Source: a candidate division WOR-3 bacterium (GTDB lineage Bacteria; Hydrothermota; Hydrothermia; JBDRYB01). From it: a stretch of DNA of 64,000 nucleotides. Positions 1 to 64,000 of the stretch are shown piece after piece. The notes under the pieces were generated by a model. It had not been told where the DNA came from and ran no database searches. It saw only the letters and a list, made by a program, of their open reading frames with translations. How positions within the stretch are numbered: the stretch's first letter is position 1; each line of letters opens with the position of its first letter. Where the stretch lies: positions 331,413-395,412 of the forward strand of contig JBDRYB010000001.1 of the NCBI GenBank assembly GCA_039803205.1. Direction: 5' to 3'. Both the position numbers and the translations under genes were made by a program.

Positions 1-397
1 AAAGGGCACCCGGAAGCACGAGCACTGATGGCTCTTCTGTGGCCACCCTCGCGCGCTCCACACGCTCAGCCTCCTTCTGGCGCTTGCGTGCCCTCCTTTT
101 TTCTCCTGAATAGCGTCCCTTCTGGAAACTGCTCCTGGGAGTGGGCTTCTCTTCAACCGGTTTCTTGCTGGGGTGAGTTCCGTGTATCTTCTTTTTGCGT
201 TCAAGATCAGAGGCAATGGCCGCTCGTTCCATTCTCAGGCGCTCCCTCAGAGCATCCTCCATTTCCTTGTTAACCTTTCCCTGGGGGGATTTGACATCGT
301 ATCCGAGACCGACGAGGATAGATATAACGGCTGAGGCCGAAAGCCCCAGCTCGTCAGCTATCTCCTTGACCCTCTTTGGGCCCTTTCTCTTCGTCAC
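1..397 (-). CDS. infB: Translation initiation factor IF-2, N-terminal part (runs off window)
   Basis: GTG at 397 overlaps nusA stop (GTGA); my translation MTKRKGPKRVKEIADELGLSASAVISILVGLG is IF2_N-like; canonical rimP-nusA-infB order. Confidence 0.88.
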   Translation of the reverse strand, partial: MTKRKGPKRVKEIADELGLSASAVISILVGLGYDVKSPQGKVNKEMEDALRERLRMERAAIASDLERKKKIHGTHPSKKPVEEKPTPRSSFQKGRYSGEKRRARKRQKEAERVERARVATEEPSVLVLPGAL

Positions 398-1704
398 TTT
401 ATTTCCTCTCCGGATTCAAGGATGCTCTCTATGACCTCCAGGATCTTTAGGGAGCTCTTCTCGTCCAACCCAACAACCGAATGCAACTGCGCGAGGGTTG
501 GGATCGAGGTGAATGAAGTGAGGCCCCGGTTCCTCATGGCCGAAAGCACATTCTTCGGAAGCTTTTTCTCCAGGTCTATGAGAGTTACAACACCTGGGAC
601 GGGCTTATAATCCCGCCGTGTTATTATGTCTACCCTCTTGCCCACCAGGCCAGAAGCCAGCTTGACATTCGCCCCCTCCTCGCCCTTAGCGGACTCAACA
701 TCCTCGTCCTCAACAACGGCCACTATCCTATCCTCTTCCGGATAGACCGTTATCGGGACAATAGGGGAAAGCGCGTTAAAAGCCAAGCGTATGGTATCTG
801 GCTCCCATTTTATCACATCTATCTTTTCCCCTCCTATGGCTTTGATTACCTTGGATATTCTGGTTCCCTTGTGCCCAACGCAGGTCCCCACTGGGTCCAT
901 CATGGGGTCCTTTGACCTTACCGCTACCTTTGAGCGCTTGCCGGGTATCCTGGCGACAGCCTTTATCTCTATCATTCCCTCCATTATCTCGTTTATCTCC
1001 TGCTCCAGAAACCTCCTGAGGAAGTCGTTGTGGGCCCTTGAGAGAATTATCTGGCCTCGTTTACTCTCGTCATCTCCGCCGACAGAGAGGATGAGGGCTT
1101 TCATGCTTGTTCCTTGCCTGTAGCGCTCGCCCGGTATCTGTTCCTCTGGGGGAATAATGCCTTCAGCGCGCACCACCGCGCCCAGTTTGGGCCTGAGGGT
1201 GACGAAGACCCCCTGTTTCGGATCAACCTTCTGGATGTCAACTATCTCCAGCTCCCCTACCCTTGACTGGAACTCCTTGAACACATTGTATTTCACTGCC
1301 TCCCTTATCCGCTGTGTGAAGATGTTCTTTATCCGGTAAACGGTTGAGCGGTCAAGGGACTCAAAGGGAATGGGTATCTGAACCGTTCCGCCTGGTATGG
1401 CGCTCTCCGAGTAGGCCCTTGCTTCCTCAAGGGAAATGAAACATGGTTCCTTTGGTTCCTCTGATTCATCCTGGGCAAGTCTGAATTCAAGGGTAGCTTT
1501 CTCAACATCCTCAACAACCTTCTTCTCTACCCGGATGTCTATCGCCCCCTTTTTCAGGTCTATGTCCACCACGATATTGCAACCAGGGTGGTTCCTAGAA
1601 AGGGCTTTGACTATGGAATCCCTGAGAACCGCAACGACAAGCTCCCTTGATAGCCTTCTCTTCGTGTGTATCTCCGCTATAAAGTCCAATAGGGGCAGTT
1701 TCAT
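394..1704 (-). CDS. nusA: Transcription elongation factor NusA
   Basis: S1 and KH motifs (ARIPGKRSKVAV, DPVGTCVGHKGTRI, GEKIDVIKW); synteny. Confidence 0.97.
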   Translation of the reverse strand: MKLPLLDFIAEIHTKRRLSRELVVAVLRDSIVKALSRNHPGCNIVVDIDLKKGAIDIRVEKKVVEDVEKATLEFRLAQDESEEPKEPCFISLEEARAYSESAIPGGTVQIPIPFESLDRSTVYRIKNIFTQRIREAVKYNVFKEFQSRVGELEIVDIQKVDPKQGVFVTLRPKLGAVVRAEGIIPPEEQIPGERYRQGTSMKALILSVGGDDESKRGQIILSRAHNDFLRRFLEQEINEIMEGMIEIKAVARIPGKRSKVAVRSKDPMMDPVGTCVGHKGTRISKVIKAIGGEKIDVIKWEPDTIRLAFNALSPIVPITVYPEEDRIVAVVEDEDVESAKGEEGANVKLASGLVGKRVDIITRRDYKPVPGVVTLIDLEKKLPKNVLSAMRNRGLTSFTSIPTLAQLHSVVGLDEKSSLKILEVIESILESGEEIK

Positions 1705-2111
1705 GTGTCCACCTCCGCCAGGTTTAATCTGGCAAGGTCTCTCACGCTTAGAACCTCTCCCTCAAGGTTTATCTCCTCGTCTGAGACCGATATGAGCCTT
1801 CCCGAGAGGACTCGTCCTCCCCGAGTGACGGCCCTTACCCTCTTTCCTATGGCCCAAACCATCTCCCTCCTGGTTTTCAATTCCCGGTCCAGTCCAGGAG
1901 AAGAAACCTCAAGGGTATACGGCCCTTGAATGGGATAACCCTTATCCAGAAACCTTTCAAGTCGTCTGGAGAGCGCCGCGCATTCCTCCACGCTCACGCC
2001 GCGATCCCCGTCAACAAATACCCTGAGAAAGCCTGGTCCTTGCTCCACGGCAACCAGGACTAGCCCCTGTTCCTCTGCCATCCTCTCAATGATGCTTTCC
2101 AGTTCCATCAA
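1701..2111 (-). CDS. rimP: Ribosome maturation factor RimP
   Basis: GVSVEECAALSR, YTLEVSSPGLDREL; upstream of nusA. Confidence 0.95.
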   Translation of the reverse strand: MMELESIIERMAEEQGLVLVAVEQGPGFLRVFVDGDRGVSVEECAALSRRLERFLDKGYPIQGPYTLEVSSPGLDRELKTRREMVWAIGKRVRAVTRGGRVLSGRLISVSDEEINLEGEVLSVRDLARLNLAEVDT

Positions 2112-3811
2112 GGTATCCTCCCCATTAGCCCCTTTATCCCTTTCACGACCTCTCCAAAACTGAAATCAAACCTCTCCCCAGTTCTTCTGACCTGAACCTC
2201 AACCTTCCCCTCCCTCATCTTTCTCTCTCCTACGACCAAAAGCAAGGGAAAACCTATGAGCTCCGCATCCCTGAACTTGAATCCAGGCGTCTCATCCCTG
2301 TCGTCCAGTATAACATCTACGCCCTCTTTCTTTAGCATATTATAAAGCTCCTCTGCTTCCCGGATAAACTTGTCTCCGGCTATGTTCAGCACGACGAGCT
2401 CATGAGGCGCTATGGCCCTCGGCCAGCTGAGACCCCGTTCGTCAGCAAAAGCATCCGCGGCAGCTGTCATTATCCTTCCGAGGCCTATCCCGTATGAGCC
2501 CATTATCACGGGCTTCAAGGAGCCATCCCTGTCCGTGAACACAACCCCCATGGTCTCGGAGTATCTCGTGCCGAGCTTGAAGATGTGGCCTATCTCTATG
2601 GCGGTTCTCAGTCTGAGGTTTCCCCCGCACCTGCACCTATCCCCATCCTTGACAGCCCGCAGATCGGCAAACCTGTCAACGGCAAAATCCACAAGAGGGC
2701 TAACGCCTACGATGTGATGATCGTTCTCGTTAGCTCCGACAACCCCGCGCTCAACGCCCCTCACGCTTTCGTCAGCTATAACCCCTCCGATTTTGCCTTT
2801 TATCCCAATAGGCCCGACAAAACCGATCTCAGCTCCGAATATCTCCCTTATCTCCTCCGGAAGACCAAGAAGGGGCGTTCCTCCCAGCTCCTTAGCCAGC
2901 TTCGGTTCTGAGAGCTCCTGATCCCCTCTTACCAGGACAACATACGGCACATCTCCCACATAATAGACAAGGGTCTTTATTATCAGGTTGGTTTCTATTC
3001 CGAGAAATCCCGCTACCTCCTCCGCTGTTCTCACATTAGGGGTATGAACCTTCTCCCTGTTTCTGTAGGGGCTATTGGGTTTTTCGGGAACCGGAATTCC
3101 GGTTGCCACATCAAGATTGGCCGAATATCCGCAGGAATCGCAGAGGGCTATTGTGTCCTCTCCGGATTCGGAGAGAACCATGAACTCCTCTGATCCTGTC
3201 CCGCCCATGACACCGGAGGATGCGAGGACCTCCACAAAAGGTAGGCCGCAGCGGGTGAAGATTGCCCGGTATGCCTGGCGATGGAGCTCGTAGGCGTGAT
3301 CAAGCCCCTCCCATGTAGCGTCAAGGGTGTAGCTGTCCTTCATTAGAAACTCTCGCACCCTGAGCAATCCGCCTCGTGGCCTTGGCTCATCCCTGAACTT
3401 GTTCTGGACCTGATACCATATCTGAGGAAGGTCCCTGTGGGACTTTATGTGCTTGCGAGCTATCTCCGATATAACCTCCTCGTGAGTTGGGGCCAGAACA
3501 TAGTCCCTTTCCTTTCTGTCCTTTAGCCTGAACATGTCGGGCCCGAAAGCATCCCAGCGCCCGGATTCCTGCCACAAAGAGGCTGGGTTGAGGGATGGCA
3601 TGAATATCTCTTGGCCGCCTATCTTGTCCATCTCCTCCTGAATTATCCTATATATCTTCTTTATCACGCGCCAGCCAAGAGGCAGAAAAGCGTAGACCCC
3701 TGAGGCTATCTGCTTGATGAACCCTCCCCTGAGAAGGAGCTGGTGGCTACGGGTCTCCGCCTCAGAGGGGGTTTCTTTGAGGGTGTGGATGAAAGCCTTA
3801 CTCCATCGCAT
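2108..3811 (-). CDS. proS: Proline--tRNA ligase (bacterial type with editing insertion)
   Basis: FRDEPRPRGGLLRVREFLMKDSY, IEIGHIFKLGTRYS, MGSYGIGLGR. Confidence 0.98.
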   Translation of the reverse strand: MRWSKAFIHTLKETPSEAETRSHQLLLRGGFIKQIASGVYAFLPLGWRVIKKIYRIIQEEMDKIGGQEIFMPSLNPASLWQESGRWDAFGPDMFRLKDRKERDYVLAPTHEEVISEIARKHIKSHRDLPQIWYQVQNKFRDEPRPRGGLLRVREFLMKDSYTLDATWEGLDHAYELHRQAYRAIFTRCGLPFVEVLASSGVMGGTGSEEFMVLSESGEDTIALCDSCGYSANLDVATGIPVPEKPNSPYRNREKVHTPNVRTAEEVAGFLGIETNLIIKTLVYYVGDVPYVVLVRGDQELSEPKLAKELGGTPLLGLPEEIREIFGAEIGFVGPIGIKGKIGGVIADESVRGVERGVVGANENDHHIVGVSPLVDFAVDRFADLRAVKDGDRCRCGGNLRLRTAIEIGHIFKLGTRYSETMGVVFTDRDGSLKPVIMGSYGIGLGRIMTAAADAFADERGLSWPRAIAPHELVVLNIAGDKFIREAEELYNMLKKEGVDVILDDRDETPGFKFRDAELIGFPLLLVVGERKMREGKVEVQVRRTGERFDFSFGEVVKGIKGLMGRIP

Positions 3812-3919
3812 CAGGCTGAGATTTTAAACCGGGGAGCGATCCTGGTTCAAAGAAGGATGCTGATTGAAGAGCCGGAAACCGAGACCCTATAATCTTCGGC
3901 CGAACGGATTTTTGAAGCA

Positions 3920-5269
3920 TTGCGCCAAGCCATCATTTTCACACTAATTCTCGCGGCTATCAGGCTAGCCGTGGCGCACCTTTATCCGCTTCTTCCGGAC
4001 GAGGCATACTACTGGGTCTGGTCAAGGGGTTTGGCCTTTGGTTATTTTGATCATCCGCCAATGGTCGGGTGGCTGGTTAAGGGGGGGACCATATTCCTTG
4101 GCAATTCCCACTTGGGGGTAAGATCGCTCTTTATCCTCCTATCCGGGTGCGCCGGGTTATTGATATATCTGTTGATAAGAGACCTATCAGAGGATCGCCA
4201 GGGGTTTCACGGGCTTTTGGCCGGGACATCCGCTCTCATGCTCGGCATAGGGGGGCTTCTGGCTGTTCCGGATGTCCCTCTCGTTTTCTTCTGGACACTG
4301 GGGCTTCTCTCAGGGATAAAGGCCCTGAAAAGGCCAGGCTGGTGGTTGATCTATGGTATAGCTCTAGGCGGTGCTATGCTTTCAAAATATAGCGGGGTAT
4401 TTCTTCTAACGGTTCCCTTGGCTTATCTGTTCACAGATAGAAGATTCCTCATAAAACCACAGTGGTGGCTGGGTCTCGGTGTCAGCCTCGCCATCTTCCT
4501 CCCAAACATAATCTGGAACGCGGTGCACGGCTGGGTCTCTTTCGCTTTTCAGCTGGGCCACGGCCTCGGAAAGGGCTTCAATCCCTCGGGGCCTCTTAAA
4601 TACATCCTTGACGCGGCTCTCGTGAACAGCGTTTTTCCCTTCGTTTTTCTTCTATGGGGCACAATAAGGGCCGCCCGGAAATTCAGGGAACCCAGCATCC
4701 TGGCTCTCATCTTCTCGTTCTGGGCTCCGTTCCTCTTCTTCTGGGCCGCCAGCCTCAGGGGGCATGCAGAGGCAAACTGGGCCGCTCCCGCTTACATGAG
4801 CCTAGTGGTTTTAGGGGTTCTTGGACTCGGAACATCAACCAAAGGGTGGGCCTGGAAGGCTTCAGTCGTGTTCGGCCTGGCACTCGTGGGAATCGCATAT
4901 ATCCAGGCTGTTCATCCCTTCTTGCGGATAAAGGGGGATCCCACCGAAAGGGCGAGGGGATGGAAGGAGCTGGCCATGTGCGTTCAATCTGTGAGGGAGG
5001 CCTATCCCGAATTGAGCCTCGCCGCGTCCCGGTATCAGGAGGCATCTGAGCTCTCGTTTTACCTTCCCGGAAACCCGACAGTAAGGGTTGCAAACCCATC
5101 CGGAAGACAGAACCAGATAACCCTCGTCTATCCCCCAGGGCCCGGAGAGGACTTCATATTCGTGGGTGAGCCTGAGGGGTTTTCAAGCGCGGAACTCATC
5201 CTTGAATGCAGAGGGTTGAGGCATTATAATGTGTATCTCGCAAAAGGTTATTCCGTATGCGAATATTGA
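3920..5269 (+). CDS. GT-C glycosyltransferase (family 39/ArnT-like), multi-pass membrane protein
   Basis: PDEAYYWVWS...GYFDHPPMVGW, LSKYSG, many TM segments. Confidence 0.85.
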   Translation: MRQAIIFTLILAAIRLAVAHLYPLLPDEAYYWVWSRGLAFGYFDHPPMVGWLVKGGTIFLGNSHLGVRSLFILLSGCAGLLIYLLIRDLSEDRQGFHGLLAGTSALMLGIGGLLAVPDVPLVFFWTLGLLSGIKALKRPGWWLIYGIALGGAMLSKYSGVFLLTVPLAYLFTDRRFLIKPQWWLGLGVSLAIFLPNIIWNAVHGWVSFAFQLGHGLGKGFNPSGPLKYILDAALVNSVFPFVFLLWGTIRAARKFREPSILALIFSFWAPFLFFWAASLRGHAEANWAAPAYMSLVVLGVLGLGTSTKGWAWKASVVFGLALVGIAYIQAVHPFLRIKGDPTERARGWKELAMCVQSVREAYPELSLAASRYQEASELSFYLPGNPTVRVANPSGRQNQITLVYPPGPGEDFIFVGEPEGFSSAELILECRGLRHYNVYLAKGYSVCEY

Positions 5270-6702
5270 TGTTGTGGTTTTTGTCCTCGCCTGATCCCGG
5301 AGCCTTCCAGGTTCACCAAATAGAGATCCAGACCCACGACATCTACGAGACAAGGGGCTTCCCCGGCAACCTCATCTCTTGGCTTCACATTGCCACTGCC
5401 GAAAATACAATAAGGGGTCTTCTGACATTCAAGGAAGGCGATATAATCACCGCGGAGATCATGGAGGAGAACGAGCGTAGACTGAGAGGAACCGGGCTTT
5501 TCAGCAGGGTCTGGCTGGAGAGGCTCAGAGAAGGGGATACCTCAATCGTCTGGGTTGGGACATGGGACCTCTGGTCAAGCTCGTTTTACCTCGATCTCTC
5601 AAGGGAAGGGGGCTTACAGAGGTTTGGTCTCGGACTTATGGAACACAACTTCCTGGGGATGGCAAAGGAGGTCTCGGCTCTGTATCAGAAGGACTACGAG
5701 AGGAACTATTGGGAGGTCTGCTACAGGGACATGGACTTCCTATCCAGAGGCCTTGAGATGGGTCTCTCGGCCCAGATAAGGACCGATGGCCAGCTGGCGA
5801 GCGCTGGGATCGGGAAACCATTCAGAACTGTTGGAGAGAGATGGGCATGGGGCCTCTCCGGCTCCCTGGATTCAAGCAGACTAAAGGTTTATGTTGAGGG
5901 TAGCCCTGTTGATTCAGAGGACTTCTGCATTCATTGGGCAGGCCTGAGGGTATCAAAAAACCTGATGGAGAACGCTATCGCGGCCCCGTTCCTCGATCTC
6001 AAATACTGGGAGAGGAGGGGCAGGGATACTGTTCTGATGAGTGGGGTGGGCGTTGGGTTTGCCTACGAGAGAAGGAACTATTGCAAGACAACCAGGCTGG
6101 ATGGCTTTGGGTATGATGAGGATTTCTTGCTTGGACCAACTCTCAGCCTAGGGGCCTGGATATACACGGAGGGATGGGGTTGTGAGGCCGGGCTTATGGT
6201 TGGTTGGCATCTCGGGGAGCGAGTGTTTTGGGATATGAGGCCTTCGGTGCAGTATAGCCGCGTGAGCGGTCGGGAAATGACCAAGGCAGAATTTACCACC
6301 AAGGCATACCTTAAGCCTCATCCTCAATCAGTGATAGCTGTTTCGCTTTGCTCTGGAAGGATGAGCGGACAACCAGGCCTCACTTCATATGAGTTGGGAG
6401 GCACATCAGGCCTCAGAGGATGGCCAGCTTTCTGGCTGTCCGGCAAGGAGAAACTGCTCGTTCAGTCCGAGCTCAGGCTAATAGGCCCGGAGGTTTTCCA
6501 GTTCTTTGTGCCGGGGATAACATTCTTCTGGGATGGGGGGGACATAGACTTTGGGGACGGGGATTTCGCGTGGGACATTGGCATCGGCCTCCGTCTGGGC
6601 CTCACGAAGGTCTTCAAGTTTCCGAATCTCATGGTAGATGCGGGTTGGCCGTATGGGCGCGGGAACCCGGTTTATTCGTTCAGGACAGCCCAAGGGTTCT
6701 AG
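5257..6702 (+). CDS. Omp85 (BamA/TamA-like) outer-membrane protein with one POTRA domain
   Basis: ENERRLRGTGLF POTRA helix, LGGTSGLRGW loop motif, C-terminal Phe. Confidence 0.75.
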   Translation: MRILMLWFLSSPDPGAFQVHQIEIQTHDIYETRGFPGNLISWLHIATAENTIRGLLTFKEGDIITAEIMEENERRLRGTGLFSRVWLERLREGDTSIVWVGTWDLWSSSFYLDLSREGGLQRFGLGLMEHNFLGMAKEVSALYQKDYERNYWEVCYRDMDFLSRGLEMGLSAQIRTDGQLASAGIGKPFRTVGERWAWGLSGSLDSSRLKVYVEGSPVDSEDFCIHWAGLRVSKNLMENAIAAPFLDLKYWERRGRDTVLMSGVGVGFAYERRNYCKTTRLDGFGYDEDFLLGPTLSLGAWIYTEGWGCEAGLMVGWHLGERVFWDMRPSVQYSRVSGREMTKAEFTTKAYLKPHPQSVIAVSLCSGRMSGQPGLTSYELGGTSGLRGWPAFWLSGKEKLLVQSELRLIGPEVFQFFVPGITFFWDGGDIDFGDGDFAWDIGIGLRLGLTKVFKFPNLMVDAGWPYGRGNPVYSFRTAQGF

Positions 6703-6724
6703 AGGCTTCCTTTGGGACGAGCCT

Positions 6725-8380
6725 CTATTTGCCCTCACCCCCCTGAGTCTCTTCCCTAGTGGCTATGCATGAGAACTCAAAAACGGGGGTGAATTTCTGC
6801 GTCACAGTCACATCAACCTGCTCCTGGCCGCAGTTGTAGTTTGAGAAGGTGTAGGATGCTGAGTATGTGTTTGTGAATGGCTGAAAGCTAGCGAGCTGTG
6901 CCTGGCTTATGTCTATCATCCAGGGTATCTTTGCGGGGATGTCCACGAACCCAGAAGCTATTCTGTCTCCCACAACCCTGGCGTTGAAGAGGTCAAATAC
7001 ATCAACAGCGTCATCAACCGCGTTCTTCGCGTATGCCCCTCCGAAATAGAAGCACAGGTTTATTATCTGGACGCGGCTGGGGTCCTCGCCAACCGGGAGC
7101 CCAATTACATATATTGTGTCAACCGTGGGATCTGATAGGTTCCAAGGGTCAAGAAGCCCGCAGTCAGTATACTTGAAGCCTGATACCGTGCCTTTCTCCT
7201 TGAGGGGTTCGTATTTCATTTTTACGAGATTCCCCGAGTACCACCAAGCGTCCTTTGCATTCATGGCCTTGTGGAAGAAATCATTTATGAGATAGTCGCG
7301 ACAGTTCATCATGTAGTGAAGCTCATAGTCAAACGAAAGGGTCATGTTTATATTCTTTGACCTGAAATTCCAGGTGGATGAGACCCGCCAGGCGTAATCA
7401 GCCCTAATCAGGAATGTGTCCGGGCCGAATATGGTTATCTTCTTGTCATCCCTGACCTTGCCATCCAGATAGTCAACCGCCGCCACCTCATACGCGGCTT
7501 TGAGCGGGTTCTTTCCGGCAGAGAAAGCGCTCGGATCCGGAAGCTTATACTGAAATGTCGCTGTCCCGGCCTTTACATAGTCCCAGCGCCAGTTTGACCT
7601 ATCAGATGGTTCGCCCGAGACGATGTTTCCTGGGGAACCCTCCTTGAGCCTCACTGCCAGACGCATGGATTCCCCGAGATACTGAAAAACAGGCCTGTCA
7701 TAGACATTTCGGATGCTACTAATCGTGATGGAGACAGTTCTATCGTGGGACATGGACGCGGTATCCACTGAAACCATGACCTGGGCCTCCGTTGGGGTCT
7801 CTGTCCTCTCTATGATCTGGGAAATGCTCTCGGTCTCGCTTAGCTTCTTTGCCTTGGACTTGCTGAACTCCTTGTAGAGATCATCAACCATCTGGAGAAG
7901 GGCTTGTATGACATTGCGTATATCCTTCTTGTTTATGGTAGCCTTGTTGCGACGGTAAATTGCCCCCGTTGCGTTGTTGATGAGCCATATTCCTGCCAGG
8001 AGCCCGTTCTGATCCTCACCCACTACCAGGTCAATGGTGTATGCGGCCTTTGATCTCATGGTATCATCTTCTATGTGGAGGAAACCGTTGTCCTCGTGGG
8101 TGAAGTATCTGAAGAATTGGGCCCTCGTTATGTCCAGCCTGTAGGCCGCAGGGACATCTATATTCGGGTCCTGGAAGTTCTTCTGGAAGCGCTTGAAGAC
8201 TATTTCCTTGTTCTTCTCAAGCTGCGCGGCATCTATTCCGCGCGAGAGGTATCCGTTCGGATCGACGAACATCTGCATTTTGAAGTTGACCCCGGGCTTG
8301 GCCAAGAGGCTAGCCGGCAACAGGAAAACAAACCCAAGACAATACCCTATAAAAGCCCTATTAATCATCTTTTTCTCCAT
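6725..8380 (-). CDS. Hypothetical secreted protein
   Basis: Long ORF with classical signal peptide (KKMINRAFIGYCLGFVFLLPASLLA); start moved to ATG 8380 because ATG 8389 abuts a TAAAAT box. Confidence 0.65.
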   Translation of the reverse strand: MEKKMINRAFIGYCLGFVFLLPASLLAKPGVNFKMQMFVDPNGYLSRGIDAAQLEKNKEIVFKRFQKNFQDPNIDVPAAYRLDITRAQFFRYFTHEDNGFLHIEDDTMRSKAAYTIDLVVGEDQNGLLAGIWLINNATGAIYRRNKATINKKDIRNVIQALLQMVDDLYKEFSKSKAKKLSETESISQIIERTETPTEAQVMVSVDTASMSHDRTVSITISSIRNVYDRPVFQYLGESMRLAVRLKEGSPGNIVSGEPSDRSNWRWDYVKAGTATFQYKLPDPSAFSAGKNPLKAAYEVAAVDYLDGKVRDDKKITIFGPDTFLIRADYAWRVSSTWNFRSKNINMTLSFDYELHYMMNCRDYLINDFFHKAMNAKDAWWYSGNLVKMKYEPLKEKGTVSGFKYTDCGLLDPWNLSDPTVDTIYVIGLPVGEDPSRVQIINLCFYFGGAYAKNAVDDAVDVFDLFNARVVGDRIASGFVDIPAKIPWMIDISQAQLASFQPFTNTYSASYTFSNYNCGQEQVDVTVTQKFTPVFEFSCIATREETQGGEGK

Positions 8381-8674
8381 GACCCGCATATTTTAAGACA
8401 TAAGCGAGGAGCTTTTCAAGCTTGGATCCTCCCCAGAGAACTTTCCGGATTTCCGGCACCTTAGCCCCCTGTTTATATTAGGAGATCAACCGGTATTTGC
8501 GAATTATGAGCTCACAGCTCTACCTATATGCTCACGGCCCTCCCTAGTGATCGCGATCATCACGCACCGTCTCCTTTCATACCCCTCATAGGAGGTGGCC
8601 CATATTCTAATCCAAAGGCCGAATCCGGGCCGATGTGGTTGAAGATCGCCGCGTCTGGCTCTTATAATCTCAGC

Positions 8675-10486
8675 ATGACATTTGGAATTCTTTTCGCTTT
8701 AGCCACCTTGGCCCAGCGAGAGAAGATGACCATAGAGGGCTATATGAGGCCCTTTAGGGAGGCCTTCAGCTCGTATATCTCCGTCGTTTCCGATGCTGAG
8801 GACCTTTATTACTCTGAGCGCTATGAAGCCGCTTTCAACAAGTATAACGCCATACTCAAGGGCGCTGAGAAATCCGACTACAAGATGATAGGCTACATAG
8901 GCATGGCGTGGTGCTATATCGGCCTCGGGAGATACTCTGATGCCCTGAAGATGCTGAAACAGGCCGACCTTTACGCTCCATCTGACCCCAAAACCCACAT
9001 AATGACATTGATGGGGAACGGCATATCCTCCTTCAACCTCGGAAAGTATCCCGAGGCATACAGGTATTTTTCAAGGATAACGGATGATTACAGGGATTAC
9101 CTGGAATACTGGCGAGACGCTTATTATTTCAAAGCCCTATCAGCATATGCGAAGGGCGACTACCCTCAGACGATAACCGATGTGGAGACGATACTCAAGG
9201 ACAGCCTGCATTTCCGGGGATACGAGAAAAGAGCGGATGCTTACATCCTCGGTGGGAAGGCGGCCCTCAATGGCGGGAACTATGAGAAGGCAGTCGCGCT
9301 CCTGAATGGGTTTATTTCCGAGTTCCCCACGCATCCGAAAGCGGGCGAGGCGAGGCTCCTACTCGCTGAGGCAGAGGCATCAAAGGGGAGCTACAAAGCC
9401 GCGATGACCGCATACGAGGATGTCCTCAATACATATCCATACCTGAAGGATCAAGCCCTGGAATCAATGGCTCGGGTATCGGTCAAGTTCGGAGACTACA
9501 TCGTTGGGGACACATCCTTCAGGATAACTCATCCCCTCATGGTTGAGGTCTTTCTCTGGGTCCCCGCTGTTGAAGCGCACAATAAGGGGAATCTCGCTAA
9601 GGCCATGCCCAGGTTCCTCAGGATGGCGAGGGATGTCCCTGAGGACGAGCGATCCGGAAAGGGTCTTGCCCTTATTGGCCAGGCCTTCGCTGATCAGGGG
9701 AGCTACACGAAGGCCGCTGAAATATTCAGGCAGTATATAGTCCAGTATCCAGCTGGGGAAGACATAGCGAAGGTGATGAACCTTCTGGCAAACTGCTACA
9801 TAAAGATGAATCAGTGGCGTGAAGCACTCAAGGTCCTTGACGAGATAATCTACAGGTTCGGCCAGGACGAGAGCCAGAAGGACTTGGTTGATGGCGCGAA
9901 AAAGAAGCTCTCGGCCATAATCAACGAGCACCCCGATGCGGCGGAGGGGCTCTCGTTTAAGACCCCCGGGCTTTCCCAGGATGCCGCTTTTCAGCAGGCC
10001 GCGGCCGCTTACAACCAAGGGGACTACGCCAAGAGCGCGCAGTTGTTCCTTGAGTTTGCGGACAAGAACCCAGGGGATCCGAAGGCCTGCAGGGCTGTTT
10101 TCAATGCTGGATACATTTACTTCCAGGCGAAGGATTACGCGAACGCCGTTTCCGCTCTCTCGCGCTATGTCTCGGGTTGCGGCTCCGGCGAGGACGCCGA
10201 GAACGCATACTTTTATCTGGGGGCCTCGTATTACTTCGCCGGAGACTACGCCAGATCCGCTTCAACCATGGAGGGTTTCGTATCATACTTCCCGGCCTCA
10301 CCCATGAAGCCAAATGCCCTGAAGCTCGCTGGCCTAAGCTACCTTGAGCTGGGAAATCAGTCCCCCTCATACAAGGACAAGGGCATAGAAAGGCTCAAGG
10401 AATCAGCGAGGGTATTCAGGGCACAGGGAAACCCCACCGAGGCTGAGAAGATAGAGAAGTATCTTGAGGGAATGGGGATAAAATAG
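8675..10486 (+). CDS. Exported tetratricopeptide-repeat protein
   Basis: Many TPR repeats; ATG 8675 is 6 nt after TATAAT and followed by a short hydrophobic leader. Confidence 0.85.
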   Translation: MTFGILFALATLAQREKMTIEGYMRPFREAFSSYISVVSDAEDLYYSERYEAAFNKYNAILKGAEKSDYKMIGYIGMAWCYIGLGRYSDALKMLKQADLYAPSDPKTHIMTLMGNGISSFNLGKYPEAYRYFSRITDDYRDYLEYWRDAYYFKALSAYAKGDYPQTITDVETILKDSLHFRGYEKRADAYILGGKAALNGGNYEKAVALLNGFISEFPTHPKAGEARLLLAEAEASKGSYKAAMTAYEDVLNTYPYLKDQALESMARVSVKFGDYIVGDTSFRITHPLMVEVFLWVPAVEAHNKGNLAKAMPRFLRMARDVPEDERSGKGLALIGQAFADQGSYTKAAEIFRQYIVQYPAGEDIAKVMNLLANCYIKMNQWREALKVLDEIIYRFGQDESQKDLVDGAKKKLSAIINEHPDAAEGLSFKTPGLSQDAAFQQAAAAYNQGDYAKSAQLFLEFADKNPGDPKACRAVFNAGYIYFQAKDYANAVSALSRYVSGCGSGEDAENAYFYLGASYYFAGDYARSASTMEGFVSYFPASPMKPNALKLAGLSYLELGNQSPSYKDKGIERLKESARVFRAQGNPTEAEKIEKYLEGMGIK

Positions 10487-10492
10487 ATACCT

Positions 10493-11284
10493 ATGATCCC
10501 TGATCTCAATCCGAGGCCGATCGCATGGATAACCCCGATCATATCAATCCTTGCGCTTTCCGCGACATGCAAGCCAAAGACCTCACCAGTTGAGGTACCT
10601 ATTAACATAGAAGAACGGTTCGCTGAGGCCATGTCCCTCTACGAGAACGGTCAGTATGCCAAAGCCGCTCAGATCTTCCAGTCCGTTGCTCAATCCCAGA
10701 GAGATGGGTTACACGCTTACACGGACGACGCGGAGTATTATCTAGGGATGTGCTTTCTGATGACGGGGCAGTTTACCGAAGCAAAAGGGGCATTTGAGTG
10801 GGTAATAAAGCATGCCTCATCTGGGGATTTTGCCCCGCTCGCATACATAGGCCTGGCAAGAGCATACCTAAAGGAGGCTCCGCCGGTATACCGGGATCAG
10901 AGCAAAACAACCGAGGAAGCAATTTCTATCTTGGAAACCTTTCTCAGTAAGTATCCGGATCACGAAAAGGCCCCAGAGGCAAAGGCGCTCCTTTCGGAAG
11001 CAAGGGACAGGATGGCCACCAAGGCCATTATGGCAATAAGGGTCTACGAGAACCTTATGAAATATGAGGCAGAGCTCCACTACGCGGATCTTTGCATCCA
11101 GGAATTTCCGGAGAGCCCTCTTGTCTGGCAGGCAAAGCTCTTCAAAGCAAGGGCCCTATATTTCCTATACAGGGATGATGAGGCGCTATCGGTTCTTGGA
11201 GAGATAGAATCCTCTGATGCTAACGGCGAGATAAAGTCAGAGGCAGTAATCCTGAGAAATCAGATCCTCGCGAGAAAACAATGA
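10493..11284 (+). CDS. bamD: Outer membrane assembly lipoprotein BamD-like
   Basis: Lipobox-like LSATC, TPRs, YRDQSKTTEEAI...FLSKYP pattern. Confidence 0.75.
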   Translation: MIPDLNPRPIAWITPIISILALSATCKPKTSPVEVPINIEERFAEAMSLYENGQYAKAAQIFQSVAQSQRDGLHAYTDDAEYYLGMCFLMTGQFTEAKGAFEWVIKHASSGDFAPLAYIGLARAYLKEAPPVYRDQSKTTEEAISILETFLSKYPDHEKAPEAKALLSEARDRMATKAIMAIRVYENLMKYEAELHYADLCIQEFPESPLVWQAKLFKARALYFLYRDDEALSVLGEIESSDANGEIKSEAVILRNQILARKQ

Positions 11285-11865
11285 AGATAGGCATCTTCGG
11301 TGGTAGGTTTGACCCTATTCACATGGGCCATCTCATAGTCGCACAGGATGTCCTGGAAAGGCTTGGGTTAGACAGACTCGTCTTCCTCCCCTCGTTCCAT
11401 CCTCCACACAAGGGGACCGAGGCCTCATACGAGGACAGGCTTGAGATGATCCGTCTGGGGATAGGCCAGGACAACGGCCTTCTTGAGGTCTCTGACCTTG
11501 AAAGGCGTCTCGCCCTTCCGAAAAGCTACACAGTTGACATACTTGAGGCTCTGAGAAAGGAGATGCACGAGGAGGATGAAGTCACCTTCCTAGTGGGGAC
11601 CGATGAGTTCGCGAACCTGCCGTCGTGGCACAAACCTGAGCGATTGTTTAAGCTGGCGAGGGTCGCTGTTCTCGCGAGGGCGATAAAGACCCCAATAACC
11701 CATGCCCTTGCCCAGCACGCCACATTCGTTCCCAACAGGGTTGTTGAGCTTTCTTCCTCGGAGATAAGGGAAAGAGTAAAGCGAGGGATGAGCATAAGGT
11801 TCATGGTTCCTGAGCCTGTTAGGGAATACATACTCAAGAAGGGGCTATACGCTGGGAGAGGATGA
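11281..11865 (+). CDS. nadD: Nicotinate-nucleotide adenylyltransferase
   Basis: GIFGGRFDPIHMGH, LSSSEIRER. Confidence 0.96.
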   Translation: MKIGIFGGRFDPIHMGHLIVAQDVLERLGLDRLVFLPSFHPPHKGTEASYEDRLEMIRLGIGQDNGLLEVSDLERRLALPKSYTVDILEALRKEMHEEDEVTFLVGTDEFANLPSWHKPERLFKLARVAVLARAIKTPITHALAQHATFVPNRVVELSSSEIRERVKRGMSIRFMVPEPVREYILKKGLYAGRG

Positions 11866-11877
11866 GGTCCTCAACAG

Positions 11878-12399
11878 CTACCAGCTGGCGTGGAAGGGAA
11901 GGATATCGCTTTCCCTAGGCAATATCTCCACCTTAATATCCTTGCCTCCCGCGAGCTCAAGCGCCCTTTCAACCCATCCGGCTACATTGTGCCTGTATAT
12001 CTCTGGGAGATCAGGGCATCCCGTGATGCAGAAACGCGCCGCGTTTGCCCCATCTGGGATCACGACAACCTTGCCGAAATCGTGATAAAAACCCCAGAGC
12101 GCGTTTGTCCTCTTTATTATGAAAAGTGGACTAGCGAAGAAAAACAGGAGCCTGTGCGGGCCCCTTGAGGCCCTGTCAACCGAGAACCTCCCCATCTCCC
12201 AGGCAACTGTTCCGAAATTCGCGCCCAGGGCCCTCTCCATCTCCTCAAGCACCATGCAAAAAGCCAAAAGCGGATACCAACTGTTCGGCTGAGGGCTCAG
12301 GGGTAATCCAGCGTTCCCGAAGAGTTCCCCCCACCTATCCCCCAGCTTATCCTGGGCAAAGGAAGCCAGCTCTATAACATCATATCCCCTTATGTTCAT
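11878..12399 (-). CDS. Hypothetical protein, DUF2378 / HNOB-V4R-like small ligand-binding fold
   Basis: SWYP, MGRFSV, LWGFYHDFG, GWVERALELAG pattern; SD GGGAGGTG before ATG 12399. Confidence 0.5.
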   Translation of the reverse strand: MNIRGYDVIELASFAQDKLGDRWGELFGNAGLPLSPQPNSWYPLLAFCMVLEEMERALGANFGTVAWEMGRFSVDRASRGPHRLLFFFASPLFIIKRTNALWGFYHDFGKVVVIPDGANAARFCITGCPDLPEIYRHNVAGWVERALELAGGKDIKVEILPRESDILPFHASW

Positions 12400-12493
12400 G
12401 CTCACCTCCCGGAGGGGCCAGAAATTATATATTCATCATCCGGCCCGTTTCAAGTTGCAAGCGGATGCGGGATTGCAATAAAATTTTCTCCCT

Positions 12494-12566
12494 GGGGCCG
12501 TAGCTCAGGTGGGAGAGCGCTGGAATCGCACTCCAGAGGCCAGGGGTTCGAATCCCCTCGGCTCCA
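12494..12566 (+). tRNA. tRNA-Ala(CGC)
   Basis: Cloverleaf; GGGGCCG/CGGCTCC acceptor with G3:U70; anticodon loop ATCGCAC; no encoded CCA. Confidence 0.95.
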
Positions 12567-12569
12567 CTC

Positions 12570-12642
12570 GCGGCGGTAGCTCAGCAGGTAGAGCGTCAGC
12601 TTCCCAAGCTGAGGGTCGCGGGTTCAAATCCCGTCCGCCGCT
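12570..12642 (+). tRNA. tRNA-Gly(CCC)
   Basis: Cloverleaf; anticodon loop TTCCCAA; T discriminator; no encoded CCA. Confidence 0.95.
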
Positions 12643-12777
12643 TATTTATTCATGCAGGCTTCCAAGCTTTTACTCCATAACGGAAAAGCGCGAAAAACAC
12701 CCTGTTTTCGGTCAGTTATGGTCGGTTGGGAAATGGGCCTTTGTTCATCTGAGGCCGTGGGTCGGGTGAGCGAATCC

Positions 12778-13863
12778 TCACTTTGCAAAAACCTTGACCA
12801 ACTGGCCCTCTGCCATTACGAACCAGAGACCATCAGCTAATCTGAGGCCCCTTCCTGGCTCAAGGGTTCCCTGCCAGCCGAGCCTACCCAGCGGATCATA
12901 GGCCGAACATTCAACTGGGGCTTGGCCTGTCCAGAATATCTCTCCTGCCCTAACTATGAGCCTGCCGGGTTCAGGAGCGGCTGGCATGGTTTCGTCTTGG
13001 ACGAGGGACCGGCATCCCTCCCTAACAGCCCATATAGCGTTGCGCCAGAGCTCAACCGCGTCGTTCATGCCATCCCCGTCGGTATCCGCGCCATCCTGCC
13101 ATTCTGCAAGGAGTATTGAGAATAGCACTGTATTGCACGGCCACGAGCCGGCTGGGCCTTTCACCGTTATGAGGGCCTGGCCGTTCTGGTAAGTGGGGGT
13201 AAGTCCGCCCAGGAGAGCAACGGTATCCCCTGGTAGGGAATACTTGTAGGTTCCGTCGCCATCGTCCCACCAATCATCCCAGTAGCCAGTGTAGACTGAT
13301 GGTAGAGGGTTCGGGCCTCCGGGGCCAGTGTAGTTAGTCAAGGGATGAGTGAAATCCCAAAGGTATATGTCATAAGCATAGCCCAAGTCAGTATAGGGAC
13401 CCTGAGCGCCGAGCAGGTTCCAGAGCTGCTGATAAGACCCCTGTTGGTCACCGTCAAGGTCAAACTCGGAGAAGACGAGCTTGCCTCCCGCATTTACCCA
13501 GTTATACATGTCGTCCCAGGCATCCCAACCGAACTCGTAGCAAGCGGGGTGGTCAACAGCGACCAAGTCCCACGGCCCGTTGTTCCACATGTCGTTCAGG
13601 AAGGAGACATACTGACCAGAGCAATTTGACCAGTAGTAAGTGAAGGTATAGCCCAGGTTGGCGTTGAGCCACTGAAGGGCTCTGTATAGGTGGGTCTGGT
13701 CCCATGAGCGCATGAAATCATCAGAGTATGCGACGACCGTCCCGCCCTTGCCGCTTCCGAGGACGACCTTCACTGTCTGGCCCCCCTCGCCGCATGGGTT
13801 TATCCATACCGTAGCGTTGCTCCCTCCTGATGAGAGCAAAACCATAGCTATATTAAAGATCAT
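12778..13863 (-). CDS. Hypothetical secreted protein with T9SS-like C-terminal domain
   Basis: Short hydrophobic N-terminus; acidic/aromatic body; C-terminal AYDPLGRL...DGLWFV...VKVFAK; SD GGGAGG. Confidence 0.65.
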   Translation of the reverse strand: MIFNIAMVLLSSGGSNATVWINPCGEGGQTVKVVLGSGKGGTVVAYSDDFMRSWDQTHLYRALQWLNANLGYTFTYYWSNCSGQYVSFLNDMWNNGPWDLVAVDHPACYEFGWDAWDDMYNWVNAGGKLVFSEFDLDGDQQGSYQQLWNLLGAQGPYTDLGYAYDIYLWDFTHPLTNYTGPGGPNPLPSVYTGYWDDWWDDGDGTYKYSLPGDTVALLGGLTPTYQNGQALITVKGPAGSWPCNTVLFSILLAEWQDGADTDGDGMNDAVELWRNAIWAVREGCRSLVQDETMPAAPEPGRLIVRAGEIFWTGQAPVECSAYDPLGRLGWQGTLEPGRGLRLADGLWFVMAEGQLVKVFAK

Positions 13864-13992
13864 GTCAAAACCTCCCTAGCTAATCCAGATGCATAGGTTA
13901 AACCTTAGGATCAAGCTCGTTCAATCTTTGGCTCCCCAATATCCAGCTCCCTGATAACGGCCTGAGCTGTCCGGGATCGTGGTGCAGGGTGA

Positions 13993-14319
13993 TCACCCTT
14001 GCGTTTGGCCCCTCACGGACCTCTCCACCCACCCCAGGTAATCCGGATTCCCTTCTGAGACGGACAGGGCGATTATCTCAGGGACGCTATACGGGTGATT
14101 GGCCTTGGTGAATTCCAAGAGGGCCGGGAACGCTTCTTCTGTCGTTTTTATCACGAGAAGGGCCTCTGTGTCCTCGCACAGATTGCCCTCCCAGCGGTAA
14201 AAGGATTTCACCGAGGGGATGATGTTGACGCACGCGGCCAGGTGGTTCTCAACGAGGGATTTTGCGAGGGCTTCCGCCTTATCCGGCGGTATGGTGCAGA
14301 GAACAACGAAGACCTTCAT
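13993..14319 (-). CDS. cutA: Divalent-cation tolerance protein CutA
   Basis: LAACVNI, YRWEG, HPYSVPEII. Confidence 0.95.
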   Translation of the reverse strand: MKVFVVLCTIPPDKAEALAKSLVENHLAACVNIIPSVKSFYRWEGNLCEDTEALLVIKTTEEAFPALLEFTKANHPYSVPEIIALSVSEGNPDYLGWVERSVRGQTQG

Positions 14320-14320
14320 A

Positions 14321-15607
14321 TCACGGATAGATCCTTTCCAACATCCTCGGGAAGGGTATCGCCTCCCGGATGTGGTGAACGCCCGCTATCCAGGCAACGG
14401 TCCTCTCCAAGCCGAGGCCGAACCCCGCGGTTGGAACCCTTCCGTAGCGCCTTATGTCAAGATACCACTGGTAATCCTCTATGGGCATGTTCATGGCCTT
14501 CATGCGCTCGAGAAGGGCATCAGGGTCATCCTCGCGCTGAGACCCTCCTATTATCTCTCCGCGGCCCTCCGGCGCGTAGAGGTCAGTGTTGAGCACAACA
14601 GAAGGGTCATCCGGATCGCGCTTCATGTAAAATGGCTTTATCGCGGCCGGATAATGGGTGATGAAAACAGGCCTATCAAAGGCCAGGGATATTATAGCCT
14701 CTTCATCAGCGCCGAAATCCTCATCTGGTTTAACGGGCTTGCCTGCCTTTCCCACTATCTCCCATGCCTCCCTGAAGGTTATGCGGGGGAAAGGCCTTTT
14801 GACTGCCTCAAGGGGCTTCGTGTCCCTCTCAAGCACGCTCAGCTCCAGCTTGCGTTTCTCCATAACCCTCTCCACGATATAGACGACCATTTCCTCCATT
14901 ATCAGAATTATGTCCTCAAGCCCTGCCCACGCGACCTCGGGCTCAATCATCCAGAACTCGGTCAAGTGCCTCCTGGTCTTTGATTTCTCCGCCCGGAATG
15001 TTGGCCCAGCGCAATAGACCTTTCCGAAAGCGTATGCTCCAACCTCCTGATACAGCTGGCCGGACTGAGAGAGGTAAGCCCGTTCGCCAAAGTAATCAAC
15101 CGGAAACAGGGTTGATGTTCCCTCGCACGCTGATGGCGTCAGTATTGGCGCGTCAAAGCGGACGAAGCCGTGGCCATCCAGCCAATCGGATATGGCTCTC
15201 TCAACCTCTGCCCTTATCCGGAGAAGCGCCCACTGTTTTCTGGAGCGAACCCAAAGGTGCCTAAGGGGCATGAGGAACGCGACCCCGTGCTCCTTCTTTG
15301 ATATTGGATACTCAAAGGAAGGGGAGACGACCCTGAGGTTCCTCACGGTCATCTCGTAGCCGCCCGGCGCTCGTTTATCCTCTCTTATTGTGCCTCTTAT
15401 TTCAACCGAGCTCTCGAGCCCAAGGCTTTCCGCTATCTCAAAATCCTCATCCGGCACCTCGCCTTTGACCAGGACGCACTGCATAAAACCGGTCCCGTCC
15501 CTTACTATTAGAAAGTGGATCTTGCCAGAGGAGCGGAAATTAGCAACCCAGCCCCTGATGAGGACCTCCTGGCCGACAAAATCCCCAGCTCGCTCTATGC
15601 TGAACAT
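14321..15607 (-). CDS. asnS: Asparagine--tRNA ligase
   Basis: YLSQSGQLY, TFRAEKSKTRRHLTEFWMIEPE, EIIGGSQRE; start reassigned to ATG 15607 (TATAAT + 7 nt). Confidence 0.96.
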   Translation of the reverse strand: MFSIERAGDFVGQEVLIRGWVANFRSSGKIHFLIVRDGTGFMQCVLVKGEVPDEDFEIAESLGLESSVEIRGTIREDKRAPGGYEMTVRNLRVVSPSFEYPISKKEHGVAFLMPLRHLWVRSRKQWALLRIRAEVERAISDWLDGHGFVRFDAPILTPSACEGTSTLFPVDYFGERAYLSQSGQLYQEVGAYAFGKVYCAGPTFRAEKSKTRRHLTEFWMIEPEVAWAGLEDIILIMEEMVVYIVERVMEKRKLELSVLERDTKPLEAVKRPFPRITFREAWEIVGKAGKPVKPDEDFGADEEAIISLAFDRPVFITHYPAAIKPFYMKRDPDDPSVVLNTDLYAPEGRGEIIGGSQREDDPDALLERMKAMNMPIEDYQWYLDIRRYGRVPTAGFGLGLERTVAWIAGVHHIREAIPFPRMLERIYP

Positions 15608-15707
15608 CCTGAAGATTATAATCCATGCATGCGTAGTTGAAACAACAAGCGTGGATGCTGGATAATATGAAACTGCTCCGCATTCGCGGAGAGTAGTGGA
15701 GGTTATT

Positions 15708-17111
15708 ATGCATACCAAGACAAACCTTAAAGACAGGGTTCACAGGGCCATCGTTGGCGACCCCGCTAATGGGATCGCTGGCCTGCAAGATGACCTCTGG
15801 ACCAACATTATTCCGGACATAAGGCGTAGCCATGGCTCTTGGCTATATGATGCTGGTTCTGGAAGGGAATTCCTGGATTTCAAGTCATTCTTCGCCACAT
15901 CAGCCGTTTCTTACGACCACCCGAAGCTTCTGGACAAGGCTTTCATGGAGCGGCTAGCTTGGGCTGGGGTTCAAAAACCATCCCTGTCTGACATGTGGCC
16001 CCTCGAGATGGCTGAGTTCGTTGAGACATTCCGCAGGGTTGCTGTCCCAGAGGGGTTTTGCCACCTGTTCTTCATTGAAGGGGGCGCTCTCGGGGTTGAA
16101 AATGCCCTGAAGGCCTCCTTTGACTGGAAGGTAAGGCTGAACATGGCCAAGGGCCTCATAAAGAACGATCCACAGGAGGAACCTCGTCCCCTGGGCACAA
16201 GGGTTATAGGCTTTGATGAAGGCTTCCACGGCAGAACAGGCTACACCTTGTCTTTGACCCACACAGCGGATCCCAGGAAATACAAGTATTTCCCGAAATT
16301 TGACTGGTTCAGGGTTAAAAACCCAAAAATCAGGTTCCCATTGACCGAAGAGAGCCTTGAGGAGGTCAAGCGCAAAGAGGATCAGGCCCTTGCCGAGATA
16401 AACGCCATACTGAAGGAGCACCCGCACGATATCGCGGCCATAATAATAGAGCCAATCCAGGCTGAGGGGGGTGACAACCACTTCAGGCCCGAATTCCTGG
16501 TGGCTCTGAGGAGGATAGCTGACGAGAACGACATAATGCTCATATATGATGAGGTTCAGACAGGCCTCGGGACAACGGGCAAAATGTGGTGTTTTCAGCA
16601 TTTCCCGCCAGAGGCGACCCCGGACATGATAGCTTTCGGCAAGAAGGTCCAGCTCGGCGGGATGATGGCGAGGAGCGAAAAATTGTCACGGGTAAAGGAA
16701 AATACCTTTGCGCCACTCCCAGAGAGCAAGAGCAGGCTCAATTCCACATGGGGGGGCAACCTAGTTGACATGGTTCGCTCCCAGAGGATCCTTGAGATCA
16801 TAGAGGAGGAGAACCTGACCGAGAACGCGGCCGCGATGGGCGAGAAGCTCCTTGATGGCATCAGAAACCTCGCGGACATGTTCCCCGGCCTAATAAACAA
16901 CCCGCGGGGGCGCGGCCTCCTTTTGGCCTTTGATGCGGCAACCCCTGAGCTTCAGGGAAAGATATGGCAAGCCCTATACGACGAGGGGCTTCTGTGCCTC
17001 ATCTGCGGCAAGCTCGGGGTTCGCTTCAGGCCCCACCTGGATGTCACGGAAGAGGAGATAAAGGAGGGCCTGAACAGAATAACCAAGGCCTTGGGGAGGC
17101 TCAAAGCGTAA
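15708..17111 (+). CDS. lat: L-lysine 6-aminotransferase (class III PLP enzyme)
   Basis: FFIEGGALGVENALKASFDWK, FHGRTGYTLSLT, EPIQAEGGDNHF, STWGGNLVDMVR; SD GGAGG before ATG 15708. Confidence 0.88.
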   Translation: MHTKTNLKDRVHRAIVGDPANGIAGLQDDLWTNIIPDIRRSHGSWLYDAGSGREFLDFKSFFATSAVSYDHPKLLDKAFMERLAWAGVQKPSLSDMWPLEMAEFVETFRRVAVPEGFCHLFFIEGGALGVENALKASFDWKVRLNMAKGLIKNDPQEEPRPLGTRVIGFDEGFHGRTGYTLSLTHTADPRKYKYFPKFDWFRVKNPKIRFPLTEESLEEVKRKEDQALAEINAILKEHPHDIAAIIIEPIQAEGGDNHFRPEFLVALRRIADENDIMLIYDEVQTGLGTTGKMWCFQHFPPEATPDMIAFGKKVQLGGMMARSEKLSRVKENTFAPLPESKSRLNSTWGGNLVDMVRSQRILEIIEEENLTENAAAMGEKLLDGIRNLADMFPGLINNPRGRGLLLAFDAATPELQGKIWQALYDEGLLCLICGKLGVRFRPHLDVTEEEIKEGLNRITKALGRLKA

Positions 17112-17113
17112 AT

Positions 17114-17164
17114 AAACCCCCGGCCAGACCGGGAGGTGCGAGGGTTTTATCCGGCCGGGTGGTT
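17114..17164 (-). terminator. Large-loop hairpin H1 (loop contains CACCTCCCG) downstream of propeller gene A
   Basis: Minus strand CCCGGCCGG-ataaaaccctcgCACCTCCCGgt-CTGGCCGGG followed by a T run. Confidence 0.75.
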
Positions 17165-17188
17165 ACTGGCACAATATGGTTCGCGTTT

Positions 17189-18763
17189 TTACTCAATCAC
17201 CTTGAGCACTTTTGTTCCTCCTTGATACTTCAGCACCGCAAAGCAAACGCCCTTGGTTAGCTCAAGGCCACCGCGCCCTGGGTTGAATGTGTGGGCCCCT
17301 TGGGTGAGAACGCCGTTATACAGGTTCTGGATGAGCCTGCCTGAGGCGTCGTATAGAGTGAGAGAGATATGGAAAGTTGCTGGCATGAAAAGATAGATGC
17401 CTTTGCCCCTCGGCTCTAGGAGAATCTTCTCCTTCATGATATCTTCTTCCTTTTCCCCTTCATATAAAGGGCTACAGCCTTGCGTATTATTAGGATCATC
17501 TATAGCGAAGATCCGGCTACTATCGGGCATCGCGTCCTGAAGACCAAAAACTATCTCAATGCATCCATCGAGATCTATATCAGCCGCAAAGGGCGAGTGG
17601 ACATCTGTCGAGAAGCCCCCCATGCTCCAGAGTATAGAACCATCCTCTCCGTTGACACATATGAGGGTATTTGTGGGTAGGTCGTCCTGCGAGAGCATGA
17701 TCTCCAATTTCCCGCCATCATTTCCGTCCACATCCACTATGGCTCCTTGGCAGTGTATCCCGGCGGGGAAACCTGTCTTGACCCATTTTTGGGTTCCATC
17801 TGTTCCTCTAAGGCAATAGAGACTCGGGGCCATGGTTCCTATTACCACCTCTATCTGGCCATCAGCGTCAAGGTCTGCTACCCCAGGGGAAGAGTATATT
17901 ATCGCGCCTCCTGTAGAAAAGCTCCACTTAGTTCCCCCATCCGTTCCCGCGAAACAATATATCACTCCGTTTGTGGAAGCCGCAATGACCTCAGCCTTTC
18001 CATCCTGGTCGCAATCATATATGACCGGATAATTCGGGAGATCCCCCATTAAGCTTCCTATTCTCCTAGCCCATTTACGAGTCCCGTTAGAGCCTTCCAG
18101 ACAATAGAGCGTGTCATTGGCGGCTATGACCACATCCAGGTCCAGGTCACCATCGCAATCAGCGACCGCGGGCCCTGCTCGACAATACATGATGGAGGAA
18201 TTGTTCCATATGGGGGTTCCGTTGAGTCCTGAGAGGCAATATACTCCGTTCATGTATGTGCCAAAGAAGACCTCAAGCACTCCGTCTCCATCCAGATCAG
18301 CGGCATTGGGTGAAGCCATTGTGCCTGGCGCAAAGGACCATTTCTCAGAGCCGTCAGAACCTCTGAGGCAATAGAGGTTTTCTCCATAGTCAGAAACGAT
18401 GATCTCAACAGCTCCATCATTATCCACATCAGCAACAACAGGAGTGGAACGCACACTTGAGATGAAGTCCCGTGTCCACTTGCGGGTGCCGTCCAGCCCG
18501 CTGAGACAATAGAGCTTCGCGCGACGGACGCTGGATCCATAGCTTCCCATGATAACCTCTGGATACGGATCCGCATCAACATTTGCGGAGCTTCCGTATT
18601 GCCACTCCACCATGCCCGCTGAGTCCGTTGGCGCACTCCACTGTATTACAGGGCTGGTAATGGCTCCTTTCATGAGCTGCTGCCCAGTATGAGCAGGATC
18701 GCCCGCCCACATGGTCCAGGTCTGATAGGCCTGGCCTACGAACATAGTAACTGCAATAAACAT
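17189..18763 (-). CDS. Secreted FG-GAP/PQQ-like beta-propeller protein A with T9SS-like C-terminal domain
   Basis: Repeats ADxDGDGxxEV...YCLxGxDGxxKW; C-terminal LYDASGRLIQNLY...GVCFAVL...KVIE; SD GGAGGTG. Confidence 0.85.
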   Translation of the reverse strand: MFIAVTMFVGQAYQTWTMWAGDPAHTGQQLMKGAITSPVIQWSAPTDSAGMVEWQYGSSANVDADPYPEVIMGSYGSSVRRAKLYCLSGLDGTRKWTRDFISSVRSTPVVADVDNDGAVEIIVSDYGENLYCLRGSDGSEKWSFAPGTMASPNAADLDGDGVLEVFFGTYMNGVYCLSGLNGTPIWNNSSIMYCRAGPAVADCDGDLDLDVVIAANDTLYCLEGSNGTRKWARRIGSLMGDLPNYPVIYDCDQDGKAEVIAASTNGVIYCFAGTDGGTKWSFSTGGAIIYSSPGVADLDADGQIEVVIGTMAPSLYCLRGTDGTQKWVKTGFPAGIHCQGAIVDVDGNDGGKLEIMLSQDDLPTNTLICVNGEDGSILWSMGGFSTDVHSPFAADIDLDGCIEIVFGLQDAMPDSSRIFAIDDPNNTQGCSPLYEGEKEEDIMKEKILLEPRGKGIYLFMPATFHISLTLYDASGRLIQNLYNGVLTQGAHTFNPGRGGLELTKGVCFAVLKYQGGTKVLKVIE

Positions 18764-18805
18764 CTCAACACCTCCAAGGTTATCTCGTTTCTGTTTCTGG
18801 CAGTA

Positions 18806-18839
18806 ATTATAACCGTGGATGTAATGCAGATGTAACGCA
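18806..18839 (-). promoter_or_regulatory. Promoter of propeller A: two 11-bp direct repeats, 6 bp, then TATAAT
   Basis: Minus strand TGCGTTACATC TGCATTACATC cacggt TATAAT. Confidence 0.7.
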
Positions 18840-18900
18840 AATTGCGTTGGTTCGTTGTCTTAACTTGATTTTGGCCATTTCTAACCCTTATAATTTTTCT

Positions 18901-20484
18901 ATGGGCGCAGACGAAATTGTAAGGGAAGCCATAATGAGGTTCCAGAAACTAGGTGCTTTGGAAAGATATATTGAGGAAATCAGGAAGGATAGTGGGATTC
19001 TTGCGGCACAAGTGGCTGAGGTTTATCTGGATACCGTAAGACATAGGCACGATATGGCTATTAGAAGAGGTAAAGCGCTCATTGCAAAGACCCATAATAG
19101 CCCGTGGGTGAGAGGGTATCTATTGATGCTACTAGGAGTGAACTACGGAAATATGGGAGAATTAGGCAAATCCGTCAATTGTTTTCAGCAGGCTCTGGGG
19201 ATCGCGGAATTCTTATTGGACCGCGATACCGCGCTCCAGGCCAAGGTTTATCTCGCGGCGAGCCATATTTTCAACTCCGAATACCGCGTTGCCTATAGGC
19301 TTCTTTCTTCTATCCTAAAGGATCTGCATAAGAGCTCCCCTCTATTTTACACTTGCTATTATTATTTTGGGATTTGTGCCCTAGCTACCGGAAACCTAGA
19401 AAAGGTAGCGAAGGCTTACGAGGTATATCTAGAAAGCCAAAAGGACAACATAAGAAGGGCTTACTTCCTGGAGATAATGGCTTTTGTTCTCAGAATAAGA
19501 GGGAAACTCGCTGAGGCCATGGAGACATTCGTTAATTCGGCAAAAGAGCATGTTGAACATGGTTCTGCCTACTCCGTGTATCCTATAGCCAAGGCCCTTG
19601 AGCTCTCCCGACTTGCTGGTTTTGAGCCTGTTCCCCGTGAGCTGTTAAAGAAGGCTCTAGATCTTGCCAGAAGGGGAGGTCTAGGCGAGCAGGCTGCGGC
19701 AGAGGAAATAGACGCGCTCCTCAAGGATGACGACTCCGAGGCCGCTGAGATGCTATACGATGCCGCGAATAACTATCTAAGAGCGCATCAGAACATAGAG
19801 GCCTTGTTTTCGGGCCTGACCGCGGCTTACCTGGCCTGGAAGACGGACAGCCCGGTATTCACTAAAGCCTTGAAGCTTATTGCCTCTCTCATTCCCCTGC
19901 ATCCGGGCTTAAGGAAAGACCCCCTCCTTGGGGATTTCATGTCCGAGGTGGAGCCATTTCTGAGAAAAGCCTTGAGACATGGCCAAGACAAAGATGGCAT
20001 AAAGGCGTATCTTATTGGCGAACTCAGGGTTATGGTAGATGGTAAAGAAGTAAATCTAAGGGGTTGGCGCAACAACAAGGCCATAAAGGGACTCATTTAT
20101 CTCCTCTTATCTTCAAAACACAGGATACCATCGGATCACCTTTTTTATCTGCTCTGGCCCAGGAGGGCATTAAACGAGAGGACGCGATATTACCTATATA
20201 ACGCAATAGCCGCCATAAGGAGAAACCTGGGCCGCCCCGAACTCCTCGTCAAAAAAAGAGACTTTTACCAGCTTGAAGGGGATGTCTGGACAGACTTGGG
20301 AGAACTGGAAAACCTCATAAGACTCGCTGACGCTACACGCGATCCTGCCGAGAGGGAGGAGTATCTCGCCAAAGCAAAAGAATTAGCAAGGGGCGATCTC
20401 CTTCCTGAATTCCCCTATGACAAACACATTGAGGAATACAGGTATTACTATGAGAGGATCAGGCAGAGGCTTGGCCTCCGATGA
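18901..20484 (+). CDS. TPR + SARP-family (wHTH, short BTAD) transcriptional regulator A
   Basis: Helical TPR-like N-terminus; IKAYLIGELRVMVDG...LFYLLWP...IRRNLG...VWTDLGELE...ARGDLLPE; TATAAT + 6 nt + ATG. Confidence 0.8.
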   Translation: MGADEIVREAIMRFQKLGALERYIEEIRKDSGILAAQVAEVYLDTVRHRHDMAIRRGKALIAKTHNSPWVRGYLLMLLGVNYGNMGELGKSVNCFQQALGIAEFLLDRDTALQAKVYLAASHIFNSEYRVAYRLLSSILKDLHKSSPLFYTCYYYFGICALATGNLEKVAKAYEVYLESQKDNIRRAYFLEIMAFVLRIRGKLAEAMETFVNSAKEHVEHGSAYSVYPIAKALELSRLAGFEPVPRELLKKALDLARRGGLGEQAAAEEIDALLKDDDSEAAEMLYDAANNYLRAHQNIEALFSGLTAAYLAWKTDSPVFTKALKLIASLIPLHPGLRKDPLLGDFMSEVEPFLRKALRHGQDKDGIKAYLIGELRVMVDGKEVNLRGWRNNKAIKGLIYLLLSSKHRIPSDHLFYLLWPRRALNERTRYYLYNAIAAIRRNLGRPELLVKKRDFYQLEGDVWTDLGELENLIRLADATRDPAEREEYLAKAKELARGDLLPEFPYDKHIEEYRYYYERIRQRLGLR

Positions 20485-20525
20485 TTTTGCCCCACCTTAA
20501 CGCGTAGCCTTAAAATTTTCAAACC

Positions 20526-21572
20526 TTGGGTATTCTCAGTCGGATTCGTTCCATTTTCAGGACGGAGGTCGCTCTGGATCTGGGGACAGCGCATACCCTC
20601 GTCTATGTAAAGGGGAAAGGCATAGTCATCCGGGAGCCATCGGTCGTCGCGGTTGACCTAACAACGGGAAAGCCAATAGCCATAGGCGCTGAGGCAAAAC
20701 TAATGCTCGGAAAGACCCACGAGACCATAATGGCGAAGCGGCCAATAAAGGATGGGGTCATAGAGAACCTCGATCTTGTGAACCTGATGATCTCCTCCCT
20801 CCTATCTAGAGTGATGAGGAACACGATCGCGAAACCCATACTCTATGTCGGGGTTCCCTCAGGCGCTAATGAGGTGGAGCTCAAGGCTGTCAGGGATGCT
20901 GGAGAGGCCGCTGGTGCGAGGGAGGTCTATCTGGTCGCTGAGCCGGTCGCGGCCGCTGTCGGAATGGACTTGCCGATCCACGACCCCACTGGGTACATGG
21001 TCGTTGATATTGGGGGAGGCACAACAGAAATAGCAGTTATATCCCTTGGTGGCATCGTAGCCCAGGCATCCATTCCCATAGCCGGGGACGAGATGGATCA
21101 GGCGATAATCAACTATATAAGGCGCAAATACACGATACTCATAGGCGAGCAGACAGCGGAGAAGATAAAGATAACCATAGGAAATGTTTATCCCACAGAG
21201 GAGGTGCTTGAGCCCATGGAGGTTCGGGGTCAGAGCCTCGTGAACAGCATGCCCCAGGTTGTTGAGATAACGCCCTCAGAGGTAAGAGAGGCCCTAAGGG
21301 AGCCGGTTTCCCAGATACTTGAGGCCATAAGAAGGGCATTTGAGGCCACGCCGCCGGATCTCATGGCGGACATAATAGAGCAAGGCATACACCTTACAGG
21401 CGGTGGCGCTCTCCTCAGGGGTATGGACCTCCTCATAAAAGAGGAGACCGGTCTTATGGTCAAGGTGGTCGAGAGGCCCCTTGAATGCGTGGCAATAGGG
21501 GTGGGAAAGATAATGGAGAATCCGAAAAAATACAGGAGCGTCATCCTCCCTTCCAGGAAACCAAGTAGATGA
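20526..21572 (+). CDS. mreB: Rod shape-determining protein MreB
   Basis: LDLGTA, VDIGGGTTE, LTGGGALL. Confidence 0.97.
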   Translation: MGILSRIRSIFRTEVALDLGTAHTLVYVKGKGIVIREPSVVAVDLTTGKPIAIGAEAKLMLGKTHETIMAKRPIKDGVIENLDLVNLMISSLLSRVMRNTIAKPILYVGVPSGANEVELKAVRDAGEAAGAREVYLVAEPVAAAVGMDLPIHDPTGYMVVDIGGGTTEIAVISLGGIVAQASIPIAGDEMDQAIINYIRRKYTILIGEQTAEKIKITIGNVYPTEEVLEPMEVRGQSLVNSMPQVVEITPSEVREALREPVSQILEAIRRAFEATPPDLMADIIEQGIHLTGGGALLRGMDLLIKEETGLMVKVVERPLECVAIGVGKIMENPKKYRSVILPSRKPSR

Positions 21573-21686
21573 AATGTTCCTACGATCTGCGAAGCACGGC
21601 TTTCGGTCTGAAGCCCGGAACCGGAGCGGTCCTTTGTTGTTGACCGCATCCATTCTGCCCCTTGAATTCACAACTGGCAAACGATC

Positions 21687-22385
21687 ATGAGGGACATTTA
21701 TCGCTTTCTCCTGGCCCTATTCGTGGCTGGGCTATTTCTGCTACCGTTTCCGCGCAAGCTAGTCCACAATACCTTGCTGGCAACGCTATATGTGCCTGTG
21801 CTACGGGCTGAGGCCTTTATATTGGACCTTTTTCACCTGAAGTCTGAGAGGGATTACCTTCTCGCCGAGAACGCTCGGCTTTCGGCAGAGCTGGGTAAGA
21901 GATACATTCTATCTGATGAAGGGGGCGATATAGCGAGGCCTCTTAGGTTTGATCCCCCTGACAATCCGGAGAGGATAATCGTGGATGCTGGAAGGAACAA
22001 GGGCCTAAAACCCGGGGATGTCCTAATGAGCGGTGGGGCTCTTGCTGGCAGGATCATCGCGGTTGAGGCCAACACATCCACACTCCTAACCCCGTTTTCT
22101 CCGGATTTTATGGCTGGCGTTCTGGACACCAGAACCATGATCCACGGTGTCCTCGTTGGGGGAACTAGCCCAAAGGTTGATTACATACCCAGCTGGGAGG
22201 ATGTGAAGGCTGGGGATACCCTCGTTACCTCTGGACTTGCTGGGTTTCTGCCCCCTGGCGTCTTGGTTGGGGTTGTTGAGAATGTCTACAGGACTGACAA
22301 ACCATTCCTTGAGGTCAGGGTAAAATTGTTTTATCAGCCGCAGAAGATCAGGGTCTTTACAATAGCCAGGGGAGGCTCGGGATGA
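21687..22385 (+). CDS. mreC: Rod shape-determining protein MreC
   Basis: AENARL coiled coil, GDTLVTSGL; synteny. Confidence 0.9.
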   Translation: MRDIYRFLLALFVAGLFLLPFPRKLVHNTLLATLYVPVLRAEAFILDLFHLKSERDYLLAENARLSAELGKRYILSDEGGDIARPLRFDPPDNPERIIVDAGRNKGLKPGDVLMSGGALAGRIIAVEANTSTLLTPFSPDFMAGVLDTRTMIHGVLVGGTSPKVDYIPSWEDVKAGDTLVTSGLAGFLPPGVLVGVVENVYRTDKPFLEVRVKLFYQPQKIRVFTIARGGSG

Positions 22386-22816
22386 GAGGGTGGCTCCTCT
22401 GGCTCTACGCGGGCCTTGCAGTCATGTTCGCTGTGATATTCACAAGGATAAGGTTTTCCGGTTTTCCGGAGGCCTCCGTGTCGCTTTTCGCGGCCGCATC
22501 AATGAGATCGCCCTACCCGTTTTCCCTGATCCTGGGCATCGTCCTTGGGCTCCTTACAGAGGGGCTTCATCCTTCGGAACCCTGGGTTACTCCCCTCCTT
22601 TACATCCTTCTTGCCAGCGCTAGCCGCTACGCGAGGGACCAGATGAACCTCCGGGGTTGGCTCCTCGGCCTCTATTTCCTTTTCTGGGGAATAGCCTTTA
22701 GGGTCCTCCCTCCCATTTTTCACGGACAGACAGCGGGCTTTCTTGATGCGGCAGTCGGTTCAGCTCTGACCGCTGTTCTCGCTTATCTCCTTTATCTGCC
22801 ATGGAAAGAAGAATGA
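22382..22816 (+). CDS. mreD: Probable MreD
   Basis: Hydrophobic 144-aa protein between mreC and mrdA. Confidence 0.7.
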   Translation: MRGWLLWLYAGLAVMFAVIFTRIRFSGFPEASVSLFAAASMRSPYPFSLILGIVLGLLTEGLHPSEPWVTPLLYILLASASRYARDQMNLRGWLLGLYFLFWGIAFRVLPPIFHGQTAGFLDAAVGSALTAVLAYLLYLPWKEE

Positions 22817-24495
22817 TCTTGATTGTTGGCTTCTTCGGCCTCGCGCTCGCTGGCGCCCTCAGCAGGGCATTTTTCATGCAGGTCCTCAAGGGCGGTGAGT
22901 TCAGGATGCAGGCTGAGGCAAACTACCTCAGAAAGGTTCCGATCCCGCCGATAAGGGGCAGAATAATGGACAGGAACGGGCTTTTGCTCGCTGGTTGGGA
23001 GCCCCGGTTCATGGCAGTGGCACTATTAGGTGAGGGCGGCCTAGCGGGAGATGAGCTCGAGAAGCTCAGGCTCACCATAGGCGCAGAAAGCCTATCCGTG
23101 AAAAAGAGCTATCTCGGCTACTCCATTCTGGCAAAGGACATCCCATATGAGAAGGCCCTGGGCGTCCTGGAGCGCTCAGAGGACTTCGGTTGGCTGCTCA
23201 TGCTACCCTGCTTCTCGAGGACATACCCTTATAGAGGCCCGCTTTCATCGGTTATAGGTTATGTTGACGCGGATGGGGTTGGAAAGGCGGGAATTGAGAG
23301 GTCTTTTAATGAATACTTGGCTGGCACTCCAGGGGTCAAATACCTCATGGTTGACGCGAGGGGAAGGGTGGTGAAGGAGGACATATACCCAGAGGTTGAA
23401 CCAGCCCAAGGAAAGGACATAACCCTCACGGTTGACGAGCGGTTCCAGGCCGCGGCAGATACCCTTTTCGGGCCATATAGGTCAGGAGCCGCTGTTGTCA
23501 TGAACATAAAGACCGGGGAGATACTCGTTCTCTACACTAAACCGTATGTTGATTCCTGGACAATGGTCTACGGCACATCCGAGGAGAAATCCGCGGCCCT
23601 CTCAGCCCCAGGCTCCCCTCTCCTGAACAGGGCTGTCTCCGGCCTCTACCCGCCGGGTTCAACATTCAAGCCGGTGGTCGCGCTCTGTGGGCTTTCCTCC
23701 GGCGCGATAACCCCTGCCAGCGTTTTTTGCTGTGCTGGCGGCATGCAGATGGGAAACCGGTTTTTCAAGTGCACGGGGTTCCACGGGTGCCTTGACCTCA
23801 TCCACGCGATAGAGCATTCCTGCAATACATATTTCTATTCTGTTGGGATTCGCATGGGGCTCCCCACATTTCTCAGCGAGATCGATCGGATGGGCTTTCT
23901 CAAGAGGAGCTACGATCTCGGGATAGGGGGCGAGAAACCTGCTTTGATCCCGAGCCTGGATTACTACCGAAAGAATTTCGGAAAACAGCTCGGCGGGGTC
24001 ACCCTCAATCTCTCCATAGGCCAAGGAGAACTCCTCCTTACTCCCCTTCACATGGCTCTCGTCGCGGCATTGGTCGCCAGGGGGGAAATGCCCTTGCCCC
24101 ACCTTTTGATGAGGGTCGGGGATGAGAGATATGTTCCCCCTGAGACTCTGAGAATACCATTATCAGATAAGGACAGGGAGGCAGTGAAGAAGGGAATGCT
24201 TCTCGTTGTGGAATCAGGAACCGCGAGGAGCTGCCGGCTCCCTGGATTCAAGTTCGGCGGCAAGACGGGAACAGCGCAGAACCCTCACGGCCAGGACCAT
24301 TCCCTCTTCATATTTTTCGCGCCATACGATGACCCTGAGATAGCTGGCGCTGTGGTTGTTGAGCAGGGAGGATTCGGGGCCAAGGCGGCCGCGCCCATAG
24401 CGCGAGAGCTCATAAGGAGATACTTTGGCCTACCACCGGCTCCGCTCTTCGTGGTTAAGAAACCCTCGGAGGATCGGAAAGAGGAGATAGAATGA
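22801..24495 (+). CDS. mrdA: Penicillin-binding protein 2
   Basis: PGSTFK (SxxK), SCN, KTGTAQ. Confidence 0.93.
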   Translation: MERRMILIVGFFGLALAGALSRAFFMQVLKGGEFRMQAEANYLRKVPIPPIRGRIMDRNGLLLAGWEPRFMAVALLGEGGLAGDELEKLRLTIGAESLSVKKSYLGYSILAKDIPYEKALGVLERSEDFGWLLMLPCFSRTYPYRGPLSSVIGYVDADGVGKAGIERSFNEYLAGTPGVKYLMVDARGRVVKEDIYPEVEPAQGKDITLTVDERFQAAADTLFGPYRSGAAVVMNIKTGEILVLYTKPYVDSWTMVYGTSEEKSAALSAPGSPLLNRAVSGLYPPGSTFKPVVALCGLSSGAITPASVFCCAGGMQMGNRFFKCTGFHGCLDLIHAIEHSCNTYFYSVGIRMGLPTFLSEIDRMGFLKRSYDLGIGGEKPALIPSLDYYRKNFGKQLGGVTLNLSIGQGELLLTPLHMALVAALVARGEMPLPHLLMRVGDERYVPPETLRIPLSDKDREAVKKGMLLVVESGTARSCRLPGFKFGGKTGTAQNPHGQDHSLFIFFAPYDDPEIAGAVVVEQGGFGAKAAAPIARELIRRYFGLPPAPLFVVKKPSEDRKEEIE

Positions 24496-25670
24496 GAAGA
24501 TTCCTGCCCCTCATTTTCGCTGGAGCCATATCTGCCTTCTCCTTGGTTGAGCTGTTTTCGGTTGGGAGCGCGCACGCGCTCCGGCAGCTCATCTGGATAG
24601 GCCTAGGAGGGCTCAGCTTTCTGCTCTTTTACAAAGCGATATCTCCCCTAACCCTTCGCCGCGGAGCCGAGATAATCTATTGGGTCTCAGCTATACTTCT
24701 GGTGGCGGTTCTGGTATTCGGTGGCCCGGGCGCGAGGAGGTGGTTTTCGTTCGGAGTCATGAAGTTTCAGCCATCCGAGCTATCCAAGCTTGCGGTTCTC
24801 CTCGTTCTCTCAAAGGCCTTGGAGGAAAGCCCCGTGAGGCCAGAAAGGGTTTTCGTTGCCCTCGGATATTCCCTGTTTGTTTTCATTCTCATATTCATCG
24901 AGCCAGACCTCGCTACAGCAGGAGCGGTTTTCGCTTTAACGACGAGCCTTCTTTTGGTCTCAGGAACCCCCTCCCACATCCTCATGCTCATATACGCGCC
25001 CATTTTCGCCGCGGCCTCATCCTTCTGGCTCTGGAGCTTCATAGGGCTTGTTCTCGTTGTTTTCATTCTCTCAAGGCTCATGAAAAGGGGCTGGGGATAC
25101 ACCCTCGCACTAACGAGCATGGTCATAGGTGTTGGGTTGGCTACCCCGTTGGTCTGGAACGGCGCGCTAAAGGAATACCAACGCAAAAGGATAATCTCTT
25201 TCGTGGCGCCAAAGGCGCAGAGCGCCGCCGCGGGGTGGCAAGCGCTTCAGGCAAGGGTCGCAATAGGCTCCGGCGGGCTTTGGGGAAGGGGATACAGAGA
25301 GGGAACCCAGAAGGGGCTTGATTTCCTTCCAGAGGCTCACACTGACTTTATTTTCGCGGCAATAGGAGAGGAATTCGGGTTTCTGGGCTGCGCTTTGATC
25401 GTTGGGCTTTTTGCCGCTCTCCTCTGGAGCCTAGTCCGGGCCGCAACATTCACGGAGGATCGGTATCTCAGGAACCTCGGGGTTGGAGCGATGACCATAA
25501 TATTTTATCACGCGTGCTTTAACCTGCTCTCTGTCCTTGGCCTCTTTCCGGTCGCTGGCCTCCCGTTGCCATTTGCCAGCTACGGCGGAAGCCACATCCT
25601 GATGGAGTTCTCTCTGCTGGGAATCGTTGCGGCCTCGGTGGAGGAGGAAATGAGGAGAAGGGCATATTAG
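24492..25670 (+). CDS. rodA: SEDS glycosyltransferase RodA
   Basis: QPSELSK, FLPEAHTDFIF, LPFASYGGS. Confidence 0.93.
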   Translation: MRRFLPLIFAGAISAFSLVELFSVGSAHALRQLIWIGLGGLSFLLFYKAISPLTLRRGAEIIYWVSAILLVAVLVFGGPGARRWFSFGVMKFQPSELSKLAVLLVLSKALEESPVRPERVFVALGYSLFVFILIFIEPDLATAGAVFALTTSLLLVSGTPSHILMLIYAPIFAAASSFWLWSFIGLVLVVFILSRLMKRGWGYTLALTSMVIGVGLATPLVWNGALKEYQRKRIISFVAPKAQSAAAGWQALQARVAIGSGGLWGRGYREGTQKGLDFLPEAHTDFIFAAIGEEFGFLGCALIVGLFAALLWSLVRAATFTEDRYLRNLGVGAMTIIFYHACFNLLSVLGLFPVAGLPLPFASYGGSHILMEFSLLGIVAASVEEEMRRRAY

Positions 25671-25741
25671 CGATCGCGGCGGTGAAAATGGGCGAATCGT
25701 TTTTGAAACCGGAGGACTTTGGCTCTTATAATATCCTTCTT

Positions 25742-25831
25742 GGAGAGGTGGCCGAGCGGTTGAAGGCGGCGGCTTGCTAAGCCGTTGTAGGGAGTATATC
25801 CCTACCGCGGGTTCGAATCCCGCCCTCTCCG
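25742..25831 (+). tRNA. tRNA-Ser(GCT)
   Basis: Cloverleaf with long variable arm; anticodon loop TTGCTAA; G discriminator; no CCA. Confidence 0.95.
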
Positions 25832-25866
25832 TTGAGAATCATCTACAGAATTACAAAAACACGAAA

Positions 25867-27432
25867 CTATTCTTTCCCGTAGATTTTCTTCTTCAGTCTT
25901 TCGTAATATTGCCTGTATTCGTCAATGTAGCGGTCGTAGGGGAATTCGGGAAGCAGATCGCCATTAGCGAGTTCCCGAGCCCTGGCAAGGTATTCCTCTT
26001 TTTCGGTAGGATCACGGGTAGCGTCAGCTAGCCTCAGAAGGTTCTCCAGTTCTCCAAGGTCTGTCCAGACATCCTCAAGCTGGTAGAAGTCCCGGTGTTT
26101 GACAAGGAGCTCACGCCTAATGAGATGGGTTCTTATCGTGTTTATGGCAGTATAAAGAAGGCACCTAGATTTTTGGGTATACTTGCGTCTTGGCCAAAGA
26201 AGATAGAAAAGGTGATCGTAGGGTATCCTATGCTTGGGCGAAAGAAGGAGATAGATCAATCCGAGTATAGCCTTGTTATTCCGCCAGGCCTTCAGTCTAA
26301 TATCTTTGTTGTCCACAGTTATCTTGGTTTCTCCTATGAGATACGCTTTTATCCCCGATTTTGGCTCTGTTTCCCTTTGGTTTACGAGGGGTTCTATTTG
26401 TATGAGAAAGTCTCGGAGGAAAGGGTCATGCTTGAGGCCTGGATGCAAGGAAGCCAAAGGGTTAAGAAATTTCAAGGCTTGAGGGAGGGTGGGGCCGTTT
26501 GATCGCCAGGCCAAAAAAGCTGAGGTCAATCCAGCCAAAAACGCCTCTAATGGCTGGTAAGCCCGATAATAGTTCTGAGCGGCCTCAAAGAGCATACAAG
26601 CTGTTTCATCTTCTTCCTGCAAAAGAAGGGCCTTTATTTCCTGGGCTGCGGCCTGCTCGCCCCAGCTTCCAGACCTTGCCAGAGATAGGCACTTCTTAAC
26701 AGTATCCTGAGGGGGTGCATCAAACCCGGATAACCTCGAAAGATTCATGGCCTTGGCACAAGGAAAGGCAGAGTAGGCTGATCCAAGATCCAAAAAGGCT
26801 TGGATTGAACCCAAATAGCTTTCCATTGATTCATCACATCTTCCCATCAACCTCAGGGCAAGACCTTTCATTTCCAACACGCCCGCCAGAAATAGAGGCC
26901 TCCTTCTTAACCTCAAAAGCGATTCCAGGATTTTATTGGCTTGTTCCGGCATTCCACGGATTATGTGTAGGACTGCGAACATGTACAAAGCATCAGGACG
27001 TTCCTCTTCTTTCAGAAATTTCTTTATATCACAGTAAAGCGTTTCGTATTCGGCCTTAAACAACCTGATGGATAGGAGGGACATTTTCGCACTGGTTGCG
27101 GCTTTCCTATGTCCCAAAAGTTCCGCGGCCTCAAGGAACTTGATGAAAAAGCTCTCTGCTCTGTCCATTTCTCCTAACATCCTGTAGGCCATCCCCATAT
27201 TGTCAAACAAATACAAGGCTATCTCGGGTTTATCCGAGACTTTCGCCAACAGCCTCTTTCCCTTTCTCACAACCTCCGCGGATTTAGCCCTGTAAAAAGC
27301 CACCGATACCTCCAGGATACCGGCGGCCAGGGGGTCCTGTGCTTTCAATGTCTCAATATACCTAGCGACCTCAGAAAGCCTACCCATCTTCAGTTTCTTT
27401 ATGCCTTCCTTTATCCTATCCGCGGTGTCCAT
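25867..27432 (-). CDS. TPR + SARP-family regulator B (paralog of A)
   Basis: C-terminal ~160 aa closely match regulator A; TAGACT + 6 nt + ATG. Confidence 0.8.
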   Translation of the reverse strand: MDTADRIKEGIKKLKMGRLSEVARYIETLKAQDPLAAGILEVSVAFYRAKSAEVVRKGKRLLAKVSDKPEIALYLFDNMGMAYRMLGEMDRAESFFIKFLEAAELLGHRKAATSAKMSLLSIRLFKAEYETLYCDIKKFLKEEERPDALYMFAVLHIIRGMPEQANKILESLLRLRRRPLFLAGVLEMKGLALRLMGRCDESMESYLGSIQAFLDLGSAYSAFPCAKAMNLSRLSGFDAPPQDTVKKCLSLARSGSWGEQAAAQEIKALLLQEEDETACMLFEAAQNYYRAYQPLEAFLAGLTSAFLAWRSNGPTLPQALKFLNPLASLHPGLKHDPFLRDFLIQIEPLVNQRETEPKSGIKAYLIGETKITVDNKDIRLKAWRNNKAILGLIYLLLSPKHRIPYDHLFYLLWPRRKYTQKSRCLLYTAINTIRTHLIRRELLVKHRDFYQLEDVWTDLGELENLLRLADATRDPTEKEEYLARARELANGDLLPEFPYDRYIDEYRQYYERLKKKIYGKE

Positions 27433-27481
27433 TCTGAAAGTCTAAAGATTTTAGCCGATCAAATTCAAGTCTTTCAAGCAC

Positions 27482-27526
27482 TTCCTCAGATATGCCTCAG
27501 ATATGTCTCAGATATGTTCTTAGACT
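27482..27526 (+). promoter_or_regulatory. Promoter of propeller B: three 11-bp direct repeats, 6 bp, then TAGACT
   Basis: TTCCTCAGATA TGCCTCAGATA TGTCTCAGATA tgttct TAGACT. Confidence 0.75.
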
Positions 27527-27564
27527 ATAGAGATGTTTATAAAGCCAGAAAGGAGTGTTTGGCC

Positions 27565-29091
27565 ATGTCTAGCTTGCTTATAGAAATCATGCTCGTAAGT
27601 CAGATCTATGGAAACTGGCCCATGTGGGGAGGCACGCCCACCCACGAATCCGTCCAGCTCATGAAAGGAGCCATAACAAGTCCTGTGATAAAGTGGAGGG
27701 TTGCAACTGAATACATGGTTGAATTGCAATTCTCAGCCATAGCTGATGTGGATGGCGATGGACATGTGGAGGTGGTGATAAGCTCTGGCGACGGGGCCTG
27801 TTGCCTCCGCGGCTCAGACGGAACCCAGAAGTGGGCTTTAACGATTGGTGGGTGGTCCTCTCCCGCGTTAGCTGATGTGGATGGCGATGGACAGATGGAG
27901 GTCGTGATAGGAAGTCTTGACAACAAGGTCTATTGCCTCCGCGGCTCAAACGGGACCCAAAAGTGGGCCTTCACGACGGGATACTCTGTGATTTCCTCCC
28001 CCGCAATAGCTGATTGCGATGGCGACGGCCAGATGGAGGTCGTGATAGGAAGTCTTGACAACAAGGTCTATTGCCTCCGGGGCTCAGACGGGACCCAGAA
28101 GTGGGCCTTCACGACGGGAGACTTAGTGTGGTCCTCCCCAGCCATAGCTGATGTGGATGGCGATGGACAGATGGAGGTCGTGATAGGAAGTCTTGACAAC
28201 AAGGTCTATTGCCTCCGGGGCTCAGACGGGACCCAGAAGTGGGCGTTCACGACATGGGACGATGTGCTGTCCTCTCCAGCCATAGCTGATGTGGATGGCG
28301 ATGGACAGATGGAGGTGGTTATAGGCTCATATGACCACAATGTCTATTGCCTCCGGGGCTCAGACGGGACCCAGAAGTGGGCCTTCACGACGGGAGACTT
28401 AGTGTGGTCCTCCCCAGCCATAGCTGATGTGGATGGCGATGGACAGATGGAGGTGGTTATAGGCTCAGATGATAAGAAGGTCTATTGCCTCCGTGGCTCA
28501 AACGGAACCCAGAAGTGGGCCGCGTCCTTCCCTTCTTCTGTTCACCTTCCCGGAGCGCTAGCGGATGTTGATGGTGATGGTAAGTTTGAGTTCCTGGTTT
28601 CGCAGCTGGGAGTTAAACCTAACATTGACAACCTCTATTGCCTGAACGCTGAGGATGGCTCTGTGGCCTGGAATATACCCCTGGCCTTTGATGTCCACTC
28701 TCCGTTTGCTGGGGACATAGACAGAGACGGGTGCATAGAGATAATCACGGGTACAAATGAGGCTGATGCCTCGGGTTACCGGATCTTCGCCTTAGATGAC
28801 CCTGCCAACGCTACGGGCTGTGGCCCTGTATATGAGGACATAGAGGAGGATCACGGCTCTGGTCCCATTGATTTCAGATCCATTGATCAGGGCCTTTACC
28901 TTTTCATGCCCTGTGAGGCCCAGGTTTCCCTCTCCCTCTACGACGCTCAGGGCAGGCTCGTTCAGAACCTTTATGAAGGCCTCCTGAGCCCCGGCGGCCA
29001 CACCTTCATCCCAAAAACAGAAACAAAGGGCGTTTATCTCGCGGTTCTAAGGTATCAGGGAGGAATCCAGACTGTAAAGCTCATAAGATAA
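27565..29091 (+). CDS. Secreted FG-GAP/PQQ-like beta-propeller protein B with T9SS-like C-terminal domain
   Basis: Near-identical 46-aa repeats; SD AAGGAG before ATG 27565. Confidence 0.85.
   Translation: MSSLLIEIMLVSQIYGNWPMWGGTPTHESVQLMKGAITSPVIKWRVATEYMVELQFSAIADVDGDGHVEVVISSGDGACCLRGSDGTQKWALTIGGWSSPALADVDGDGQMEVVIGSLDNKVYCLRGSNGTQKWAFTTGYSVISSPAIADCDGDGQMEVVIGSLDNKVYCLRGSDGTQKWAFTTGDLVWSSPAIADVDGDGQMEVVIGSLDNKVYCLRGSDGTQKWAFTTWDDVLSSPAIADVDGDGQMEVVIGSYDHNVYCLRGSDGTQKWAFTTGDLVWSSPAIADVDGDGQMEVVIGSDDKKVYCLRGSNGTQKWAASFPSSVHLPGALADVDGDGKFEFLVSQLGVKPNIDNLYCLNAEDGSVAWNIPLAFDVHSPFAGDIDRDGCIEIITGTNEADASGYRIFALDDPANATGCGPVYEDIEEDHGSGPIDFRSIDQGLYLFMPCEAQVSLSLYDAQGRLVQNLYEGLLSPGGHTFIPKTETKGVYLAVLRYQGGIQTVKLIR
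27741..28560 (+). repeat. Intragenic tandem repeat, about 6 units, 138-bp period
   Basis: agctgat...gatgg anchor at 27741, 27870, 28008, 28146, 28284, 28422. Confidence 0.9.
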
Positions 29092-29095
29092 TCCT

Positions 29096-29145
29096 AAAAG
29101 CCCCGGCTTACATTCTGCACCTCCCGTTCCTGGCCGGGGCTTTTT
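29096..29145 (+). terminator. Large-loop hairpin H2 (CACCTCCCG loop), likely bidirectional terminator
   Basis: AAAAGCCCCGGCT-tacattctgCACCTCCCGttcct-GGCCGGGGCTTTTT. Confidence 0.8.
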
Positions 29146-29157
29146 ATATGCCCTTCT

Positions 29158-31011
29158 TTATTTGCCCTGGAATCGCGGCGGCCACCCCAATCTTGATTCC
29201 ATCTTCAGCTCATTCTTGAACTGCTCCGTAAAATCTTCGTAAAGCTTCTTGGCCCTTTCTGGCATTTTAAGCCGAATTAGGGCTTTCATGGCCATCTCGC
29301 AAGCATCCTCAGAAAAAGGCCTGATAGAAAGCGCTCTTTCGGCAAACCTCAGAGCCTGCTCTGGTTCCTCATCAAGCGAGTATTCGGCCATTCTGGTATA
29401 AACGAGACTGGTAAGTTCCCTCACCTCATCCCTAATATCCTCCAGGAAACCCGGCCTCCAACCCTCCAAAAAATCTCCCCTTATCAGGCTAAGGGCTTTC
29501 TCGTAAATAGGCCTTGCCTCGCTGGTAGGGGCCGAAGCCTCTACTGCCTTGGCCGTGTTCACGAGGTTTCTGAGTTCATCAAGGTCTGTCCGTATTTCAC
29601 AGCCTATCCACGCGCTGGTATGGGATTTATGAGGCTTTATAGCTACGCCCTGGTTCCTGAGGATGGCCCTGGCAAGAGCCGTGAACTTGTAGTAGTTCCT
29701 TCTCGCCCTTTCCAAAGGAAGGCGTGGCCAGAACTCCTGTATGATCCTCTCCCTTGTCAACTCGCCTTTGGCATGAAGGGCAAAGAAAACGAGAACCTCG
29801 CCTGGTCTCCCCTTCTCAAGATGAAAGCGTCCGCGAGGGGTCTCAATCGCGGGTTGTCCCATAACCAAAAGCTTCATCCTGGCCTGTTTGGAACGAGGGC
29901 TCAGCTTCTCAGCTATTTCTCTCAATTCCATTTTATCCGGGAAAACCGAAAGAGCTAGCATGAAGGGTGTAGGCACGGCGTGGGCTATGTAGGAGATGTA
30001 ACCCCAAAGTTCGTGTTCTTTTGTTAGGTTCATCAATGTTTTAATATCCTCCAGGGAATCGCTTTCCAGACCTAATTTGTTCTTGACCGCTATCTTTGCC
30101 CATTTGGCCCAAAGCATGGCCACCCCAAAACCACGGGTCCTCGCCTCAGCTTCTATCTCTTCTATCCTCATCAACGAATCGCCGTTTTGAGGCAAAACAG
30201 ACTCTTTTATAGCCTTTATCTCAAGCGTTGTTTTTAGTCTTCCTACCCTCGCGGCCGAGTTCTCCCCGAGCTCCAGATATAGATTTGCTCTATCAATGTC
30301 CCCCTCAGTTGCGAAGACGATCCCGAGGGACGCAAGGCAGGTAGAAAGCTCCATGGCGGCACCGTGGGCCTTCCTAACCTCCTCTAATGCTTGATTGATG
30401 TGTCGCTTAGCCCTTTCGTATTCGCCCATGCAGATATAACAGAATCCGAGGATATCGTTTTTCACGGCCTCAATCGGAGGAGTATCCTTGGGGCTGTTCG
30501 TGATGAGCTCCACGGTTTCGCGAAAACGCCCTGTCCCGGCCAGCGCCTCTGCCTTCAAGAGCATAGCTGTGGGATCCGTCAGCTTTAGCCCCTCAAGCAG
30601 TTCCAGGGAGTACTCCGGCTCCCCGCGGACCAGGGCCAAGCGCGCCTTGCTCACAAGAGCCACATCTCTCCACTCCATATCCTCAATCTCTTTCACTAAT
30701 CTGGACGCCTCTTTCAGCCTCCCTTGTTCAAGGAGTATCTCTATGTAACCCCGAAGGAACCAAACATATGGCGTTATATCCCCCTTCTTTATGGAAGCAC
30801 TCTTGAGCTTCTGGATGCCCCTCTTGAGAACCTCGGATTCTCCTATTGGGGCGAAGATGTGGGACATGAATATTAAGGCCTGAGCCGCTCCACGCGGGTC
30901 ATCTTCCCCCAGGCAATCGTTAAAGAGGCTTGCGGCAAAGGAGAGAGCTTCATCCGTTTCGCCCCCTTTCCAGAGGAGCCTAAACTTCTGGGCTTTTTGT
31001 CTGTCTAACAT
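29158..31011 (-). CDS. TPR + SARP-family regulator C with full BTAD
   Basis: LLVMGQPAI...TRERIIQEFWP...TDLDEL...ALSLIRGDFLEG...ALSIRPFSEDACEMAMKA; start reassigned to ATG 31011 (TATAAT + 6 nt). Confidence 0.8.
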   Translation of the reverse strand: MLDRQKAQKFRLLWKGGETDEALSFAASLFNDCLGEDDPRGAAQALIFMSHIFAPIGESEVLKRGIQKLKSASIKKGDITPYVWFLRGYIEILLEQGRLKEASRLVKEIEDMEWRDVALVSKARLALVRGEPEYSLELLEGLKLTDPTAMLLKAEALAGTGRFRETVELITNSPKDTPPIEAVKNDILGFCYICMGEYERAKRHINQALEEVRKAHGAAMELSTCLASLGIVFATEGDIDRANLYLELGENSAARVGRLKTTLEIKAIKESVLPQNGDSLMRIEEIEAEARTRGFGVAMLWAKWAKIAVKNKLGLESDSLEDIKTLMNLTKEHELWGYISYIAHAVPTPFMLALSVFPDKMELREIAEKLSPRSKQARMKLLVMGQPAIETPRGRFHLEKGRPGEVLVFFALHAKGELTRERIIQEFWPRLPLERARRNYYKFTALARAILRNQGVAIKPHKSHTSAWIGCEIRTDLDELRNLVNTAKAVEASAPTSEARPIYEKALSLIRGDFLEGWRPGFLEDIRDEVRELTSLVYTRMAEYSLDEEPEQALRFAERALSIRPFSEDACEMAMKALIRLKMPERAKKLYEDFTEQFKNELKMESRLGWPPRFQGK

Positions 31012-31039
31012 GCTTAAATTATAGAGCTCCCGGGTTTCG

Positions 31040-31080
31040 GGAAACATTTCTGGAAAGCTTCCATTACAAAATTTAGACCT
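31040..31080 (+). promoter_or_regulatory. Promoter of propeller C (motif shared with 34263-34304)
   Basis: GGAAACATTTctGGAAAGCTTCCATTaCAAAATTTA. Confidence 0.65.
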
Positions 31081-31100
31081 TGCTCATGTGAGGTGATAAC

Positions 31101-32645
31101 ATGATAAACGCACATATAATCGTAACGGCCTTGATGGGCCAGGTCCTTGGAATCTGGCCCATGTGGGGCGGAGAACCTACCCATAGGTCCGTCCAGCTCA
31201 TGAGGGGAGCCATAACAACCCCCGTGATAAAGTGGGGATTCGGCGCATCCAGCTATGTTGAACGCCAGTTTGCCGCTGTGGCCGATGCAGACGGTGATGG
31301 GCATGCTGATGTTGTTTTTGGTTCAAGGGACGGTAAGGTCTACTGTCTCAGAGGCACTAACGGAACAAAGATATGGGACTTCCAAACCGGAAATCAGATT
31401 GTAGGGGTCGTCGCTTCACCAACAGTAGCTGATGTAGATGGAGATGGTGCTAAAGAGGTTGTCGTTGGCTCTGCGGATAGCTATTTCTACTGCATTAGAG
31501 GAAGTGATGGCGTAACAAAATGGATGTTTCAGGTAACCCCGAATAACTATGTTCTGAGCTCGGCGGCTGTGGTTGACCTCGATAGCGATGGGCATATGGA
31601 GGTTATTTTCGGAAGCAACGACACGAGGGTTTACTGTCTGAACGGCACTGATGGCACCATCAAGTGGACATTTACCACTGGAAATTGGGTCCAGTCCTGT
31701 CCTGCCGTGGCCGACTGCGATGGGGATGGTTCCCTAGAGGTGGTCATAGGCTCCTATGACCACAAGGTCTATTGCCTTGCTGGCTCAGACGGAACCCAGA
31801 AGTGGGCATTTACAACAGGAGGCACAGTGTTCTCATCTCCAGCAATAGCTGATGTTGATGGCGATGGGGCTCTTGAGGTCGTGATAGGTAGTTGGGATCA
31901 AAAAATCTACTGCCTGCGCGGATCAGACGGCACCCAAAAATGGGCCTATACAACCCTGGCTTCAGTGAGCGCCTCCCCTTCCCTGGGAGATGTTGATGCT
32001 GATGGGAAATTAGAGGTATTGATAGGTTCAGAGGACCTCAGGGTCTACTGCCTCAGGGGAAGCGATGGCTCTGCGAAATGGATACGCACCATGCCGGGCA
32101 GAGTTTTACATCCAGGCGCTCTGGTTGATCTTGATGGGGACAACAAGCTTGAATACCTCGTATCCCAGCGGTATCAACATCCTGATACCCTCTTTTGTCT
32201 TAACGCTGAGGATGGCTCGATGGTTTGGAAGATAGCCTTAGCTTATTGGATCAACGGGCCTTTTGCCGCTGATGTTGATGATGATAGCTGCATTGAGTTA
32301 GTTGTGGGAACCTACTATTCAACGAATCTGCCTTCTGAGTTGACCGTGATAGATGATCCCTATGACAGCACGAACTGTGGACAGGTTACTGGCCTTGATG
32401 AGAGCGGTTTTGACAAGGGTTTTGAATTCAGGCCGATCGGCAAAAGCCTGTATCTCTTCAACTCATCCCCAATCCAGGTTCAGTTGGAGATATACGATCC
32501 CTCAGGCAGGCTCGTCCAAGGGCTTTACAACGGGCTCCTCCTACCAGGCGCCCACACCTTTTCCCCAATCCTAAGGACAGGTGGTATTTATCTGGCCGTG
32601 CTCAGGCACACCGGGGGCACGAAAACCATTAAGGTGGTAAGATGA
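31101..32645 (+). CDS. Secreted FG-GAP/PQQ-like beta-propeller protein C with T9SS-like C-terminal domain
   Basis: Same repeats and C-terminal domain as A and B; SD GAGGTG. Confidence 0.85.
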   Translation: MINAHIIVTALMGQVLGIWPMWGGEPTHRSVQLMRGAITTPVIKWGFGASSYVERQFAAVADADGDGHADVVFGSRDGKVYCLRGTNGTKIWDFQTGNQIVGVVASPTVADVDGDGAKEVVVGSADSYFYCIRGSDGVTKWMFQVTPNNYVLSSAAVVDLDSDGHMEVIFGSNDTRVYCLNGTDGTIKWTFTTGNWVQSCPAVADCDGDGSLEVVIGSYDHKVYCLAGSDGTQKWAFTTGGTVFSSPAIADVDGDGALEVVIGSWDQKIYCLRGSDGTQKWAYTTLASVSASPSLGDVDADGKLEVLIGSEDLRVYCLRGSDGSAKWIRTMPGRVLHPGALVDLDGDNKLEYLVSQRYQHPDTLFCLNAEDGSMVWKIALAYWINGPFAADVDDDSCIELVVGTYYSTNLPSELTVIDDPYDSTNCGQVTGLDESGFDKGFEFRPIGKSLYLFNSSPIQVQLEIYDPSGRLVQGLYNGLLLPGAHTFSPILRTGGIYLAVLRHTGGTKTIKVVR

Positions 32646-32653
32646 AGGAACCG

Positions 32654-32700
32654 GGCCGGCCGTGGAAACCTTGCACCTCCCGTATAAGCCGCGGCCGGCC
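32654..32700 (+). ncRNA. Large-loop hairpin H3 (CACCTCCCG loop), no adjacent U-tract
   Basis: GGCCGGCCGTGG-aaaccttgCACCTCCCGtataag-CCGCGGCCGGCC. Confidence 0.65.
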
Positions 32701-32727
32701 ACGCTTTCCTTTCAGAAGGCCTTTCCC

Positions 32728-34263
32728 ATGACTTGCCTACCCGGACCTGTTTTTCTTTTAAATATGGTTCTGTGGGCCAAGGCCTTCGGCGGTTCCGGAG
32801 GAGAAAGTGCCTTCTCGTCGGCCCTAATCTCAAACGGGAAAATCCTCATCGCCGGATCAACCACCAGCTTTGGGCTCAACTACCCTGATTTTCTCTTAAT
32901 CATGCTTCAGCCTGATGGCTCTGTTTCCTGGGCAAAGACCTACGCGGGGAGCATGTATGATTACCCATATTCCGTGATCCCAAACCCATACTCCGGTGGT
33001 TTCACTATAGCGGGCTGTATGAATTTCCGAGGGAGGGGATATGACGACATTTGCGTTATGGATCTCTTACCTGATGGATCTGTCAATTGGGAAAGGGTAT
33101 TCTGGGGCTCAGATCACGATGTGGCTCGTGCCGTGGTTCGGTCCGCTGATGGAGGGTTCCTGATCGGCGGAATGACCAGAAATTTCCTCGCGAGGAGCTA
33201 TGACCTGGTTATATTGAAACTCTCATCTGATGCCCAACTCCTATGGAGCAGAATACTCCGCGGGATTGGGTTTAGCGATGACCGCATATATTCCCTCATT
33301 CCAACATCTGACAGTGGGGTCATTGCAGTGGGGTGGGGTTCCAACGGTGCGGTCGGCGGATATGACATTATCGTATTGAAGATCGCGCAGAATGGCTCCA
33401 TGGTGTGGGGAAAGTATATAGGAACCCCTGGGTTTGACTACGGGTGGTCTGGCGTAAAAACCGACGATGGTGGCTTGATGCTCCTTGCTTCAACCGACGG
33501 TTCCGGGGCTGGGGGCACGGATATCTTGATCCTGAAGCTCTCCCCTGATGGTTCTCCTGAATGGGCCAAGACAATTGGGGGTCCAGCAAACGATTACGGT
33601 TGGAGTATGATCCGGACCAACGACAGCGGATACGCCATTATTGGCCAGACCGAGAGTTTTGGGGCCGGAGGCGCTGATCTTTTTCTGCTTAAGCTGGGGC
33701 CGGATCTTTCTTTGGCTTGGGCCAGCACCTACGGCACTTCAAGGAGAGATGTTGGGAGCTCTCTTGTCCAGCTTCCTGACGAGAGCCTAGTGCTTTTCGC
33801 TACTACAGACATAGGAAACTACAACCATGATTATCTGGTAATGAGGGTTGAGCCGTCAGGAGGCTATCCAGGGTGTCTAAGCCCCTGCACTCCTACCACA
33901 TCTTATGCGAGCCTGGGCGTGTCGCCAATTTCGCCAGATAGCCTTCAGAGCTTCACCCCCAATGTCCTGGATACTCTGCCAGCAGTAACAGATCAAAACC
34001 CCTCGGTTACCAATGTCTGCGAGCCAGTTTATGAGGAAATCAATGAGACTCAAAGTGATCCGGGAATCCCAATGGTGTGCCTTTCGTTGTCAGGAGGGAT
34101 CCTCATAAGATCATACCTTGAGACTGATATAAGTATTTATTCCTCTGATGGCAGACTGAGCTACTCAGGGAACCTCAAAAAAGGCGAAAGCCGAATCTCG
34201 CTCGGAAAAGGCGTTTATTTCTGGAGAGCAGGGGTTTACAGGGGTAAGGCTGTTGTATGGTAG
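32728..34263 (+). CDS. Secreted beta-propeller repeat protein (WxKTYGG...DGG...G.T.SFGAG type) with T9SS-like C-terminal domain
   Basis: Repeats such as WAKTIGGPANDYGWSMIRTNDSGYAIIGQTESFGAG; C-terminal IYSSDGRL...GVYFW...KAVVW; start uncertain. Confidence 0.75.
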   Translation: MTCLPGPVFLLNMVLWAKAFGGSGGESAFSSALISNGKILIAGSTTSFGLNYPDFLLIMLQPDGSVSWAKTYAGSMYDYPYSVIPNPYSGGFTIAGCMNFRGRGYDDICVMDLLPDGSVNWERVFWGSDHDVARAVVRSADGGFLIGGMTRNFLARSYDLVILKLSSDAQLLWSRILRGIGFSDDRIYSLIPTSDSGVIAVGWGSNGAVGGYDIIVLKIAQNGSMVWGKYIGTPGFDYGWSGVKTDDGGLMLLASTDGSGAGGTDILILKLSPDGSPEWAKTIGGPANDYGWSMIRTNDSGYAIIGQTESFGAGGADLFLLKLGPDLSLAWASTYGTSRRDVGSSLVQLPDESLVLFATTDIGNYNHDYLVMRVEPSGGYPGCLSPCTPTTSYASLGVSPISPDSLQSFTPNVLDTLPAVTDQNPSVTNVCEPVYEEINETQSDPGIPMVCLSLSGGILIRSYLETDISIYSSDGRLSYSGNLKKGESRISLGKGVYFWRAGVYRGKAVVW

Positions 34264-34304
34264 GAAACATTTTGGGGAACATTCCATTTTAAAATTTAAA
34301 ACCT
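34263..34304 (+). promoter_or_regulatory. Promoter of propeller D (copy of the C promoter motif)
   Basis: GGAAACATTTtgGGGAACATTCCATTtTAAAATTTA. Confidence 0.65.
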
Positions 34305-34322
34305 AAGACTGGAGGCATTGAC

Positions 34323-35828
34323 ATGATGAATATACATCTCATAACTAATCTGTTGGTCTGCCAGGCCCCTGGGACATGGCCCATGTGGGGTTACAACCCA
34401 GCGCACTGGGCAGTTCAACCGGTGCCCGGCGCGCACGCAACAGCTCCTGTTGTTAAGTGGATTATCTCAGTAGGGAATCAGATTCAGTGGCTTTTTTCTG
34501 CTACCAGTGATGTTGACCAGGACGGCCTGAATGAGGTTCTGGCTGGTTCTTTTTCCGGAAATTTTTACTGCCTGAACGGAACGACCGGAGCACAGAAATG
34601 GATCTTCAACGCTGGATCTGTTGTAGAATCGTGTCCCGCTGTCGCGGACATGGCCGGAGATGGTTCAGTGGAGGTAGTCTTCGGCACTTGGGGCGGAAAA
34701 GTCTATTGCCTCAGGGGCACGGATGGCACCAAGAAATGGGAATACACCACCTCTTATCAGTTCCACCACGGCCCAGTTGTGGTTGATTGCGACGGGGATG
34801 GCGATCTAGATGTGGTAATAGGGAATACGGTGGGAAGTGTATATTGCTTTGATGGTGAAACAGGTGGGCTTATATGGAATACTTTCCTCCTCTACAACAG
34901 CTATCTAGAGAACTCTTCACCCGCGGCCGGGGACATAGATGGGGACGGCCAGATAGAGGTAGTAATAGGTACCGCCCAGGGCATCTATTCCCTGAATGCC
35001 TCAACCGGAGCCGTAGAGTGGTTATCATCCAAAGGCGATTGCGGCAACTCTTCCCCTGGATTAGCTGACTGCGATGGGGATGGCGCTATTGAGGTGGTGA
35101 TAGGTTCTGCGGACTACAATATCTACTGCCTTAATGGTCAAACCGGAGCCGAGGAGTGGAGGTATACTACCGGAGGAATTGTTTGGTCTTCTCCGGTAAT
35201 TCTTGATGCTGACGGAGATGGGCTTCTTGAGATAATAATAGGGAGCTTTGACGGCTACGCTTACTGTCTGAGCGGGGAATCCGGAACCCTCCAGTGGAGA
35301 ACGCAGGTCGGTGAAATCCGCGTGGGCATCCCTGCTGGGGATGTGGACGGCGACAACAAATACGAGGTAATTATAGGAAATAACAGCGGATACACATGTC
35401 TCAACGCTGAGAACGGTTCTGTTCTCTGGACATCAGCACCATCTAGTGGGGGAAGGAGTATCTATCTCGCTGATGCGGATATGGACGGCTGTGTTGAGAT
35501 CGTAGGCGGGTCAACGGGCTACAACATATATGTGCTCGATGATCCCGGAAACTCATCAGGCTGCATGAGCGTGGGAGAACATGAAGGGCCTGGAGGGTAT
35601 TCCCTTGAGTTCAGGCCATTGTCTTGTGGCCTTTACCTTTTCCTGCCGAGCCATGTGCAGGTTTCCCTCTCCCTCTACGACGCTCAGGGCAGGCTCGTTC
35701 AGAACCTTTATGAAGGCCTCCTGAGCCCCGGCGGCCACACCTTCATCCCGAAAGCAGAGGGGAAGAGCGTTTATTTAGCGGTTCTAAGGTATCCCGGAGG
35801 GATAAAAACCGCCAAAATGATCAGATAA
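34323..35828 (+). CDS. Secreted FG-GAP/PQQ-like beta-propeller protein D with T9SS-like C-terminal domain
   Basis: Same architecture as A-C; SD GGAGG. Confidence 0.85.
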   Translation: MMNIHLITNLLVCQAPGTWPMWGYNPAHWAVQPVPGAHATAPVVKWIISVGNQIQWLFSATSDVDQDGLNEVLAGSFSGNFYCLNGTTGAQKWIFNAGSVVESCPAVADMAGDGSVEVVFGTWGGKVYCLRGTDGTKKWEYTTSYQFHHGPVVVDCDGDGDLDVVIGNTVGSVYCFDGETGGLIWNTFLLYNSYLENSSPAAGDIDGDGQIEVVIGTAQGIYSLNASTGAVEWLSSKGDCGNSSPGLADCDGDGAIEVVIGSADYNIYCLNGQTGAEEWRYTTGGIVWSSPVILDADGDGLLEIIIGSFDGYAYCLSGESGTLQWRTQVGEIRVGIPAGDVDGDNKYEVIIGNNSGYTCLNAENGSVLWTSAPSSGGRSIYLADADMDGCVEIVGGSTGYNIYVLDDPGNSSGCMSVGEHEGPGGYSLEFRPLSCGLYLFLPSHVQVSLSLYDAQGRLVQNLYEGLLSPGGHTFIPKAEGKSVYLAVLRYPGGIKTAKMIR

Positions 35829-35835
35829 TCTTCCT

Positions 35836-35884
35836 AACCCCGGCCGGCGAAAACCCTACACCTCCCGAGCTGGCCGGGGTTTTT
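35836..35884 (+). terminator. Large-loop hairpin H4 (CACCTCCCG loop)
   Basis: AACCCCGGCCGGC-gaaaacccta CACCTCCCG a-GCTGGCCGGGGTTTT. Confidence 0.8.
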
Positions 35885-36320
35885 ATTTCCCCTCGTATCC
35901 CGCTATCTTTCTCAACCGCCTCTCGTGCCTTCCTCCCTCAAACGGGGTGTCAAGAAAAACCCTGACCATCTCCTGAGCCTCGGCAGGCGGGGTTTCCCCC
36001 GAAAGGGTCATCACATTAGCGTTATTGTGCCGCCTGCACATCTCCGCGTCCCTAACCGAACAGCATCTCGCGGCTATAACGCCCTTGACCTTGTTCGCGG
36101 CTATTGACATGCCTATCCCGGTTCCACAGATCAGAATGCCCCTCTCGCACCTACCAGAAGCAACGGCCTCTGAGGCGTCTATGGCGGGATCTGGATAATC
36201 CGAGGGTTCTGAATCCGGAGCGCCGAAGTCAACCGGGTCATGGCCGAGCTCGTCCAGGAATGCCTTTATCCTCTCCTTCAGAAAGAATCCCCTGTGATCA
36301 GCCCCGAGAGCGACCCTCAT
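35883..36320 (-). CDS. rpiB: Ribose-5-phosphate isomerase B
   Basis: GADHRG, ICGTGIGMSIAANK, FEGGRH. Confidence 0.97.
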   Translation of the reverse strand: MRVALGADHRGFFLKERIKAFLDELGHDPVDFGAPDSEPSDYPDPAIDASEAVASGRCERGILICGTGIGMSIAANKVKGVIAARCCSVRDAEMCRRHNNANVMTLSGETPPAEAQEMVRVFLDTPFEGGRHERRLRKIAGYEGK

Positions 36321-36327
36321 CGCCTAC

Positions 36328-37368
36328 TCACTGGTAGACATAGCAGTGCCAGCCGAACCTGTCCTCAGCCTTGCCCTCTATGATGTCAAAGAAGGCCTTT
36401 TGAAGCTTCGTGGTTATCGGTCCACGCCTGCCTTCGCCTATGGTTGTCCCATCAACGGAGCGTATCGGCGTTATCTCAGCGGCCGTGCCTGTGAAGAAGG
36501 CCTCGTCAGCGATGTAAAGCATCTCCCTGGGCAAAAACTCCTCCCTGACCTCTATCCCCATCTCCTTAGCCAAGGTTATCACGGAGTTTCTGGTGATTCC
36601 TGGGAGGATTATTGAACCAAGGCAAGGGGTCCAAAGAACACCGTCAAGGACAATGAAGATGTTCTCACCAGAGCCCTCGGAGATGAAGCCGAATGGGTTG
36701 AGGGAGATCCCTTCCTCCATTTTAAGGAAATCCTCGCTCAGATTTAAATCCTCCTCTTTCTTTTTCAGGCTCTCACTCTTCTCGTATCTAGAGAGTACCG
36801 CATCTATCTTTGCAAGAGCGCTGTTCGCGTAGTTGGCCGTGCACTTGGCCATAGAGGGGAAGGTGTTGGGGGCCATTCTCTGCCAGGACGAGAACTTCAC
36901 ATCAACGCCGTTCTCAAGAGCCTCTGGGCCCAGGTATCTTCCCCACTTCCATGTCGCTATAAAGATTTCAACTGGACATTGAAGAGGGTTAACGCCCAGG
37001 GTATAGTATCCTCTGTATACGACAGGCCTTATATACCAAGGCGTTTTATCCTCCCTGAGCTTGGGATCAGCCTCCTCGTTCCTCCTTATGAGCTCCTTCG
37101 TTATCTCAACCAGCTCCTCGGCCGTGTATTTAAGCTCCATCCTGTATATCTTGGCAGATCTGAGGATGCGTTTGAAATGGTCAAGCGCCCTGAAGATTGA
37201 GGGGCCCTTCGGGGTCATGTAAGCCCTTATCCCCTCAAAGACTCCGGTGCCGTAGTGAAAGGCGTGGGTGAGGACATGAATCCTGGCCTCATCCCAGGCC
37301 ACGAACTCGCCGTTCATCCATATATAAGTGGTTGCGGGAATTGGACTGGGTTTTGTTGATTCCGACAT
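36328..37368 (-). CDS. ilvE: Branched-chain amino acid aminotransferase
   Basis: HYGTGVFEGIRAY, SEGSGENIF, ILPGITR, TGTAAEITP. Confidence 0.96.
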   Translation of the reverse strand: MSESTKPSPIPATTYIWMNGEFVAWDEARIHVLTHAFHYGTGVFEGIRAYMTPKGPSIFRALDHFKRILRSAKIYRMELKYTAEELVEITKELIRRNEEADPKLREDKTPWYIRPVVYRGYYTLGVNPLQCPVEIFIATWKWGRYLGPEALENGVDVKFSSWQRMAPNTFPSMAKCTANYANSALAKIDAVLSRYEKSESLKKKEEDLNLSEDFLKMEEGISLNPFGFISEGSGENIFIVLDGVLWTPCLGSIILPGITRNSVITLAKEMGIEVREEFLPREMLYIADEAFFTGTAAEITPIRSVDGTTIGEGRRGPITTKLQKAFFDIIEGKAEDRFGWHCYVYQ

Positions 37369-37450
37369 GTTACCTCCTTAAAGGGAGACCTAATTATAAA
37401 CCAAACCTAAAGGGTTGAACAACGGCAAGCATAGGCCCTATATTATTCCT

Positions 37451-38122
37451 ATGAATGTCTCTTCTGCCATTTCTGCTTGGAGGAGCATAAGGCGTTTCAG
37501 GCCAGATCCCGTTCCGGAGGAAGCCATCCTGAGATTACTTGAGGCGGCACGCAGGGCACCGAGCTGGGAGAATCTTCAGCCCTGGCGGTTCATCGTGATA
37601 ACGGATCCCGGGGTCAAGGAGAGGCTATGCGCGCTCGCGTTCAAACAAAGGGCAATCACGAGAGCCCCTGTCGTTATAGCCTGCTGTGGGGACACATCGG
37701 TCTGGGAGCGAGAGAGCCAGCGAAAGTCCCTGCAAGAGCTCAGGGACGCGGGGGTTGTCTCGGCTTCGGATGAGGTAATAGAGAGCCTGTTTCTCTCAAC
37801 CAGGAGCTTCGCGCCCCAGCTCTGCGGCCAGCCCGGCGTTCTCGCGAGAACATTTGAGGCAGTCTCTTACGCCATCGCGTTCATGCTCCTTGAGGCCGTA
37901 GAGGAGGGCCTGGGAGCGTGCGTTGTTGGCGCTTTCGGGAACGAGCTAACACAGGACAAGCTTGAGGATTACATGAGCCTCAAGAGGGAACTTGGGATTC
38001 CGGATCCCTGCATCCTAATAGCTATCCTGTGCATCGGCTATCCGGACGAATCCCCGGGGCCAAGGCCCCGCAAGCCCCTCTCGGGGATAGCTTTCAGGGA
38101 GAGATGGGGAAGGGGGTTTTGA
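37451..38122 (+). CDS. Nitroreductase family protein
   Basis: RSIRRF, APSWENLQPWRFIV; start ATG 37451 (TATATT + 6 nt). Confidence 0.9.
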   Translation: MNVSSAISAWRSIRRFRPDPVPEEAILRLLEAARRAPSWENLQPWRFIVITDPGVKERLCALAFKQRAITRAPVVIACCGDTSVWERESQRKSLQELRDAGVVSASDEVIESLFLSTRSFAPQLCGQPGVLARTFEAVSYAIAFMLLEAVEEGLGACVVGAFGNELTQDKLEDYMSLKRELGIPDPCILIAILCIGYPDESPGPRPRKPLSGIAFRERWGRGF

Positions 38123-38125
38123 TCC

Positions 38126-39184
38126 TTATTCCGCCACGAAAAGAACCTCACCTGCCCTCCGGCGAGAAAGGACATACCTGTATCCTGGAAATCGGAAAAC
38201 CCTGACTTTGGATTTGAAAAGGGAAAGGTCTTTTTCAATCTCATCAACCGAGGGTATTCCATCCTCCCGGTATGAGACCACAAGTATTGATCCTCTGAAT
38301 CTGTCAAAGCATTCCCTGAGACAATACCTTATCCGTTCAGGATCGTTCCACGGATTACCGGAGGGACGGAAGGCTTTGTTCCTAGTGGTGTAATCTATCA
38401 GGCTGGGCCACTCGTGGTATCGGGCAAGGCCCTCAAGGAAGTGGTAAAAAGCCAGGTAATCCACAGAATTTTTCGTGGCAGAGGTATATGGAGGATCAAG
38501 ATAGACCAGATCGTAATCCCCAGAAACCTCAAGCGCGTCAAGGTTCAACGAGATATTTTTTCTTCCATTATCAAATACTAGGCCGTTAGCCTCCTTTACA
38601 AATCTCAGAAAGTGATCCGGAAATGGCCTGTCCCATGTGGACTTGTTTCCAAAGCTCCTCCTAACCTCTGCCAAGCGTATGTAAAGATTTGCACGATGAA
38701 ACAGGTTGAAAGGACGTTTGACCAAACATGCTTGAAAAAGCGCATAGAAGGCCAGGGCTTGTTTATATTCATCCCCGAGCCTGAGAATATTCTGAACAAC
38801 CACATCCAGCCACCGGTTCTCTTCATCAGTATAGTAAATATCCCCGAAGGTCTTCTCTATGAATCTCATGTATCCACAGGATGGATCAGGTTCTAAAATA
38901 AAACGGAGATCAGCCTCATCCAGAAGAATATCCTTGTTTTCAATTATGGCCTTGCCGATTAGGTAGTTGAACCTAAGGTAATCGTTGTAGGTAACCTCTT
39001 TTCCCACAGCCTTCATCCAGTAGGAGAAAACTCCGGTCCCTCCAAAGAGATCAAGAACACTGTCAAAGTCAATCCTTGTCAGATTTTCCCATATCCACGG
39101 TAACAACTTGGCCTTTGAGCCCTGGTACCGGGTTGTGGGTAACCTCCTTATTCCTGGTATCAAACCGGGATATAGATCCTTCAT
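38126..39184 (-). CDS. N6-adenine DNA methyltransferase (D12 class), probable cognate of the adjacent REase
   Basis: RYQGSKAKLL, DLFGGTG (motif I), YLDPPY (motif IV). Confidence 0.9.
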   Translation of the reverse strand: MKDLYPGLIPGIRRLPTTRYQGSKAKLLPWIWENLTRIDFDSVLDLFGGTGVFSYWMKAVGKEVTYNDYLRFNYLIGKAIIENKDILLDEADLRFILEPDPSCGYMRFIEKTFGDIYYTDEENRWLDVVVQNILRLGDEYKQALAFYALFQACLVKRPFNLFHRANLYIRLAEVRRSFGNKSTWDRPFPDHFLRFVKEANGLVFDNGRKNISLNLDALEVSGDYDLVYLDPPYTSATKNSVDYLAFYHFLEGLARYHEWPSLIDYTTRNKAFRPSGNPWNDPERIRYCLRECFDRFRGSILVVSYREDGIPSVDEIEKDLSLFKSKVRVFRFPGYRYVLSRRRAGEVLFVAE

Positions 39185-39987
39185 TTATGGCCTCCGAGAT
39201 TGATTCGTCTGTAGCGAATGAACTCATCCAGATTGCGGAATGGCGGCCTAGCGAGCTCGGCCCTTCTCGCCATATTAGTAGTTAGGTATTCCTGCCAGTA
39301 AAGGTCAAAAACCTCGCGTCCTCGTTCTCCGAAGCGGGCAAAGAATAAACCATTTCCATTTACGAGCTCATTTACACGTTTCACGGAGCCTATATTTGTG
39401 GTGTTTCCGCTGCCCGGGGAATCGCTCGCTATGCGCCATTTGGGCTGGAAAAAGAGGACGAGATCATGGATCGGTGGTGGTATCCTTCTTAGATCGCAGT
39501 ATTGATAAACCGGACAGAGTTCAGCCTCTTCGTTTCTCGTATAAATGATGCCGAGCACATAATGTTCTTGATATTCAGCATAAGGAAAGGTAATGTTCTT
39601 AGTGCTTGTTCTGTCTCTGAAATAGCCCGTGAAAGCCCCCAGTGTGAATCCCGAAACCAATTTGGGATTGCGAGGATTCCTGTAAGTGCTTTTGAGCTCA
39701 ATTGCCCATTTACTTTTACCCTTAACCACGCTGATGTCTGGATAATGATTCTGTTCCTCCGCCAGAATTACCCGAAAGGCCCGTTCCTCAAAAAAACGGG
39801 TCAGACCAGGAAGGATCATGAGCTCTAAGGCCTTGGAAATGACCTTCGTGTCCGCTGATAAAGGGTAAATTCTGCTAGCCGTGTCTATGAAGCCGCGCAG
39901 TTTCCATAGACCATTTTCGTCCTGAAGATCGCTTTGAAGCGAACCAAGAAATGCGCGAAAATCGTTCAAAGGGAAACCACGAGGCAT
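39181..39987 (-). CDS. EcoRV-family type II restriction endonuclease
   Basis: QNHYPD...AIELKSTY catalytic PD-(D/E)xK; GFTLG; GSGNTTNIGS recognition loop as in EcoRV. Confidence 0.88.
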   Translation of the reverse strand: MPRGFPLNDFRAFLGSLQSDLQDENGLWKLRGFIDTASRIYPLSADTKVISKALELMILPGLTRFFEERAFRVILAEEQNHYPDISVVKGKSKWAIELKSTYRNPRNPKLVSGFTLGAFTGYFRDRTSTKNITFPYAEYQEHYVLGIIYTRNEEAELCPVYQYCDLRRIPPPIHDLVLFFQPKWRIASDSPGSGNTTNIGSVKRVNELVNGNGLFFARFGERGREVFDLYWQEYLTTNMARRAELARPPFRNLDEFIRYRRINLGGHK

Positions 39988-39995
39988 CGGTTAAA

Positions 39996-41078
39996 TTATA
40001 ATTCATGTGCCCCTTGGCGGTCAAACACGGCCATCCCCAGCTCCCAGAGCGGGGGCCAGGGATCATCCAGGCCAAAATTGAATACGGGCCATGGCCTCAT
40101 CATTCCCAAGAAGCTCCTGAGAGCCCTTCCAAAGCTTCTGCAGGAGGCGAGGTGCGATAGCTCCCCTTTTAACCAGTGGGCCTTGAGGCCAATCCGGTAG
40201 CCCGGGAGCTCATCAGGAGGGTTTCCAAGCCACGAGTCCACGAGCATTTTGGGGAACTCAATTCCAGCAAGAACTGCAAGGGGTAGTGAACCCCATGGCC
40301 TTGGATTGACCTCTATGAGGTAATCCCCCTTAAACTCGCACATAGCGAGGCCAAAGTAATTCTCATCAGCAAGCCAGGCCTCAAGCCTTCTCATCGTATC
40401 CATGGGCAAGGGGATAGACTCCGCGGCACAGGATGGCCCGCCCGAGGCCGGAACCTCCCTTATCCTCCTGTGAGCGAAAGCGGCCCTGACCTTGCCACCC
40501 CACATCAGGAGAGAAATTCCCCAGGCTCGCCCCTCAACCCTTTCCTGCGCTATTGGCATGAGTTCAGGGTTCTCACGGATTATCCTAGCGGCCTCCTCCG
40601 GGCTTTCTGGAGACCACCTCTTGCCCTTTATGAACCCGTTCTCACGAGGAATGTGGGACATCCTGCTCTTGAGGAACACGGGCCAACGCTCCTCGACGAA
40701 CTCCTCGGAATCAGAGCTTGCCGGGGTCGGTATACCGAAATCCCTTGCCCTTCGGGCAACATGGAGCTTGTCGGAGAGCCTGAGCATGGTCGCGTGGCCT
40801 GGCCCTATTGCCCTTGGGTATCCAGCAAGCGCCATCGCGGTCGGCTCTGAGCATGGGAGAAGGGCCTCAGCGTCAATTTTCTCAACGGCCACGAGAAATC
40901 CAAGCATATCCTTAGACGGGTCAGGAACGATAAGCCTCTTCCTGCAATACCTCGATCTGAACAGAAAGTTCCTTTGGCCGCTGAGGCCAACGAGGATGAC
41001 CTCTATACCTGACCTGGCCAGGCTTCTCAGACACGCTCCGGCCGCGTTGTTGTGAGCTGATATTATGGCTATACGGAT
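39996..41078 (-). CDS. ATP-grasp fold protein
   Basis: WPVFLKS, QERVEG, MCEFK, LIEVNPRPWGS; probable ATC start at 41078. Confidence 0.8.
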   Translation of the reverse strand: MRIAIISAHNNAAGACLRSLARSGIEVILVGLSGQRNFLFRSRYCRKRLIVPDPSKDMLGFLVAVEKIDAEALLPCSEPTAMALAGYPRAIGPGHATMLRLSDKLHVARRARDFGIPTPASSDSEEFVEERWPVFLKSRMSHIPRENGFIKGKRWSPESPEEAARIIRENPELMPIAQERVEGRAWGISLLMWGGKVRAAFAHRRIREVPASGGPSCAAESIPLPMDTMRRLEAWLADENYFGLAMCEFKGDYLIEVNPRPWGSLPLAVLAGIEFPKMLVDSWLGNPPDELPGYRIGLKAHWLKGELSHLASCRSFGRALRSFLGMMRPWPVFNFGLDDPWPPLWELGMAVFDRQGAHEL

Positions 41079-41137
41079 TTTGAGATTATACGACAACCGT
41101 TGCCCCGATTCCCACCCGTGAACTATAATTTCTGGCA

Positions 41138-41968
41138 GTGGAAAGGAACGGCATCCCGAGGCCTTTTCTCAAGTGGGCTGGCGGAAAATCCCAGATACTG
41201 CCCGAGCTTCTGAGCAGGGTCCCGTCGGATTTCGGGGCATATCACGAGCCGTTTCTGGGGGGAGGAGCCTTGTTTTTCGCGCTCATGAGGAGGGGCATTC
41301 TGAGGGACAAGAAGGTCTTTCTCTCCGACTCAAATCCCGAGCTGATAAACGTTTTCTTGGTCATCAGGGATAATCCAGAGGAGCTCCTTGAGCTTCTCAG
41401 AGGTTATCAGAGAAGAAACACGAGGGAGGAGTATTACAGGATAAGGGCCGAAAACCCCATCTCGCCAACCGAAAGGGCCGCGAGGCTCATTTACCTCAAC
41501 AGGACATGTTATAACGGGCTTTACAGGGTAAATTCCAGGGGCGAGTTCAATGTTCCGTATGGCCGATACAAGAACCCAAGGATCTACGACCCCGATAACA
41601 TTCGCGCTGTGAGCGAGGCCCTGAAGGGGGTTGAGGTATTATGCGAGGACTTTGAGGCCGTGCTGTCTCGCGCTGAGCCCGGAGACTTCGTCTACCTAGA
41701 CCCCCCGTATTACCCTTTGTCCAGAACAGCGAGCTTCTCGGATTACACCCTGGATGGCTTCTCAGAGGAGGACCACATCCGACTAGCGCGGACATTCGCG
41801 GAACTGGCAAAGAGGGGCGTCCTGGTCATGGAGTCAAACTCCGACACTGATTTCGTGCGTTCGTATTACAGGGGCTGGCGGCTCACACAGATAAAGGCAA
41901 AAAGACCTATAAACTCAAAAGGAGAGGGAAGAGGGCCGGTTTCGGAACTGGTGGTTTTGAGCTACTAA
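41138..41968 (+). CDS. dam: Dam-family DNA adenine methyltransferase
   Basis: FLKWAGGK, EPFLGGGA, YNGLYRVNSRGEFNVPYG, YLDPPY. Confidence 0.9.
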   Translation: MERNGIPRPFLKWAGGKSQILPELLSRVPSDFGAYHEPFLGGGALFFALMRRGILRDKKVFLSDSNPELINVFLVIRDNPEELLELLRGYQRRNTREEYYRIRAENPISPTERAARLIYLNRTCYNGLYRVNSRGEFNVPYGRYKNPRIYDPDNIRAVSEALKGVEVLCEDFEAVLSRAEPGDFVYLDPPYYPLSRTASFSDYTLDGFSEEDHIRLARTFAELAKRGVLVMESNSDTDFVRSYYRGWRLTQIKAKRPINSKGEGRGPVSELVVLSY

Positions 41969-41987
41969 AGAGGTTTATAATTTACCA

Positions 41988-42236
41988 GTGGCTAAAGGTA
42001 TTTTTGAGATCAAAGCCGGATTGAAGAAGGACTTCAAGAAGCTATTCCGGGAGCTCCACATGTTGGAGGACTTTGAGGCTGGCAAGCTCAGGTGCGTCTT
42101 CTGCGAGAAGCCAGTGAGCTTTGAGAACCTGGGGGGACTGATCTTCATAAACGGGAAACCGCGGCTTTTTTGCAGGGATCGTGAGTGCTTTCTTGAGGTT
42201 CTAATGAGAAAAGATAGGGGCACAAACTTCAAATGA
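41988..42236 (+). CDS. Small Cys-motif (CxxC...CxxxxC) hypothetical protein
   Basis: 82 aa; TATAAT + 6 nt + GTG; stop overlaps next start (ATGA). Confidence 0.75.
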   Translation: MAKGIFEIKAGLKKDFKKLFRELHMLEDFEAGKLRCVFCEKPVSFENLGGLIFINGKPRLFCRDRECFLEVLMRKDRGTNFK

Positions 42237-43360
42237 GTCCCCCCCTTAATAGACTGCTTATTGTATGGGCAATTTGGGGGCCTATTGTTTCAGCTTTGTT
42301 GACTCACTTTCTGTTTAGTAGGACATACGCTTGGGTTTTGGCGATAATCATCTTGTCGGGTTTAGTTGTCCTCCTCTCTCTTATATGGGATTGGCTTATT
42401 TTCCAGATTAACAAGACACGGCCCGGAAAATTTGTGTTAGCAAGGATTCATCCTAGAGGAAAAACATCTGCGGATGTAGCTACTTATCTATGCCGTGGAA
42501 TTGGATCTAAAAAGGGTTCATTTTTGGGCTTTGGCCTTCCTAGGGTGGAAATCGTCTGGATAAAAAAGCCAGAGAAATTAAAAGAGGTGTCAACTGGGGA
42601 AGCTATAATATACTTGGAGCCGGGTCTTGACAACGAGGAAGGACTACTGAGGGCTCTAGAAGAATATGTAGAAGTGGTATTTATGAATGTGGTTAAGGTT
42701 ACCTGTGGAGACACTATAGCAAAAGCGATAAAGATTATTTTGATGGAATCCTTTGGCAGAGAATTTCTCACACGGACAACAAAAATGAAAAGTTTATACG
42801 CTGAATTTACGCGGAAATTAACCCCTAATGATAGCGAGAAAAAGGAGAAGTTTGAGAGCTTTTTGAAAACCTTGAGAAATGTCGCCGCAGGTGGAATGTT
42901 TGAATCAATATTTATGTATTCTTTAAAATTTATCTCAGATAAGTTAACTACGGAAATAATGGGTTCAGATCTTGCGGAGAAAACTTTAATTGACTTTGCA
43001 ACATTTCTGGAGGCCATATGTATCAAGGAACGAGGCGAGGATGTTTCTTTGGATTTTGAGACTGAATTACTCAAGGTTCACATAATTCTAATAACTAGAC
43101 CGGAGACGAGTTCTCTACACCCCCATCTTAATTATTTGATGAGATACTCTTGTCAGGGATTTAACCCAATTTTTGTCTCTGGTATGGGTAGAAATACAGA
43201 ACTGGTAGAAAAATTCATTAAAAAAGCAAGGAAACTTCAAGAGAGACACGAGTTAATTCCCTTTGAGGCGTTTGGGGCAAGGGGTAAAGCTATCAAAGAT
43301 GGTGCAACATATGAGGTCTGCACCTATGTCCTTGAATTCCATCTGGAGCAAGCCAAATGA
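42233..43360 (+). CDS. AT-rich membrane-anchored hypothetical protein
   Basis: Two N-terminal TM segments then a soluble domain; visibly more AT-rich than flanks. Confidence 0.75.
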   Translation: MSPPLNRLLIVWAIWGPIVSALLTHFLFSRTYAWVLAIIILSGLVVLLSLIWDWLIFQINKTRPGKFVLARIHPRGKTSADVATYLCRGIGSKKGSFLGFGLPRVEIVWIKKPEKLKEVSTGEAIIYLEPGLDNEEGLLRALEEYVEVVFMNVVKVTCGDTIAKAIKIILMESFGREFLTRTTKMKSLYAEFTRKLTPNDSEKKEKFESFLKTLRNVAAGGMFESIFMYSLKFISDKLTTEIMGSDLAEKTLIDFATFLEAICIKERGEDVSLDFETELLKVHIILITRPETSSLHPHLNYLMRYSCQGFNPIFVSGMGRNTELVEKFIKKARKLQERHELIPFEAFGARGKAIKDGATYEVCTYVLEFHLEQAK

Positions 43361-44478
43361 AATCCATCGCTCTCCTCGGCTCAACGGGCTCAATAGGCAA
43401 GAGCGCGCTCTCGGTCATAGCCAGGTATCCGGACCGCTTCCGGCTCGTAGCTATCTCCGGCCACAGGAACAGCGAGGCCCTTCTTGAGATAGCTGAGAGG
43501 TTCAAGCCAGAAGCCGTCGCTATAACCTCTGAGGTGCCCTTCCCGGCTGAGAGGTGGAGGTTATACAGGGGGCCGGATGCCCTCGTCGAGCTATCCGAGA
43601 ACGAGGACTACGATGTCCTTCTTGTCGCGACAACTGGCCTCGCTGGCGCTTTGCCCACAATAAAGGCGCTTGAACGCGGCAAACGCGTTGCGCTTGCTAA
43701 CAAGGAGACCCTGGTTTCGTTTGGCCCTTTGGTTCTTGAAGCCCTCAAAAAAGGAGGGGAGCTCATCCCCGTTGATTCCGAGCACTCAGCGCTTTTTCAG
43801 CTCCTTGAGGGCAGGAGAGAAGAGGCTGTTCGGCTAACAATAACCTCCTCGGGCGGGCCATTCAGGGGGATGAAGCCCAAGGACTTGAAAAGCGTGAAGC
43901 CAGCGGATGCCCTGAGGCACCCTACATGGTCAATGGGCCCGAAGATAACGGTTGATTCCGCTACGCTCATGAACAAGGTCCTAGAGGTTATAGAGGCGCA
44001 CTTTCTCTTCGGATTCCCTCCCCAGGACATATCAGTAATCATCCACCCAACCAGCACCGTCCACGCGCTCGTTCAGCTCAGGGACGGGATGATGCTCGCG
44101 CACATGGGCCTGCCAGACATGCGCGTCCCCATCCAGTATGCCCTGAGCTATCCGGAGCGGCTAAGCTCCGATGTTCCGGCTCTCGATCTCAACGGCCTCA
44201 AGCTTGAGTTTCACGAGCCCGATACGGAGACATTCAGGCTCCTGCCCCTTGCCTGGGAGGCCCTGAGGAAAGGGGGCACGGCCCCCGCTGTTTTGAACGC
44301 GTCAAACGAGGTAGCTGTTCTGGCTTTTCTTGAGGGAAGGCTTTCGTTTCTCGGGATAATGGACACGGTTGAAAGGGTATTTCATGAGCACAAACCCTGG
44401 CCAGTAAAAAATCACGAGGATGTAGCCGAGGCAGACCGGTGGGCAAGGGAGAAGGCGATGCAGGGCTTGCCCACATAA
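43357..44478 (+). CDS. dxr: 1-deoxy-D-xylulose 5-phosphate reductoisomerase
   Basis: LGSTGSIG, LANKET, PVDSEHSA, HPTWSMGPKITVDSA. Confidence 0.98.
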   Translation: MKSIALLGSTGSIGKSALSVIARYPDRFRLVAISGHRNSEALLEIAERFKPEAVAITSEVPFPAERWRLYRGPDALVELSENEDYDVLLVATTGLAGALPTIKALERGKRVALANKETLVSFGPLVLEALKKGGELIPVDSEHSALFQLLEGRREEAVRLTITSSGGPFRGMKPKDLKSVKPADALRHPTWSMGPKITVDSATLMNKVLEVIEAHFLFGFPPQDISVIIHPTSTVHALVQLRDGMMLAHMGLPDMRVPIQYALSYPERLSSDVPALDLNGLKLEFHEPDTETFRLLPLAWEALRKGGTAPAVLNASNEVAVLAFLEGRLSFLGIMDTVERVFHEHKPWPVKNHEDVAEADRWAREKAMQGLPT

Positions 44479-44502
44479 GGGCTCTGGATTTATAATTTCC
44501 CT

Positions 44503-46434
44503 GTGAGCGTTCTTGAGCGCATAAACTCCCCTGAGGAACTCAGAGAGCTGAGCATTAAGGAGCTATACGAGCTAGCGGGAGAGATACGTGAGACCATCTT
44601 GGATGTAACCTCCAAGACCGGAGGCCATGTGGGGCCGAGCCTTGGAGTTGTTGAGCTCACAATAGCAATACACTACATCTATGATAGCCCCCGCGACAAG
44701 ATAATATGGGATGTTGGACACCAGTCATACGCGCACAAGATTCTAACCGGCAGGAAAGAGCGTTTCAGCACTTTGAGACAACTCGGCGGTTTATCGGGCT
44801 TCACCAAGCCGGAGGAAAGCCCTCATGACCCGTTTGGCGCGGGCCATGCATCCACGGCCATCTCAGCCGCGCTCGGCATGGCAATAGCAAGAGACATGGC
44901 GGGCGAGGACTACAATGTGGTCGCGGTTGTCGGTGATGGCGCGCTCACGGGCGGAATGGCCATGGAGGCCCTGAACCACGCTGGCCACCTGAAGAAGAGG
45001 ATTACTGTGATCCTCAACGACAACGAGCGCTCCATAGCCGAGAATGTTGGAGGCCTCTCAAATTACTTGGCGAAACTCTCTGGCAACAAGCTCTACAACC
45101 GAGTGAAGGAGGACCTTAAGGAGCTCCTGAGTTCCATCCCAGATACCCCGCTGACCAGGAAGGCAAAAACCGTTGTCTGGAAGATGAAGGAATCTTTGAA
45201 GAACCTGATGATACCCACCGTAATATTTGAGGAGCTGGGATGGAGGTATTTCGGGCCCGTTGGTGGCCACGACATTGACCAACTCATAGACATCCTTGAG
45301 CATGTGAAGTATTTCACTGATGGGCCTGTCGTCGTGCATGTGATAACTCAGAAGGGCAAGGGATACGAGCCGGCCATGAGAAACCCCGAGCTTTTCCACG
45401 GAATAGGGCCCTTCATCAGGGAAACCGGAGAACCCGTCAAGAAACCAGGGCCTCCTACATACTCTGAGGTTTACGGGAACGCTGTGGTCCGGGCCGCAGA
45501 GAAAGACGAGAGGGTTATCGCTATAACCGCGGCCATGTGCTTGGGGACAGGCTTGGCCGGCTTCAGGGAGCGCTTTCCGGAAAGGTTGTTTGATGTTGGA
45601 ATTGCAGAGCAACATGCTGTTACCCTTTCGGCCGGAATGGCCATGGCAGGCCTCGTTCCATTCTGCACCATATACTCAACATTCCTTCAGAGGGCATTTG
45701 ACCAGATAATCCACGATGTTGCCCTTCAGGATGCCCCGGTTCGTTTCGCTTTGGACAGGGCTGGGCTAGTGGGGGACGATGGGCCAACCCATCACGGGGT
45801 ATTTGACATAGCATACATGAGGATGATCCCAGGAATGGTCGTTATGGCACCAAAGGACGAGGATGAGCTCACGGACATGGTTTGGACAATGCTTCATTAC
45901 GAGGATGGCCCTATCTCCGTCCGGTATCCGAGGGGTCCTGGCACGGGCGCGAGCATTAAGGATTCGCCGGAGGTCATCCCAATAGGAAAATGGGAGGTTC
46001 TGAGGACCGGTTCTGATGTGGCTATAATAGCGACCGGAAGCACTGTATATCCTGCGATAGAGGCCGCAGAGGAACTCGAGAACGAGGATATATCCGCTGA
46101 GGTGATAAATGCCAGATTCGTAAAACCTTTGGATGAGGAACTGCTCGTGTCCCTTGTGGAGCGCGGTCCAAAGACATGGCTCACAGTTGAGGAGGGAACG
46201 CTCGTGGGCGGTTTTGGCTCAGGGATAGCGGAATTCCTTGAAGCCCATGGGTGGCTCGGGGAGGTAACTCTCAAGCGTATAGGGATTCCAGACCACTTCA
46301 TCACCCATGGGACGAGAGCGGAGCTTCTCGGAATGATAGGCCTAGACAGCAAGGGGATAGCGAATTCCGTGAAGGAACTTCTATGGCAAAAAAGATCTGC
46401 CCGAACTGTGGCACGAGTGAGGCGGAGGTCCTGA
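44503..46434 (+). CDS. dxs: 1-deoxy-D-xylulose-5-phosphate synthase
   Basis: WDVGHQSY, GDGALTGG, DRAGLVGDDGPTH. Confidence 0.98.
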   Translation: MSVLERINSPEELRELSIKELYELAGEIRETILDVTSKTGGHVGPSLGVVELTIAIHYIYDSPRDKIIWDVGHQSYAHKILTGRKERFSTLRQLGGLSGFTKPEESPHDPFGAGHASTAISAALGMAIARDMAGEDYNVVAVVGDGALTGGMAMEALNHAGHLKKRITVILNDNERSIAENVGGLSNYLAKLSGNKLYNRVKEDLKELLSSIPDTPLTRKAKTVVWKMKESLKNLMIPTVIFEELGWRYFGPVGGHDIDQLIDILEHVKYFTDGPVVVHVITQKGKGYEPAMRNPELFHGIGPFIRETGEPVKKPGPPTYSEVYGNAVVRAAEKDERVIAITAAMCLGTGLAGFRERFPERLFDVGIAEQHAVTLSAGMAMAGLVPFCTIYSTFLQRAFDQIIHDVALQDAPVRFALDRAGLVGDDGPTHHGVFDIAYMRMIPGMVVMAPKDEDELTDMVWTMLHYEDGPISVRYPRGPGTGASIKDSPEVIPIGKWEVLRTGSDVAIIATGSTVYPAIEAAEELENEDISAEVINARFVKPLDEELLVSLVERGPKTWLTVEEGTLVGGFGSGIAEFLEAHGWLGEVTLKRIGIPDHFITHGTRAELLGMIGLDSKGIANSVKELLWQKRSARTVARVRRRS

Positions 46435-46685
46435 GGGGGAGGGCTGGGTGCCCCAGGTGCTTCGTCGTTTTCAGGGATGAGATAAGGGCTTTTCTGGACT
46501 CAAGGTTTGGTTCCTCGGGATACTCAGGACAGCCTTATGTTAAAAACCAGAAAGCCGGGGAGCTGGTCAAGCGATTTGAGGAGCTCCAGAAGGAGCTTGC
46601 CATAGCAATTGAGTTGGAGGACTACGAACGCGCCGCAATGCTCCGGGATGAGATAAACAAGATGAGAAGACGCTTGGTATCATGA
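46383..46685 (+). CDS. mcsA: McsA-like protein (short; one CxxC pair + UVR domain)
   Basis: CPNC...GCPRC and AIELEDYERAAMLRDEI; ATG 46383. Confidence 0.75.
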   Translation: MAKKICPNCGTSEAEVLRGRAGCPRCFVVFRDEIRAFLDSRFGSSGYSGQPYVKNQKAGELVKRFEELQKELAIAIELEDYERAAMLRDEINKMRRRLVS

Positions 46686-47704
46686 ACAGAGAGCTCGCTG
46701 TAGAGAGGCCAGATTGGCTTTTTGCTGTGGGCCCGTATTCTGAGACCGTGATATGTTCAGGGGTCGAGATAGCGCGTTCGTTTGCCACGGGGAAGTTCTG
46801 GTGGAAGGCTGGGTTGGCCAGAATTGGACAGAAAAAGGCTGTGAAAAAGGCGTTCGGGATAATCCTCGGCCAGGACCCCAGGACTTTGGAGCTCCGGGGG
46901 CACCTGAGGGGCATCATCTGGGAGAAATACCCGTTTCTTAGAGGAACCACAACCCTTATTTCTCCTGGCAATGGCCTTCACATTGGGTTGGGACCAAATG
47001 AGGCTGTGAGGCTCTATTCTTACTCAGGCGGTGTTCTAAGCGAATCCGCTTTGGCGCGCGCTATGAGGCTCACTGAATCTGCAGGCCAGGTCCTTGATTT
47101 TGCCTATGACCGGGAAATGGGATTTCTCAACCCTAATCTGGAGGAGGTTGGTTCCGGACTCCGTTTCAAAGCCATTTTGCACCTTCCGGCCGCAGTTCAC
47201 GCGGGCACGCTTTCTGGTTTCCGAGAGAAACTCTCTGATCTCGGGGTAAAGGCTGAGGGTTTTCTCAAAGGATGGCCGAAACCAGCCGGCTCCCTCGTGG
47301 TGATAACATACTGGCCTGGGCCAGACCTTAGGCCCCATGAGGCGCATCTCGCCTTCCGAGAGATAATGCGCTTTGGGGTTGAATGGGAGGCAGAGTCCTG
47401 TTCTCTCCTCTTATCTTACGCTAATCTGGCGGTTGAGGACAGGGCCGCGAGATCCATGGCAACCCTGAGGGTGGCGAGGCTACTCGGATACGGAGAGCTG
47501 GCTGACCTGCTCTCTTGGGTGAGGTTGGGGGTTGGGATTGGGGCGCTTGAACCCGTGCCGGTCAAGGAGATGACAGCCCTTTTGTTCATCTCAGGCAGGA
47601 ACCACATGCGGGCTGTTGCCGGGCGGGAGCTCACCGAAACCGAAGAAAACGCCATGCGAGCGTCTCTGGTGAGGGCAACGGTGGGGGGATGGGGGGAATG
47701 CTAG
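46682..47704 (+). CDS. mcsB: McsB-like ATP:guanido phosphotransferase homolog, degenerate
   Basis: FAYDREMGFL...GSGLRFKAILHLPA, LSWVRLG, RASLVR; follows mcsA; catalytic motifs altered. Confidence 0.65.
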   Translation: MNRELAVERPDWLFAVGPYSETVICSGVEIARSFATGKFWWKAGLARIGQKKAVKKAFGIILGQDPRTLELRGHLRGIIWEKYPFLRGTTTLISPGNGLHIGLGPNEAVRLYSYSGGVLSESALARAMRLTESAGQVLDFAYDREMGFLNPNLEEVGSGLRFKAILHLPAAVHAGTLSGFREKLSDLGVKAEGFLKGWPKPAGSLVVITYWPGPDLRPHEAHLAFREIMRFGVEWEAESCSLLLSYANLAVEDRAARSMATLRVARLLGYGELADLLSWVRLGVGIGALEPVPVKEMTALLFISGRNHMRAVAGRELTETEENAMRASLVRATVGGWGEC

Positions 47705-47845
47705 CGCGGAACAGAACTGCATCGGGTAACCCTCTGAGAAGTATGAACCGAGCCCAATAGCGAATCTCCCATCCGGGAGCTCGTTAGGGTTGAGTTTTAG
47801 ACAGGGTTGAATGCCCCGCTCATAAAGGGGCATAATATTCACAGT

Positions 47846-49072
47846 TTGAAGAAGCTCCTTCTGGTTTCATACTTCTATCCTCCGCATTCCTGGTCAATAG
47901 CCGCGATGAGGCCGTATTGGTTTTCCGTTCTCTTGCCAAAGCTCGGCTGGGATGTTTGGGTCTTCACCTCAGGGGGCCCTGTAAGGGACCCGTCGTTCAG
48001 GGATGAGGGGGTAAATGTCCTTAGAACGGGCAAGGCCGAGATCAGGTCTTCTGCCCCGCCGGGCGTCTCAACCCTGGGCAAAACGATAGCGAGGCTGTTT
48101 CTGTGGCCGGACTCAAGAAGGTTCTGGCTCAGGGAGGCCGGAAGGCTTGAGGAATTGGTGAGGGAGTTTGAACCGCACATCATTCTCGCCTGCGCTCCTC
48201 CATACACGGACCTGCTCATGGCAGAGAGGGTCTCTGAGAGAACCGGAATCCCTTTCGCGGTTGACCTTTGGGACCCATGGAAAGAGGATGTCTACGGGAT
48301 GTATCCCACGCCTTTTCACAAGCGGCTAACCCGAAGGGCTGAGGAGAGGGTTTTCAGAAAGGCAAAGATGGTTTTCGTGGTGAACGGCGCCATGAGGGAA
48401 GCCCTTTCGTCCCGTTATCCGGACAAGAGGTTTCTCACCTTGCCATTTGGATACGACCCAGCCGGTGTCCCGGGGCCTGCCCCAAAATCAAACCGGTTTC
48501 ACATAGCCTACCTGGGGAGCATGTTCGGAGAACACAAGAGGCCCGAGGGGCTTTTTGCTGGTTTTTTATCTCTCCCTGATAATGCTTCTGTTGAGTTCTC
48601 ATTCGTTGGAAACAAATCCCAGAAAGCCAAAGCCCTAATAAGGGAGCTCGGGAAAAGGTTCCCTGTCAGAGAATCCGATTACTTACCCCACTGTGAGGCA
48701 ATGAAGGTTGCGGCATCAGCTCATGCTCTTGTCGTCCTTTCAACGAGGGGTCCTCACTATCATCTGATCTCAACGGGAAAGGCCTTTGAGGCAATAGGGA
48801 TGGGTAGGGCCATACTCGGAGTGGTTCCCAAGGATACATGGATATGGGATTTCCTCAAGGAACACAATGCCTACCTCGCGGATCCGGATGAACAGGGAGC
48901 CATAAGGGAGACAACTATCCGGATGATCAACGACTGGAGCGGGGGCAGGCTCATGCTTCCTGACCCCGAGAGGATCAAAGCCTTTAGGTGGGAGGAGCTG
49001 GCGCGGAAGCTCTCAGACTGGCTATCGGAAAGCCTGGAGCACAGCAACAGCCGGGCACGAAGGTTTTACTAA
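47846..49072 (+). CDS. GT4-family glycosyltransferase
   Basis: LLVSYFYPP, DLWDPW, FGYD, GKAFEAI; probable TTG start 47846. Confidence 0.85.
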   Translation: MKKLLLVSYFYPPHSWSIAAMRPYWFSVLLPKLGWDVWVFTSGGPVRDPSFRDEGVNVLRTGKAEIRSSAPPGVSTLGKTIARLFLWPDSRRFWLREAGRLEELVREFEPHIILACAPPYTDLLMAERVSERTGIPFAVDLWDPWKEDVYGMYPTPFHKRLTRRAEERVFRKAKMVFVVNGAMREALSSRYPDKRFLTLPFGYDPAGVPGPAPKSNRFHIAYLGSMFGEHKRPEGLFAGFLSLPDNASVEFSFVGNKSQKAKALIRELGKRFPVRESDYLPHCEAMKVAASAHALVVLSTRGPHYHLISTGKAFEAIGMGRAILGVVPKDTWIWDFLKEHNAYLADPDEQGAIRETTIRMINDWSGGRLMLPDPERIKAFRWEELARKLSDWLSESLEHSNSRARRFY

Positions 49073-49074
49073 GC

Positions 49075-49593
49075 CTAGAAAATTCCGCCTATTTCCAGGC
49101 CAACGAACGCGAAACCCATCAGCTTCTCGTCCCCCAGAGAACCTCTGACCGGCAATAGTGAAGCGGAGAGGCTAAGCTCAGCGAACCCATGATCAAACAG
49201 CATTCGTCCAATGAAGGTCTCAGCGCTTAAGCCGCCATAATGGGGTGCTTCTATGGCTCCTCCAAGCTCTTTTATGACGAGACCCAAGCCGCACGGCCCG
49301 AACAATCCTCCCCAGTAGCTCTTATCCCGGTAGAAAACTGGCCCAGCCCCGAGGCTGAACTCTTCAAGGTCAACGGTCTTTCCAACAGCGCTGATTCTAG
49401 TGCGGGTGTAGCCAGGGGATACCCTCAGGCCCCATTTGCTCCCCGTGTTCCATTCAAGGATTCCGGAGCATGAGAAAGCGGTTATAAAAAGCGGAACATC
49501 ATTTTCCCTTGCGGCCTCAAGGAAACCCGAGTATGTCTCGTGAATGCCTATCCTGGCCCCGAAAGCTGAGAACAAAAGGATGAAGGTCACCAT
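49075..49593 (-). CDS. Small outer-membrane beta-barrel-like protein
   Basis: Short signal, alternating beta pattern, C-terminal Phe. Confidence 0.5.
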   Translation of the reverse strand: MVTFILLFSAFGARIGIHETYSGFLEAARENDVPLFITAFSCSGILEWNTGSKWGLRVSPGYTRTRISAVGKTVDLEEFSLGAGPVFYRDKSYWGGLFGPCGLGLVIKELGGAIEAPHYGGLSAETFIGRMLFDHGFAELSLSASLLPVRGSLGDEKLMGFAFVGLEIGGIF

Positions 49594-50624
49594 AATTTCA
49601 ACTCCAGATTGGCTTCTGTATAGAGCCCTTCGGCAAGATCCAGCCTGCCCGCCAGGAATGCCATACTGAGCCTAGCCCGCGAAAGCCTCACCCCGCCCAG
49701 AGCTCCATATCTCCACTGGCCCGATGAATAGTAAGAGACACGAGGCTTTGTGATTAGAGAAACAGGCCCCTTAGCCCAACTAAAGATGAGGCAATCCTGG
49801 ATGGCAAGGAGGTTAAGGGAATCGTCCATGTATGATATAGCGCTTAGCCTTTTGCCAAAACTCAGAGACCCCATGTTCTTCGTGATCTCCGATGAGAAGT
49901 TACCTCCGTATCTCTTTGTGTTTCCGCCAAGGCCGATGCCCATTTCACCGGATAAGGTAAGCTCCGCGCTCTCGCAGAGACTCCAGCGTCTCACAGCGTC
50001 CAGGGTCACGAGTCCCCTTCCAGCCGCGGTGTTGCTCAGGGTGAGGTAAGAAAGCCTAAAGGAACCACCATCTGAGCTGAGCTCAACATCAAGGCCAACG
50101 GGCAAAAGGACATCCCCGGCCACTGATTGGGCGAGCCCGAACCTCATGGTGGAAGAGACCCAGGCCTCGCCCACCGGAAACACGAGGCCGAATCCTGGTA
50201 TGGCAGTTCTGGTGTCCAGGGTCCAATTTCGCCAGGTCCCGAATATACGCTGTCTGTATGAGAAATCCGAATAGGAGAAACCGAAGCACCAGGCCCATGA
50301 ACCCAGGTCTCTCTTGAGGCCTATATCAGCGAGGCTGAGCCTATCAGAGCTCAGGGTATCCTCCCGCATCGCGAAAAGCCCTTTGGCCGCCGTTGACCAG
50401 GGCCCCCGCTTGCCCGTGAACAAGAAGGACAGGGGAGCCGAGCTGAGGTGGAGGTTCTGCGCGCCAAACAGCTCTGGCCGCTCAAACTCCGATAACCTCG
50501 CTATAGGATACTCATCCAGGATGGCTCCTATGTAGCCAGATGACCAAGCCCCTTCGTTTCTCCAGTAAGAAAACCCAAATTCAAGTGAGGCTTCATCGAC
50601 TCCGAGCAAGAGCAACAGGAACAT
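49587..50624 (-). CDS. Outer-membrane beta-barrel-like hypothetical protein
   Basis: Very short signal, beta pattern, C-terminal LELKLW. Confidence 0.55.
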   Translation of the reverse strand: MFLLLLLGVDEASLEFGFSYWRNEGAWSSGYIGAILDEYPIARLSEFERPELFGAQNLHLSSAPLSFLFTGKRGPWSTAAKGLFAMREDTLSSDRLSLADIGLKRDLGSWAWCFGFSYSDFSYRQRIFGTWRNWTLDTRTAIPGFGLVFPVGEAWVSSTMRFGLAQSVAGDVLLPVGLDVELSSDGGSFRLSYLTLSNTAAGRGLVTLDAVRRWSLCESAELTLSGEMGIGLGGNTKRYGGNFSSEITKNMGSLSFGKRLSAISYMDDSLNLLAIQDCLIFSWAKGPVSLITKPRVSYYSSGQWRYGALGGVRLSRARLSMAFLAGRLDLAEGLYTEANLELKLW

Positions 50625-50718
50625 GCGAATAATTTAATCCAGGAACGCGAGACGGATCAAATCCTTGGGCCGATTGGATTTTGTTGAAATCTCCCGATAA
50701 ATGCTTCATAATTTGAGC

Positions 50719-51201
50719 ATGCCGATAGGTCTAGTCGCGCTGATCCTTATAGATACGGCCTCCGGAATATACCTTTCGCTTCCGGAACCGTGGACCCCTT
50801 CTTACAAGACCATGACCCCTGGCCTTAACCTCGTATGCGGTAACCTGATCGCGAGCCTGGAGTATACCTCTGTCGTGGGCAAGGGCTGGACCCAGCTTGA
50901 TGTCATAAGGGTCAACCAGGAGGCAATAAGGGACTTTATGGAAGGATCAAGGTATTCAAAGCAGGGGGCTATGGAGGAGATCGGCGTTGAGGGTGCCACC
51001 CTCTATAGATCGTGGGCCTGCGCCATGAAATCAGATGGAGACCATGTCATATACATAGTGACGGCCGGATGGAGGCTGGGCGAGCGCGGCACGGTTGGGA
51101 TGTTCCTTCAAATGAAGATAGAGCGCAAGGGGGCCCTGAAGTTCTCAGAGGAGGAAGAGGAGGCAATAGATCGGCTCCTCAGGGGCTTCTCTTTTCAATA
51201 G
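50719..51201 (+). CDS. Hypothetical exported protein
   Basis: CATAAT + 6 nt + ATG; short hydrophobic N-terminus. Confidence 0.55.
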   Translation: MPIGLVALILIDTASGIYLSLPEPWTPSYKTMTPGLNLVCGNLIASLEYTSVVGKGWTQLDVIRVNQEAIRDFMEGSRYSKQGAMEEIGVEGATLYRSWACAMKSDGDHVIYIVTAGWRLGERGTVGMFLQMKIERKGALKFSEEEEEAIDRLLRGFSFQ

Positions 51202-52015
51202 CCTGCGAGAGCCCATAAGCGGCCTTGGCCGGCGAGACAGAGAGGATGTGACAACCTGTATCCAGCTCAAAACCAGCCAGAAACCCAGTTCTCGGTATTA
51301 TCTCAACCCGCCAGTGCCAATCTCCCGGCATGGATTTCAGGATCAGGTTGTAATCCGGCGACGAGAGCACATCCTCTAAGGCCTTCAGAACCCTTTTCAG
51401 GACCCCGGCTAGGGACATGGGCCCATCCGGCAAAAGCCCCTGTGGCTCCCTCGGCATTATCCAGGTCTCGTATGGGAAACGGGAGACCTCCGGGCAAAGG
51501 GCAACGAGGCCGTCCTCCTCGTGGAATATGTGTCCGTCTCTCAGAGAGGATTTGGCAACTTCCCCGCCTATTTCCCTCTCAATAACCGGAGGCAGGAACG
51601 GGAGGCCGACGAGCTGGGTGTGAATGTGTCTTCTGGAGGCCCCGGCAGTAGGGCCGTGGTTGTGGAAGAGGCTTACATACTTGACAGATGGGTTTGAATA
51701 AGCCGCGGAAACCCTTTTGCGCCATGTGTCAACGGCCAGAGCGAGATCGTCATCCGAAAGCTCGGAAAGCGACACCCCGTGTCTCGGAGAATCAACAATT
51801 ACCTCGTGCAGATCGGTCGCTGGGTATTTGTTTGGGAAAACGCGAACCCTCCAAGGCTCTCCAACCCTCATTATCTCAGGAGGGGTCATGCCCTCGTTCC
51901 CTGGGCAGAAGGGGCAGGGGCCGGATTCGCCCGAGAAATCAAGAGGCCTTGCCCCGCGTTCCTCAGCCAGGATGGAACAGAACCCCCTTACACGATCCCA
52001 ACGGAAATCCCTCAC
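51179..52015 (-). CDS. galT: Galactose-1-phosphate uridylyltransferase-like protein
   Basis: CPFCPGNE, NKYPA, GASRRHIHTQ; start reassigned to GTG 52015 (TATAAT + 6 nt). Confidence 0.85.
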   Translation of the reverse strand: MRDFRWDRVRGFCSILAEERGARPLDFSGESGPCPFCPGNEGMTPPEIMRVGEPWRVRVFPNKYPATDLHEVIVDSPRHGVSLSELSDDDLALAVDTWRKRVSAAYSNPSVKYVSLFHNHGPTAGASRRHIHTQLVGLPFLPPVIEREIGGEVAKSSLRDGHIFHEEDGLVALCPEVSRFPYETWIMPREPQGLLPDGPMSLAGVLKRVLKALEDVLSSPDYNLILKSMPGDWHWRVEIIPRTGFLAGFELDTGCHILSVSPAKAAYGLSQAIEKRSP

Positions 52016-52115
52016 CCTCAAATTATATCGGTTTGCTTCAAGGTTTTGCACCGAGTGAGCCGGACTTGTTGGGAGATGAGCCGGAGATTTAAGATATTCC
52101 CTCCGGAGGAACATC

Positions 52116-53288
52116 ATGCCTTATAAAGCCTTTGATTTCTTTAACTTGGATGCTAGTCTGTCGGATGAGGAGCGGATGATCAGGGATACAGCGAGGGAGT
52201 TCACGGAGCGCGAGGTCATTCCCATCATTGCTGATTGCTGGGAGGAGGCCCGCTTCCCCAGGGAGATAATACCGAAGCTGGCTGAGCTCGGGTTCCTCGG
52301 GCCGTTCATCCCCGAGGAATACGGTGGGGTTGGCGCCAGCTACACGGTCTACGGCCTCATCTGTCAGGAGCTAGAACGAGGGGACTCAGGGGTTCGCTCC
52401 TTCTGCTCTGTTCAGGGAAGCTTGGTGATGTATCCGATATGGCGGTTCGGTTCAGAAGAACAGAGGAGATACTACCTCCCGAAATTGGCTTCTGGGGAGC
52501 TGGTGGGCTGTTTCGGGCTCACTGAGCCGGATGCTGGCTCTGATCCTGGTTCCATGAAGACGAGGTGCAGGAGGGATGGGGATGGGTGGGTTATCTCAGG
52601 AAACAAGATGTGGATAACGAACGGAACAATAGCGGATATAGCGGTTGTCTGGGCAAAGGATGAAGAGGGAAGGATAAGGGGATTTATAGTCCACAAGGAT
52701 GATCCCGGCTTCTCAGCGCCAGAGCAGAAACACAAGGTATCCCTCAGGGCATCCGTGACATCCGAGCTCGTGCTTGACGATGTCAGGGTTCCGGCTGATA
52801 GGGAGCTCCCTGGGACCGAGGGGCTCAAGAGCGCTCTCAGCTGCCTAACATCAGCCAGATACGGTATAGCTTGGGGGGCTGTTGGTGTAGCTCAGGCTGT
52901 TTTTGATGAGGCTCTTCAGTATAGCCTTGAACGGGTCCAGTTCGGGAGGCCCATAGCCTCATTCCAGCTGACCCAGGAGAAGCTCGCGGATATGGCGACC
53001 GAGATAACTAAGGCACAAATGCTCGCCTATCACCTCGGGAGGCTCGCTGACAGAGGTGAGATGAAGTATTATCATGTCTCCATGGCAAAACGCAACAATG
53101 TCGCGGTCGCGCTGAGGTGCGCGAGGGAGGCAAGGACAATCCTCGGCGCCAACGGAATATCCCTTGAATATCAGGCAATAAGGCACATGTGCAACATGGA
53201 GTCCGTTCACACATACGAGGGGACATATGAGATTCACACCCTGATTCTGGGGGAGGCACTAACTGGTTTGCCGGCCTATAGGGGATAA
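52116..53288 (+). CDS. Acyl-CoA dehydrogenase, glutaryl-CoA dehydrogenase-like
   Basis: ELERGDSGVRSFCSVQGSL, GCFGLTEPDAGSDP, TYEGT. Confidence 0.88.
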   Translation: MPYKAFDFFNLDASLSDEERMIRDTAREFTEREVIPIIADCWEEARFPREIIPKLAELGFLGPFIPEEYGGVGASYTVYGLICQELERGDSGVRSFCSVQGSLVMYPIWRFGSEEQRRYYLPKLASGELVGCFGLTEPDAGSDPGSMKTRCRRDGDGWVISGNKMWITNGTIADIAVVWAKDEEGRIRGFIVHKDDPGFSAPEQKHKVSLRASVTSELVLDDVRVPADRELPGTEGLKSALSCLTSARYGIAWGAVGVAQAVFDEALQYSLERVQFGRPIASFQLTQEKLADMATEITKAQMLAYHLGRLADRGEMKYYHVSMAKRNNVAVALRCAREARTILGANGISLEYQAIRHMCNMESVHTYEGTYEIHTLILGEALTGLPAYRG

Positions 53289-53292
53289 GCTT

Positions 53293-54219
53293 TTATTTTC
53301 TCCTCGTCCACAGCGGAAGTATCCCGACCGTTGTTGGCACGAGGCAGACCGCGAAGTATGTCAGGGAAAGGGCTATGCAGGCCTCATCTGGCATGAATGG
53401 CCTGAAGAGAAAGAGGAAAGCCCCTTCCCTTACCCCGAAGCCGCTTACTGAGACAGGGAGCATAGCCAGTAGGTTCACGGTGGGAACGAATATGAGGGAA
53501 GCCCAAACGGGCGGCCATTTGCCAAGAGCGCCGGAGACCAGGTGTCCGATAAGGGCAAAGATGATCTGGAGGATGAGGGCGAGGATGAAGGTGATTAGGA
53601 GGAGGCCGGGCCTTCTCCCGTAGAAGTGGAAGGCTCTCAGAAAGCTCATAACCCTTTCCCCCATCCTGAGCCAACCGATCCGGCCTATTGTCCTCTCAGC
53701 GAATGAGATAAACGGATCCGTGAAGGCGAGGATCGTTCCCAGAAGAAGCAAAACAGCGAGGACCGCAACTGCGATTCTCATCTCAGAGTGAACCCAGACA
53801 GCGGCCAATGCCGTGAACGCCAGGATTATGAAACCGGTTAACCTGTCAACGACTATGCTGGCCGAGACCTTTGCCAGGTCCCCGTGTTTCCTCACTATCC
53901 AGGCGCCACGAACCACATCAACCCCAACGCCGGCTGGCATGAAGTTGCCAATAAAAAGCCCAGCGAACATTGCCCAGAGGGAGTCTGAGATCGAAACCCT
54001 TATGCCGTGTGCGCGCATGAACAGGTGCCACCGGAATCCGGCCACGCAGTATCCCCCGAGAGCCATCATCATGCCTCCGATGAGTAGCCATATGTTTGCG
54101 CTCGCTATCTCTCCGAGGACTCGGGCTGGGTTGACCTTCCAGAGGATGAACGCCAAGATGCCGCCGGATACGATCAGGCGGAGGAGGACATCCAAGGCCT
54201 TTCTGATCTTCGGAGACAG
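53293..54219 (-). CDS. Lysylphosphatidylglycerol synthase TM / flippase-like membrane protein
   Basis: RWH, NFMPAGVGVDVVR, DRL, LPVSVSGFGVRE; probable CTG start 54219. Confidence 0.85.
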   Translation of the reverse strand: MSPKIRKALDVLLRLIVSGGILAFILWKVNPARVLGEIASANIWLLIGGMMMALGGYCVAGFRWHLFMRAHGIRVSISDSLWAMFAGLFIGNFMPAGVGVDVVRGAWIVRKHGDLAKVSASIVVDRLTGFIILAFTALAAVWVHSEMRIAVAVLAVLLLLGTILAFTDPFISFAERTIGRIGWLRMGERVMSFLRAFHFYGRRPGLLLITFILALILQIIFALIGHLVSGALGKWPPVWASLIFVPTVNLLAMLPVSVSGFGVREGAFLFLFRPFMPDEACIALSLTYFAVCLVPTTVGILPLWTRRK

Positions 54220-54303
54220 GATGAAATTATATCATGCGCGAGGAGCGCCTTGCCAGCATCGCTGATCAGCTTTCTTCTCTCGCTTTATAATTTTCCCCTG
54301 TTC

Positions 54304-54390
54304 GGAGGGGTGTCCGAGTCCGGTTGAAGGAGCACGATTCGAAATCGTGTAGAGGGAAACCTCTCGTGGGTTCAAATCCCACCCCCTCCG
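54304..54390 (+). tRNA. tRNA-Ser(CGA)
   Basis: Cloverleaf with long variable arm; anticodon loop TTCGAAA; no CCA. Confidence 0.95.
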
Positions 54391-54399
54391 CAGAGGGTG

Positions 54400-56142
54400 C
54401 TATCTCCTGGTTCTCTTGCCCTTTTCCTGGTTTATGAATACCCAAGCCACTATCTCGCCTGGATTCACCGAGTAGTCAACCCTGAGGGTTTTGGGATTCA
54501 GGAACCTTCTGTCCTCCCTTGAAGAACCAGCGAGACCTCTTCTCAGCCTCCGTGAGCGTGCCCTCGCATCCGAGATTATCGCTTTGAACCTCTTTTGCCA
54601 CTCAGTAGCGTTTTCTTGCCTCGTGTCAATCCAACCTGCGTAAGCCCATCGCTCTATGTTCTCTTTTGTGGCCGGGAGATTCCTTTCCCTCTCAAGGGGT
54701 ATCACGACGCGCGCGCCAGCCAGAAGGTTCCCCTCCGGCATGAGAACGGGTATCCCAACCGAGAGGGCCGCTTTCCTAACCCTATCGTTCTTTATGATGA
54801 AGTCCGCCATGGCCTTTGATATGGCGGCTGGCTCTTCGGAAACGACCCTTCTCATGTCTCCGTATATCTCTTTGAGAATGTGCGCCTCAAAGAGGAGCTT
54901 CGTTAGCCTCGGTGGCCCGAGTATCTCAAAGGCCACAGATGGGTAATATTTGTTTTCCCTTTCAAGGGCATAAAGCCTCTGAATAGCCGCTTCCCTGAGA
55001 AGCCCTCCGCGGTATGTTGGGCCCATGACAGCTCCTTCAAGCGCGTCTATCACATCCCTCCCCGTGTTCTGGCCGAGGGACTCGTATATCGCGTAATCCG
55101 CTATCTCCTCAGGTGTTATGAACTCCATCTGGTCAAGGGCCGTGAGCGCGACGAATTCGCCCAGAGAAAAGAGCCCGTTCTCTCCCGTGTCAATGTAGAC
55201 GGATCTCAAGGGTTCTTCGGTTATCTCGGTTGCTCTGTTGGCCTTGAGGGCTGTCGCGAAACCCTCTTCCCCGGAGAGAGGTATGGGTTTCTTGTTGTCA
55301 CAGATGGTTATCGGCCTTCCTCCCCTAGTTATCTCCCCTATTCCTATGCCCTGCCAGGCTATAGCGGCAGCCGGTTTGAGCTCCTTTATCGCTGGCGCAT
55401 CAGCCGCCCTTGACATGATGAGGAAAAGGAGGCTCTGCGCTCCTGCCATGGCGGTCTTTGAAAGGAGAACCCTGGATGGCCTGTCCTCGGAGTGGGTGTA
55501 GGGGATGTCCCAGCCCATTCCGCCCGTTCCCGTTGTGCCTATCTTCACATATAGCTCGGTTCCCGAATCCTTCATGGCCCTCTTCAGTATCTCCATGTGC
55601 CTGACCAACTGCGGGGTGTAGGCTGTCAAGAGGAACCTTTCGGAGCTCTCCCTCACATCCTTTCCAGCCTTTATCTCTTCGTATAGGTCAAGCGCCGCAT
55701 CGTAGACATTCTGATAAGCCAAGGCCGTGGCCGTGTTCACGGAATCATAAACTATGTTTGGCTTTGTAGTCTTGAACAACCAGTATAGGTATGAGGACTC
55801 TATTATCTGGTCGTTTACCTGCAGGTATGTATCCTCTATGAGGGTTCTCCTGGCCTCCTTGTCCCCGAGGAGCTCCTCTCTGGTTTTATCCTTGAACTCC
55901 TTTCTGACGAACATGTTTCCCCAAAAGCCTGTTAGCCTGCCCTTTCTGTAGCATGCTACCTCGTCAATCTCCTCGCGCCGGGGCTTGAAGCCCAGGAGCT
56001 CAAAGGTCTCGGTTATCTCGTGCTCGTAAAGCCCGAGTATTGCGACCCGGGCCGCTTTAAGGGCCAAGGCCTTCTCGGCTATTACCCTGCCTACGAGGCC
56101 TGTTCCGCCAAGAATTAGGACGCTTTTCCCTCTAAAGTTCAT
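54400..56142 (-). CDS. Large Rossmann-fold (SDR-like) hypothetical protein
   Basis: VLILGGTGLVG; KIGTTGTGGMGWDIPYTHSE block. Confidence 0.65.
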   Translation of the reverse strand: MNFRGKSVLILGGTGLVGRVIAEKALALKAARVAILGLYEHEITETFELLGFKPRREEIDEVACYRKGRLTGFWGNMFVRKEFKDKTREELLGDKEARRTLIEDTYLQVNDQIIESSYLYWLFKTTKPNIVYDSVNTATALAYQNVYDAALDLYEEIKAGKDVRESSERFLLTAYTPQLVRHMEILKRAMKDSGTELYVKIGTTGTGGMGWDIPYTHSEDRPSRVLLSKTAMAGAQSLLFLIMSRAADAPAIKELKPAAAIAWQGIGIGEITRGGRPITICDNKKPIPLSGEEGFATALKANRATEITEEPLRSVYIDTGENGLFSLGEFVALTALDQMEFITPEEIADYAIYESLGQNTGRDVIDALEGAVMGPTYRGGLLREAAIQRLYALERENKYYPSVAFEILGPPRLTKLLFEAHILKEIYGDMRRVVSEEPAAISKAMADFIIKNDRVRKAALSVGIPVLMPEGNLLAGARVVIPLERERNLPATKENIERWAYAGWIDTRQENATEWQKRFKAIISDARARSRRLRRGLAGSSREDRRFLNPKTLRVDYSVNPGEIVAWVFINQEKGKRTRR

Positions 56143-56200
56143 GGTTTTCTCTCTGATGGGCGATTATTTTAACAGCTATCGCTGTGTTGGAACAACTTAG

Positions 56201-57319
56201 CTACCATCCCATCAGAACCCCCGCGAAGACCCCTGGTTCCAGGTCTCCGAAGTAATCTCCCCTGGTGATGATGGGGAGGCCTGATGAATCCGAGGATATT
56301 TCCGTGTCCCTGCCGTAGAAATAATAAGCCCCAAGCCTTGCCTCAAAACCCCGGCCAAATGCCCTCCTGACCAGTGGCATTGCCATGAGACTGCCATCAG
56401 AAGCGCAGAGAACCCCGTAAAACGCCAAACTCCATACCACATCGTATGATTTACTGATTAGAAGCCCGATGTAATCCCTCTCGTAAAAGCTGTAAAGCCC
56501 ATAACCGGTTGGGTCTGCTCGGCCGTTGTGGTAATACTCTGCCATCAGGTAAACCTGGCCAGGGAACATCCTGTCATAATTCAAAACATAACGGGGCTCC
56601 GCGCTCGCGTAAAAACACGCCTCAGCCCGGAGCGCGCCGCCAAGGAGGTTTGTGGAAAACCCAGCTCCCACGAGCGAATCCCCCTTGTCGTATCCCCCCT
56701 CAAACACGAGATCAAGGCCTGGAAGGTAGCAAAGGGTTCTCATCCCAGCCTTCCACGCAAGGGAGGAATCGTTATCCGAGGGAGGTGAATAGGCCAGTTC
56801 AACCGAAACCGGGCCAGCCGGCCTCAGCCCAATAAACGCGCAATCTGAGAAAGGCACATCATCCGGCACCACAGAGAGGTTGTTCTGAGGCGTGAATATG
56901 TTCAGAGGGGTCCAGAAGAATGTGGTGCTCCAGTTCAGGACCCTCCTTCCTATTGCGATGGCCAGATAACGGGACTGATATTCAAAGTAGGCTCGCCTTA
57001 TGTAGTCCCTCTGCACAGTCCGCCCCGCGCCTGATGAGGCATCAAGGTCTATGAAACCGGGATCTGACAAGGAAAGCCCCTCGAGAACTGCTGAGTAGGC
57101 GTAAAGGTTTCCGATGTATAGCTCGTGAACCACCTCGGAATAAAGCCTGATGCCAGCGCCAACCGCCTTTATCCGGAGTATGCCCCTTGCCTGACCGAGC
57201 CTGAAGGGGACATAACGGAGATCCGTTGGCCCGAAAGGCCAGAGGACGCTGGTCTCCGTGAACTGGGAGTAAGCATCCCCTCCCATGGAGAACCTGAGAG
57301 CCATGAGCGCGTAAAGCAT
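56201..57319 (-). CDS. Outer-membrane beta-barrel protein associated with the Lol-like operon
   Basis: IRRAYFEY...IGRRVLNW...WTPLNIF pattern; C-terminal Trp. Confidence 0.6.
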   Translation of the reverse strand: MLYALMALRFSMGGDAYSQFTETSVLWPFGPTDLRYVPFRLGQARGILRIKAVGAGIRLYSEVVHELYIGNLYAYSAVLEGLSLSDPGFIDLDASSGAGRTVQRDYIRRAYFEYQSRYLAIAIGRRVLNWSTTFFWTPLNIFTPQNNLSVVPDDVPFSDCAFIGLRPAGPVSVELAYSPPSDNDSSLAWKAGMRTLCYLPGLDLVFEGGYDKGDSLVGAGFSTNLLGGALRAEACFYASAEPRYVLNYDRMFPGQVYLMAEYYHNGRADPTGYGLYSFYERDYIGLLISKSYDVVWSLAFYGVLCASDGSLMAMPLVRRAFGRGFEARLGAYYFYGRDTEISSDSSGLPIITRGDYFGDLEPGVFAGVLMGW

Positions 57320-57327
57320 TGATCTCC

Positions 57328-58056
57328 CTATTCCCCTGACCAGCGCTCCATCTGGTTCACATCAAACCTCTCTGCGGGTATTTTGGTGTTGAACTTTATA
57401 TCCATGATGGTGAGAACGGTCTTGTGGCCCGGTTTGTCCCCCGGGATGACTTCCATGAGCGTGGGGAGCCTTCTGCCGCCTATGGTTTTTACCCCAGAAT
57501 ATCTTATGGTCCTGACCCTTTTGCCATCCTCATCATAGTAATCCCCTCTCACAGCTATGTAGCCGGGCATTTCTATCACGAACACTATCTTTCCCCAGAC
57601 AACGGGCGCGCCCTCGCGCGGGATCAGCTCAAGGGTGTAGCGGGTGCCATCGGAGAGCGGCTCCTCGGAGACTATCCTGGAATCATAGTCCTCCGATATG
57701 CTAGATTCGTGCACTAGATCATCGTTCGTGAGGTCCGATCCCATCCAGGGGTCCATCATCATGCTCGGAGGCATCCTCAGCTTCTTGCCCGCTTTTGGCA
57801 AATACATCCATAGGTTCCCCTCCTTTTTCAGGAAGACCGTGCCGTCATCCTTTCCAGTTGAGGACTTGGTTATGACAACCAGGCTCCTGTCCCCACCTCG
57901 TTCCTCCCAGAAGCTCATCTCATAGATGGTCTGATAATCGGGCCGGATGACCTCCATCCTGTAGGAACCAACGCTCGTCGTGCCGCGCATGAGGTCTTCC
58001 GCACCCTTAAGTATCTCCTCTGCTGTAATGCCAAAGATGAACCCAACGAGGATCAT
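57328..58056 (-). CDS. LolA-like outer-membrane lipoprotein-sorting protein
   Basis: LWMYLP...PSMMMDPWMGSDLTNDDL. Confidence 0.85.
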   Translation of the reverse strand: MILVGFIFGITAEEILKGAEDLMRGTTSVGSYRMEVIRPDYQTIYEMSFWEERGGDRSLVVITKSSTGKDDGTVFLKKEGNLWMYLPKAGKKLRMPPSMMMDPWMGSDLTNDDLVHESSISEDYDSRIVSEEPLSDGTRYTLELIPREGAPVVWGKIVFVIEMPGYIAVRGDYYDEDGKRVRTIRYSGVKTIGGRRLPTLMEVIPGDKPGHKTVLTIMDIKFNTKIPAERFDVNQMERWSGE

Positions 58057-58059
58057 GGC

Positions 58060-58746
58060 CTAGCCCTTCCTCTCATCCCCAACGACAACCCCATCCCTCA
58101 GAAGTATGACCCTCTTTGCCTTGTCCATGACCAGCCTGTCGTGGGTTGAGAATACGAATGTCACCCCGTATCTCTCGTTCATTTCCCTCATCATATCAAG
58201 GAGGCCTGATGCTGTTGCTGAGTCAAGGTTAGCTGTTGGTTCATCAGCGAGGACTATCCTCGGGTTGTGGGCTAGCGCTCTCGCGACCGCTATCCTCTGC
58301 TGTTGGCCACCTGAGAGCCTGTTTGGGCGTTTGTTCAGGTATTCTCCCATGCCCATCGCTTCAAGCACCTCTTTGGCCCTTGCCCTGCGCTCGGCTTTCG
58401 GAACCTTCTGCAGGAGAAGCACGAACTCCGCGTTCTCAAGCGCTGTCAGAACCTCTATGAGGTTATAGCTCTGGAAGACAAAGCCGACCTTGCGCAAGCG
58501 GTAATCAGCCAAGGCTGATTTGCTCAGAGCCCCCAGATCAACGCCATCAACGATAACAGAGCCTGATGTGGGTTTATCAAGCCCACCTATTATGTTCAGG
58601 AGGGTTGTCTTCCCAGAGCCAGAAGGCCCGGCTATCGCAACGAACTCGCCCTCGTCTACCTCAAGGTTTATCCCCCGGAGCGCAGGGGCCTCAACCCCGT
58701 GCTCCAGGTATGTCTTCTTGAGGTCCCTTATCTTTATCAGCGTCAT
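58060..58746 (-). CDS. ABC transporter ATP-binding protein (LolD/MacB-like)
   Basis: GPSGSGKT, LSGGQQQR, LADEPTANLD. Confidence 0.95.
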   Translation of the reverse strand: MTLIKIRDLKKTYLEHGVEAPALRGINLEVDEGEFVAIAGPSGSGKTTLLNIIGGLDKPTSGSVIVDGVDLGALSKSALADYRLRKVGFVFQSYNLIEVLTALENAEFVLLLQKVPKAERRARAKEVLEAMGMGEYLNKRPNRLSGGQQQRIAVARALAHNPRIVLADEPTANLDSATASGLLDMMREMNERYGVTFVFSTHDRLVMDKAKRVILLRDGVVVGDERKG

Positions 58747-58750
58747 TGCC

Positions 58751-59974
58751 TCACACCTGCCTCATCGCTCTTGCTGGTTCAAGCCTCGCGGAACCCACTG
58801 CGGGGAAGAGGCCAGAAACCAGCGCGGCTAAAAAACTAAGGATGCATGTCATTATCGTTCCCTGGAGGAAGAACTCCCCAAACCTCGGATATATCACATC
58901 CGGCCAACCAACCATCTTTATTGCCCTTGACCACGCTGAGAGATCTATTCCGGTCACGCCCGTGGCGGCCACTATCCCGATCCCTAAAGCAACCCCGACC
59001 ATAACCCCGAAAAAGCCGATGAAGAATGACTCCGTGAGTATGAGAAAAGCAACATGTCTCCTGTGCGCGCCCATTGCCATGATGATGCCCAACTCCTTAG
59101 TCCTCTCAGATACAGAAACTATCATCACATTGCTTATTCCCGCTACCGCCAGAAGGAGAAAAACAACAAGGACGATCATGGCGTATGCCCTTCCTATATC
59201 GGTCATCATCTTTATGATGTTCATGTATGTTTCCCAGCTGAGAACCGATAGGCCCAACAGGTTGGGTCTGAGCCTTTTGGCCGCCGGCTCTGCGGCCTCA
59301 GCCCCTCGTGTCCTCGCGACCAGCCTGTGGGCCCCGGAAATGGCGAGGGTTGCCCTTGCCTCGTTGATGTTGACCAGGAGGGTTCTTGAGTCAAGGTTCA
59401 TGTCCCCCGTCTCAATTATCCCAGAGAGGATGAAACTGCCCACGCCTATTGAGCCATCCGCGGCCTGGGTTATGAATGTCATGGAATCCCCGATCCCAAC
59501 CCCCAACTGCCTAGCTAGGTTGGAGCCGATTAACGCTGAGCCAGGGTTATCGGGATCAATGAATCTGCCTTCCTTCAACATCTTGTGTAGTCTTGTGGTA
59601 AGGGTTTCTGATGGGACATCCAGCCCTATCATCCTCGTGCCTGCGGATTTCTCCGGTCCAAAAAGGAGACCGAAGGCCTCAACCCTTGCCGCGGCAGAGA
59701 CCACATCCGGGTCCCCCGAAAGAACCGAAAGCGCGTATTGAAGCCCGGGTATGGTATCAGAGACGCGTGGGTTGTCATCGTATCCAGGTTTGGTTATCTG
59801 GAGCTGGCCAACGAATAGGCTTGTTCCAGCCTCAACAGAACCAGCCTCAATGCCATCCTCCATGCCGCAGAGAAAGACGGTCAGGGCTACCGCGAACCCC
59901 ACCATTGAGGAAGCGAGGCCTGTCCTTCCTTTGTTTCTGCTGAGGTTTCTGAGGGCTATGATCACCCAGTTCAT
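58751..59974 (-). CDS. FtsX/LolC-E-like ABC permease
   Basis: IALRNLSRNKGRT, SVSERTKELGI; ATG 59974 overlaps upstream stop. Confidence 0.9.
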   Translation of the reverse strand: MNWVIIALRNLSRNKGRTGLASSMVGFAVALTVFLCGMEDGIEAGSVEAGTSLFVGQLQITKPGYDDNPRVSDTIPGLQYALSVLSGDPDVVSAAARVEAFGLLFGPEKSAGTRMIGLDVPSETLTTRLHKMLKEGRFIDPDNPGSALIGSNLARQLGVGIGDSMTFITQAADGSIGVGSFILSGIIETGDMNLDSRTLLVNINEARATLAISGAHRLVARTRGAEAAEPAAKRLRPNLLGLSVLSWETYMNIIKMMTDIGRAYAMIVLVVFLLLAVAGISNVMIVSVSERTKELGIIMAMGAHRRHVAFLILTESFFIGFFGVMVGVALGIGIVAATGVTGIDLSAWSRAIKMVGWPDVIYPRFGEFFLQGTIMTCILSFLAALVSGLFPAVGSARLEPARAMRQV

Positions 59975-61200
59975 CAATACCTCATTGCTCGGGAGGGGAC
60001 CATTCTGGCGGCTATGTATGCTGGATAAAGAGAGCTGAGAACAGAGACAGCGAGAAAACCGAGGATAGGCTCGTGAAAGTGAGACCAAAAAACAGCCCCC
60101 ATCTGCGGATATAGCTTGCCTATGTTGCCCATGTCGTAGCTCTCGTATATCTCGGAAAATCCGCTGACATCTATTCCAGTCATGCTCGTTATCCAGACAG
60201 CGATGAAACCTATGATGAGGCCGATGACTATTCCGATTGCGCCGAGAATAACCCCTTCGGCGATGACCATTCCGAAAACGCCCAAGGGCTTCATTCCTAC
60301 AGCCTGCATTATCCCGAACTCGCGAACGCGTTGCTGGACTGACATGAGCATGGTAGCGGCTATGCTTGAGAGCGCGAGGAACATGAAGAGGAGAAGGACA
60401 ATGGATACGCTCCCGCGCTTCATCTGGACGGTCTGTTCAATTACGGGCAGGAACTCTCTCCACGACCTCGCGACAACGCCTCCGCCTGGATTCAGCCTCC
60501 TGGCGACATCATCCGCGGAGCTGAGGCTCTTGACCCTTATGGCTATGATGTGATACCCGTTCACGAGGAGCATCCTTTTGAGGGTCTCCGAGCTGAGAAC
60601 CACGAGGCTCCTGTCCAGCTCAGCTGATCCGAGGTGAAATATCCCTTTTACCCTGAGCGCCTCTCCGGATATGTTCCCGGTTGAATCCATGGCCATTATA
60701 ACGAACTTGGAGCCGAGCCTCAGGCCCAGGTCATCAGCCATCCTGTCGCCGATCAGCGCCCCCCGTTTATCCCCCGGGCCTATGAACTCTCCTTCCTTCA
60801 AGTATTCGGAGAACTTTGAGACCCCGGACTCGTTCTCTGGCCTTATCCCAACGAGAAGGGCTCCGGATGAACCTGTCGGGGACCTGACCATGCCCGTTGC
60901 CAGAAGCCGGGGAGAAAACCCAATTACATCGGGGTCGCTTCTGATGCGTGAGAATATCTCAGATGTATCTGATATGACCTTTCTCACATCGTAATCGTCG
61001 CTGAATCCAGCCCTCTCAATCTGAACCTGGCCGGGGAACATGTCTGTTATGTGTCTGAGGGCTATTTCCCACGCGCCATCCTGTATTGCCCACATGAAAA
61101 CCGTGAGCGCCATTCCTACTACAATTATGGAGATTGAGAGGGCTGTTCTCCGCTTGTTGGCGAGGATGTTGCGATAGGCGATCTGAAAATATATCCTCAC
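59974..61200 (-). CDS. FtsX/LolC-E-like ABC permease
   Basis: IAYRNILANKRRT, SVQQRVREFGI. Confidence 0.9.
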   Translation of the reverse strand: MRIYFQIAYRNILANKRRTALSISIIVVGMALTVFMWAIQDGAWEIALRHITDMFPGQVQIERAGFSDDYDVRKVISDTSEIFSRIRSDPDVIGFSPRLLATGMVRSPTGSSGALLVGIRPENESGVSKFSEYLKEGEFIGPGDKRGALIGDRMADDLGLRLGSKFVIMAMDSTGNISGEALRVKGIFHLGSAELDRSLVVLSSETLKRMLLVNGYHIIAIRVKSLSSADDVARRLNPGGGVVARSWREFLPVIEQTVQMKRGSVSIVLLLFMFLALSSIAATMLMSVQQRVREFGIMQAVGMKPLGVFGMVIAEGVILGAIGIVIGLIIGFIAVWITSMTGIDVSGFSEIYESYDMGNIGKLYPQMGAVFWSHFHEPILGFLAVSVLSSLYPAYIAARMVPSRAMRY

Positions 61201-61281
61201 TTCTCACTCAGATTATAAGGCACAGAGCCAATCTGGGGCAAACGCGAGCGGGGTTGGATTCTTATTTGGGGTCACAACCAC

Positions 61282-61350
61282 TTCGCAACGAGCCTTGAGA
61301 ACATAGAGGAAGGCATAAAGAGGTTCGGGGACGCGGTTAGAGGGAGGTAG
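61282..61350 (+). pseudogene. Orphan 3' fragment of a class I/II PLP aminotransferase
   Basis: Reads FATSLENIEEGIKRFGDAVRGR*, resembling the AspC-type C-terminal helix; no upstream gene body. Confidence 0.5.
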
Positions 61351-61426
61351 GGGCACCTCTTGTGTGTGCTCAAAAAACCACGGCAGATCAAACCCTGGCC
61401 CGGGAAAAGGCCTTACAGAATAATTT

Positions 61427-62398
61427 TTACCCCCTGAAGAGACCTGATAAAAGTCTTTCCCAGTCCTCTCGTTTGAATTTGAGGTTTCCACAATATTCCA
61501 TGTGCTTCTCCTCTCTGATCTCGCCCAGGAATGGAAGCACGGAACCTTTTTCTCTGATACTTAAAGGCCCAGGTATAAAATACCCAACCACATAATTAGG
61601 AATAGCCGGCAGTGGGACAATTTCTTCCTCAAGTTCCGCGAGCAGATCCTTGAAATGATCATCTTTACCAACAAAGCCCTTGATGTGGTTAAGCAATTTG
61701 GCGAGGCTACTGATATTCTTCAGAATTCCCAGAAAAAAATCCTCCGGCAGAACGGTCTTGACGAATATCCCTATGTGGCAATTTTTAGGGCACTCGGCAT
61801 ATGCAGACTCCAGGCTCTTGGAGGATTTGATGGACACAATTTCACTTATCGTTGTTTCCTGCTCCCCTCTTTTCAGGTTTACAATATCGGATTTAAATCT
61901 GTCCCGTTCTATGTCGATATCCCAATCAAGATCGGTGTCGTATCCAAACCCCATTATGAACTTCCGAAATGCTATTTCACCTATCTTGCCAATGAAATGG
62001 TCTGAAATAATTTGAAGGGTTCCTCGTGATTTGGCTCTGTCCGTAAATTCGGTTATTGTGGCTCTGGTTTCGCCCACGCGCATCTTATAGGGCATCAGTA
62101 AGGAGAACAGAAGGAGCCTGTAAAAATCCTCATCCTTGTCAGGATCTATCTCAATGAGATTGGGCAAGAGCCTTTTCACAATCCACTCCTCAATCTCTTC
62201 CCGCGAGGTTTCATACAGGAAGGCGTTTCCTTTGGTGATCAGTCTCGCACACTCCAGTCCCCTTATAGCCCCTATTATCAGGCGGAGTGTGGACTCACGA
62301 TCCAGCCTATCTTTTACAAGACTAATGTCCGGTAAGGATGCAAGGACAAATTCCAAGGCATCTTTCTTGCGGGCTAGCCGTGTTCTGGCTATGTTCAT
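61427..62398 (-). CDS. Putative PD-(D/E)xK restriction endonuclease
   Basis: GKIGEIAF...SDI...VSIKSS; divergent from a DNA methyltransferase. Confidence 0.6.
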   Translation of the reverse strand: MNIARTRLARKKDALEFVLASLPDISLVKDRLDRESTLRLIIGAIRGLECARLITKGNAFLYETSREEIEEWIVKRLLPNLIEIDPDKDEDFYRLLLFSLLMPYKMRVGETRATITEFTDRAKSRGTLQIISDHFIGKIGEIAFRKFIMGFGYDTDLDWDIDIERDRFKSDIVNLKRGEQETTISEIVSIKSSKSLESAYAECPKNCHIGIFVKTVLPEDFFLGILKNISSLAKLLNHIKGFVGKDDHFKDLLAELEEEIVPLPAIPNYVVGYFIPGPLSIREKGSVLPFLGEIREEKHMEYCGNLKFKREDWERLLSGLFRG

Positions 62399-62471
62399 AC
62401 TGAAAGTATATCAGGTTCTCATGACCCTCATCAAGTTGAATTGGCAGGAGTGATCGGATTATACTGGTAGG

Positions 62472-63707
62472 GTGAAGGAAATTCTCTCTGCCAGACCAAT
62501 AGTCTTTAGGGATATGTATGGGCTATCAACGACTTACGCTACCCACGGGCTCTATTATTACCCCGCCAAGTTCATACCCCATGTGGTTAGATATTGCATT
62601 GAAAACTATTCTCATGGGCCGAGCACGAAACTTTTTGATCCTTTTGCTGGTTCAGGAACAAGCGGAGTTGAGGCTTATCTAAGCGGCCTGGACTTTGTGC
62701 TGGCTGACATAAACCCTATACTCAAGCACTTGACTGAAGTAAAGCTTCTGAGCTTAGACCCCCACAAGGACTGGCGGGCCGAACTGAATAGGTGTTTAAT
62801 GGTTTTGGAGAATGAAAATGGAAAATTTACACCTAGTTGGAAAAGCATGGGCTACTGGTATGAGGCCCCTGTTCTGGATGAGCTGATGAAGAAGTGGGGA
62901 AATTTAATGAGGCTAGAATCACCGCTCAAGCCAATTCTTACTTTCGCACTCCTGAGAATTTCTAGGCTGTTTTCTTGGGACGAGGACAGGGCCCCGAAAC
63001 TATTCAAATCCAAGAGAAAGGATAAGGAGCTCCGCAAAATATTAAGTGGGGATTGGAAATCGGCTATGAAAACCCAACTAGCAAAAATATCCCTGGAATA
63101 CCTGGGAAGGGTCATGGATTTCAACCGTTTTGCTGGTTTTCTGACAAGGAAGCCGGAGTATGTGGTCTATAACGGGATAGATGTCTCTGAACCGAAAGAG
63201 TTCCCCAGAATCAGCTATGATCTGGTCGTCACCTCGCCTCCGTATCTTCAGGCTCAGGAATATCTGAGGACAAGCAAACTTGACCTTTACTGGCTAGGGT
63301 ATTCCGAAGAAGAAATAAAAAGGCTCACGAACAAGGAGATTCCTTACAAAAAACCGCCGGCGGATTGGTGGAGAGAATACCCTATAATTGATGGGATCAT
63401 AAGAATACATCAGAATCAGAAATCCTTGATGATTTCTTACTTTTACTACCTACTGAGAGCATTTGATCTGACAATAGAGAGCCTTTCCCCGGGAGGATAT
63501 ATATGTGTGTTTCTGGGATCGCCGAAAGCCAATGGAAACGAGATCCTCATCTGGAGGTTAATAGCGGAACATTTTGAAAACAGGGGTCTGGAACTTACCG
63601 AGGTTCTTGAGGATAGGATAGTCAACAGAAAGCTATTTAGGGGACGGAAGAATCTGAATCCTATGGGAATGGAATCGGAGTTTCTGGTGGTAGCCAAGAA
63701 GGGATAA
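62472..63707 (+). CDS. Amino-DNA methyltransferase, probably N4-cytosine (alpha order)
   Basis: THGLYYYPAKFIP, DPFAGSGT (motif I) before TSPPY (motif IV). Confidence 0.85.
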   Translation: MKEILSARPIVFRDMYGLSTTYATHGLYYYPAKFIPHVVRYCIENYSHGPSTKLFDPFAGSGTSGVEAYLSGLDFVLADINPILKHLTEVKLLSLDPHKDWRAELNRCLMVLENENGKFTPSWKSMGYWYEAPVLDELMKKWGNLMRLESPLKPILTFALLRISRLFSWDEDRAPKLFKSKRKDKELRKILSGDWKSAMKTQLAKISLEYLGRVMDFNRFAGFLTRKPEYVVYNGIDVSEPKEFPRISYDLVVTSPPYLQAQEYLRTSKLDLYWLGYSEEEIKRLTNKEIPYKKPPADWWREYPIIDGIIRIHQNQKSLMISYFYYLLRAFDLTIESLSPGGYICVFLGSPKANGNEILIWRLIAEHFENRGLELTEVLEDRIVNRKLFRGRKNLNPMGMESEFLVVAKKG

Positions 63708-63722
63708 GACCCAGCAAAAGCC

Positions 63723-64000
63723 TCATGGCACTATCCTCGTCCCCCCCTTTCCCTCAAGCGCGAGCCTAAGCCCCTCAAGGGATGTGATTATGACTTCCTT
63801 TCCGCCTGACCTCAGGAAATCGCAGGCCGCCTCAATCTTCGGGCCCATTGAGCCAGATGGAAAGTGGCCCTCCATGAGGTATTTTTCGGCCTCTGCGCAG
63901 GTTATCTCGCGGAGCTCGCGCTGGTCCGGCTTTCCGAAATTGAGATAAACGGAGTCAACCGCCGTGAGAATAATGAGGAGTTCCGCGTTTATCTCCCTGG
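63723..64000 (-). CDS. arcC: Carbamate kinase, C-terminal part (runs off window)
   Basis: My translation LIILTAVDSVYLNFGKP...GHFPSGSMGPKIEAA...GTRIVP*. Confidence 0.9.
   Translation of the reverse strand, partial: REINAELLIILTAVDSVYLNFGKPDQRELREITCAEAEKYLMEGHFPSGSMGPKIEAACDFLRSGGKEVIITSLEGLRLALEGKGGTRIVP

Follow-up and report, generated by a model that had tools for sequence, protein, structure and literature searches.

Across dozens of paralogous mRNAs, one and the same site seems to have been preserved in the loop of a terminator hairpin, and the matching word stands in the 3′ UTR of another mRNA. The hairpin family counts about 35 copies in the genome and is also found in both other genomes of the genus. 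Nearly all copies lie behind genes with a type IX secretion (T9SS)-like C-terminal tail (CTD), mainly in cassettes headed by SARP-like regulators. What is new is the exact complement of the loop word in the conserved tail of an unlinked cargo gene, identical in three species. We consider it an even question, on the sequences compared, whether these terminator and relay hairpins offer their loop as a common putative pairing site for one RNA, here called the key. The wider network is put forward tentatively, as "many locks, one key": some 35 separately activated surface-protein mRNAs might be read, without Hfq, by the 3′ UTR of a single constitutive mRNA, with relay mini-ORFs making the internal copies conditional on translation. 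If true, it would mean post-transcriptional coordination or mutual exclusion within a large T9SS cargo repertoire.

Four Hairpins and Their Genes

The window, that is, the whole stretch of 64,000 nucleotides analysed, contains four hairpins (H1-H4) on the mRNA strand of beta-propeller genes, at the places given in the preliminary description, their GC stems beginning 29, 4, 8 and 7 nt past the stop, respectively (Table 1). Folding z-scores range from -2.5 to -4.5, and Rfam has no match at H1-H4 down to E ≤ 5. The 9-mer CACCTCCCG reported for every loop is exact in all four (17130-38, 29118-26, 32674-82 and 35859-67); the true extent of the conserved word is 10 nt, GCACCTCCCG, with A for the first G in H4. 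The AAACC described in three loops is present in H1, H3 and H4 and absent from H2, and is not conserved across the family. In the window, CACCTCCCG has five matches against 0.74 expected, a number reached in 1 of 100 shuffles; the fifth match, at 12403, is the Shine-Dalgarno (SD) site of a minus-strand gene.

The terminal copies H1, H2 and H4 look like intrinsic terminators, and H2 is likely a bidirectional one, common to the convergent regulator gene. H3 has only three U in the 8 nt past its stem and lacks an adjacent U-tract, as had been noticed, yet it keeps the loop. A hairpin had been assigned to "all four propeller genes" of the region, but there are five such genes, and the one at 32728-34263 has none.

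Table 1. Position and anatomy of the hairpins, of the genes around them and of the key locus (positions in the window unless a contig is named).
Feature	Position	Strand	Details
H1 hairpin	17119..17159	-	Terminal type; stem 17159-17149/17129-17119 (11 bp); loop 19 nt; GCACCTCCCG at 17130-17139; tail rich in U; common to convergent aminotransferase gene 15696-17111
Propeller gene, FG-GAP/PQQ-like	17189..18763	-	T9SS-like C-terminal tail; TAA stop; owner of H1
SARP-like regulator (TPR/BTAD-type)	18847..20484	+	Divergent; heads H1 cassette; 21 paralogues in all; label rests partly on BTAD match of its paralogue
tRNA-Ser(GCT)	25741..25832	+	Left edge of cassette block 25867-35890
Regulator, TPR repeats	25867..27432	-	Divergent; heads H2 cassette
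Propeller gene, FG-GAP	27565..29091	+	TAA stop; owner of H2; start inferred from SD site, open frame from 27514
H2 hairpin	29096..29144	+	Terminal type; stem 29096-29108/29132-29144 (13 bp including A/U ends); loop 23 nt; GCACCTCCCG at 29117-29126
Regulator, TPR + BTAD	29158..31047	-	Heads H3/H4 array
Propeller gene, FG-GAP	31101..32645	+	T9SS-like tail; AGA-TGA end giving ATGA overlap; owner of H3
Relay mini-ORF	32642..32731	+	29 codons; crosses H3; ATG overlaps upstream TGA, own TGA overlaps ATG of next gene
H3 hairpin	32654..32700	+	Internal type; stem 32654-32665/32689-32700 (12 bp); loop 23 nt; GCACCTCCCG at 32673-32682; no U-tract
Fifth propeller gene, DUF5122/delta-60	32728..34263	+	T9SS-like tail; no hairpin downstream; probable start 32728, good SD site absent
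Propeller gene, FG-GAP	34323..35828	+	T9SS-like tail; TAA stop; owner of H4
H4 hairpin	35836..35881	+	Terminal type; stem 35836-35848/35869-35881 (13 bp); loop 20 nt; ACACCTCCCG at 35858-35867; U-tract; convergent rpiB opposite
Key (L078)	G000:C1:419695-419710	-	About 24 kb beyond window end
Key-bearing cargo gene	G000:C1:419711-421456	-	Single-copy; near-consensus promoter; no adjacent activator

A custom HMM finds the T9SS-like tail in 239 genes of the genome. In the window, two of the five propellers match TIGR04183 below its cut-off of 23 bits, with 22.5 and 20.1, the former value being that of the H2 owner for the T9SS type A sorting domain. In a search for components of the T9SS translocon, SprA_N was matched above its cut-off. 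In the related genome G001, tRNA-Ser(GCT) adjoins rpiB and the cassettes are absent there.

Conservation and Range of the Hairpin Family

In 56 distinct copies, information content is 1.8-1.9 bits per position in the loop core and 0.1-0.6 in the remainder of the same loops. Positions 2-8 match in 54-55 of the 56; the key-specific positions flanking them are weaker (G1 in 43/56, C9 in 46/56, G10 in 45/56), and all 10 nt are kept in only 29 of 57 copies. Loop length varies from 17 to 32 nt. In the stems, 96% of cells are paired, 9 of 11 pairs have changed on both sides, and the covariation score is 0.449, compared with 0.159 after shuffling and at most 0.191 after sliding. Four antisense rows of 61 are left out of the motif counts and included in the stem covariation figures; one coding-region match, on C17, was left out as well. 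The preliminary description had allowed for a loop conserved no more than its flanks, and the opposite is observed. Its suggestion that the element is more than a plain terminator is borne out by the conservation of the loop core and by stem covariation, and no explanation for the element came from Rfam or from an integron or REP context.

The family is tied to one class of genes. Of the long-loop hairpins found by structure alone, 25 of 28 behind CTD genes and none of 9 behind other ORFs carried the motif (up to two mismatches). Among CTD genes, the element follows 20 of the 43 that lie in regulator-headed arrays and 12 of the 196 others, and the stem begins 5-11 nt past the stop in 44 of the 50 copies with an identified stop. 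The CTD tree (78 columns) is poorly resolved as regards an origin in one clade (26 changes against 30.4 shuffled), so the body families of the propellers were used instead; the element lies behind at least two unrelated families (16/51 and 10/27 genes).

Outside the genus, the search of the class gave weak model matches in 5 of 38 other genomes (best 8.6e-7), in which filtering found no motif hairpin, and the two matches in 121 genomes of the phylum were both ordinary hairpins without the motif. A metagenome pattern scan gave at least 120 stretches, and among the 80 examined two weak matches were found, neither convincing. No match was present in viral contigs, and a propeller query against named genomes returned only distant proteins from other phyla. 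A literature search, covering text outside supplements and subscription journals, returned nothing on the motif or the organism.

These data bear on an alternative in which a plain terminator hitchhikes on duplicated or recombined CTD modules and loop identity reflects descent and gene conversion. We give it little probability. Linkers are indeed nearly identical inside arrays (the C3, C38 and C1 trios), G001 has tandem hairpins without genes as well as CTD fragments, a sign of frequent recombination, and the family is restricted to one genus among the genomes searched. However, the core stands out in conservation within loops whose length and stems vary; other CTD genes end in ordinary short-loop terminators; and a conserved complement elsewhere in the genome would be left unexplained.

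Terminal Copies and Relay Mini-ORFs

Copies fall into types that differ in their stops and tails. An NTGA stop precedes 21 of 24 internal copies, none of 9 followed by a promoter and 3 of 17 terminal ones, and at least 5 U in the 8 nt past the stem are found in 12/26, 9/9 and 20/22, respectively, H3 falling short; these counts are raw script output, and binning seems wrong for 4 of the 26 internal copies, which have a promoter of their own or are followed by a non-CTD gene. Among the 26 internal copies, H3 included, a relay ORF ends within -3 to +4 of the next start in 15, with an exact ATGA in 12; in six internal copies an NTGA stop is present but no relay ends in that range, and ATGA also terminates 7 of 38 internal genes without a hairpin. 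The motif occurs in all three reading frames of the relay ORF (10/7/3), so it is the RNA and not a peptide that is conserved; a conserved relay peptide is ruled out by the same spread.

This anatomy suggests one three-part RNA module on the 3′ ends of activator-controlled T9SS cargo genes. At a transcript end, marked by a TAA stop and a U-tract, the GC stem would both terminate transcription intrinsically and protect the 3′ end. Where the hairpin separates co-transcribed cargo genes, the ribosome terminating at the NTGA stop of the upstream gene would re-initiate, translate a mini-ORF of about 30 codons across the hairpin and be handed over by a second overlap to the next start, and the internal hairpin would pass expression only during upstream translation, a coupling that we infer from known termination-reinitiation. 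The third part would be the open loop, displaying the common 10-nt pairing site GCACCUCCCG. Such a design would be compact, with one hairpin acting as terminator or as translation-gated pass depending on a single stop-codon change (TAA/TGA).

Overlaps of -4 are the standard geometry of termination-reinitiation coupling (PMC10666635), and short ORFs in integron attC sites are described as a means by which ribosomes cross an intergenic hairpin and reach the next gene (PMC8876359). As in such coupling, the relay ORF overlaps the upstream stop and meets the next start. One alternative is that the element acts in the DNA, as an attC-like or REP-like recombination site by which cargo cassettes are moved. 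The relay ORF would then be the same fix as at attC, where short ORFs across the hairpin are known (PMC8876359). Cassette content at syntenic sites does vary between species, and half-elements broken near the motif exist (G002:C11 and G001:C349). Nevertheless, this origin is very improbable. In a genome that is 96% complete, integron integrase stays below the cut-off (TIGR02249, best 68.7 against 265 bits), and the GTTRRRY/RYYYAAC boxes (core-box definition RYYYAAC...GTTRRRY from PMC8876359) are absent from the 33-copy consensus. The only Y1 transposase, on C13, is flanked by its own, different repeats, and the hairpin model has no match on that contig; unlike REP/BIME, the copies are confined to CTD cassettes. 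Stems of differing sequence are still matched in 96% of cells, which disfavours frequent crossover in the loop. Finally, the division into U-tract and relay types is a feature of the RNA level, and, in contrast to integrons, the hairpin is terminator-like and the arrays have their own regulators.

A Candidate Partner RNA

The exact 10-nt complement of the loop, CGGGAGGUGC, lies between the stop and the terminator of one unlinked cargo gene (Table 1). Neither this word nor the relay mini-ORF figures in the preliminary description. In this region 23 nt are invariant in 3 of 3 species, all of one genus; by comparison, agreement at third codon positions is 46 of 100, and the stem and loop of the terminator vary. 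The key is the sole 16/16 post-stop match among 225 orthologue pairs, its gene being merely 63.5% identical. The complement occurs once in 258 conserved non-coding blocks against 0.006 expected, although the key was first found by a search for the motif complement and its contig was deliberately added to the control set. Of 41 genomes, the three with the hairpins are also those that contain the exact 15-mer of the key. Upstream of it, synonymous sites show no significant excess of conservation (13/21 against 122/294, p = 0.11). At the key, Rfam gave only matches with E of 2.7-3, and no internal promoter for a separate key sRNA was evident by eye.

The predicted duplex of loop and key has an energy of -20 to -23 kcal/mol at 37 °C and -11 to -13 at 70 °C, compared with -17 and -7 for the 16S tail. 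Opening the loop would cost 0-2.5 kcal/mol; the seed of the key is partly paired in its own RNA, with an opening cost of 4.5-6.8 kcal/mol at 37 °C and 2.0-3.6 at 65 °C. Ten of the 11 changes at positions 2-8 are still compatible with G-U pairing, and there are no transversions; changes at positions 1 and 10 all break the pair, and U11 (42/56 copies) does not pair with the key. Since neither the key nor the loop consensus differs among the three genomes, key-loop covariation is not visible.

A loop complement in the conserved tail of another gene suggests that a single RNA may control a gene family by pairing. The most likely partner of the loops would be the key word in this 3′ UTR, and we infer both the pairing and its direction. 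As mRNA tail or processed fragment, the key RNA might pair with all loops without a chaperone. It might thereby impose a threshold on the inducible cassette mRNAs or lower their stability; alternatively, it might serve as a decoy that keeps the anti-SD-like loops off ribosome sites.

The SD-like character of the word also feeds another explanation, a generic anti-SD brake, in which the loop would pair with SD sites of cargo mRNAs and the key would be a decoy or by-product. Such pairing could engage the SD of the following gene in cis, as a pseudoknot that the relay ribosome opens; it could join the loop to the 5′ end of its own mRNA, as in icaR; or it could act in trans through stable 3′ fragments. 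The CACCUCC noted earlier does match the tail of the 16S rRNA of the same genome, GGAUCACCUCCUUUU; the most conserved positions, 2-8, are precisely this anti-SD heptamer, and given such a core the chance of the three extra key matches is about 2 in 64. CTD genes have unusually strong SD sites (GGAGG in 134/237 against 498/1859 in other genes). Most internal copies are followed by an SD about 25-45 nt past the stem. After GGAGGTG, CTD genes favour C/T, which pairs with the loop G (33 against 13 purines), whereas non-CTD genes do not (8 against 34; Fisher 7e-7), with the reservation that 7 of 28 A cases among the latter are upstream TGA stops and that paralogues are not independent. This bias lends some support, weak and confounded, to the general anti-SD sRNA of the preliminary description. 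In addition, the H2 loop is complementary over 14 nt to the SD-to-AUG region of one cargo gene.

Against such a brake, pairing is no better than with shuffled loops, either at the own start (p = 0.12, n = 32, start sites chosen by a custom script), which leaves the proposed 5′-3′ pairing with the own SD without support, or at the next start (p = 0.42, n = 22). Genome-wide, 5 of 35 loops have a CTD gene as their best partner, against a baseline of 11%. H3 has the exact motif although no SD follows it, and the core is kept about equally well in terminal (20/22) and internal (20/26) copies. The GGAGGTGC/GGAGGTGA ratio, 0.37-0.83 in the genus, lies at 0.10-1.0 in 18 genomes without the element, a comparison in which no genus-specific SD bias is seen. 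On balance, we hold the anti-SD brake to be unlikely.

A large loop that varies in length but displays a fixed single-stranded word, as in this family, is typical of a site bound by protein. The 10-mer might be recognised in the loop by an RNA-binding factor, or during elongation by one that reads DNA or the non-template strand; either would control termination, processing or localisation of the cargo mRNAs. Recognition at the DNA level could account for conservation of the word in both orientations: in the plus-strand reading, the motif itself appears at the key locus, just past a hairpin on the read-through of a convergent gene. However, CsrA and Hfq were not found and NusG is single in the 96% complete genome, the key stretch is fixed relative to the stop of the CTD gene and not to the convergent stop, which shifts by about 0, 30 and 85 nt, and the core changes are all compatible with G-U pairing bar one. 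We regard a protein site as rather improbable.

Relation to Known RNA Elements

Base-pairing regulation in bacteria normally involves one small RNA acting on 5′ ends. If loop and key do pair, the hairpins described here would instead represent regulon-wide 3′-to-3′ control of a family of secreted proteins, close in its logic to a network of microRNA seed sites. Even if the key is wrong, a covarying hairpin with a relay ORF constitutes an RNA family without an Rfam match.

Judged by the definition of intrinsic (Rho-independent) terminators (PMC7821165), the family shares a GC stem a few nucleotides past the stop, often between convergent genes, and, in 29 of the 31 copies that are terminal or followed by a promoter, a U-tract. 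It differs in its loop of 17-32 nt with a near-invariant core, in the weak U-tract and relay ORF of about half of its copies, and in being a multicopy family bound to one gene class.

Among base-pairing RNAs, RNAIII and RsaE expose C-rich loops. The C-rich loop of mycobacterial 6C is described as pairing independently of chaperones (PMC6486639), and the multicopy LhrC siblings of Listeria, which with seven members are the largest such set by their literature, repress surface proteins at the ribosome-binding site (PMC8079631). The family resembles the 6C/LhrC/RsaE type in its conserved, exposed C-rich loop, but its loops lie by position in mRNA 3′ ends, in about 35 copies as against seven for LhrC, and many loops would address one linear partner rather than one sRNA many SD sites.

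A further parallel is provided by the 5′-3′ UTR pairing of icaR in S. aureus and the mRNA-mRNA pairing of the hly 3′ UTR with the prsA2 5′ UTR in Listeria (PMC7821165), in which the motif in the 3′ UTR likewise resembles an anti-SD or finds its partner in another mRNA. In the hairpin family, by contrast, there is no loop-specific fit to the own SD, the motif sits inside a terminator loop, and the candidate partner is another 3′ UTR. A 5′ UTR does appear as a minor candidate target, that of a TonB receptor, with a fit of 11 nt in the genome containing the window and of only 8-9 nt in the other two species.

A hairpin family of the CTD cassettes

The four hairpins H1-H4, placed by the preliminary description after propeller genes and on their mRNA strand, are all present as described, and all four share the 9-mer CACCTCCCG; their loops measure 19-23 nt, slightly wider than the 20-23 nt first given. 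Four propeller genes carry a hairpin, but they are not all of them, as the window holds a fifth without one. CACCTCCCG has 5 matches in the window versus 0.74 expected, the fifth of which is a normal Shine-Dalgarno (SD) site of the opposite strand, and comparison with Rfam gave no match at the four hairpin sites. The genome containing the window (G000; 2.3 Mb, 96% complete) possesses SprA, and an HMM iterated from the tails of the window proteins assigns a T9SS-like C-terminal domain (CTD) to 239 of its about 2100 long ORFs. Genome-wide, 21 of the 38 matches to CACCTCCCG lie inside motif hairpins. In a scan based on structure only, the 10-mer GCACCTCCCG was present at ≤2 mismatches in 25 of 28 long-loop hairpins after CTD genes, versus 0/9 after other ORFs.

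A covariance model recovers about 35 sense copies in G000, following two unrelated propeller families (16/51 and 10/27 genes) and several others. The family is confined to CTD cassettes: in the arrays headed by 21 SARP-like regulators the hairpin follows 20 of 43 CTD genes, and elsewhere 12 of 196. The other two genomes of the genus, G001 and G002, yield 20 and 11 model matches, antisense duplicates counted; neither 38 further genomes of the class nor a phylum sample of 121 gave a convincing copy, and nothing on the element appeared in the literature searched. It is a genuine RNA family without database match, which varies known parts and has a specific candidate partner.

The stem covaries. 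In an alignment of 61 matches, 96% of the cells are paired and both sides have changed in 9 of the 11 pairs; the covariation score of 0.449 compares with 0.159 shuffled and ≤0.191 slid. These values lean favourable because the alignment was made to fit the structure and its copies share ancestry. Mere passive co-duplication with the genes is regarded as very unlikely. In the loop, each position of the core CACCUCC is kept in 54-55 of 56 distinct sense copies (1.8-1.9 bits), followed by C9 (46/56), G10 (45/56), G1 (43/56), U11 (42/56) and U12 (37/56). The remaining loop positions (0.1-0.6 bits) and the loop length (17-32 nt) vary, which goes against the refutation foreseen in the preliminary description, a loop no better conserved than the DNA around it. 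That this core is a protein site appears distinctly improbable.

Positions of features discussed in the text
Feature	Sequence	Position	Strand	Remarks
Fifth propeller gene	window	32728-34263		without hairpin
H3 relay ORF	window	ATG 32642, 29 codons		TGA overlaps ATG at 32728
H2 loop	window	29109-29131
14-nt exact complement of H2 loop	G000:C3	69943-69956		stretch from SD to AUG in a different FG-GAP cargo gene
11-bp unit with TCAGATATG, four-fold repeat	window	27460-27520		divergent promoter region between regulator (25867-27432) and H2 gene
tRNA-Ser(GCT) plus regulator-propeller cassette block	window	25741-35890		flanked by tRNA-Ser(GCT) and rpiB
Key-bearing BNR-repeat CTD gene	G000:C1	419711-421456	minus	about 24 kb beyond window
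TonB-dependent receptor 5' UTR	G000:C7	18187-18212		L076; L080, L081
Direct repeat, about 95 bp	L001 (G000:C10)	1200-1400		after tRNA-like sequence, just downstream of 16S gene
Y1 (HUH) transposase-like gene	G000:C13	5080-6100		both flanks are tandem palindromic repeats, about 60 bp
Relay ORF in frame with next gene	G000:C16	39250-40896		one open frame runs from upstream overlap start through hairpin into gene

Relationship of the loop to SD sites

As previously proposed, the loop matches the 16S anti-SD, with seven bases common to both; the 16S tail of this genome is GGAUCACCUCCUUUU, and therefore the loop equals the anti-SD over those seven bases and is unlike it on either side. A generic brake, in which the loop would act as an anti-SD, draws on the identity of these best-kept bases and on the strong SD sites of CTD genes, where C/T is favoured after GGAGGTG (33 vs 13; 8 vs 34 in other genes) and would suit the loop's G. 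However, this bias is confounded, both by TGA stops lying upstream and by paralogy, and the same range of ratios is seen in genomes that lack the element. Moreover, the suggested 5'-3' pairing with the gene's own start region found no support, the fit being not above that of permuted loops (p=0.12), nor was that to the next gene's start (p=0.42), and terminal copies retain the core equally to internal ones. A generic brake is considered unlikely.

The SD sites of CTD genes are much stronger in general, GGAGGT making up 78% of their GGAGG sites and 33% in other genes. In all three species the TonB-dependent receptor 5' UTR contains, ahead of its true SD, a further SD-like stretch, GGAGGTGC, whose fit to the loop reaches 11 nt in G000 only. 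The 14-nt SD-to-AUG fit of the H2 loop, which on the minus strand reads SD-ATG-TAA, is not general among loops.

With respect to known systems, the hairpin is like a terminator in about half of the copies, but loop and relay differ. It resembles C-rich-loop RNAs (PMC8079631) as well as the 3' UTRs of icaR and hly (PMC7821165), yet fails the own-SD test, and any small-RNA form of it is putative.

Conserved loop complement in the 3' UTR of an unlinked gene

When non-hairpin complements of the loop motif were listed, one stood out. This key, CGGGAGGTGC, belongs to a single-copy CTD gene with BNR repeats, where stop codon and intrinsic terminator directly enclose it. At the key, 23 nt are identical in 3/3 species, while third codon positions agree at 46/100 and the terminator stem and loop vary. 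Of the 225 orthologue pairs usable between G000 and G002 (774 kb of G002), no other matches at 16/16 post-stop positions, and the key is the only match among 258 perfectly conserved non-coding blocks (0.006 expected), a control to which its contig was added deliberately, so that the rank of the key is blind but not its inclusion. In G000 and G002 the key-bearing gene is preceded by a near-consensus promoter; it lacks a neighbouring regulator, and its clear orthologues are confined to the three hairpin-bearing genomes.

Loop-key duplexes are predicted at -20 to -23 kcal/mol at 37 C and -11 to -13 at 70 C; the loops are open by prediction, and opening the key would cost 2-7 kcal/mol. Neither Hfq nor CsrA was found in the 96% complete genome; C-rich loops of 6C RNA are known to pair without a chaperone (PMC6486639). 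Several points speak against loop-key pairing: loop and key are invariant across the three genomes, and therefore no covariation is visible; the best-kept loop bases are also the anti-SD; the end pairs of the duplex are frequently disrupted; and, once an SD-like core is assumed, the chance of the three additional matches is about 2 in 64.

Terminal and relay copies

The copies split into terminal and relay states. A U-tract follows 20/22 terminal, 9/9 promoter-followed and 12/26 internal copies, and a stop of the NTGA type, which creates an overlapping start, precedes 3/17, 0/9 and 21/24, respectively, in script-assigned bins with about four copies misplaced. From the internal stops an ORF of about 30 codons results; in 15 copies its end falls within -3..+4 of the following start, and 12 of these have an exact second ATGA overlap. 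In G000 alone, ATGA gene ends occur in 13/20 hairpin genes followed by a CTD gene, 1/12 terminal hairpin genes and 7/38 internal genes without hairpin. H3 is a clear example, and the start after it is without a good SD. A conserved relay peptide was rejected: the motif appears in all three frames, and therefore what is conserved is not a peptide. On G000:C16 a relay ORF shares its reading frame with the gene that follows. Precedents exist in -4 overlaps that couple translation (PMC10666635) and in short ORFs carrying ribosomes through attC hairpins (PMC8876359).

Proposed mechanism and array dynamics

In the full model, to which we assign even chances, terminal copies would end transcription, internal copies would pass the ribosome on by the relay ORF, and the loop would pair with the key RNA. 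Constitutive key RNA might then silence leaky cassette mRNAs below a threshold; alternatively, induced cassettes could tune key mRNA down, or anti-SD loops could be titrated. A role as recombination site is highly improbable, as no integron integrase scored above the cut-off and the sole Y1 transposase has different repeats. The latter are REPtron-like and unrelated to the motif hairpin.

The TCAGATATG-containing repeats in the window are possible activator boxes. Regarding the cassette block, tRNA-Ser(GCT) adjoins rpiB without cassettes in G001:C276 (L277), and beside rpiB in G002:C11 (L275) there is only a decayed half-hairpin, consisting of a mutated motif, 3' arm and U-tract. Finally, G001:C202, C380, C77 and C340 (L047-L050) show tandem hairpins without an intervening gene, the internal type preceding the terminal one, and a fragment with nothing but a CTD enclosed by two hairpins, which suggests that the arrays often undergo deletion or recombination.

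Follow-up and report, generated by a model that had tools for sequence, protein, structure and literature searches.

In RRNPP receptors the DNA-binding unit is an N-terminal HTH. SARP activators carry their SARP unit at the N-terminus in all three classes, small, medium and large, according to passages of a 2024 review (PMC10972967), which also give the geometry of the heptamer repeats and name polymerase recruitment by small SARPs and the reading of sequence by SARPs as open points. The part of PMC11301090 that describes AfsR places the B site 8 bp upstream of the -10 element. Hairpins with an unpaired anti-Shine-Dalgarno (anti-SD)-like motif in the loop and variable stems are described in sections of PMC4615179 for the Cuckoo/CcsR RNAs, and pairing of a 3' UTR motif with an SD is described for icaR in a section of PMC3868564.

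Here we describe an uncultured hot-spring WOR-3 bacterium with about twenty related regulator genes, nearly all of them divergent from genes of exported proteins. The modules discussed below lie in a stretch of 64,000 nucleotides (the window) and belong to a genome-wide system within one WOR-3 genus. In the reading that we favour, and think probably correct, a leaderless TPR-SARP regulator, bound head to tail on its own heptamer pair and licensed by a ligand, recruits polymerase to an operon of T9SS cargo. What the sequence itself shows is the promoter geometry, the private heptamers and their co-variation with the DNA-reading residues, the secretion tails, and gain or loss of whole modules; for binding and activation the co-variation and the missing -35 are indirect indications. 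A search of the literature found no published description of a TPR-SARP/T9SS-cargo system, no SARP control of T9SS cargo, and no work treating WOR-3 and type IX secretion together.

Modules of the window and regulator architecture

All open reading frames of the preliminary description were confirmed, and A, B and C are indeed divergent regulator/propeller pairs (Table 1). The three regulators are leaderless, as had been proposed: they start 6-8 nt after a TAnnnT hexamer and have no SD. Such starts are common genome-wide (396 of 1702 other genes) and thus no peculiarity of the regulators. A fifth secreted gene, gene E, which the preliminary description lacked, lies between C and D; it has 62 BLAST matches in the genome and is likely co-transcribed with propeller C. 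Propeller D had been thought to share the promoter of C, but it has its own copy of the C-type box. The last 217 nt of propeller D are 84% identical to those of propeller B. The genes between modules A and B (mreBCD, mrdA, rodA-like, tRNA-Ser) are housekeeping genes, the protein genes being named from their translations.

Table 1. Features of the regulator/propeller modules, with positions and strands in the window
Feature	Positions	Strand	Description
3' hairpin A	17113..17162	-	GC stem, loop with GCACCUCCC (anti-SD-like), U-rich tail; likely terminator
Propeller A, 524 aa	17189..18763	-	Short hydrophobic N-terminus, FG-GAP/PQQ-type propeller, T9SS-like tail 17.6 bits
Operator and -10 of propeller A	18806..18837	-	CGTTACA-4-CATTACA-8-TATAAT; searched pattern once in genome
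Regulator A, 527 aa	18901..20484	+	Leaderless; TPR, SARP winged helix and a BTAD of three helices; fold taken from its homologue B (47% identity)
tRNA-Ser(GCT)	25741..25832	+	3' end is left border of module B in the strain without B
Regulator B, 521 aa	25867..27432	-	Leaderless; TPR 1-350, winged helix 361-457, three BTAD helices 458-518
Operator and -10 of propeller B	27484..27526	+	Three 11-bp repeats (heptamer YCTCAGA), 8 nt, TAGACT
Propeller B, 508 aa	27565..29091	+	FG-GAP/PQQ-type, near-identical internal 138-nt repeats, T9SS tail 28.7 bits
3' hairpin B	29093..29150	+	Anti-SD-like loop; lies where propeller B and regulator C converge
Regulator C, 617 aa	29158..31011	-	Leaderless; TPR, winged helix, full BTAD; separate lineage
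C-type operator and -10 of propeller C	31040..31072	+	GGAAACA / GGAAAGC, period 12; box kept in G001 (L111)
Propeller C, 514 aa	31101..32645	+	8-bladed, eight DxDxD loops, T9SS tail 24.6 bits; AlphaFold2 pLDDT 85.3
3' hairpin C	32651..32706	+	Operon-internal type, no U tract
Gene E, about 511 aa	32728..34263	+	Second secreted propeller family (delta-60/SBBP-like), T9SS-like tail
Second C-type operator and -10, ahead of propeller D	34263..34295	+	GGAAACA / GGGAACA, period 12
Propeller D, about 500 aa	34323..35828	+	FG-GAP/PQQ-type, T9SS-like tail 18.1 bits
3' hairpin D	35833..35887	+	Anti-SD-like loop, U tract

The regulators had been described as a TPR domain followed by a SARP-type winged helix and BTAD. 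This holds for the fold of B, for A by homology, and for C with its full BTAD, but the BTAD of A and B ends after three helices. The Pfam/NCBIfam SARP profiles matched neither A nor B, whether searched with the whole proteins or with the C-terminal part, and it was the fold match of B that settled the SARP identity. In the AlphaFold2 model of regulator B (pLDDT 91.9) a structure search aligned residues 356-521 with EmbR (Z 16.4, rmsd 2.8, 159 residues) and the C-terminal part with AfsR (Z 15.8) over AfsR residues 23-186, where the match ends; the winged helix is of the OmpR type (rmsd 2.6-3.0 to EmbR/AfsR over 156-162 residues). Residues 1-340 match Rap, MalT domain III, NprR and AimR (Z 18-23, rmsd 4.5-5.7), but the APC/C TPR subunits match them too and generic TPR proteins score as high, so that these matches speak for the fold only. 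B contains no nucleotide-binding oligomerisation domain: its model consists of helical repeats over residues 1-350, and no AAA profile matched.

The genome encodes 19 A/B-like regulators, built of a TPR superhelix, a SARP winged helix and a BTAD cut to three helices, together with one relative that has the full BTAD, and with C, which forms a lineage apart. Three BTAD helices instead of the complete seven were seen in 19 of 21 copies, about 60 alignment columns being missing relative to a full-length relative, and no other part of the protein is as well conserved as this shortened BTAD (mean entropy 1.16 bits). Regulator C has a complete BTAD (PF03704, 43.6 bits, 5e-11, positions 1-133 of 146), matches AfsR over residues 80-274 (E 0.004), aligns to the A/B family only in its SARP part, and has an orthologue (68%) in the related genome G001. 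In A, B and C alike the SARP unit stands at the C-terminus. Pattern scans for relatives in a collection of genome contigs, from which near genomes may be missing, gave 163 and 153 matches, none of them confirmed.

Operators and the candidate residue-base code

Cargo promoters share one geometry, heptamer, 4 bases, heptamer, 8 bases and -10, each with its own heptamer. The direct repeats reported earlier are present at all four propellers of the window and are not a product of chance: at period 11 at least eight of nine positions match in 24 of the 33 regulator-cargo spacers. With periods 8-10 and 12-14 this happens in 0-1 of the 33, and among shuffled sequences in 0.9%. The boxes of C and D, unlike this 11-bp rule of the family, have a period of 12. 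Boxes stand ahead of 25 of 181 tailed operon heads and of 10 of 1084 others, five of these ten being module genes, and some recur at distant promoters. TTG at -35 was found in 60 of 80 regulator promoters compared with 0 of 49 cargo promoters, hence the latter should need an activator.

It is scarcely probable that the regulators are instead repressors, which would occupy the repeats and thereby shut off the promoter of the cargo or that of the regulator itself. In the described part of the AfsR complex (PMC11301090), sigma region 4 and alpha-CTD are contacted by helices that the shortened BTAD no longer has, and one SARP repressor is listed in a portion of PMC10972967; both would suit repression. 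A repressor is difficult to reconcile, however, with cargo promoters devoid of TTG at -35, with a spacing of 8 nt to the -10 that recurs across the family, and with the shortened BTAD being the best conserved part of the protein.

Over 39 lineages the box co-varied with the recognition helix (Mantel r 0.234, p 0.001); for the TPR part the values were r 0.069 and p 0.20, and for the rest of the SARP part r was -0.09. Within the studied genome alone the correlation was borderline (17 rows, r 0.18, p 0.053), and an earlier pass with unregistered boxes had given p 0.24 on 14 rows. Four candidate residue-base rules emerged: Arg385 with G2 in 10 of 10 (residue-base table 10-0-0-29), Lys or Arg at helix -3 with G4 (6-0-3-30), Glu at helix -3 with C4 (8-0-6-25, broken by L019) and Asp at helix +4 with A6 (4-0-0-35). 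It must be noted that they were chosen post hoc from 2611 tests, among which a TPR column ranked second (z 10.3). The 385 rule also holds in all four regulators kept out of the fit. On well-supported branches there are only 1-4 independent pairs, none of them contrary, which is too few for a test.

Groove, cargo and the 3' hairpin

In line with the proposed ligand pocket in the TPR part, the predicted groove carries a signature of specificity. At 12 variable groove positions, assigned from the TPR register rather than from model coordinates, identity within lineages was 0.71 compared with 0.54 at 66 other variable positions, and 0 of 20000 resamplings reached this difference. One end of the groove lining is lineage-specific, and the opposite end is invariant: E187, R194, K227, Y288 and E296 are present in 69-71 of 71 sequences. 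Conservation of the groove positions in general may reflect folding.

It is conceivable, if unlikely, that the regulators are activators with private boxes which sense nothing specific, that the TPR is a scaffold or dimeriser replacing the lost BTAD helices, and that the modules are a repertoire of surface proteins, subject to gain and loss, whose output depends on the modules present in a strain. In the AfsR structure, as presented in part of PMC11301090, the lost helices contain a dimer interface, and the C-terminal TPR half of the WOR-3 regulators is strongly conserved. Cargo swaps are frequent, modules A and B are absent from the contigs of runs X3 and X4 (another strain; these two loci), and in G001 slot A holds a different box and a different cargo family. 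These points speak for such a reading. What it would leave unaccounted for are the groove positions, which are lineage-specific and maintained within lineages, and the TPR of the full-BTAD relatives; moreover, a constitutive activator for each operon gains nothing over a plain -35. As for the absent modules, the deletion joint in the other strain falls at 17137, inside the loop of hairpin A, and neither the genome nor the loci contain a match longer than 14-16 nt to the short stretches replacing A and B there.

We also considered that the TPR reads imported peptide pheromones in the manner of RRNPP receptors, which would amount to parallel quorum-sensing channels in a diderm. Rap-Phr, NprR and AimR were among the top structural matches, and a groove that is charged and fixed at one end but variable at the other would suit a peptide, but MalT domain III scored as high as Rap. 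Moreover, no OppA-type protein (PF00496) was found in the 95.9% complete genome (the control was positive in 11 of 14 genomes), and SD-led frames of 15-80 aa at most 300 nt downstream accompany 4 of 66 regulators and share nothing. We regard peptide sensing as very improbable. The favoured ligand-licensed reading has its own constraint: within a single lineage of regulators one cargo family can replace another, and this is hard to square with a ligand that belongs to a particular cargo.

The cargo consists of T9SS-tailed proteins of several families, often in operons and swapping between regulators, therefore the pairing is not one-to-one. The preliminary description had assigned to each sensor its own propeller. 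In that form this was not supported: the operons comprise one to several genes, some boxes recur at distant promoters, and of the 17 divergent cases in the studied genome only 8 have an FG-GAP protein as first cargo. What stood of its one-component paralogue set is a SARP-type paralogue family with own operators and adjoining T9SS-type secreted proteins. Cargo family follows the regulator tree weakly (17 changes compared with 20.1 after shuffling, p 0.04), and one-to-one co-evolution of regulator and propeller was rejected.

All four propellers match FG-GAP_3 and PQQ-type profiles, as expected from the earlier assignment; with the tails scanned alone, the T9SS-like character ascribed to all of them was borne out for B and C, above the TIGR04183 cut-off of 23 bits, while A and D stayed below it. 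In the genome at least 125 TIGR04183 matches were found (150 of 187 candidates scored), and some 230 of about 1950 genes encode tailed proteins. SprA and PorV pass their cut-offs, a PorU-like gene (257.8 and 84.5 bits) is under the NCBIfam cut-off of 420, and the searches for GldM and GldN were blank but uninformative, the controls being silent too. Cargo N-termini are short and hydrophobic, often with Gln at 8-18, a putative signal. The adhesin or lectin-like role suggested earlier is a putative one: designed propellers were the top structural matches, 8-bladed BamB- and YxaL-types the best solved natural ones, and two loop clusters per blade vary and are often aromatic.

The shared 3' hairpin was found, as reported before, behind all four propellers (folding z -1.6 to -4.1). 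It combines a terminator-type stem with an anti-SD loop, is confined to module operons, and stands singly 4-35 nt after the stop codon; a U tract follows the GC stem in A, B and D and is missing in operon-internal copies such as C. It might be an ordinary terminator or processing stem which spread with duplicated and homogenised gene ends, the loop motif being a passenger. The stems do resemble the common tetraloop terminators of the genome, B and D share their gene ends as noted above, and no preferred target was found: pairing of the loop with the start of its own or the next gene was no better than with others (p 0.31 and 0.85). Against a passenger speaks that, when GC hairpins with a large loop are collected regardless of the motif, it is present in 26 of the 29 that follow tailed genes and in 0 of the 11 that follow other genes. 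The stems, furthermore, vary on both sides while the core pairs hold in 50-51 of 51 copies (copies chosen for their stems), and the hairpin is kept in both sister genomes. We think such a passenger motif possible, yet rather doubtful. The pairs were counted on a stem-anchored register, since two stem types misalign in the covariance model and leave it with 5 pairs only. A pyrimidine follows GGAGGUG at 33 of 45 secreted-protein starts compared with 8 of 47 other genes.

An Rfam search of the window returned only tRNAs and no match to the hairpin, and a loose hairpin descriptor gave 148 matches, mostly chance. Two other identities were rejected. One is a peptide gene on the opposite strand with its start in the loop, whose ATG is missing or followed by an immediate stop in A, B and D; the other is an integron attC or REP element, whose core motifs were not seen.

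Proposed mechanism and comparison with known systems

In the activation mechanism that we propose, the regulator would be produced steadily from its own complete promoter and bind the heptamer pair head to tail, 8 bases upstream of the -10 of a promoter without -35. The TPR groove likely binds an intracellular ligand that would license activation, and the bound regulator would recruit RNA polymerase as AfsR does, turning on an operon of predicted type IX-exported proteins. A three-helix BTAD would retain the beta-flap contact and lose the remaining ones. Thus each regulator likely switches on its own predicted set of surface proteins and probably responds to its own, putative signal. The cargo is likely to consist of calcium-stabilised binding proteins at the cell surface, and the likely part of the 3' hairpin is to end the transcript or to punctuate it. 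Its loop might also pair with the SD sites of SD-led messages and damp their translation; this is the weakest step, and we lean slightly against it.

A more far-reaching reading seems to us rather improbable, namely a surface switchboard without DNA inversion, in which some twenty one-component sensors have each its own groove and DNA address and work through the minimal BTAD of three helices, while the anti-SD loop made by each active operon, matched to the starts of other secreted-protein messages, damps rival cargo. If it were true, the leaderless regulator messages would escape damping, a single surface protein or a handful would prevail at any moment, and the set could be readjusted from strain to strain through gain, loss and rewiring of modules.

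The about 40 regulator-operator lineages form a natural library, in which the four candidate residue-base rules and the three-helix BTAD allow single-swap tests of both open points of the review cited above, and the family would supply many compact and mutually orthogonal activator-promoter pairs. The system gives a hint of how a bacterium with a small genome, from a poorly known phylum, regulates its secreted coat and makes it vary; a previously undescribed anti-SD hairpin tied to module operons comes in addition.

It is instructive to compare the WOR-3 regulators with the described systems. Like the RRNPP receptors Rap, NprR, AimR and ComR, they have a TPR superhelix of similar size with a seemingly specificity-bearing groove, and several paralogues per genome (as stated for RRNPP in part of PMC7206700); their DNA-binding unit, however, is a C-terminal SARP, and neither an adjacent downstream peptide gene nor OppA was found. 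Their nearest longer relatives in a library of 50% clusters are MalT-like STAND regulators (about 1050 aa, AAA-TPR_MalT-wHTH-BTAD), which have the same domain order from the TPR onward (MalT domain III, Z 22.7). The WOR-3 proteins differ from these in having no nucleotide-binding domain, a shortened BTAD and a lineage-specific expansion, and they may descend from them by domain loss.

The hairpin resembles Cuckoo/CcsR in its anti-SD-like loop motif and variable stems, but those RNAs have two to four adjacent hairpins with the loop CCUCCUCCC, whereas the WOR-3 hairpin is single, has the motif GCACCUCCC and matches no Rfam family. The icaR 3' UTR offers a parallel in its SD-pairing motif; the hairpin described here shows no preference for its own SD. 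With the type A cargo of the Bacteroidota T9SS the cargo shares the TIGR04183 sorting domain, and the genome has SprA, PorV and a PorU-like gene below its cut-off, although the host, a WOR-3 bacterium, stands outside Bacteroidota.

The SARP activators AfsR, ActII-ORF4, DnrI and EmbR likewise have an OmpR-type winged helix followed by BTAD helices, and their heptamers, in the portions of PMC11301090 and PMC10972967 that treat them, are spaced 11 bp apart, the last one 8 bp before the -10 and replacing the -35. In the regulators described here, in contrast, the unit is C-terminal behind a TPR and no ATPase is present, the BTAD has three of seven helices in 19 of 21 copies, about 20 paralogues use each another heptamer, and the targets are secreted proteins rather than antibiotic clusters.

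Regulator modules and their distribution

The three divergent regulator/propeller pairs (A, B and C) and the further propeller D claimed by the preliminary description are present in the window (table below). The source genome (G000) encodes 19 regulators of the A/B type, 520-530 aa long and 36-62% identical, besides regulator C and a full-BTAD relative of 609 aa. A promoter with a heptamer direct repeat (box) faces 17 of the 19, and we consider it very probable that the regulators are private activators of the adjoining secreted-protein operons. The proposed pairing with FG-GAP propellers held for 8 of these 17 first cargo genes, whereas nine were of other kinds: six E-type propellers (one behind a decayed first gene), two members of a third family with the T9SS-type sorting tail (tailed proteins), and one untailed 139-aa protein. 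One of the 19 regulators has a box directly downstream; for another, the box TGTCAGA stands ahead of the regulator gene and recurs far away at three tailed genes, and the lineage of this regulator, exemplified by locus L045, is likely a trans-acting, self-regulating member.

Features of the window and of related loci (positions without contig refer to the window)
Feature	Position	Strand	Remark
Window	G000 C1:331413-395412		genome 2.3 Mb, 95.9% complete
Secreted-looking protein	12778-13863	-	361 aa, divergent tail, TSP3-like motif (PF18884, E 0.011); no regulator or box adjoining
Propeller A	17189-18763	-	
Regulator A	18901-20484	+	
Regulator B	25867-27432	-	
Propeller B	27565-29091	+	
Blade repeats of propeller B	27852-28541		138-nt units, 78-88% DNA identity
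Regulator C	29158-31011	-	
Propeller C	31101-32645	+	
Gene E	32728-34263		between C and D; second secreted propeller family
Propeller D	34323-35828	+	
DNA adenine methyltransferase beside EcoRV-like endonuclease	38126-39987		low-GC patch; translations, labels by eye
Dam-like methyltransferase	41138-41968		translation, by eye
Methyltransferase-like gene	62472-63707		translation, by eye
SprA	G000 C15:31399-36753		1883 aa, over cut-off
PorV	G000 C26:21591-22268		over cut-off
PorU-like gene	G000 C1:282568-285753		under cut-off
Regulator remnant	G000 C3:70314-70454		divergent from boxed propeller array bearing three hairpins
Regulator remnant	G000 C29:20479-20727		
L045-type regulator	L045:619-2196	-	also L003, L016, L074, L079, L085; conserved lineage in tandem behind another regulator, TGTCAGA repeats at own promoter
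139-aa cargo protein	L037:4302-4718	-	also L081, L086; cytoplasmic-looking, driven by one regulator lineage, followed by anti-SD hairpin; no Pfam match; Roadblock/LC7-like look by eye only
Hairpin at regulator C orthologue of G001	L110:1260-1330		same anti-SD-type loop; leads to a different convergent gene

The system is real and lineage-specific. Regulator B found 21, 16 and 5 matches in G000 and two other genomes of the genus (G001 and G002), and elsewhere in the class only weak partial TPR matches, in 9 of 38 other genomes. In a profile search 84 proteins scored at least 460 bits, the next scores being 254 and then 87, and the close homologues carry the NCBI name 'candidate division WOR-3 bacterium'; among 1.84 billion cluster representatives 46 relatives reached 1e-30. 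The runs containing the DNA are hot-spring metagenomes. Among 10 of 150 matches scanned, the next kin were 580-610 aa forms with full BTAD and AAA-TPR_MalT-wHTH-BTAD proteins of ~1050 aa. Literature searches, largely of open-access main texts, found no paper joining WOR-3 with type IX secretion or SARP with T9SS cargo, and no account of this regulator family; a term search of the main text of a WOR-3 genome survey (PMC12542636) did not find SARP, T9SS or 'secret'.

Promoters, recognition residues and the TPR groove

Regulator genes start 5-8 nt behind a -10 element, and TTG stands at -35 in 60 of 80 regulator promoters vs. 0 of 49 cargo promoters, which have the layout heptamer-4-heptamer-8-TAnnnT. 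The period is 11 in 24 of 33 spacers (other periods 0-1, shuffles 0.9%), a geometry which is the same as that given for AfsR in the relevant passages of PMC11301090 and PMC10972967. In front of both C and D lies a GGRAACA-type box with a period of 12, which is kept in G001 and has a third copy on contig C6, in a promoter ahead of two tailed genes. With heuristic gene starts, boxes precede 25 of 181 tailed operon heads vs. 10 of 1084 others, five of the ten being module genes. By the same kind of heuristic, leaderless starts are common in G000 (396/1702 other genes vs. 67/1074 shadow ORFs) and tailed genes are mostly SD-led (161/229); the leaderless set includes, by look, many housekeeping genes.

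The addition of 61 metagenome loci gave 83 regulator 5' ends, of which 58 rows had a box and a whole helix (one doubtful row dropped, one hand-placed); dereplication left 51 rows, 49 of them short-type, in 39 lineages, with three rows hand-re-registered. Over the 39 lineages box distance tracked the recognition helix (r 0.234, p 0.001; with the TPR partialled out 0.225, p 0.0007) and was associated neither with the TPR part (p 0.20) nor with the remainder of the SARP region (p 0.85). G000 alone gave r 0.18 (17 rows, p 0.053); the initial comparison, made before the boxes were registered, gave p 0.24 (14 rows) and p 0.026 (21 rows). The top score among 2611 column-base tests (z 11.5) paired heptamer position 2 with residue 385, which opens helix 1 of the winged helix; the second-ranked column was a TPR column. 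The residue-base rules, chosen post hoc, pair Arg385 with G2 in 10/10 lineages (G in both halves in 0/29 others), Lys/Arg at helix -3 with G4 (6/6 lineages), Glu at -3 with C4 of the distal half (8/8) and Asp at +4 with A6 (4/4). These pairings are chemically usual ones. Residue 385 switches state seven times along the TPR tree. Starred branches supply 1-4 independent pairs, none contrary, which is too few to test. The 385 rule holds in four of four regulators not used for the fit (L034, L045:619, L021 and L019). L021, which is related to a fitted row, conforms to the +4 rule as well, and L019 breaks the Glu rule.

When groove positions are assigned by the TPR register, those of the N-terminal repeats vary strongly and those of the C-terminal repeats are charged and hardly vary (E187 70/71, R194 71/71, K227 69/71, Y288 70/71, E296 71/71). 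Identity at 12 variable groove positions was 0.71 in 15 within-lineage pairs vs. 0.54 for 66 other variable positions (0/20000 resamplings), close to the 0.73-0.93 of DNA-reading positions. Judged from sequence, these groove positions behave as residues that confer specificity for a putative ligand would; if the regulators are private activators, control by a ligand is probable and makes up the larger share of that reading. That the TPR domain reads an imported peptide is disfavoured because OppA was not found in G000 and no conserved peptide gene was found, candidates standing downstream of only 4 of 66 regulators. An intracellular metabolite, a sugar or a protein piece appears a more likely ligand.

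Exported proteins and the 3' hairpin

TIGR04183 has 125 matches in G000 and a custom tail profile marks 229 genes. SprA and PorV were found over cut-off and a PorU-like gene under it; searches of G000 for GldM and GldN gave no matches, with controls silent too. The AlphaFold2 model of propeller C (pLDDT 85.3) has 8 blades and eight DxDxD loops, with a tail rich in beta structure, and its best structural matches were the designed Cake8 (TM 0.92 of target), BamB and YxaL. Variation across 28 paralogues concentrates in two loops per blade, which would suit a binding face; a lectin role is hypothetical. The blade repeats of propeller B point to blades that were recently duplicated or homogenised. 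Tailed proteins genome-wide, e.g. propellers A and B, have very short hydrophobic N-termini, with Lys/Arg in residues 2-6 in only 30 of 161, which suggests minimal signal peptides; Gln at position 8-18, found in 76 of 161, we take to be Bacteroidota-like.

A hairpin with a GC stem and an anti-SD-like loop lies behind 26 of 229 tailed genes vs. 0 of 1723 others in G000. Counting in three further copies that other searches turned up, and with a hand-drawn list of boxed operons, it follows 27 of 65 tailed genes in such operons vs. 2 of 164 elsewhere, each of these two close to a contig end. Among large-loop GC hairpins unselected for the motif, 26 of 29 behind tailed genes have it vs. 0 of 11 behind others. 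The covariance model matched 34, 14 and 8 times in the three genomes of the genus, and once, weakly, in each of 2 of 38 others. The loop core is identical to CACCUCC, the tail of the 16S on contig C10; the preceding base is G in 25 of 26 loops and U in 16S. A pyrimidine follows GGAGGUG in 33/45 tailed vs. 8/47 other genes (p 7e-8), and the loop G would suit it. The loop shows no pairing preference for its own (p 0.31) or the next start (p 0.85); any strong SD pairs at a mean of -12 to -14 kcal/mol, and regulator or leaderless starts pair poorly (about -8). We lean towards the anti-SD loop being functional; that it acts on SDs is a more tentative proposal. Precedents are, in the passages concerned, the anti-SD hairpin loop of cuckoo RNAs (PMC4615179) and the anti-SD 3' motif of icaR (PMC3868564).

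Module turnover and comparison with SARP activators

In contigs of metagenome runs X3 and X4, whose strain is ~99% alike (all four runs are from one study), 17137 is joined to 20459, skipping module A, with 28 other letters between, and 25832 to 29176, skipping module B, with 29. The A joint in X3 has 238 letters on its short side and the other three joints 30, the caution limit of the tool. Depth is 0-0.9 over the middle of B vs. 7-9 in the flanks; over A it drops by about half, thus the population is mixed. Module A was probably deleted in this strain, since the joint still has the final codons of regulator A and half of the hairpin; for module B either a gain or a loss would fit. In G001 slot A holds a related regulator with a different box (CTTTAAA) and E-type cargo, and in both sister genomes neither tRNA-Ser nor B follows rodA. 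On the regulator tree cargo family changes 17 times vs. 20.1 when shuffled (48 rows, p 0.04) and the operator core 29 vs. 39.3 times; regulator and box travel together, with cargo exchanged.

The AlphaFold2 model of regulator B (pLDDT 91.9) shows helical repeats over 1-350, joined by a loose linker to a winged helix (361-457), which three helices (458-518) follow. In VIA-align its N-terminal part matches APC/C TPR subunits, Rap-peptide complexes, MalT domain III, NprR and AimR (Z 18-23); its C-terminal part matches EmbR (Z 16.4, rmsd 2.8, 159 residues) and AfsR (Z 15.8 and 15.6), where the alignment stops at AfsR residue 186. The TPR-like domain and SARP-type wHTH-BTAD proposed earlier thus have fold matches in the B model, but the BTAD of A and B is shortened; no other part of the family is as well conserved as this shortened BTAD. 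Regulator C has a full BTAD, aligns to the A/B family over the SARP part only and has four other homologues. In the structural passages of PMC11301090 the AfsR BTAD has seven helices, of which helix 6 contacts the beta flap and later ones contact sigma region 4 and build the dimer interface. By analogy, a three-helix BTAD would retain the beta-flap contact and lose the sigma region 4 and dimer contacts. The WOR-3 regulators fall outside the SARPs by domain order, and A and B also by BTAD length; the system would work like SARP activation, as a variant of that known kind.

Follow-up and report, generated by a model that had tools for sequence, protein, structure and literature searches.

The window, a 64,000-nt stretch from the genome of an uncultured candidate division WOR-3 bacterium, contains two regulator genes, A and B, which were 47% identical overall in their products and each divergent from a gene for a secreted-type propeller protein. 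The features of the two loci were as follows.

17189 to 18763, minus strand: target A gene, encoding a β-propeller (FG-GAP/PQQ-like) protein of 524 aa with a hydrophobic N-terminus and a T9SS-like C-terminal tail
18806 to 18811, minus strand: predicted target A −10-like box, TATAAT, a sequence match
18818 to 18839, minus strand: candidate operator A, a pair of 11-bp copies with a 6-nt gap to the −10 box
18865 to 18894, plus strand: consensus-type regulator A promoter, TTGATT-18-TATAAT (consensus match only)
18901 to 20484, plus strand: regulator A gene, 527 aa, predicted TPR solenoid, OmpR-type winged helix and first three BTAD helices
20068 to 20073, plus strand: regulator A residues equivalent to B 384-385 (helix α1 start), tracking repeat positions 2 and 4
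20188 to 20214, plus strand: regulator A recognition helix (counterpart of B 424-432), tracking positions 5, 6 and 8
25867 to 27432, minus strand: regulator B gene, 521 aa, predicted architecture as in regulator A
26137 to 26163, minus strand: regulator B recognition helix 424-432, in which residue 428 aligns with AfsR T88
26278 to 26283, minus strand: regulator B residues 384-385, in the region of AfsR S46/Q48, the exact register being uncertain by up to 2 residues
27448 to 27477, minus strand: consensus-type regulator B promoter, TTGAAA-18-TAAAAT (consensus match only)
27482 to 27514, plus strand: candidate operator B, a run of three 11-bp copies, again with a 6-nt gap to the −10 box
27521 to 27526, plus strand: predicted target B −10-like box, TAGACT, matching the consensus at only 4 of 6 positions
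27565 to 29091, plus strand: target B gene, encoding an FG-GAP β-propeller protein with a putative T9SS type A sorting tail, 508 aa when read from the ATG that follows AGGAG

The copies of operator A, TGCGTTACATC (18839-18829) and TGCATTACATC (18828-18818) on the minus strand, were followed by the 6-nt gap and TATAAT (18811-18806), and the 11-bp repeats ended 6 bp before the −10 box at both loci, as a preliminary description of this DNA had claimed. Its observation that the C-termini of A and B differ most in the recognition region also held, block 417-426 being the least identical (2/10 residues, against 5-10/10 in the other full 10-residue blocks). The repeat consensus proposed there (about TGCnTYASATM) fitted only A and B; the family consensus was broader, mostly with AG at positions 7-8. 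Regulator A was followed downstream by mreB and regulator B by tRNA-Ser, and the mreBCD-pbp2-rodA-tRNA block between them was set aside as lying outside the regulator-target system. For the C-terminal tails, target B scored 28.6 bits against TIGR04183, above the cut-off of 23, and target A scored 17.7 bits, below it. The 2.3-Mb genome contained 206 ORFs with a secreted-type tail and one above-cut-off match to SprA_N, a T9SS component.

A and B were 2 of 19 paralogs in this genome, nearly all of which adjoined a secreted-protein gene. Repeats were present at homologous loci, where the preliminary description had held that their absence would speak against its proposal: with a threshold of at least 7/9 matches at period 11 and a 6-nt gap before a TA-hexamer, 15 of the 19 paralog loci were positive, against a mean of 0.11 and a maximum of 2 in 300 shuffled sets, and periods 8-10 and 12-15 gave no signal at these 19 loci. 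The same test was passed by 30 of 1,242 upstream regions of long ORFs, most of them targets of these regulators. The bare combination of a repeat and a −10-like hexamer was rejected as a genome-wide detector, since it was nearly as frequent at period 12 (44 matches) as at period 11 (46), with 21 at period 10 and 24 at period 13; the significance of the pattern rests in its location. Outside the set that defined the sites, another ten perfect double sites had a −10 box; all of them lay before long ORFs, at least eight of which had a secreted-type tail. In addition, the site of a paralog without a neighbouring target recurred with the 6-nt gap before secreted-type genes in G001 and G002 (3/3 matches).

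Across 52 regulator-repeat pairs, for which six register shifts and four −10 boxes were assigned by hand, the gap from repeat to −10 box was 6 nt in 45, 7 nt in 5 and 8 nt in 2, the scoring mildly favouring 6. The copies of a repeat agreed at positions 2-8 in 45-50 of the 52 pairs and at position 11 in only 12. A −35 match of at least 4/6 was found at a single target.

The regulators were predicted to consist of a TPR solenoid of about 350 residues followed by a SARP-like part. In the predicted model, residues 354-521 aligned with AfsR 18-186 (Z 15.6, rmsd 3.0, 162 residues), and the C-terminal domain also matched EmbR (Z 15.5); the reference structures were PDB 8HVR and 8JKE for the AfsR SARP and 2FEZ for EmbR. 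At the sequence level, the family profile alone reached only CarR among solved structures (E 0.38), and a profile bridged by distant relatives matched AfsR at E 6e-28. No SARP was found when solved structures were searched by sequence with the B C-terminus or the family profile, one such search reached AfsR only through its TPR part, and one scan of genome contigs matched no relative. Foldseek with the full regulator model gave TPR proteins only among the matches listed, the SARP match coming from a separate structure search. A single-sequence model of the C-terminal domain (pLDDT 55.7) was discarded.

An OmpR-type DNA-binding domain was thus supported by the predicted structure and the bridged profile, and the 11-bp direct repeats, their fixed distance to the −10 box and the poor −35 region were those of SARP targets. 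The complete seven-helix BTAD of SARPs was absent: A and B stopped after BTAD helix 3, a Pfam BTAD search of both gave no match, and all 27 clusters with E < 1e-30 ended within 10 residues of the match. AfsR residues beyond 186 therefore had no counterpart, including L211-R252 (σ4 pocket) and R240-L263 (αCTD). Because the BTAD stops after helix 3, the proteins are without the αCTD-binding surface of AfsR and most of its σ4 contact. Moreover, the SARP part was not N-terminal, as in SARPs, but sat behind the TPR domain, and the equivalents of the RNA polymerase contacts R59, E68, D71, E76, E77 and R173 of AfsR were mostly S, H, Y, R, R/K and Y. The SARP-like reading of the preliminary description was accordingly borne out in fold (AfsR alignment) and in geometry (afs-box spacing), but these are not ordinary SARPs, the domain order being reversed and the BTAD cut short. 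They are likely SARP-like activators with a C-terminally cut SARP domain.

The closest parallel was AfsR of Streptomyces coelicolor, whose box spans −40 to −19 as two 11-bp repeats, the first 8 bp being those touched by the protein, and whose target −10 box starts at −12 behind a 20-bp spacer (PMC10936776, PMC11301090). The afs box thus leaves the same 6-nt gap as here and likewise overlaps a poor −35 region, with 8 conserved bp per repeat and an OmpR-type winged helix followed by BTAD helices in the protein. AfsR requires αCTD for activation (PMC10936776, PMC11301090), and it carries an ATPase domain, which the WOR-3 regulators lack. Targets also differed, being secreted propeller proteins here and antibiotic clusters for AfsR-type SARPs.

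Within WOR-3, regulators with a TPR domain before a C-terminal winged helix and complete BTAD were also found (regulator C in the window, G000 C2:136596, and relatives of 600-1100 aa). Regulator C, like A and B, is divergent from a secreted propeller gene, but it has a complete BTAD (Pfam BTAD, 43.5 bits) and its candidate site has period 12 instead of 11. Ten distinct full-SARP relatives extended 71-95 aa beyond the match, and this type usually gave 1-4 matches per genome. The predicted TPR solenoid was of the same kind as in MalT domain III (Z 22.6) and the RRNPP sensors Rap (22.2), AimR (17.9) and NprR; unlike these, the model held only the TPR and SARP parts, with no nucleotide-binding (NOD) or ATPase domain as in STAND/MalT regulators, no LuxR or XRE helix-turn-helix, and no Asn that was conserved at ≥85% across the family. 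RRNPP sensors go with a neighbouring gene for a secreted signalling peptide and a groove whose Asn binds that peptide; here, with ORFs of at least 60 aa considered, the features behind A and B were mreB and tRNA-Ser. Likeness at the TPR level is widespread and does not point to a ligand. OmpR/PhoB boxes are also bound by tandem winged helices with an 11-bp period near −35; by comparison, the regulators here have no receiver domain, retain BTAD helices 1-3, and go with many private sites where OmpR/PhoB have a single global box.

The preliminary description had proposed comparing helix residues with repeat bases at homologous loci, and in the 52 pairs this comparison was positive. Repeat similarity tracked the recognition helix and, in addition, a second stretch where helix α1 begins. 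Helix 424-432 was the top 9-residue window of 509 in all four settings, and as a pre-specified window it gave a partial r of 0.36-0.37 (p = 0.002) once TPR identity and the remaining C-terminal sequence were controlled for; in the all-window scan it passed the family-wise 95% threshold in only one of four settings (r 0.35-0.41 vs 0.33-0.48). The α1 window, by contrast, was found by the scan. The strongest single-residue links were R384 with G2 and R385 with G4, followed by 428 with position 5, 424 with 6, and 431 with 8. In the strict register, columns 384-position 2 and 385-position 4 were above the family-wise 99% threshold; in the AG-anchored register, TPR column 234 scored nearly as high as 385. 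These values come from a larger scan that superseded a first one with too few permutations. The claim that the repeats differ in step with the DNA-binding helices therefore stood for the recognition helix, but the strongest links fell on residues 384 and 385, which are identical in A and B.

G2 occurred in 23 of 27 rows with R384 and in none of 24 without it, and G4 in 13/13 rows with R385 and 1/37 without. R384-G2 was the sole rule with enough independent pairs for a sign test (7 pairs; 6.6 concordant, 0 opposite, p 0.016), the other rules having 1-4 each. In a held-out test over five loci the rules were right at 20 of 22 bases, compared with 12 of 22 for the majority base. Residue 428, aligned with AfsR T88, which reads position 5, also tracked position 5, but this rule failed in one of four leave-one-group-out settings. 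A and B themselves broke the position-4 rule, having N385 with G/A and C in place of T. A rule linking 432, the equivalent of the base-reading R92 of AfsR, to position 3 was not supported and gave no reliable prediction of that base; W425-G4 was likewise not supported, and an association of A389 with T3 was one-sided. Two frameshifted regulators with the same promoter and different C-termini (L037 and L042) were left out; the site they share agreed with one protein at position 4 and with its partner at position 8. Although the operator adjoins the end of the gene that encodes the TPR domain, its sequence goes with a helix encoded about 1.2 kb away. Since five residues track the repeat letters so well, a readable protein-DNA code is likely. 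The α1 N-terminus of AfsR contacts the backbone only, whereas the same region here bears the strongest base covariation.

Taken as a whole, each regulator probably binds its own 11-bp repeat and activates the secreted-protein genes beside it much as a SARP would, its choice of repeat predicted to be set by five residues. A head-to-tail pair would sit on the repeat in place of the missing −35 box; arginines 384 and 385 may recognise G2 and G4, and residues 428, 424 and 431 of helix α3 positions 5, 6 and 8. RNA polymerase would be recruited without BTAD helices 4-7, which AfsR uses for αCTD and much of σ4, and hence perhaps by contacts from the winged helix, from BTAD helix 3 or from the C-terminal TPR half, which is conserved; the replacement of the acidic AfsR contacts E68, D71, E76 and E77 by H, Y and R/K counts against this reading. 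An ancestor with TPR and full SARP domains likely gave rise to the family within this genus-level lineage, and the family expanded together with its target cassettes. The most speculative step is that the divergent TPR domain might sense a paralog-specific signal.

How private the sites are was less clear-cut. All 19 were distinct, and secondary promoters within a cluster repeated the site of the local regulator (C1:156354, C1:153079, C6:27618, C14:46978), as expected of the orthogonal operator-activator pairs of the preliminary description. On the other hand, 10 of 171 site pairs differed by only one base per half-site over positions 2-8 and 38 by two, and site B was one base from the sites of two paralogs (C22:26696 and C3:57811). 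Copies inside one operator often differ by 1-2 bases, which makes one-base tolerance plausible, but with two copies per site, a single-base difference is counted twice. We regard an overlapping network of cross-reading paralogs as somewhat unlikely, though a serious contender. Covariation without direct contacts would also result from shared descent and from regulator-promoter cassettes duplicated as blocks or altered by gene conversion: the tree was star-like with 18 of 49 inner branches open, most rules had few independent pairs, two paralogs shared 209 nt at 97%, and L037 and L042 show that near-identical promoters can accompany different C-termini. This origin is improbable, given that the signal was concentrated in two segments that touch DNA in AfsR and survived the identity controls, that the tree implies 12 changes of R384 and 11 of G2 but no opposite pair, and that the rules held in 17 of 18 cases for held-out regulators, whose TPR domains were 36-52% identical to those used for training. 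The pairings, Arg or Lys with G and Asp or Glu with C, are also chemically ordinary.

Ligand-released repression over the −35 region would suit the position of the repeats and the loss of the BTAD part with the αCTD contacts of AfsR, and in one clade the repeats lie beside the regulator's own −35 box with no −10 box after them, which could be autorepression. Targets without a usable −35 leave little to repress, however; the 6-nt gap kept in 45/52 pairs is needless for a steric block, and several repeat-less secreted-protein genes showed, by eye, TTGAC-type −35 boxes. Repression is thus slightly less probable still than shared descent. That the repeats are slippage products or phase-variation units with no protein bound, as three copies in operator B and the occurrence of the bare pattern at other periods might suggest, is very improbable: only period 11 scored at regulator loci, positions 9-11 diverged between copies while 2-8 were kept, kin in other genomes retained the same 8 bp, and repeat bases followed protein residues.

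Residue-base rules for OmpR/SARP winged helices have been hard to read because relatives mostly share their contact residues, as do Streptomyces SARPs (PMC10936776), whereas here these residues vary among 19 paralogs of one 2.3-Mb genome. A literature search with most subscription papers outside its reach returned nothing on WOR-3 SARP-like regulators, a truncated BTAD or such a code, and a text search of the WOR-3 isolate paper (PMC12285271) for related terms gave no match. The 52 natural regulator-site pairs on one scaffold give testable single-residue predictions and a ready set of candidate orthogonal activators. The fuller picture is tentative and somewhat less likely than not: a modular winged-helix code with two reading heads (the α1 arginines and α3), about 30 lineages of near-orthogonal switches, σ70 activation without the SARP BTAD surface, and 19 secreted-protein cassettes turned on singly by TPR-sensed signals. 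A SARP-like activator without the αCTD surface and σ4 pocket would reveal which polymerase contacts suffice for this promoter class, and in WOR-3 the very large secretome may, in part, be controlled unit by unit.

Each of promoters A and B was flanked on one side by a regulator gene and on the other by a divergent gene whose beta-propeller product has a hydrophobic N-terminus and ends in a T9SS-like tail. The letters of their repeats and -10 boxes in the preliminary description were confirmed on re-checking:

18839 to 18818, minus strand: promoter A, two 11-bp copies, then a 6-nt gap and TATAAT (18811 to 18806)
27482 to 27514, plus strand: promoter B, three copies, then a 6-nt gap and TAGACT (27521 to 27526)

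Regulators A and B (47% identical) had their own consensus-type promoters on the opposite strand. Their C-termini had been described as diverging most in the presumed recognition region; of the 10-residue blocks in the domain, 417-426 was indeed the one with the lowest conservation (regulator B numbering throughout). An ordinary mreB-mreC-mreD-pbp2-rodA block with tRNA-Ser occupied 20526 to 25832 between the 3' ends of the two regulator genes, mreB starting only 41 nt from the stop of regulator A; mreB was assigned by Pfam, and the other genes were named from sequence.

The genome holding the window (G000; 2.32 Mb, 96% complete) encoded 19 full-length paralogs, together with a remnant and two relatives of greater length. 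The named homologs belonged to candidate division WOR-3. Of 41 related genomes, three had strong matches, and these belong to a single genus; in a phylum survey, 46 of 272 genomes had a match at E 1e-8, and only those three had one below E 1e-30. The repeats recurred at homologous loci, 15 of 19 showing at least 7/9 matches at period 11 with a gap of 6 before a TA-hexamer, vs a mean of 0.11 passing loci (maximum 2) in 300 shuffled sets. None of the other periods from 8 to 15 scored at the 19 loci. Two of the four failing loci were without a divergent target, one had a damaged -10, and one had a 7-nt gap. Genome-wide, the bare repeat-plus-hexamer pattern was not rare (46 matches at period 11, 44 at period 12), so the position of the repeats is what counts. 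It is highly improbable that the repeats are slippage products.

Several loci were rearranged or atypical. A regulator with a damaged -10 lay beside a gene remnant (C3:57811-58282), and a near-identical intact promoter with a propeller gene and an adjacent regulator remnant was located 12 kb away (C3:69945-70451); here, a recent duplication or inversion has parted regulator from target. For the paralog at C4:122779 (minus strand) and loci L062 and L068, the first target was a conserved 139-aa ORF, not a propeller protein. L037 and L042 were nearly identical in promoter and 5' half and both frameshifted near codon 148, with only 64-70% identity across the DNA-binding region; this mosaic reflects either paralog recombination or chimeric assembly. 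Two paralogs also had a 209-nt tail in common, matching at 97%.

The structure model of regulator B (pLDDT 94) comprised a TPR solenoid, similar to MalT domain III (Z 22.6) and a Rap protein (Z 22.2), and a C-terminal part predicted to be an OmpR-type winged helix followed by BTAD helices 1-3. Residues 354-521 matched residues 18-186 of the Streptomyces SARP activator AfsR (Z 15.6, rmsd 3.0), and the C-terminal part also matched EmbR (Z 15.5). None of the 27 clusters below E 1e-30 ran more than 10 residues past the match; ten distinct distant WOR-3 relatives extended 71-95 residues further, and one more locus gave no match. In AfsR, the region past residue 186, where the WOR-3 match ends, includes the sigma4 pocket (L211-R252) as well as the alphaCTD interface (R240-L263), and activation requires alphaCTD (PMC10936776). 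Further, the acidic polymerase contacts of the AfsR winged helix were replaced by H, Y, and R/K. The WOR-3 regulators probably work like SARPs, but depart from them in the order of domains, in the incomplete BTAD, and in the residues for polymerase contact. The AfsR logos and alignments in the figures may bear on how far SARP contact residues vary. In the TPR domain, the C-terminal half (187-347) contained invariant polar or aromatic residues (E187, R194, Y288, E296, D336, F342), unlike the variable N-terminal half, and possibly forms a pocket common to the family or substitutes for the BTAD helices that were lost.

For comparison across loci, regulators from three genomes and 64 metagenome loci were collected. 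Upstream DNA was available for 76, of which 17 were excluded because they lacked a divergent target or a repeat, lay at a contig end, or formed the chimeric pair L037/L042; the remaining 59 regulator-site pairs were reduced to 52 at 95% identity, forming 32 groups at 55% TPR identity. The frameshifted gene of L047 was given an X at the break. In the strict register, the site ended 6 nt before the -10, with four -10 calls corrected by hand; the AG-anchored register included six further manual shifts.

The SARP-like geometry proposed earlier was upheld: the gap was 6 in 45 of the 52 pairs, with a scoring that mildly favoured 6. The afs box has two 11-bp repeats at -40 to -19, contacted at the first 8 bp (PMC10936776), and a 20-bp spacer follows the afs -35, which occupies -38 to -33 (PMC11301090); this puts the start of the -10 at -12 and leaves a gap of, again, 6 nt. 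Agreement between the two WOR-3 copies was high at positions 2-8 (45-50 of 52 pairs) and low at position 11 (12 of 52). A -35 match of at least 4/6 was found in 1 of 52 target promoters and in 42 of 52 of the regulators' own promoters, the latter count being too high because many positions were tried and the best match kept. Regulators acting as repressors at such promoters would be quite unlikely.

The suggested correlation between recognition helix and repeat was also recovered. Segment 424-432, the recognition helix, followed operator similarity more closely than any other of 509 nine-residue windows in all four settings, exceeding the family-wise 95% level in only one; as a pre-named window, it gave a partial r of 0.36-0.37 (p = 0.002) with identity in the TPR domain and in the remainder of the C-terminus controlled. 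The beginning of helix alpha1 (segment 382-390) ranked second or third in the 32-group settings (r 0.32-0.36) and was found by the scan without prior specification. These two segments are equivalent to those touching DNA in AfsR (PMC10936776). In the strict register, links of column 384 to position 2 (z 9.4) and 385 to position 4 (z 9.3) both exceeded the 99% family-wise level; in the AG-anchored register, column 385 exceeded the 95% level, as did TPR column 234, and 384 fell narrowly below.

Residue-base rules were counted in the strict register, using only rows in which both copies agreed:

R384 with G2: 23/27 (other residues, 0/24)
R385 with G4: 13/13 (other residues, 1/37)
K428 with C5: 6/8
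R428 with G5: 3/3
E424 with C6: 8/8
K/R424 with G6: 7/7
D431 with A8: 6/6

On a tree built without either segment, 7 independent pairs were available for R384-G2, with 6.6 concordant and no opposite one (p 0.016); for the remaining rules there were 1-4 pairs each, again without an opposite one, which is too small a number for a test. In leave-one-group-out prediction, residues 384, 385, 424, and 431 did better than the majority base in each of the four settings (424 weakly in the AG-anchored register), as did 428 in three; these results are optimistic, since the same data had served to choose the columns. Residue 432 (AfsR R92) was not a reliable predictor. At five loci outside the training set, with sites assigned by position alone, the rules were right for 20 of 22 bases vs 12 by majority base, and for 17 of 18 without L029, a close relative of which was in the training set. 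Regulators A and B were both exceptions to the position 4 rule. Descent alone is an unlikely source of this covariation. No report of these regulators, of a truncated BTAD, or of such a residue-base code was found in the literature searched.

Scanning G000 with the 19 sites yielded 30 perfect double sites, of which 27 were accompanied by a -10-like box. These 27 included the 17 that had defined the sites; the other ten, all preceding long ORFs, were same-cluster second promoters or distant. The paralog C22:26696 had no neighbouring target, and its repeat adjoined the -35 of the regulator gene itself, an arrangement shared by most of the six related loci (L003, L021, L049, L055, L060, L067; a single copy in L021). 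Its site occurred with a 6-nt gap at three distant promoters, and at 3/3 matches in the related genomes G001 and G002. This clade, whose regulators lack a divergent target, appears to act on distant promoters and is possibly an autoregulated, trans-acting member. A regulator of this type lay directly behind another paralog in G000 and L055.

A further regulator, C, was accompanied by a candidate repeat of period 12 (GGAAACATT-like), found at three places in G000; in the 12-bp frame, 3 nt separate it from the -10-like box that follows:

29158 to 31047, minus strand: regulator C, TPR, winged helix, and complete BTAD
31040 to 31060 and 34263 to 34283 in the window, and C6:49653 in G000: candidate sites
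L124, L128, and L129: associated loci

The repeat seems to belong to regulator C. Both gene and site were present in G001, and neither was found in G002 (98% complete).

Regulators with a truncated BTAD stand beside phased repeats with which they covary. SARP-type activation with a private site for each paralog is quite probable: the regulators would bind the repeats and activate transcription there, residues 384 and 385 may read bases directly, and the TPR domain may sense a ligand. Cross-reading of sites among paralogs, itself compatible with this activation, is possible and rather doubtful. Orthogonal pairs had been proposed; all 19 sites were distinct, but because 10 of 171 site pairs differed by one base and 38 by two, orthogonality is likely for most pairs and less certain for some. 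In G000, the same T9SS-like tail stood at the end of at least 206 ORFs of at least 250 aa, and the genome has one SprA_N gene (C15:33994-35016); the predicted secretome is very large for 2.3 Mb. Of the 206 tail-bearing ORFs, 23 passed a filter for repeat plus -10 that overlooks some known cases, B among them; the putative regulator family would thus control a minority of the secretome.
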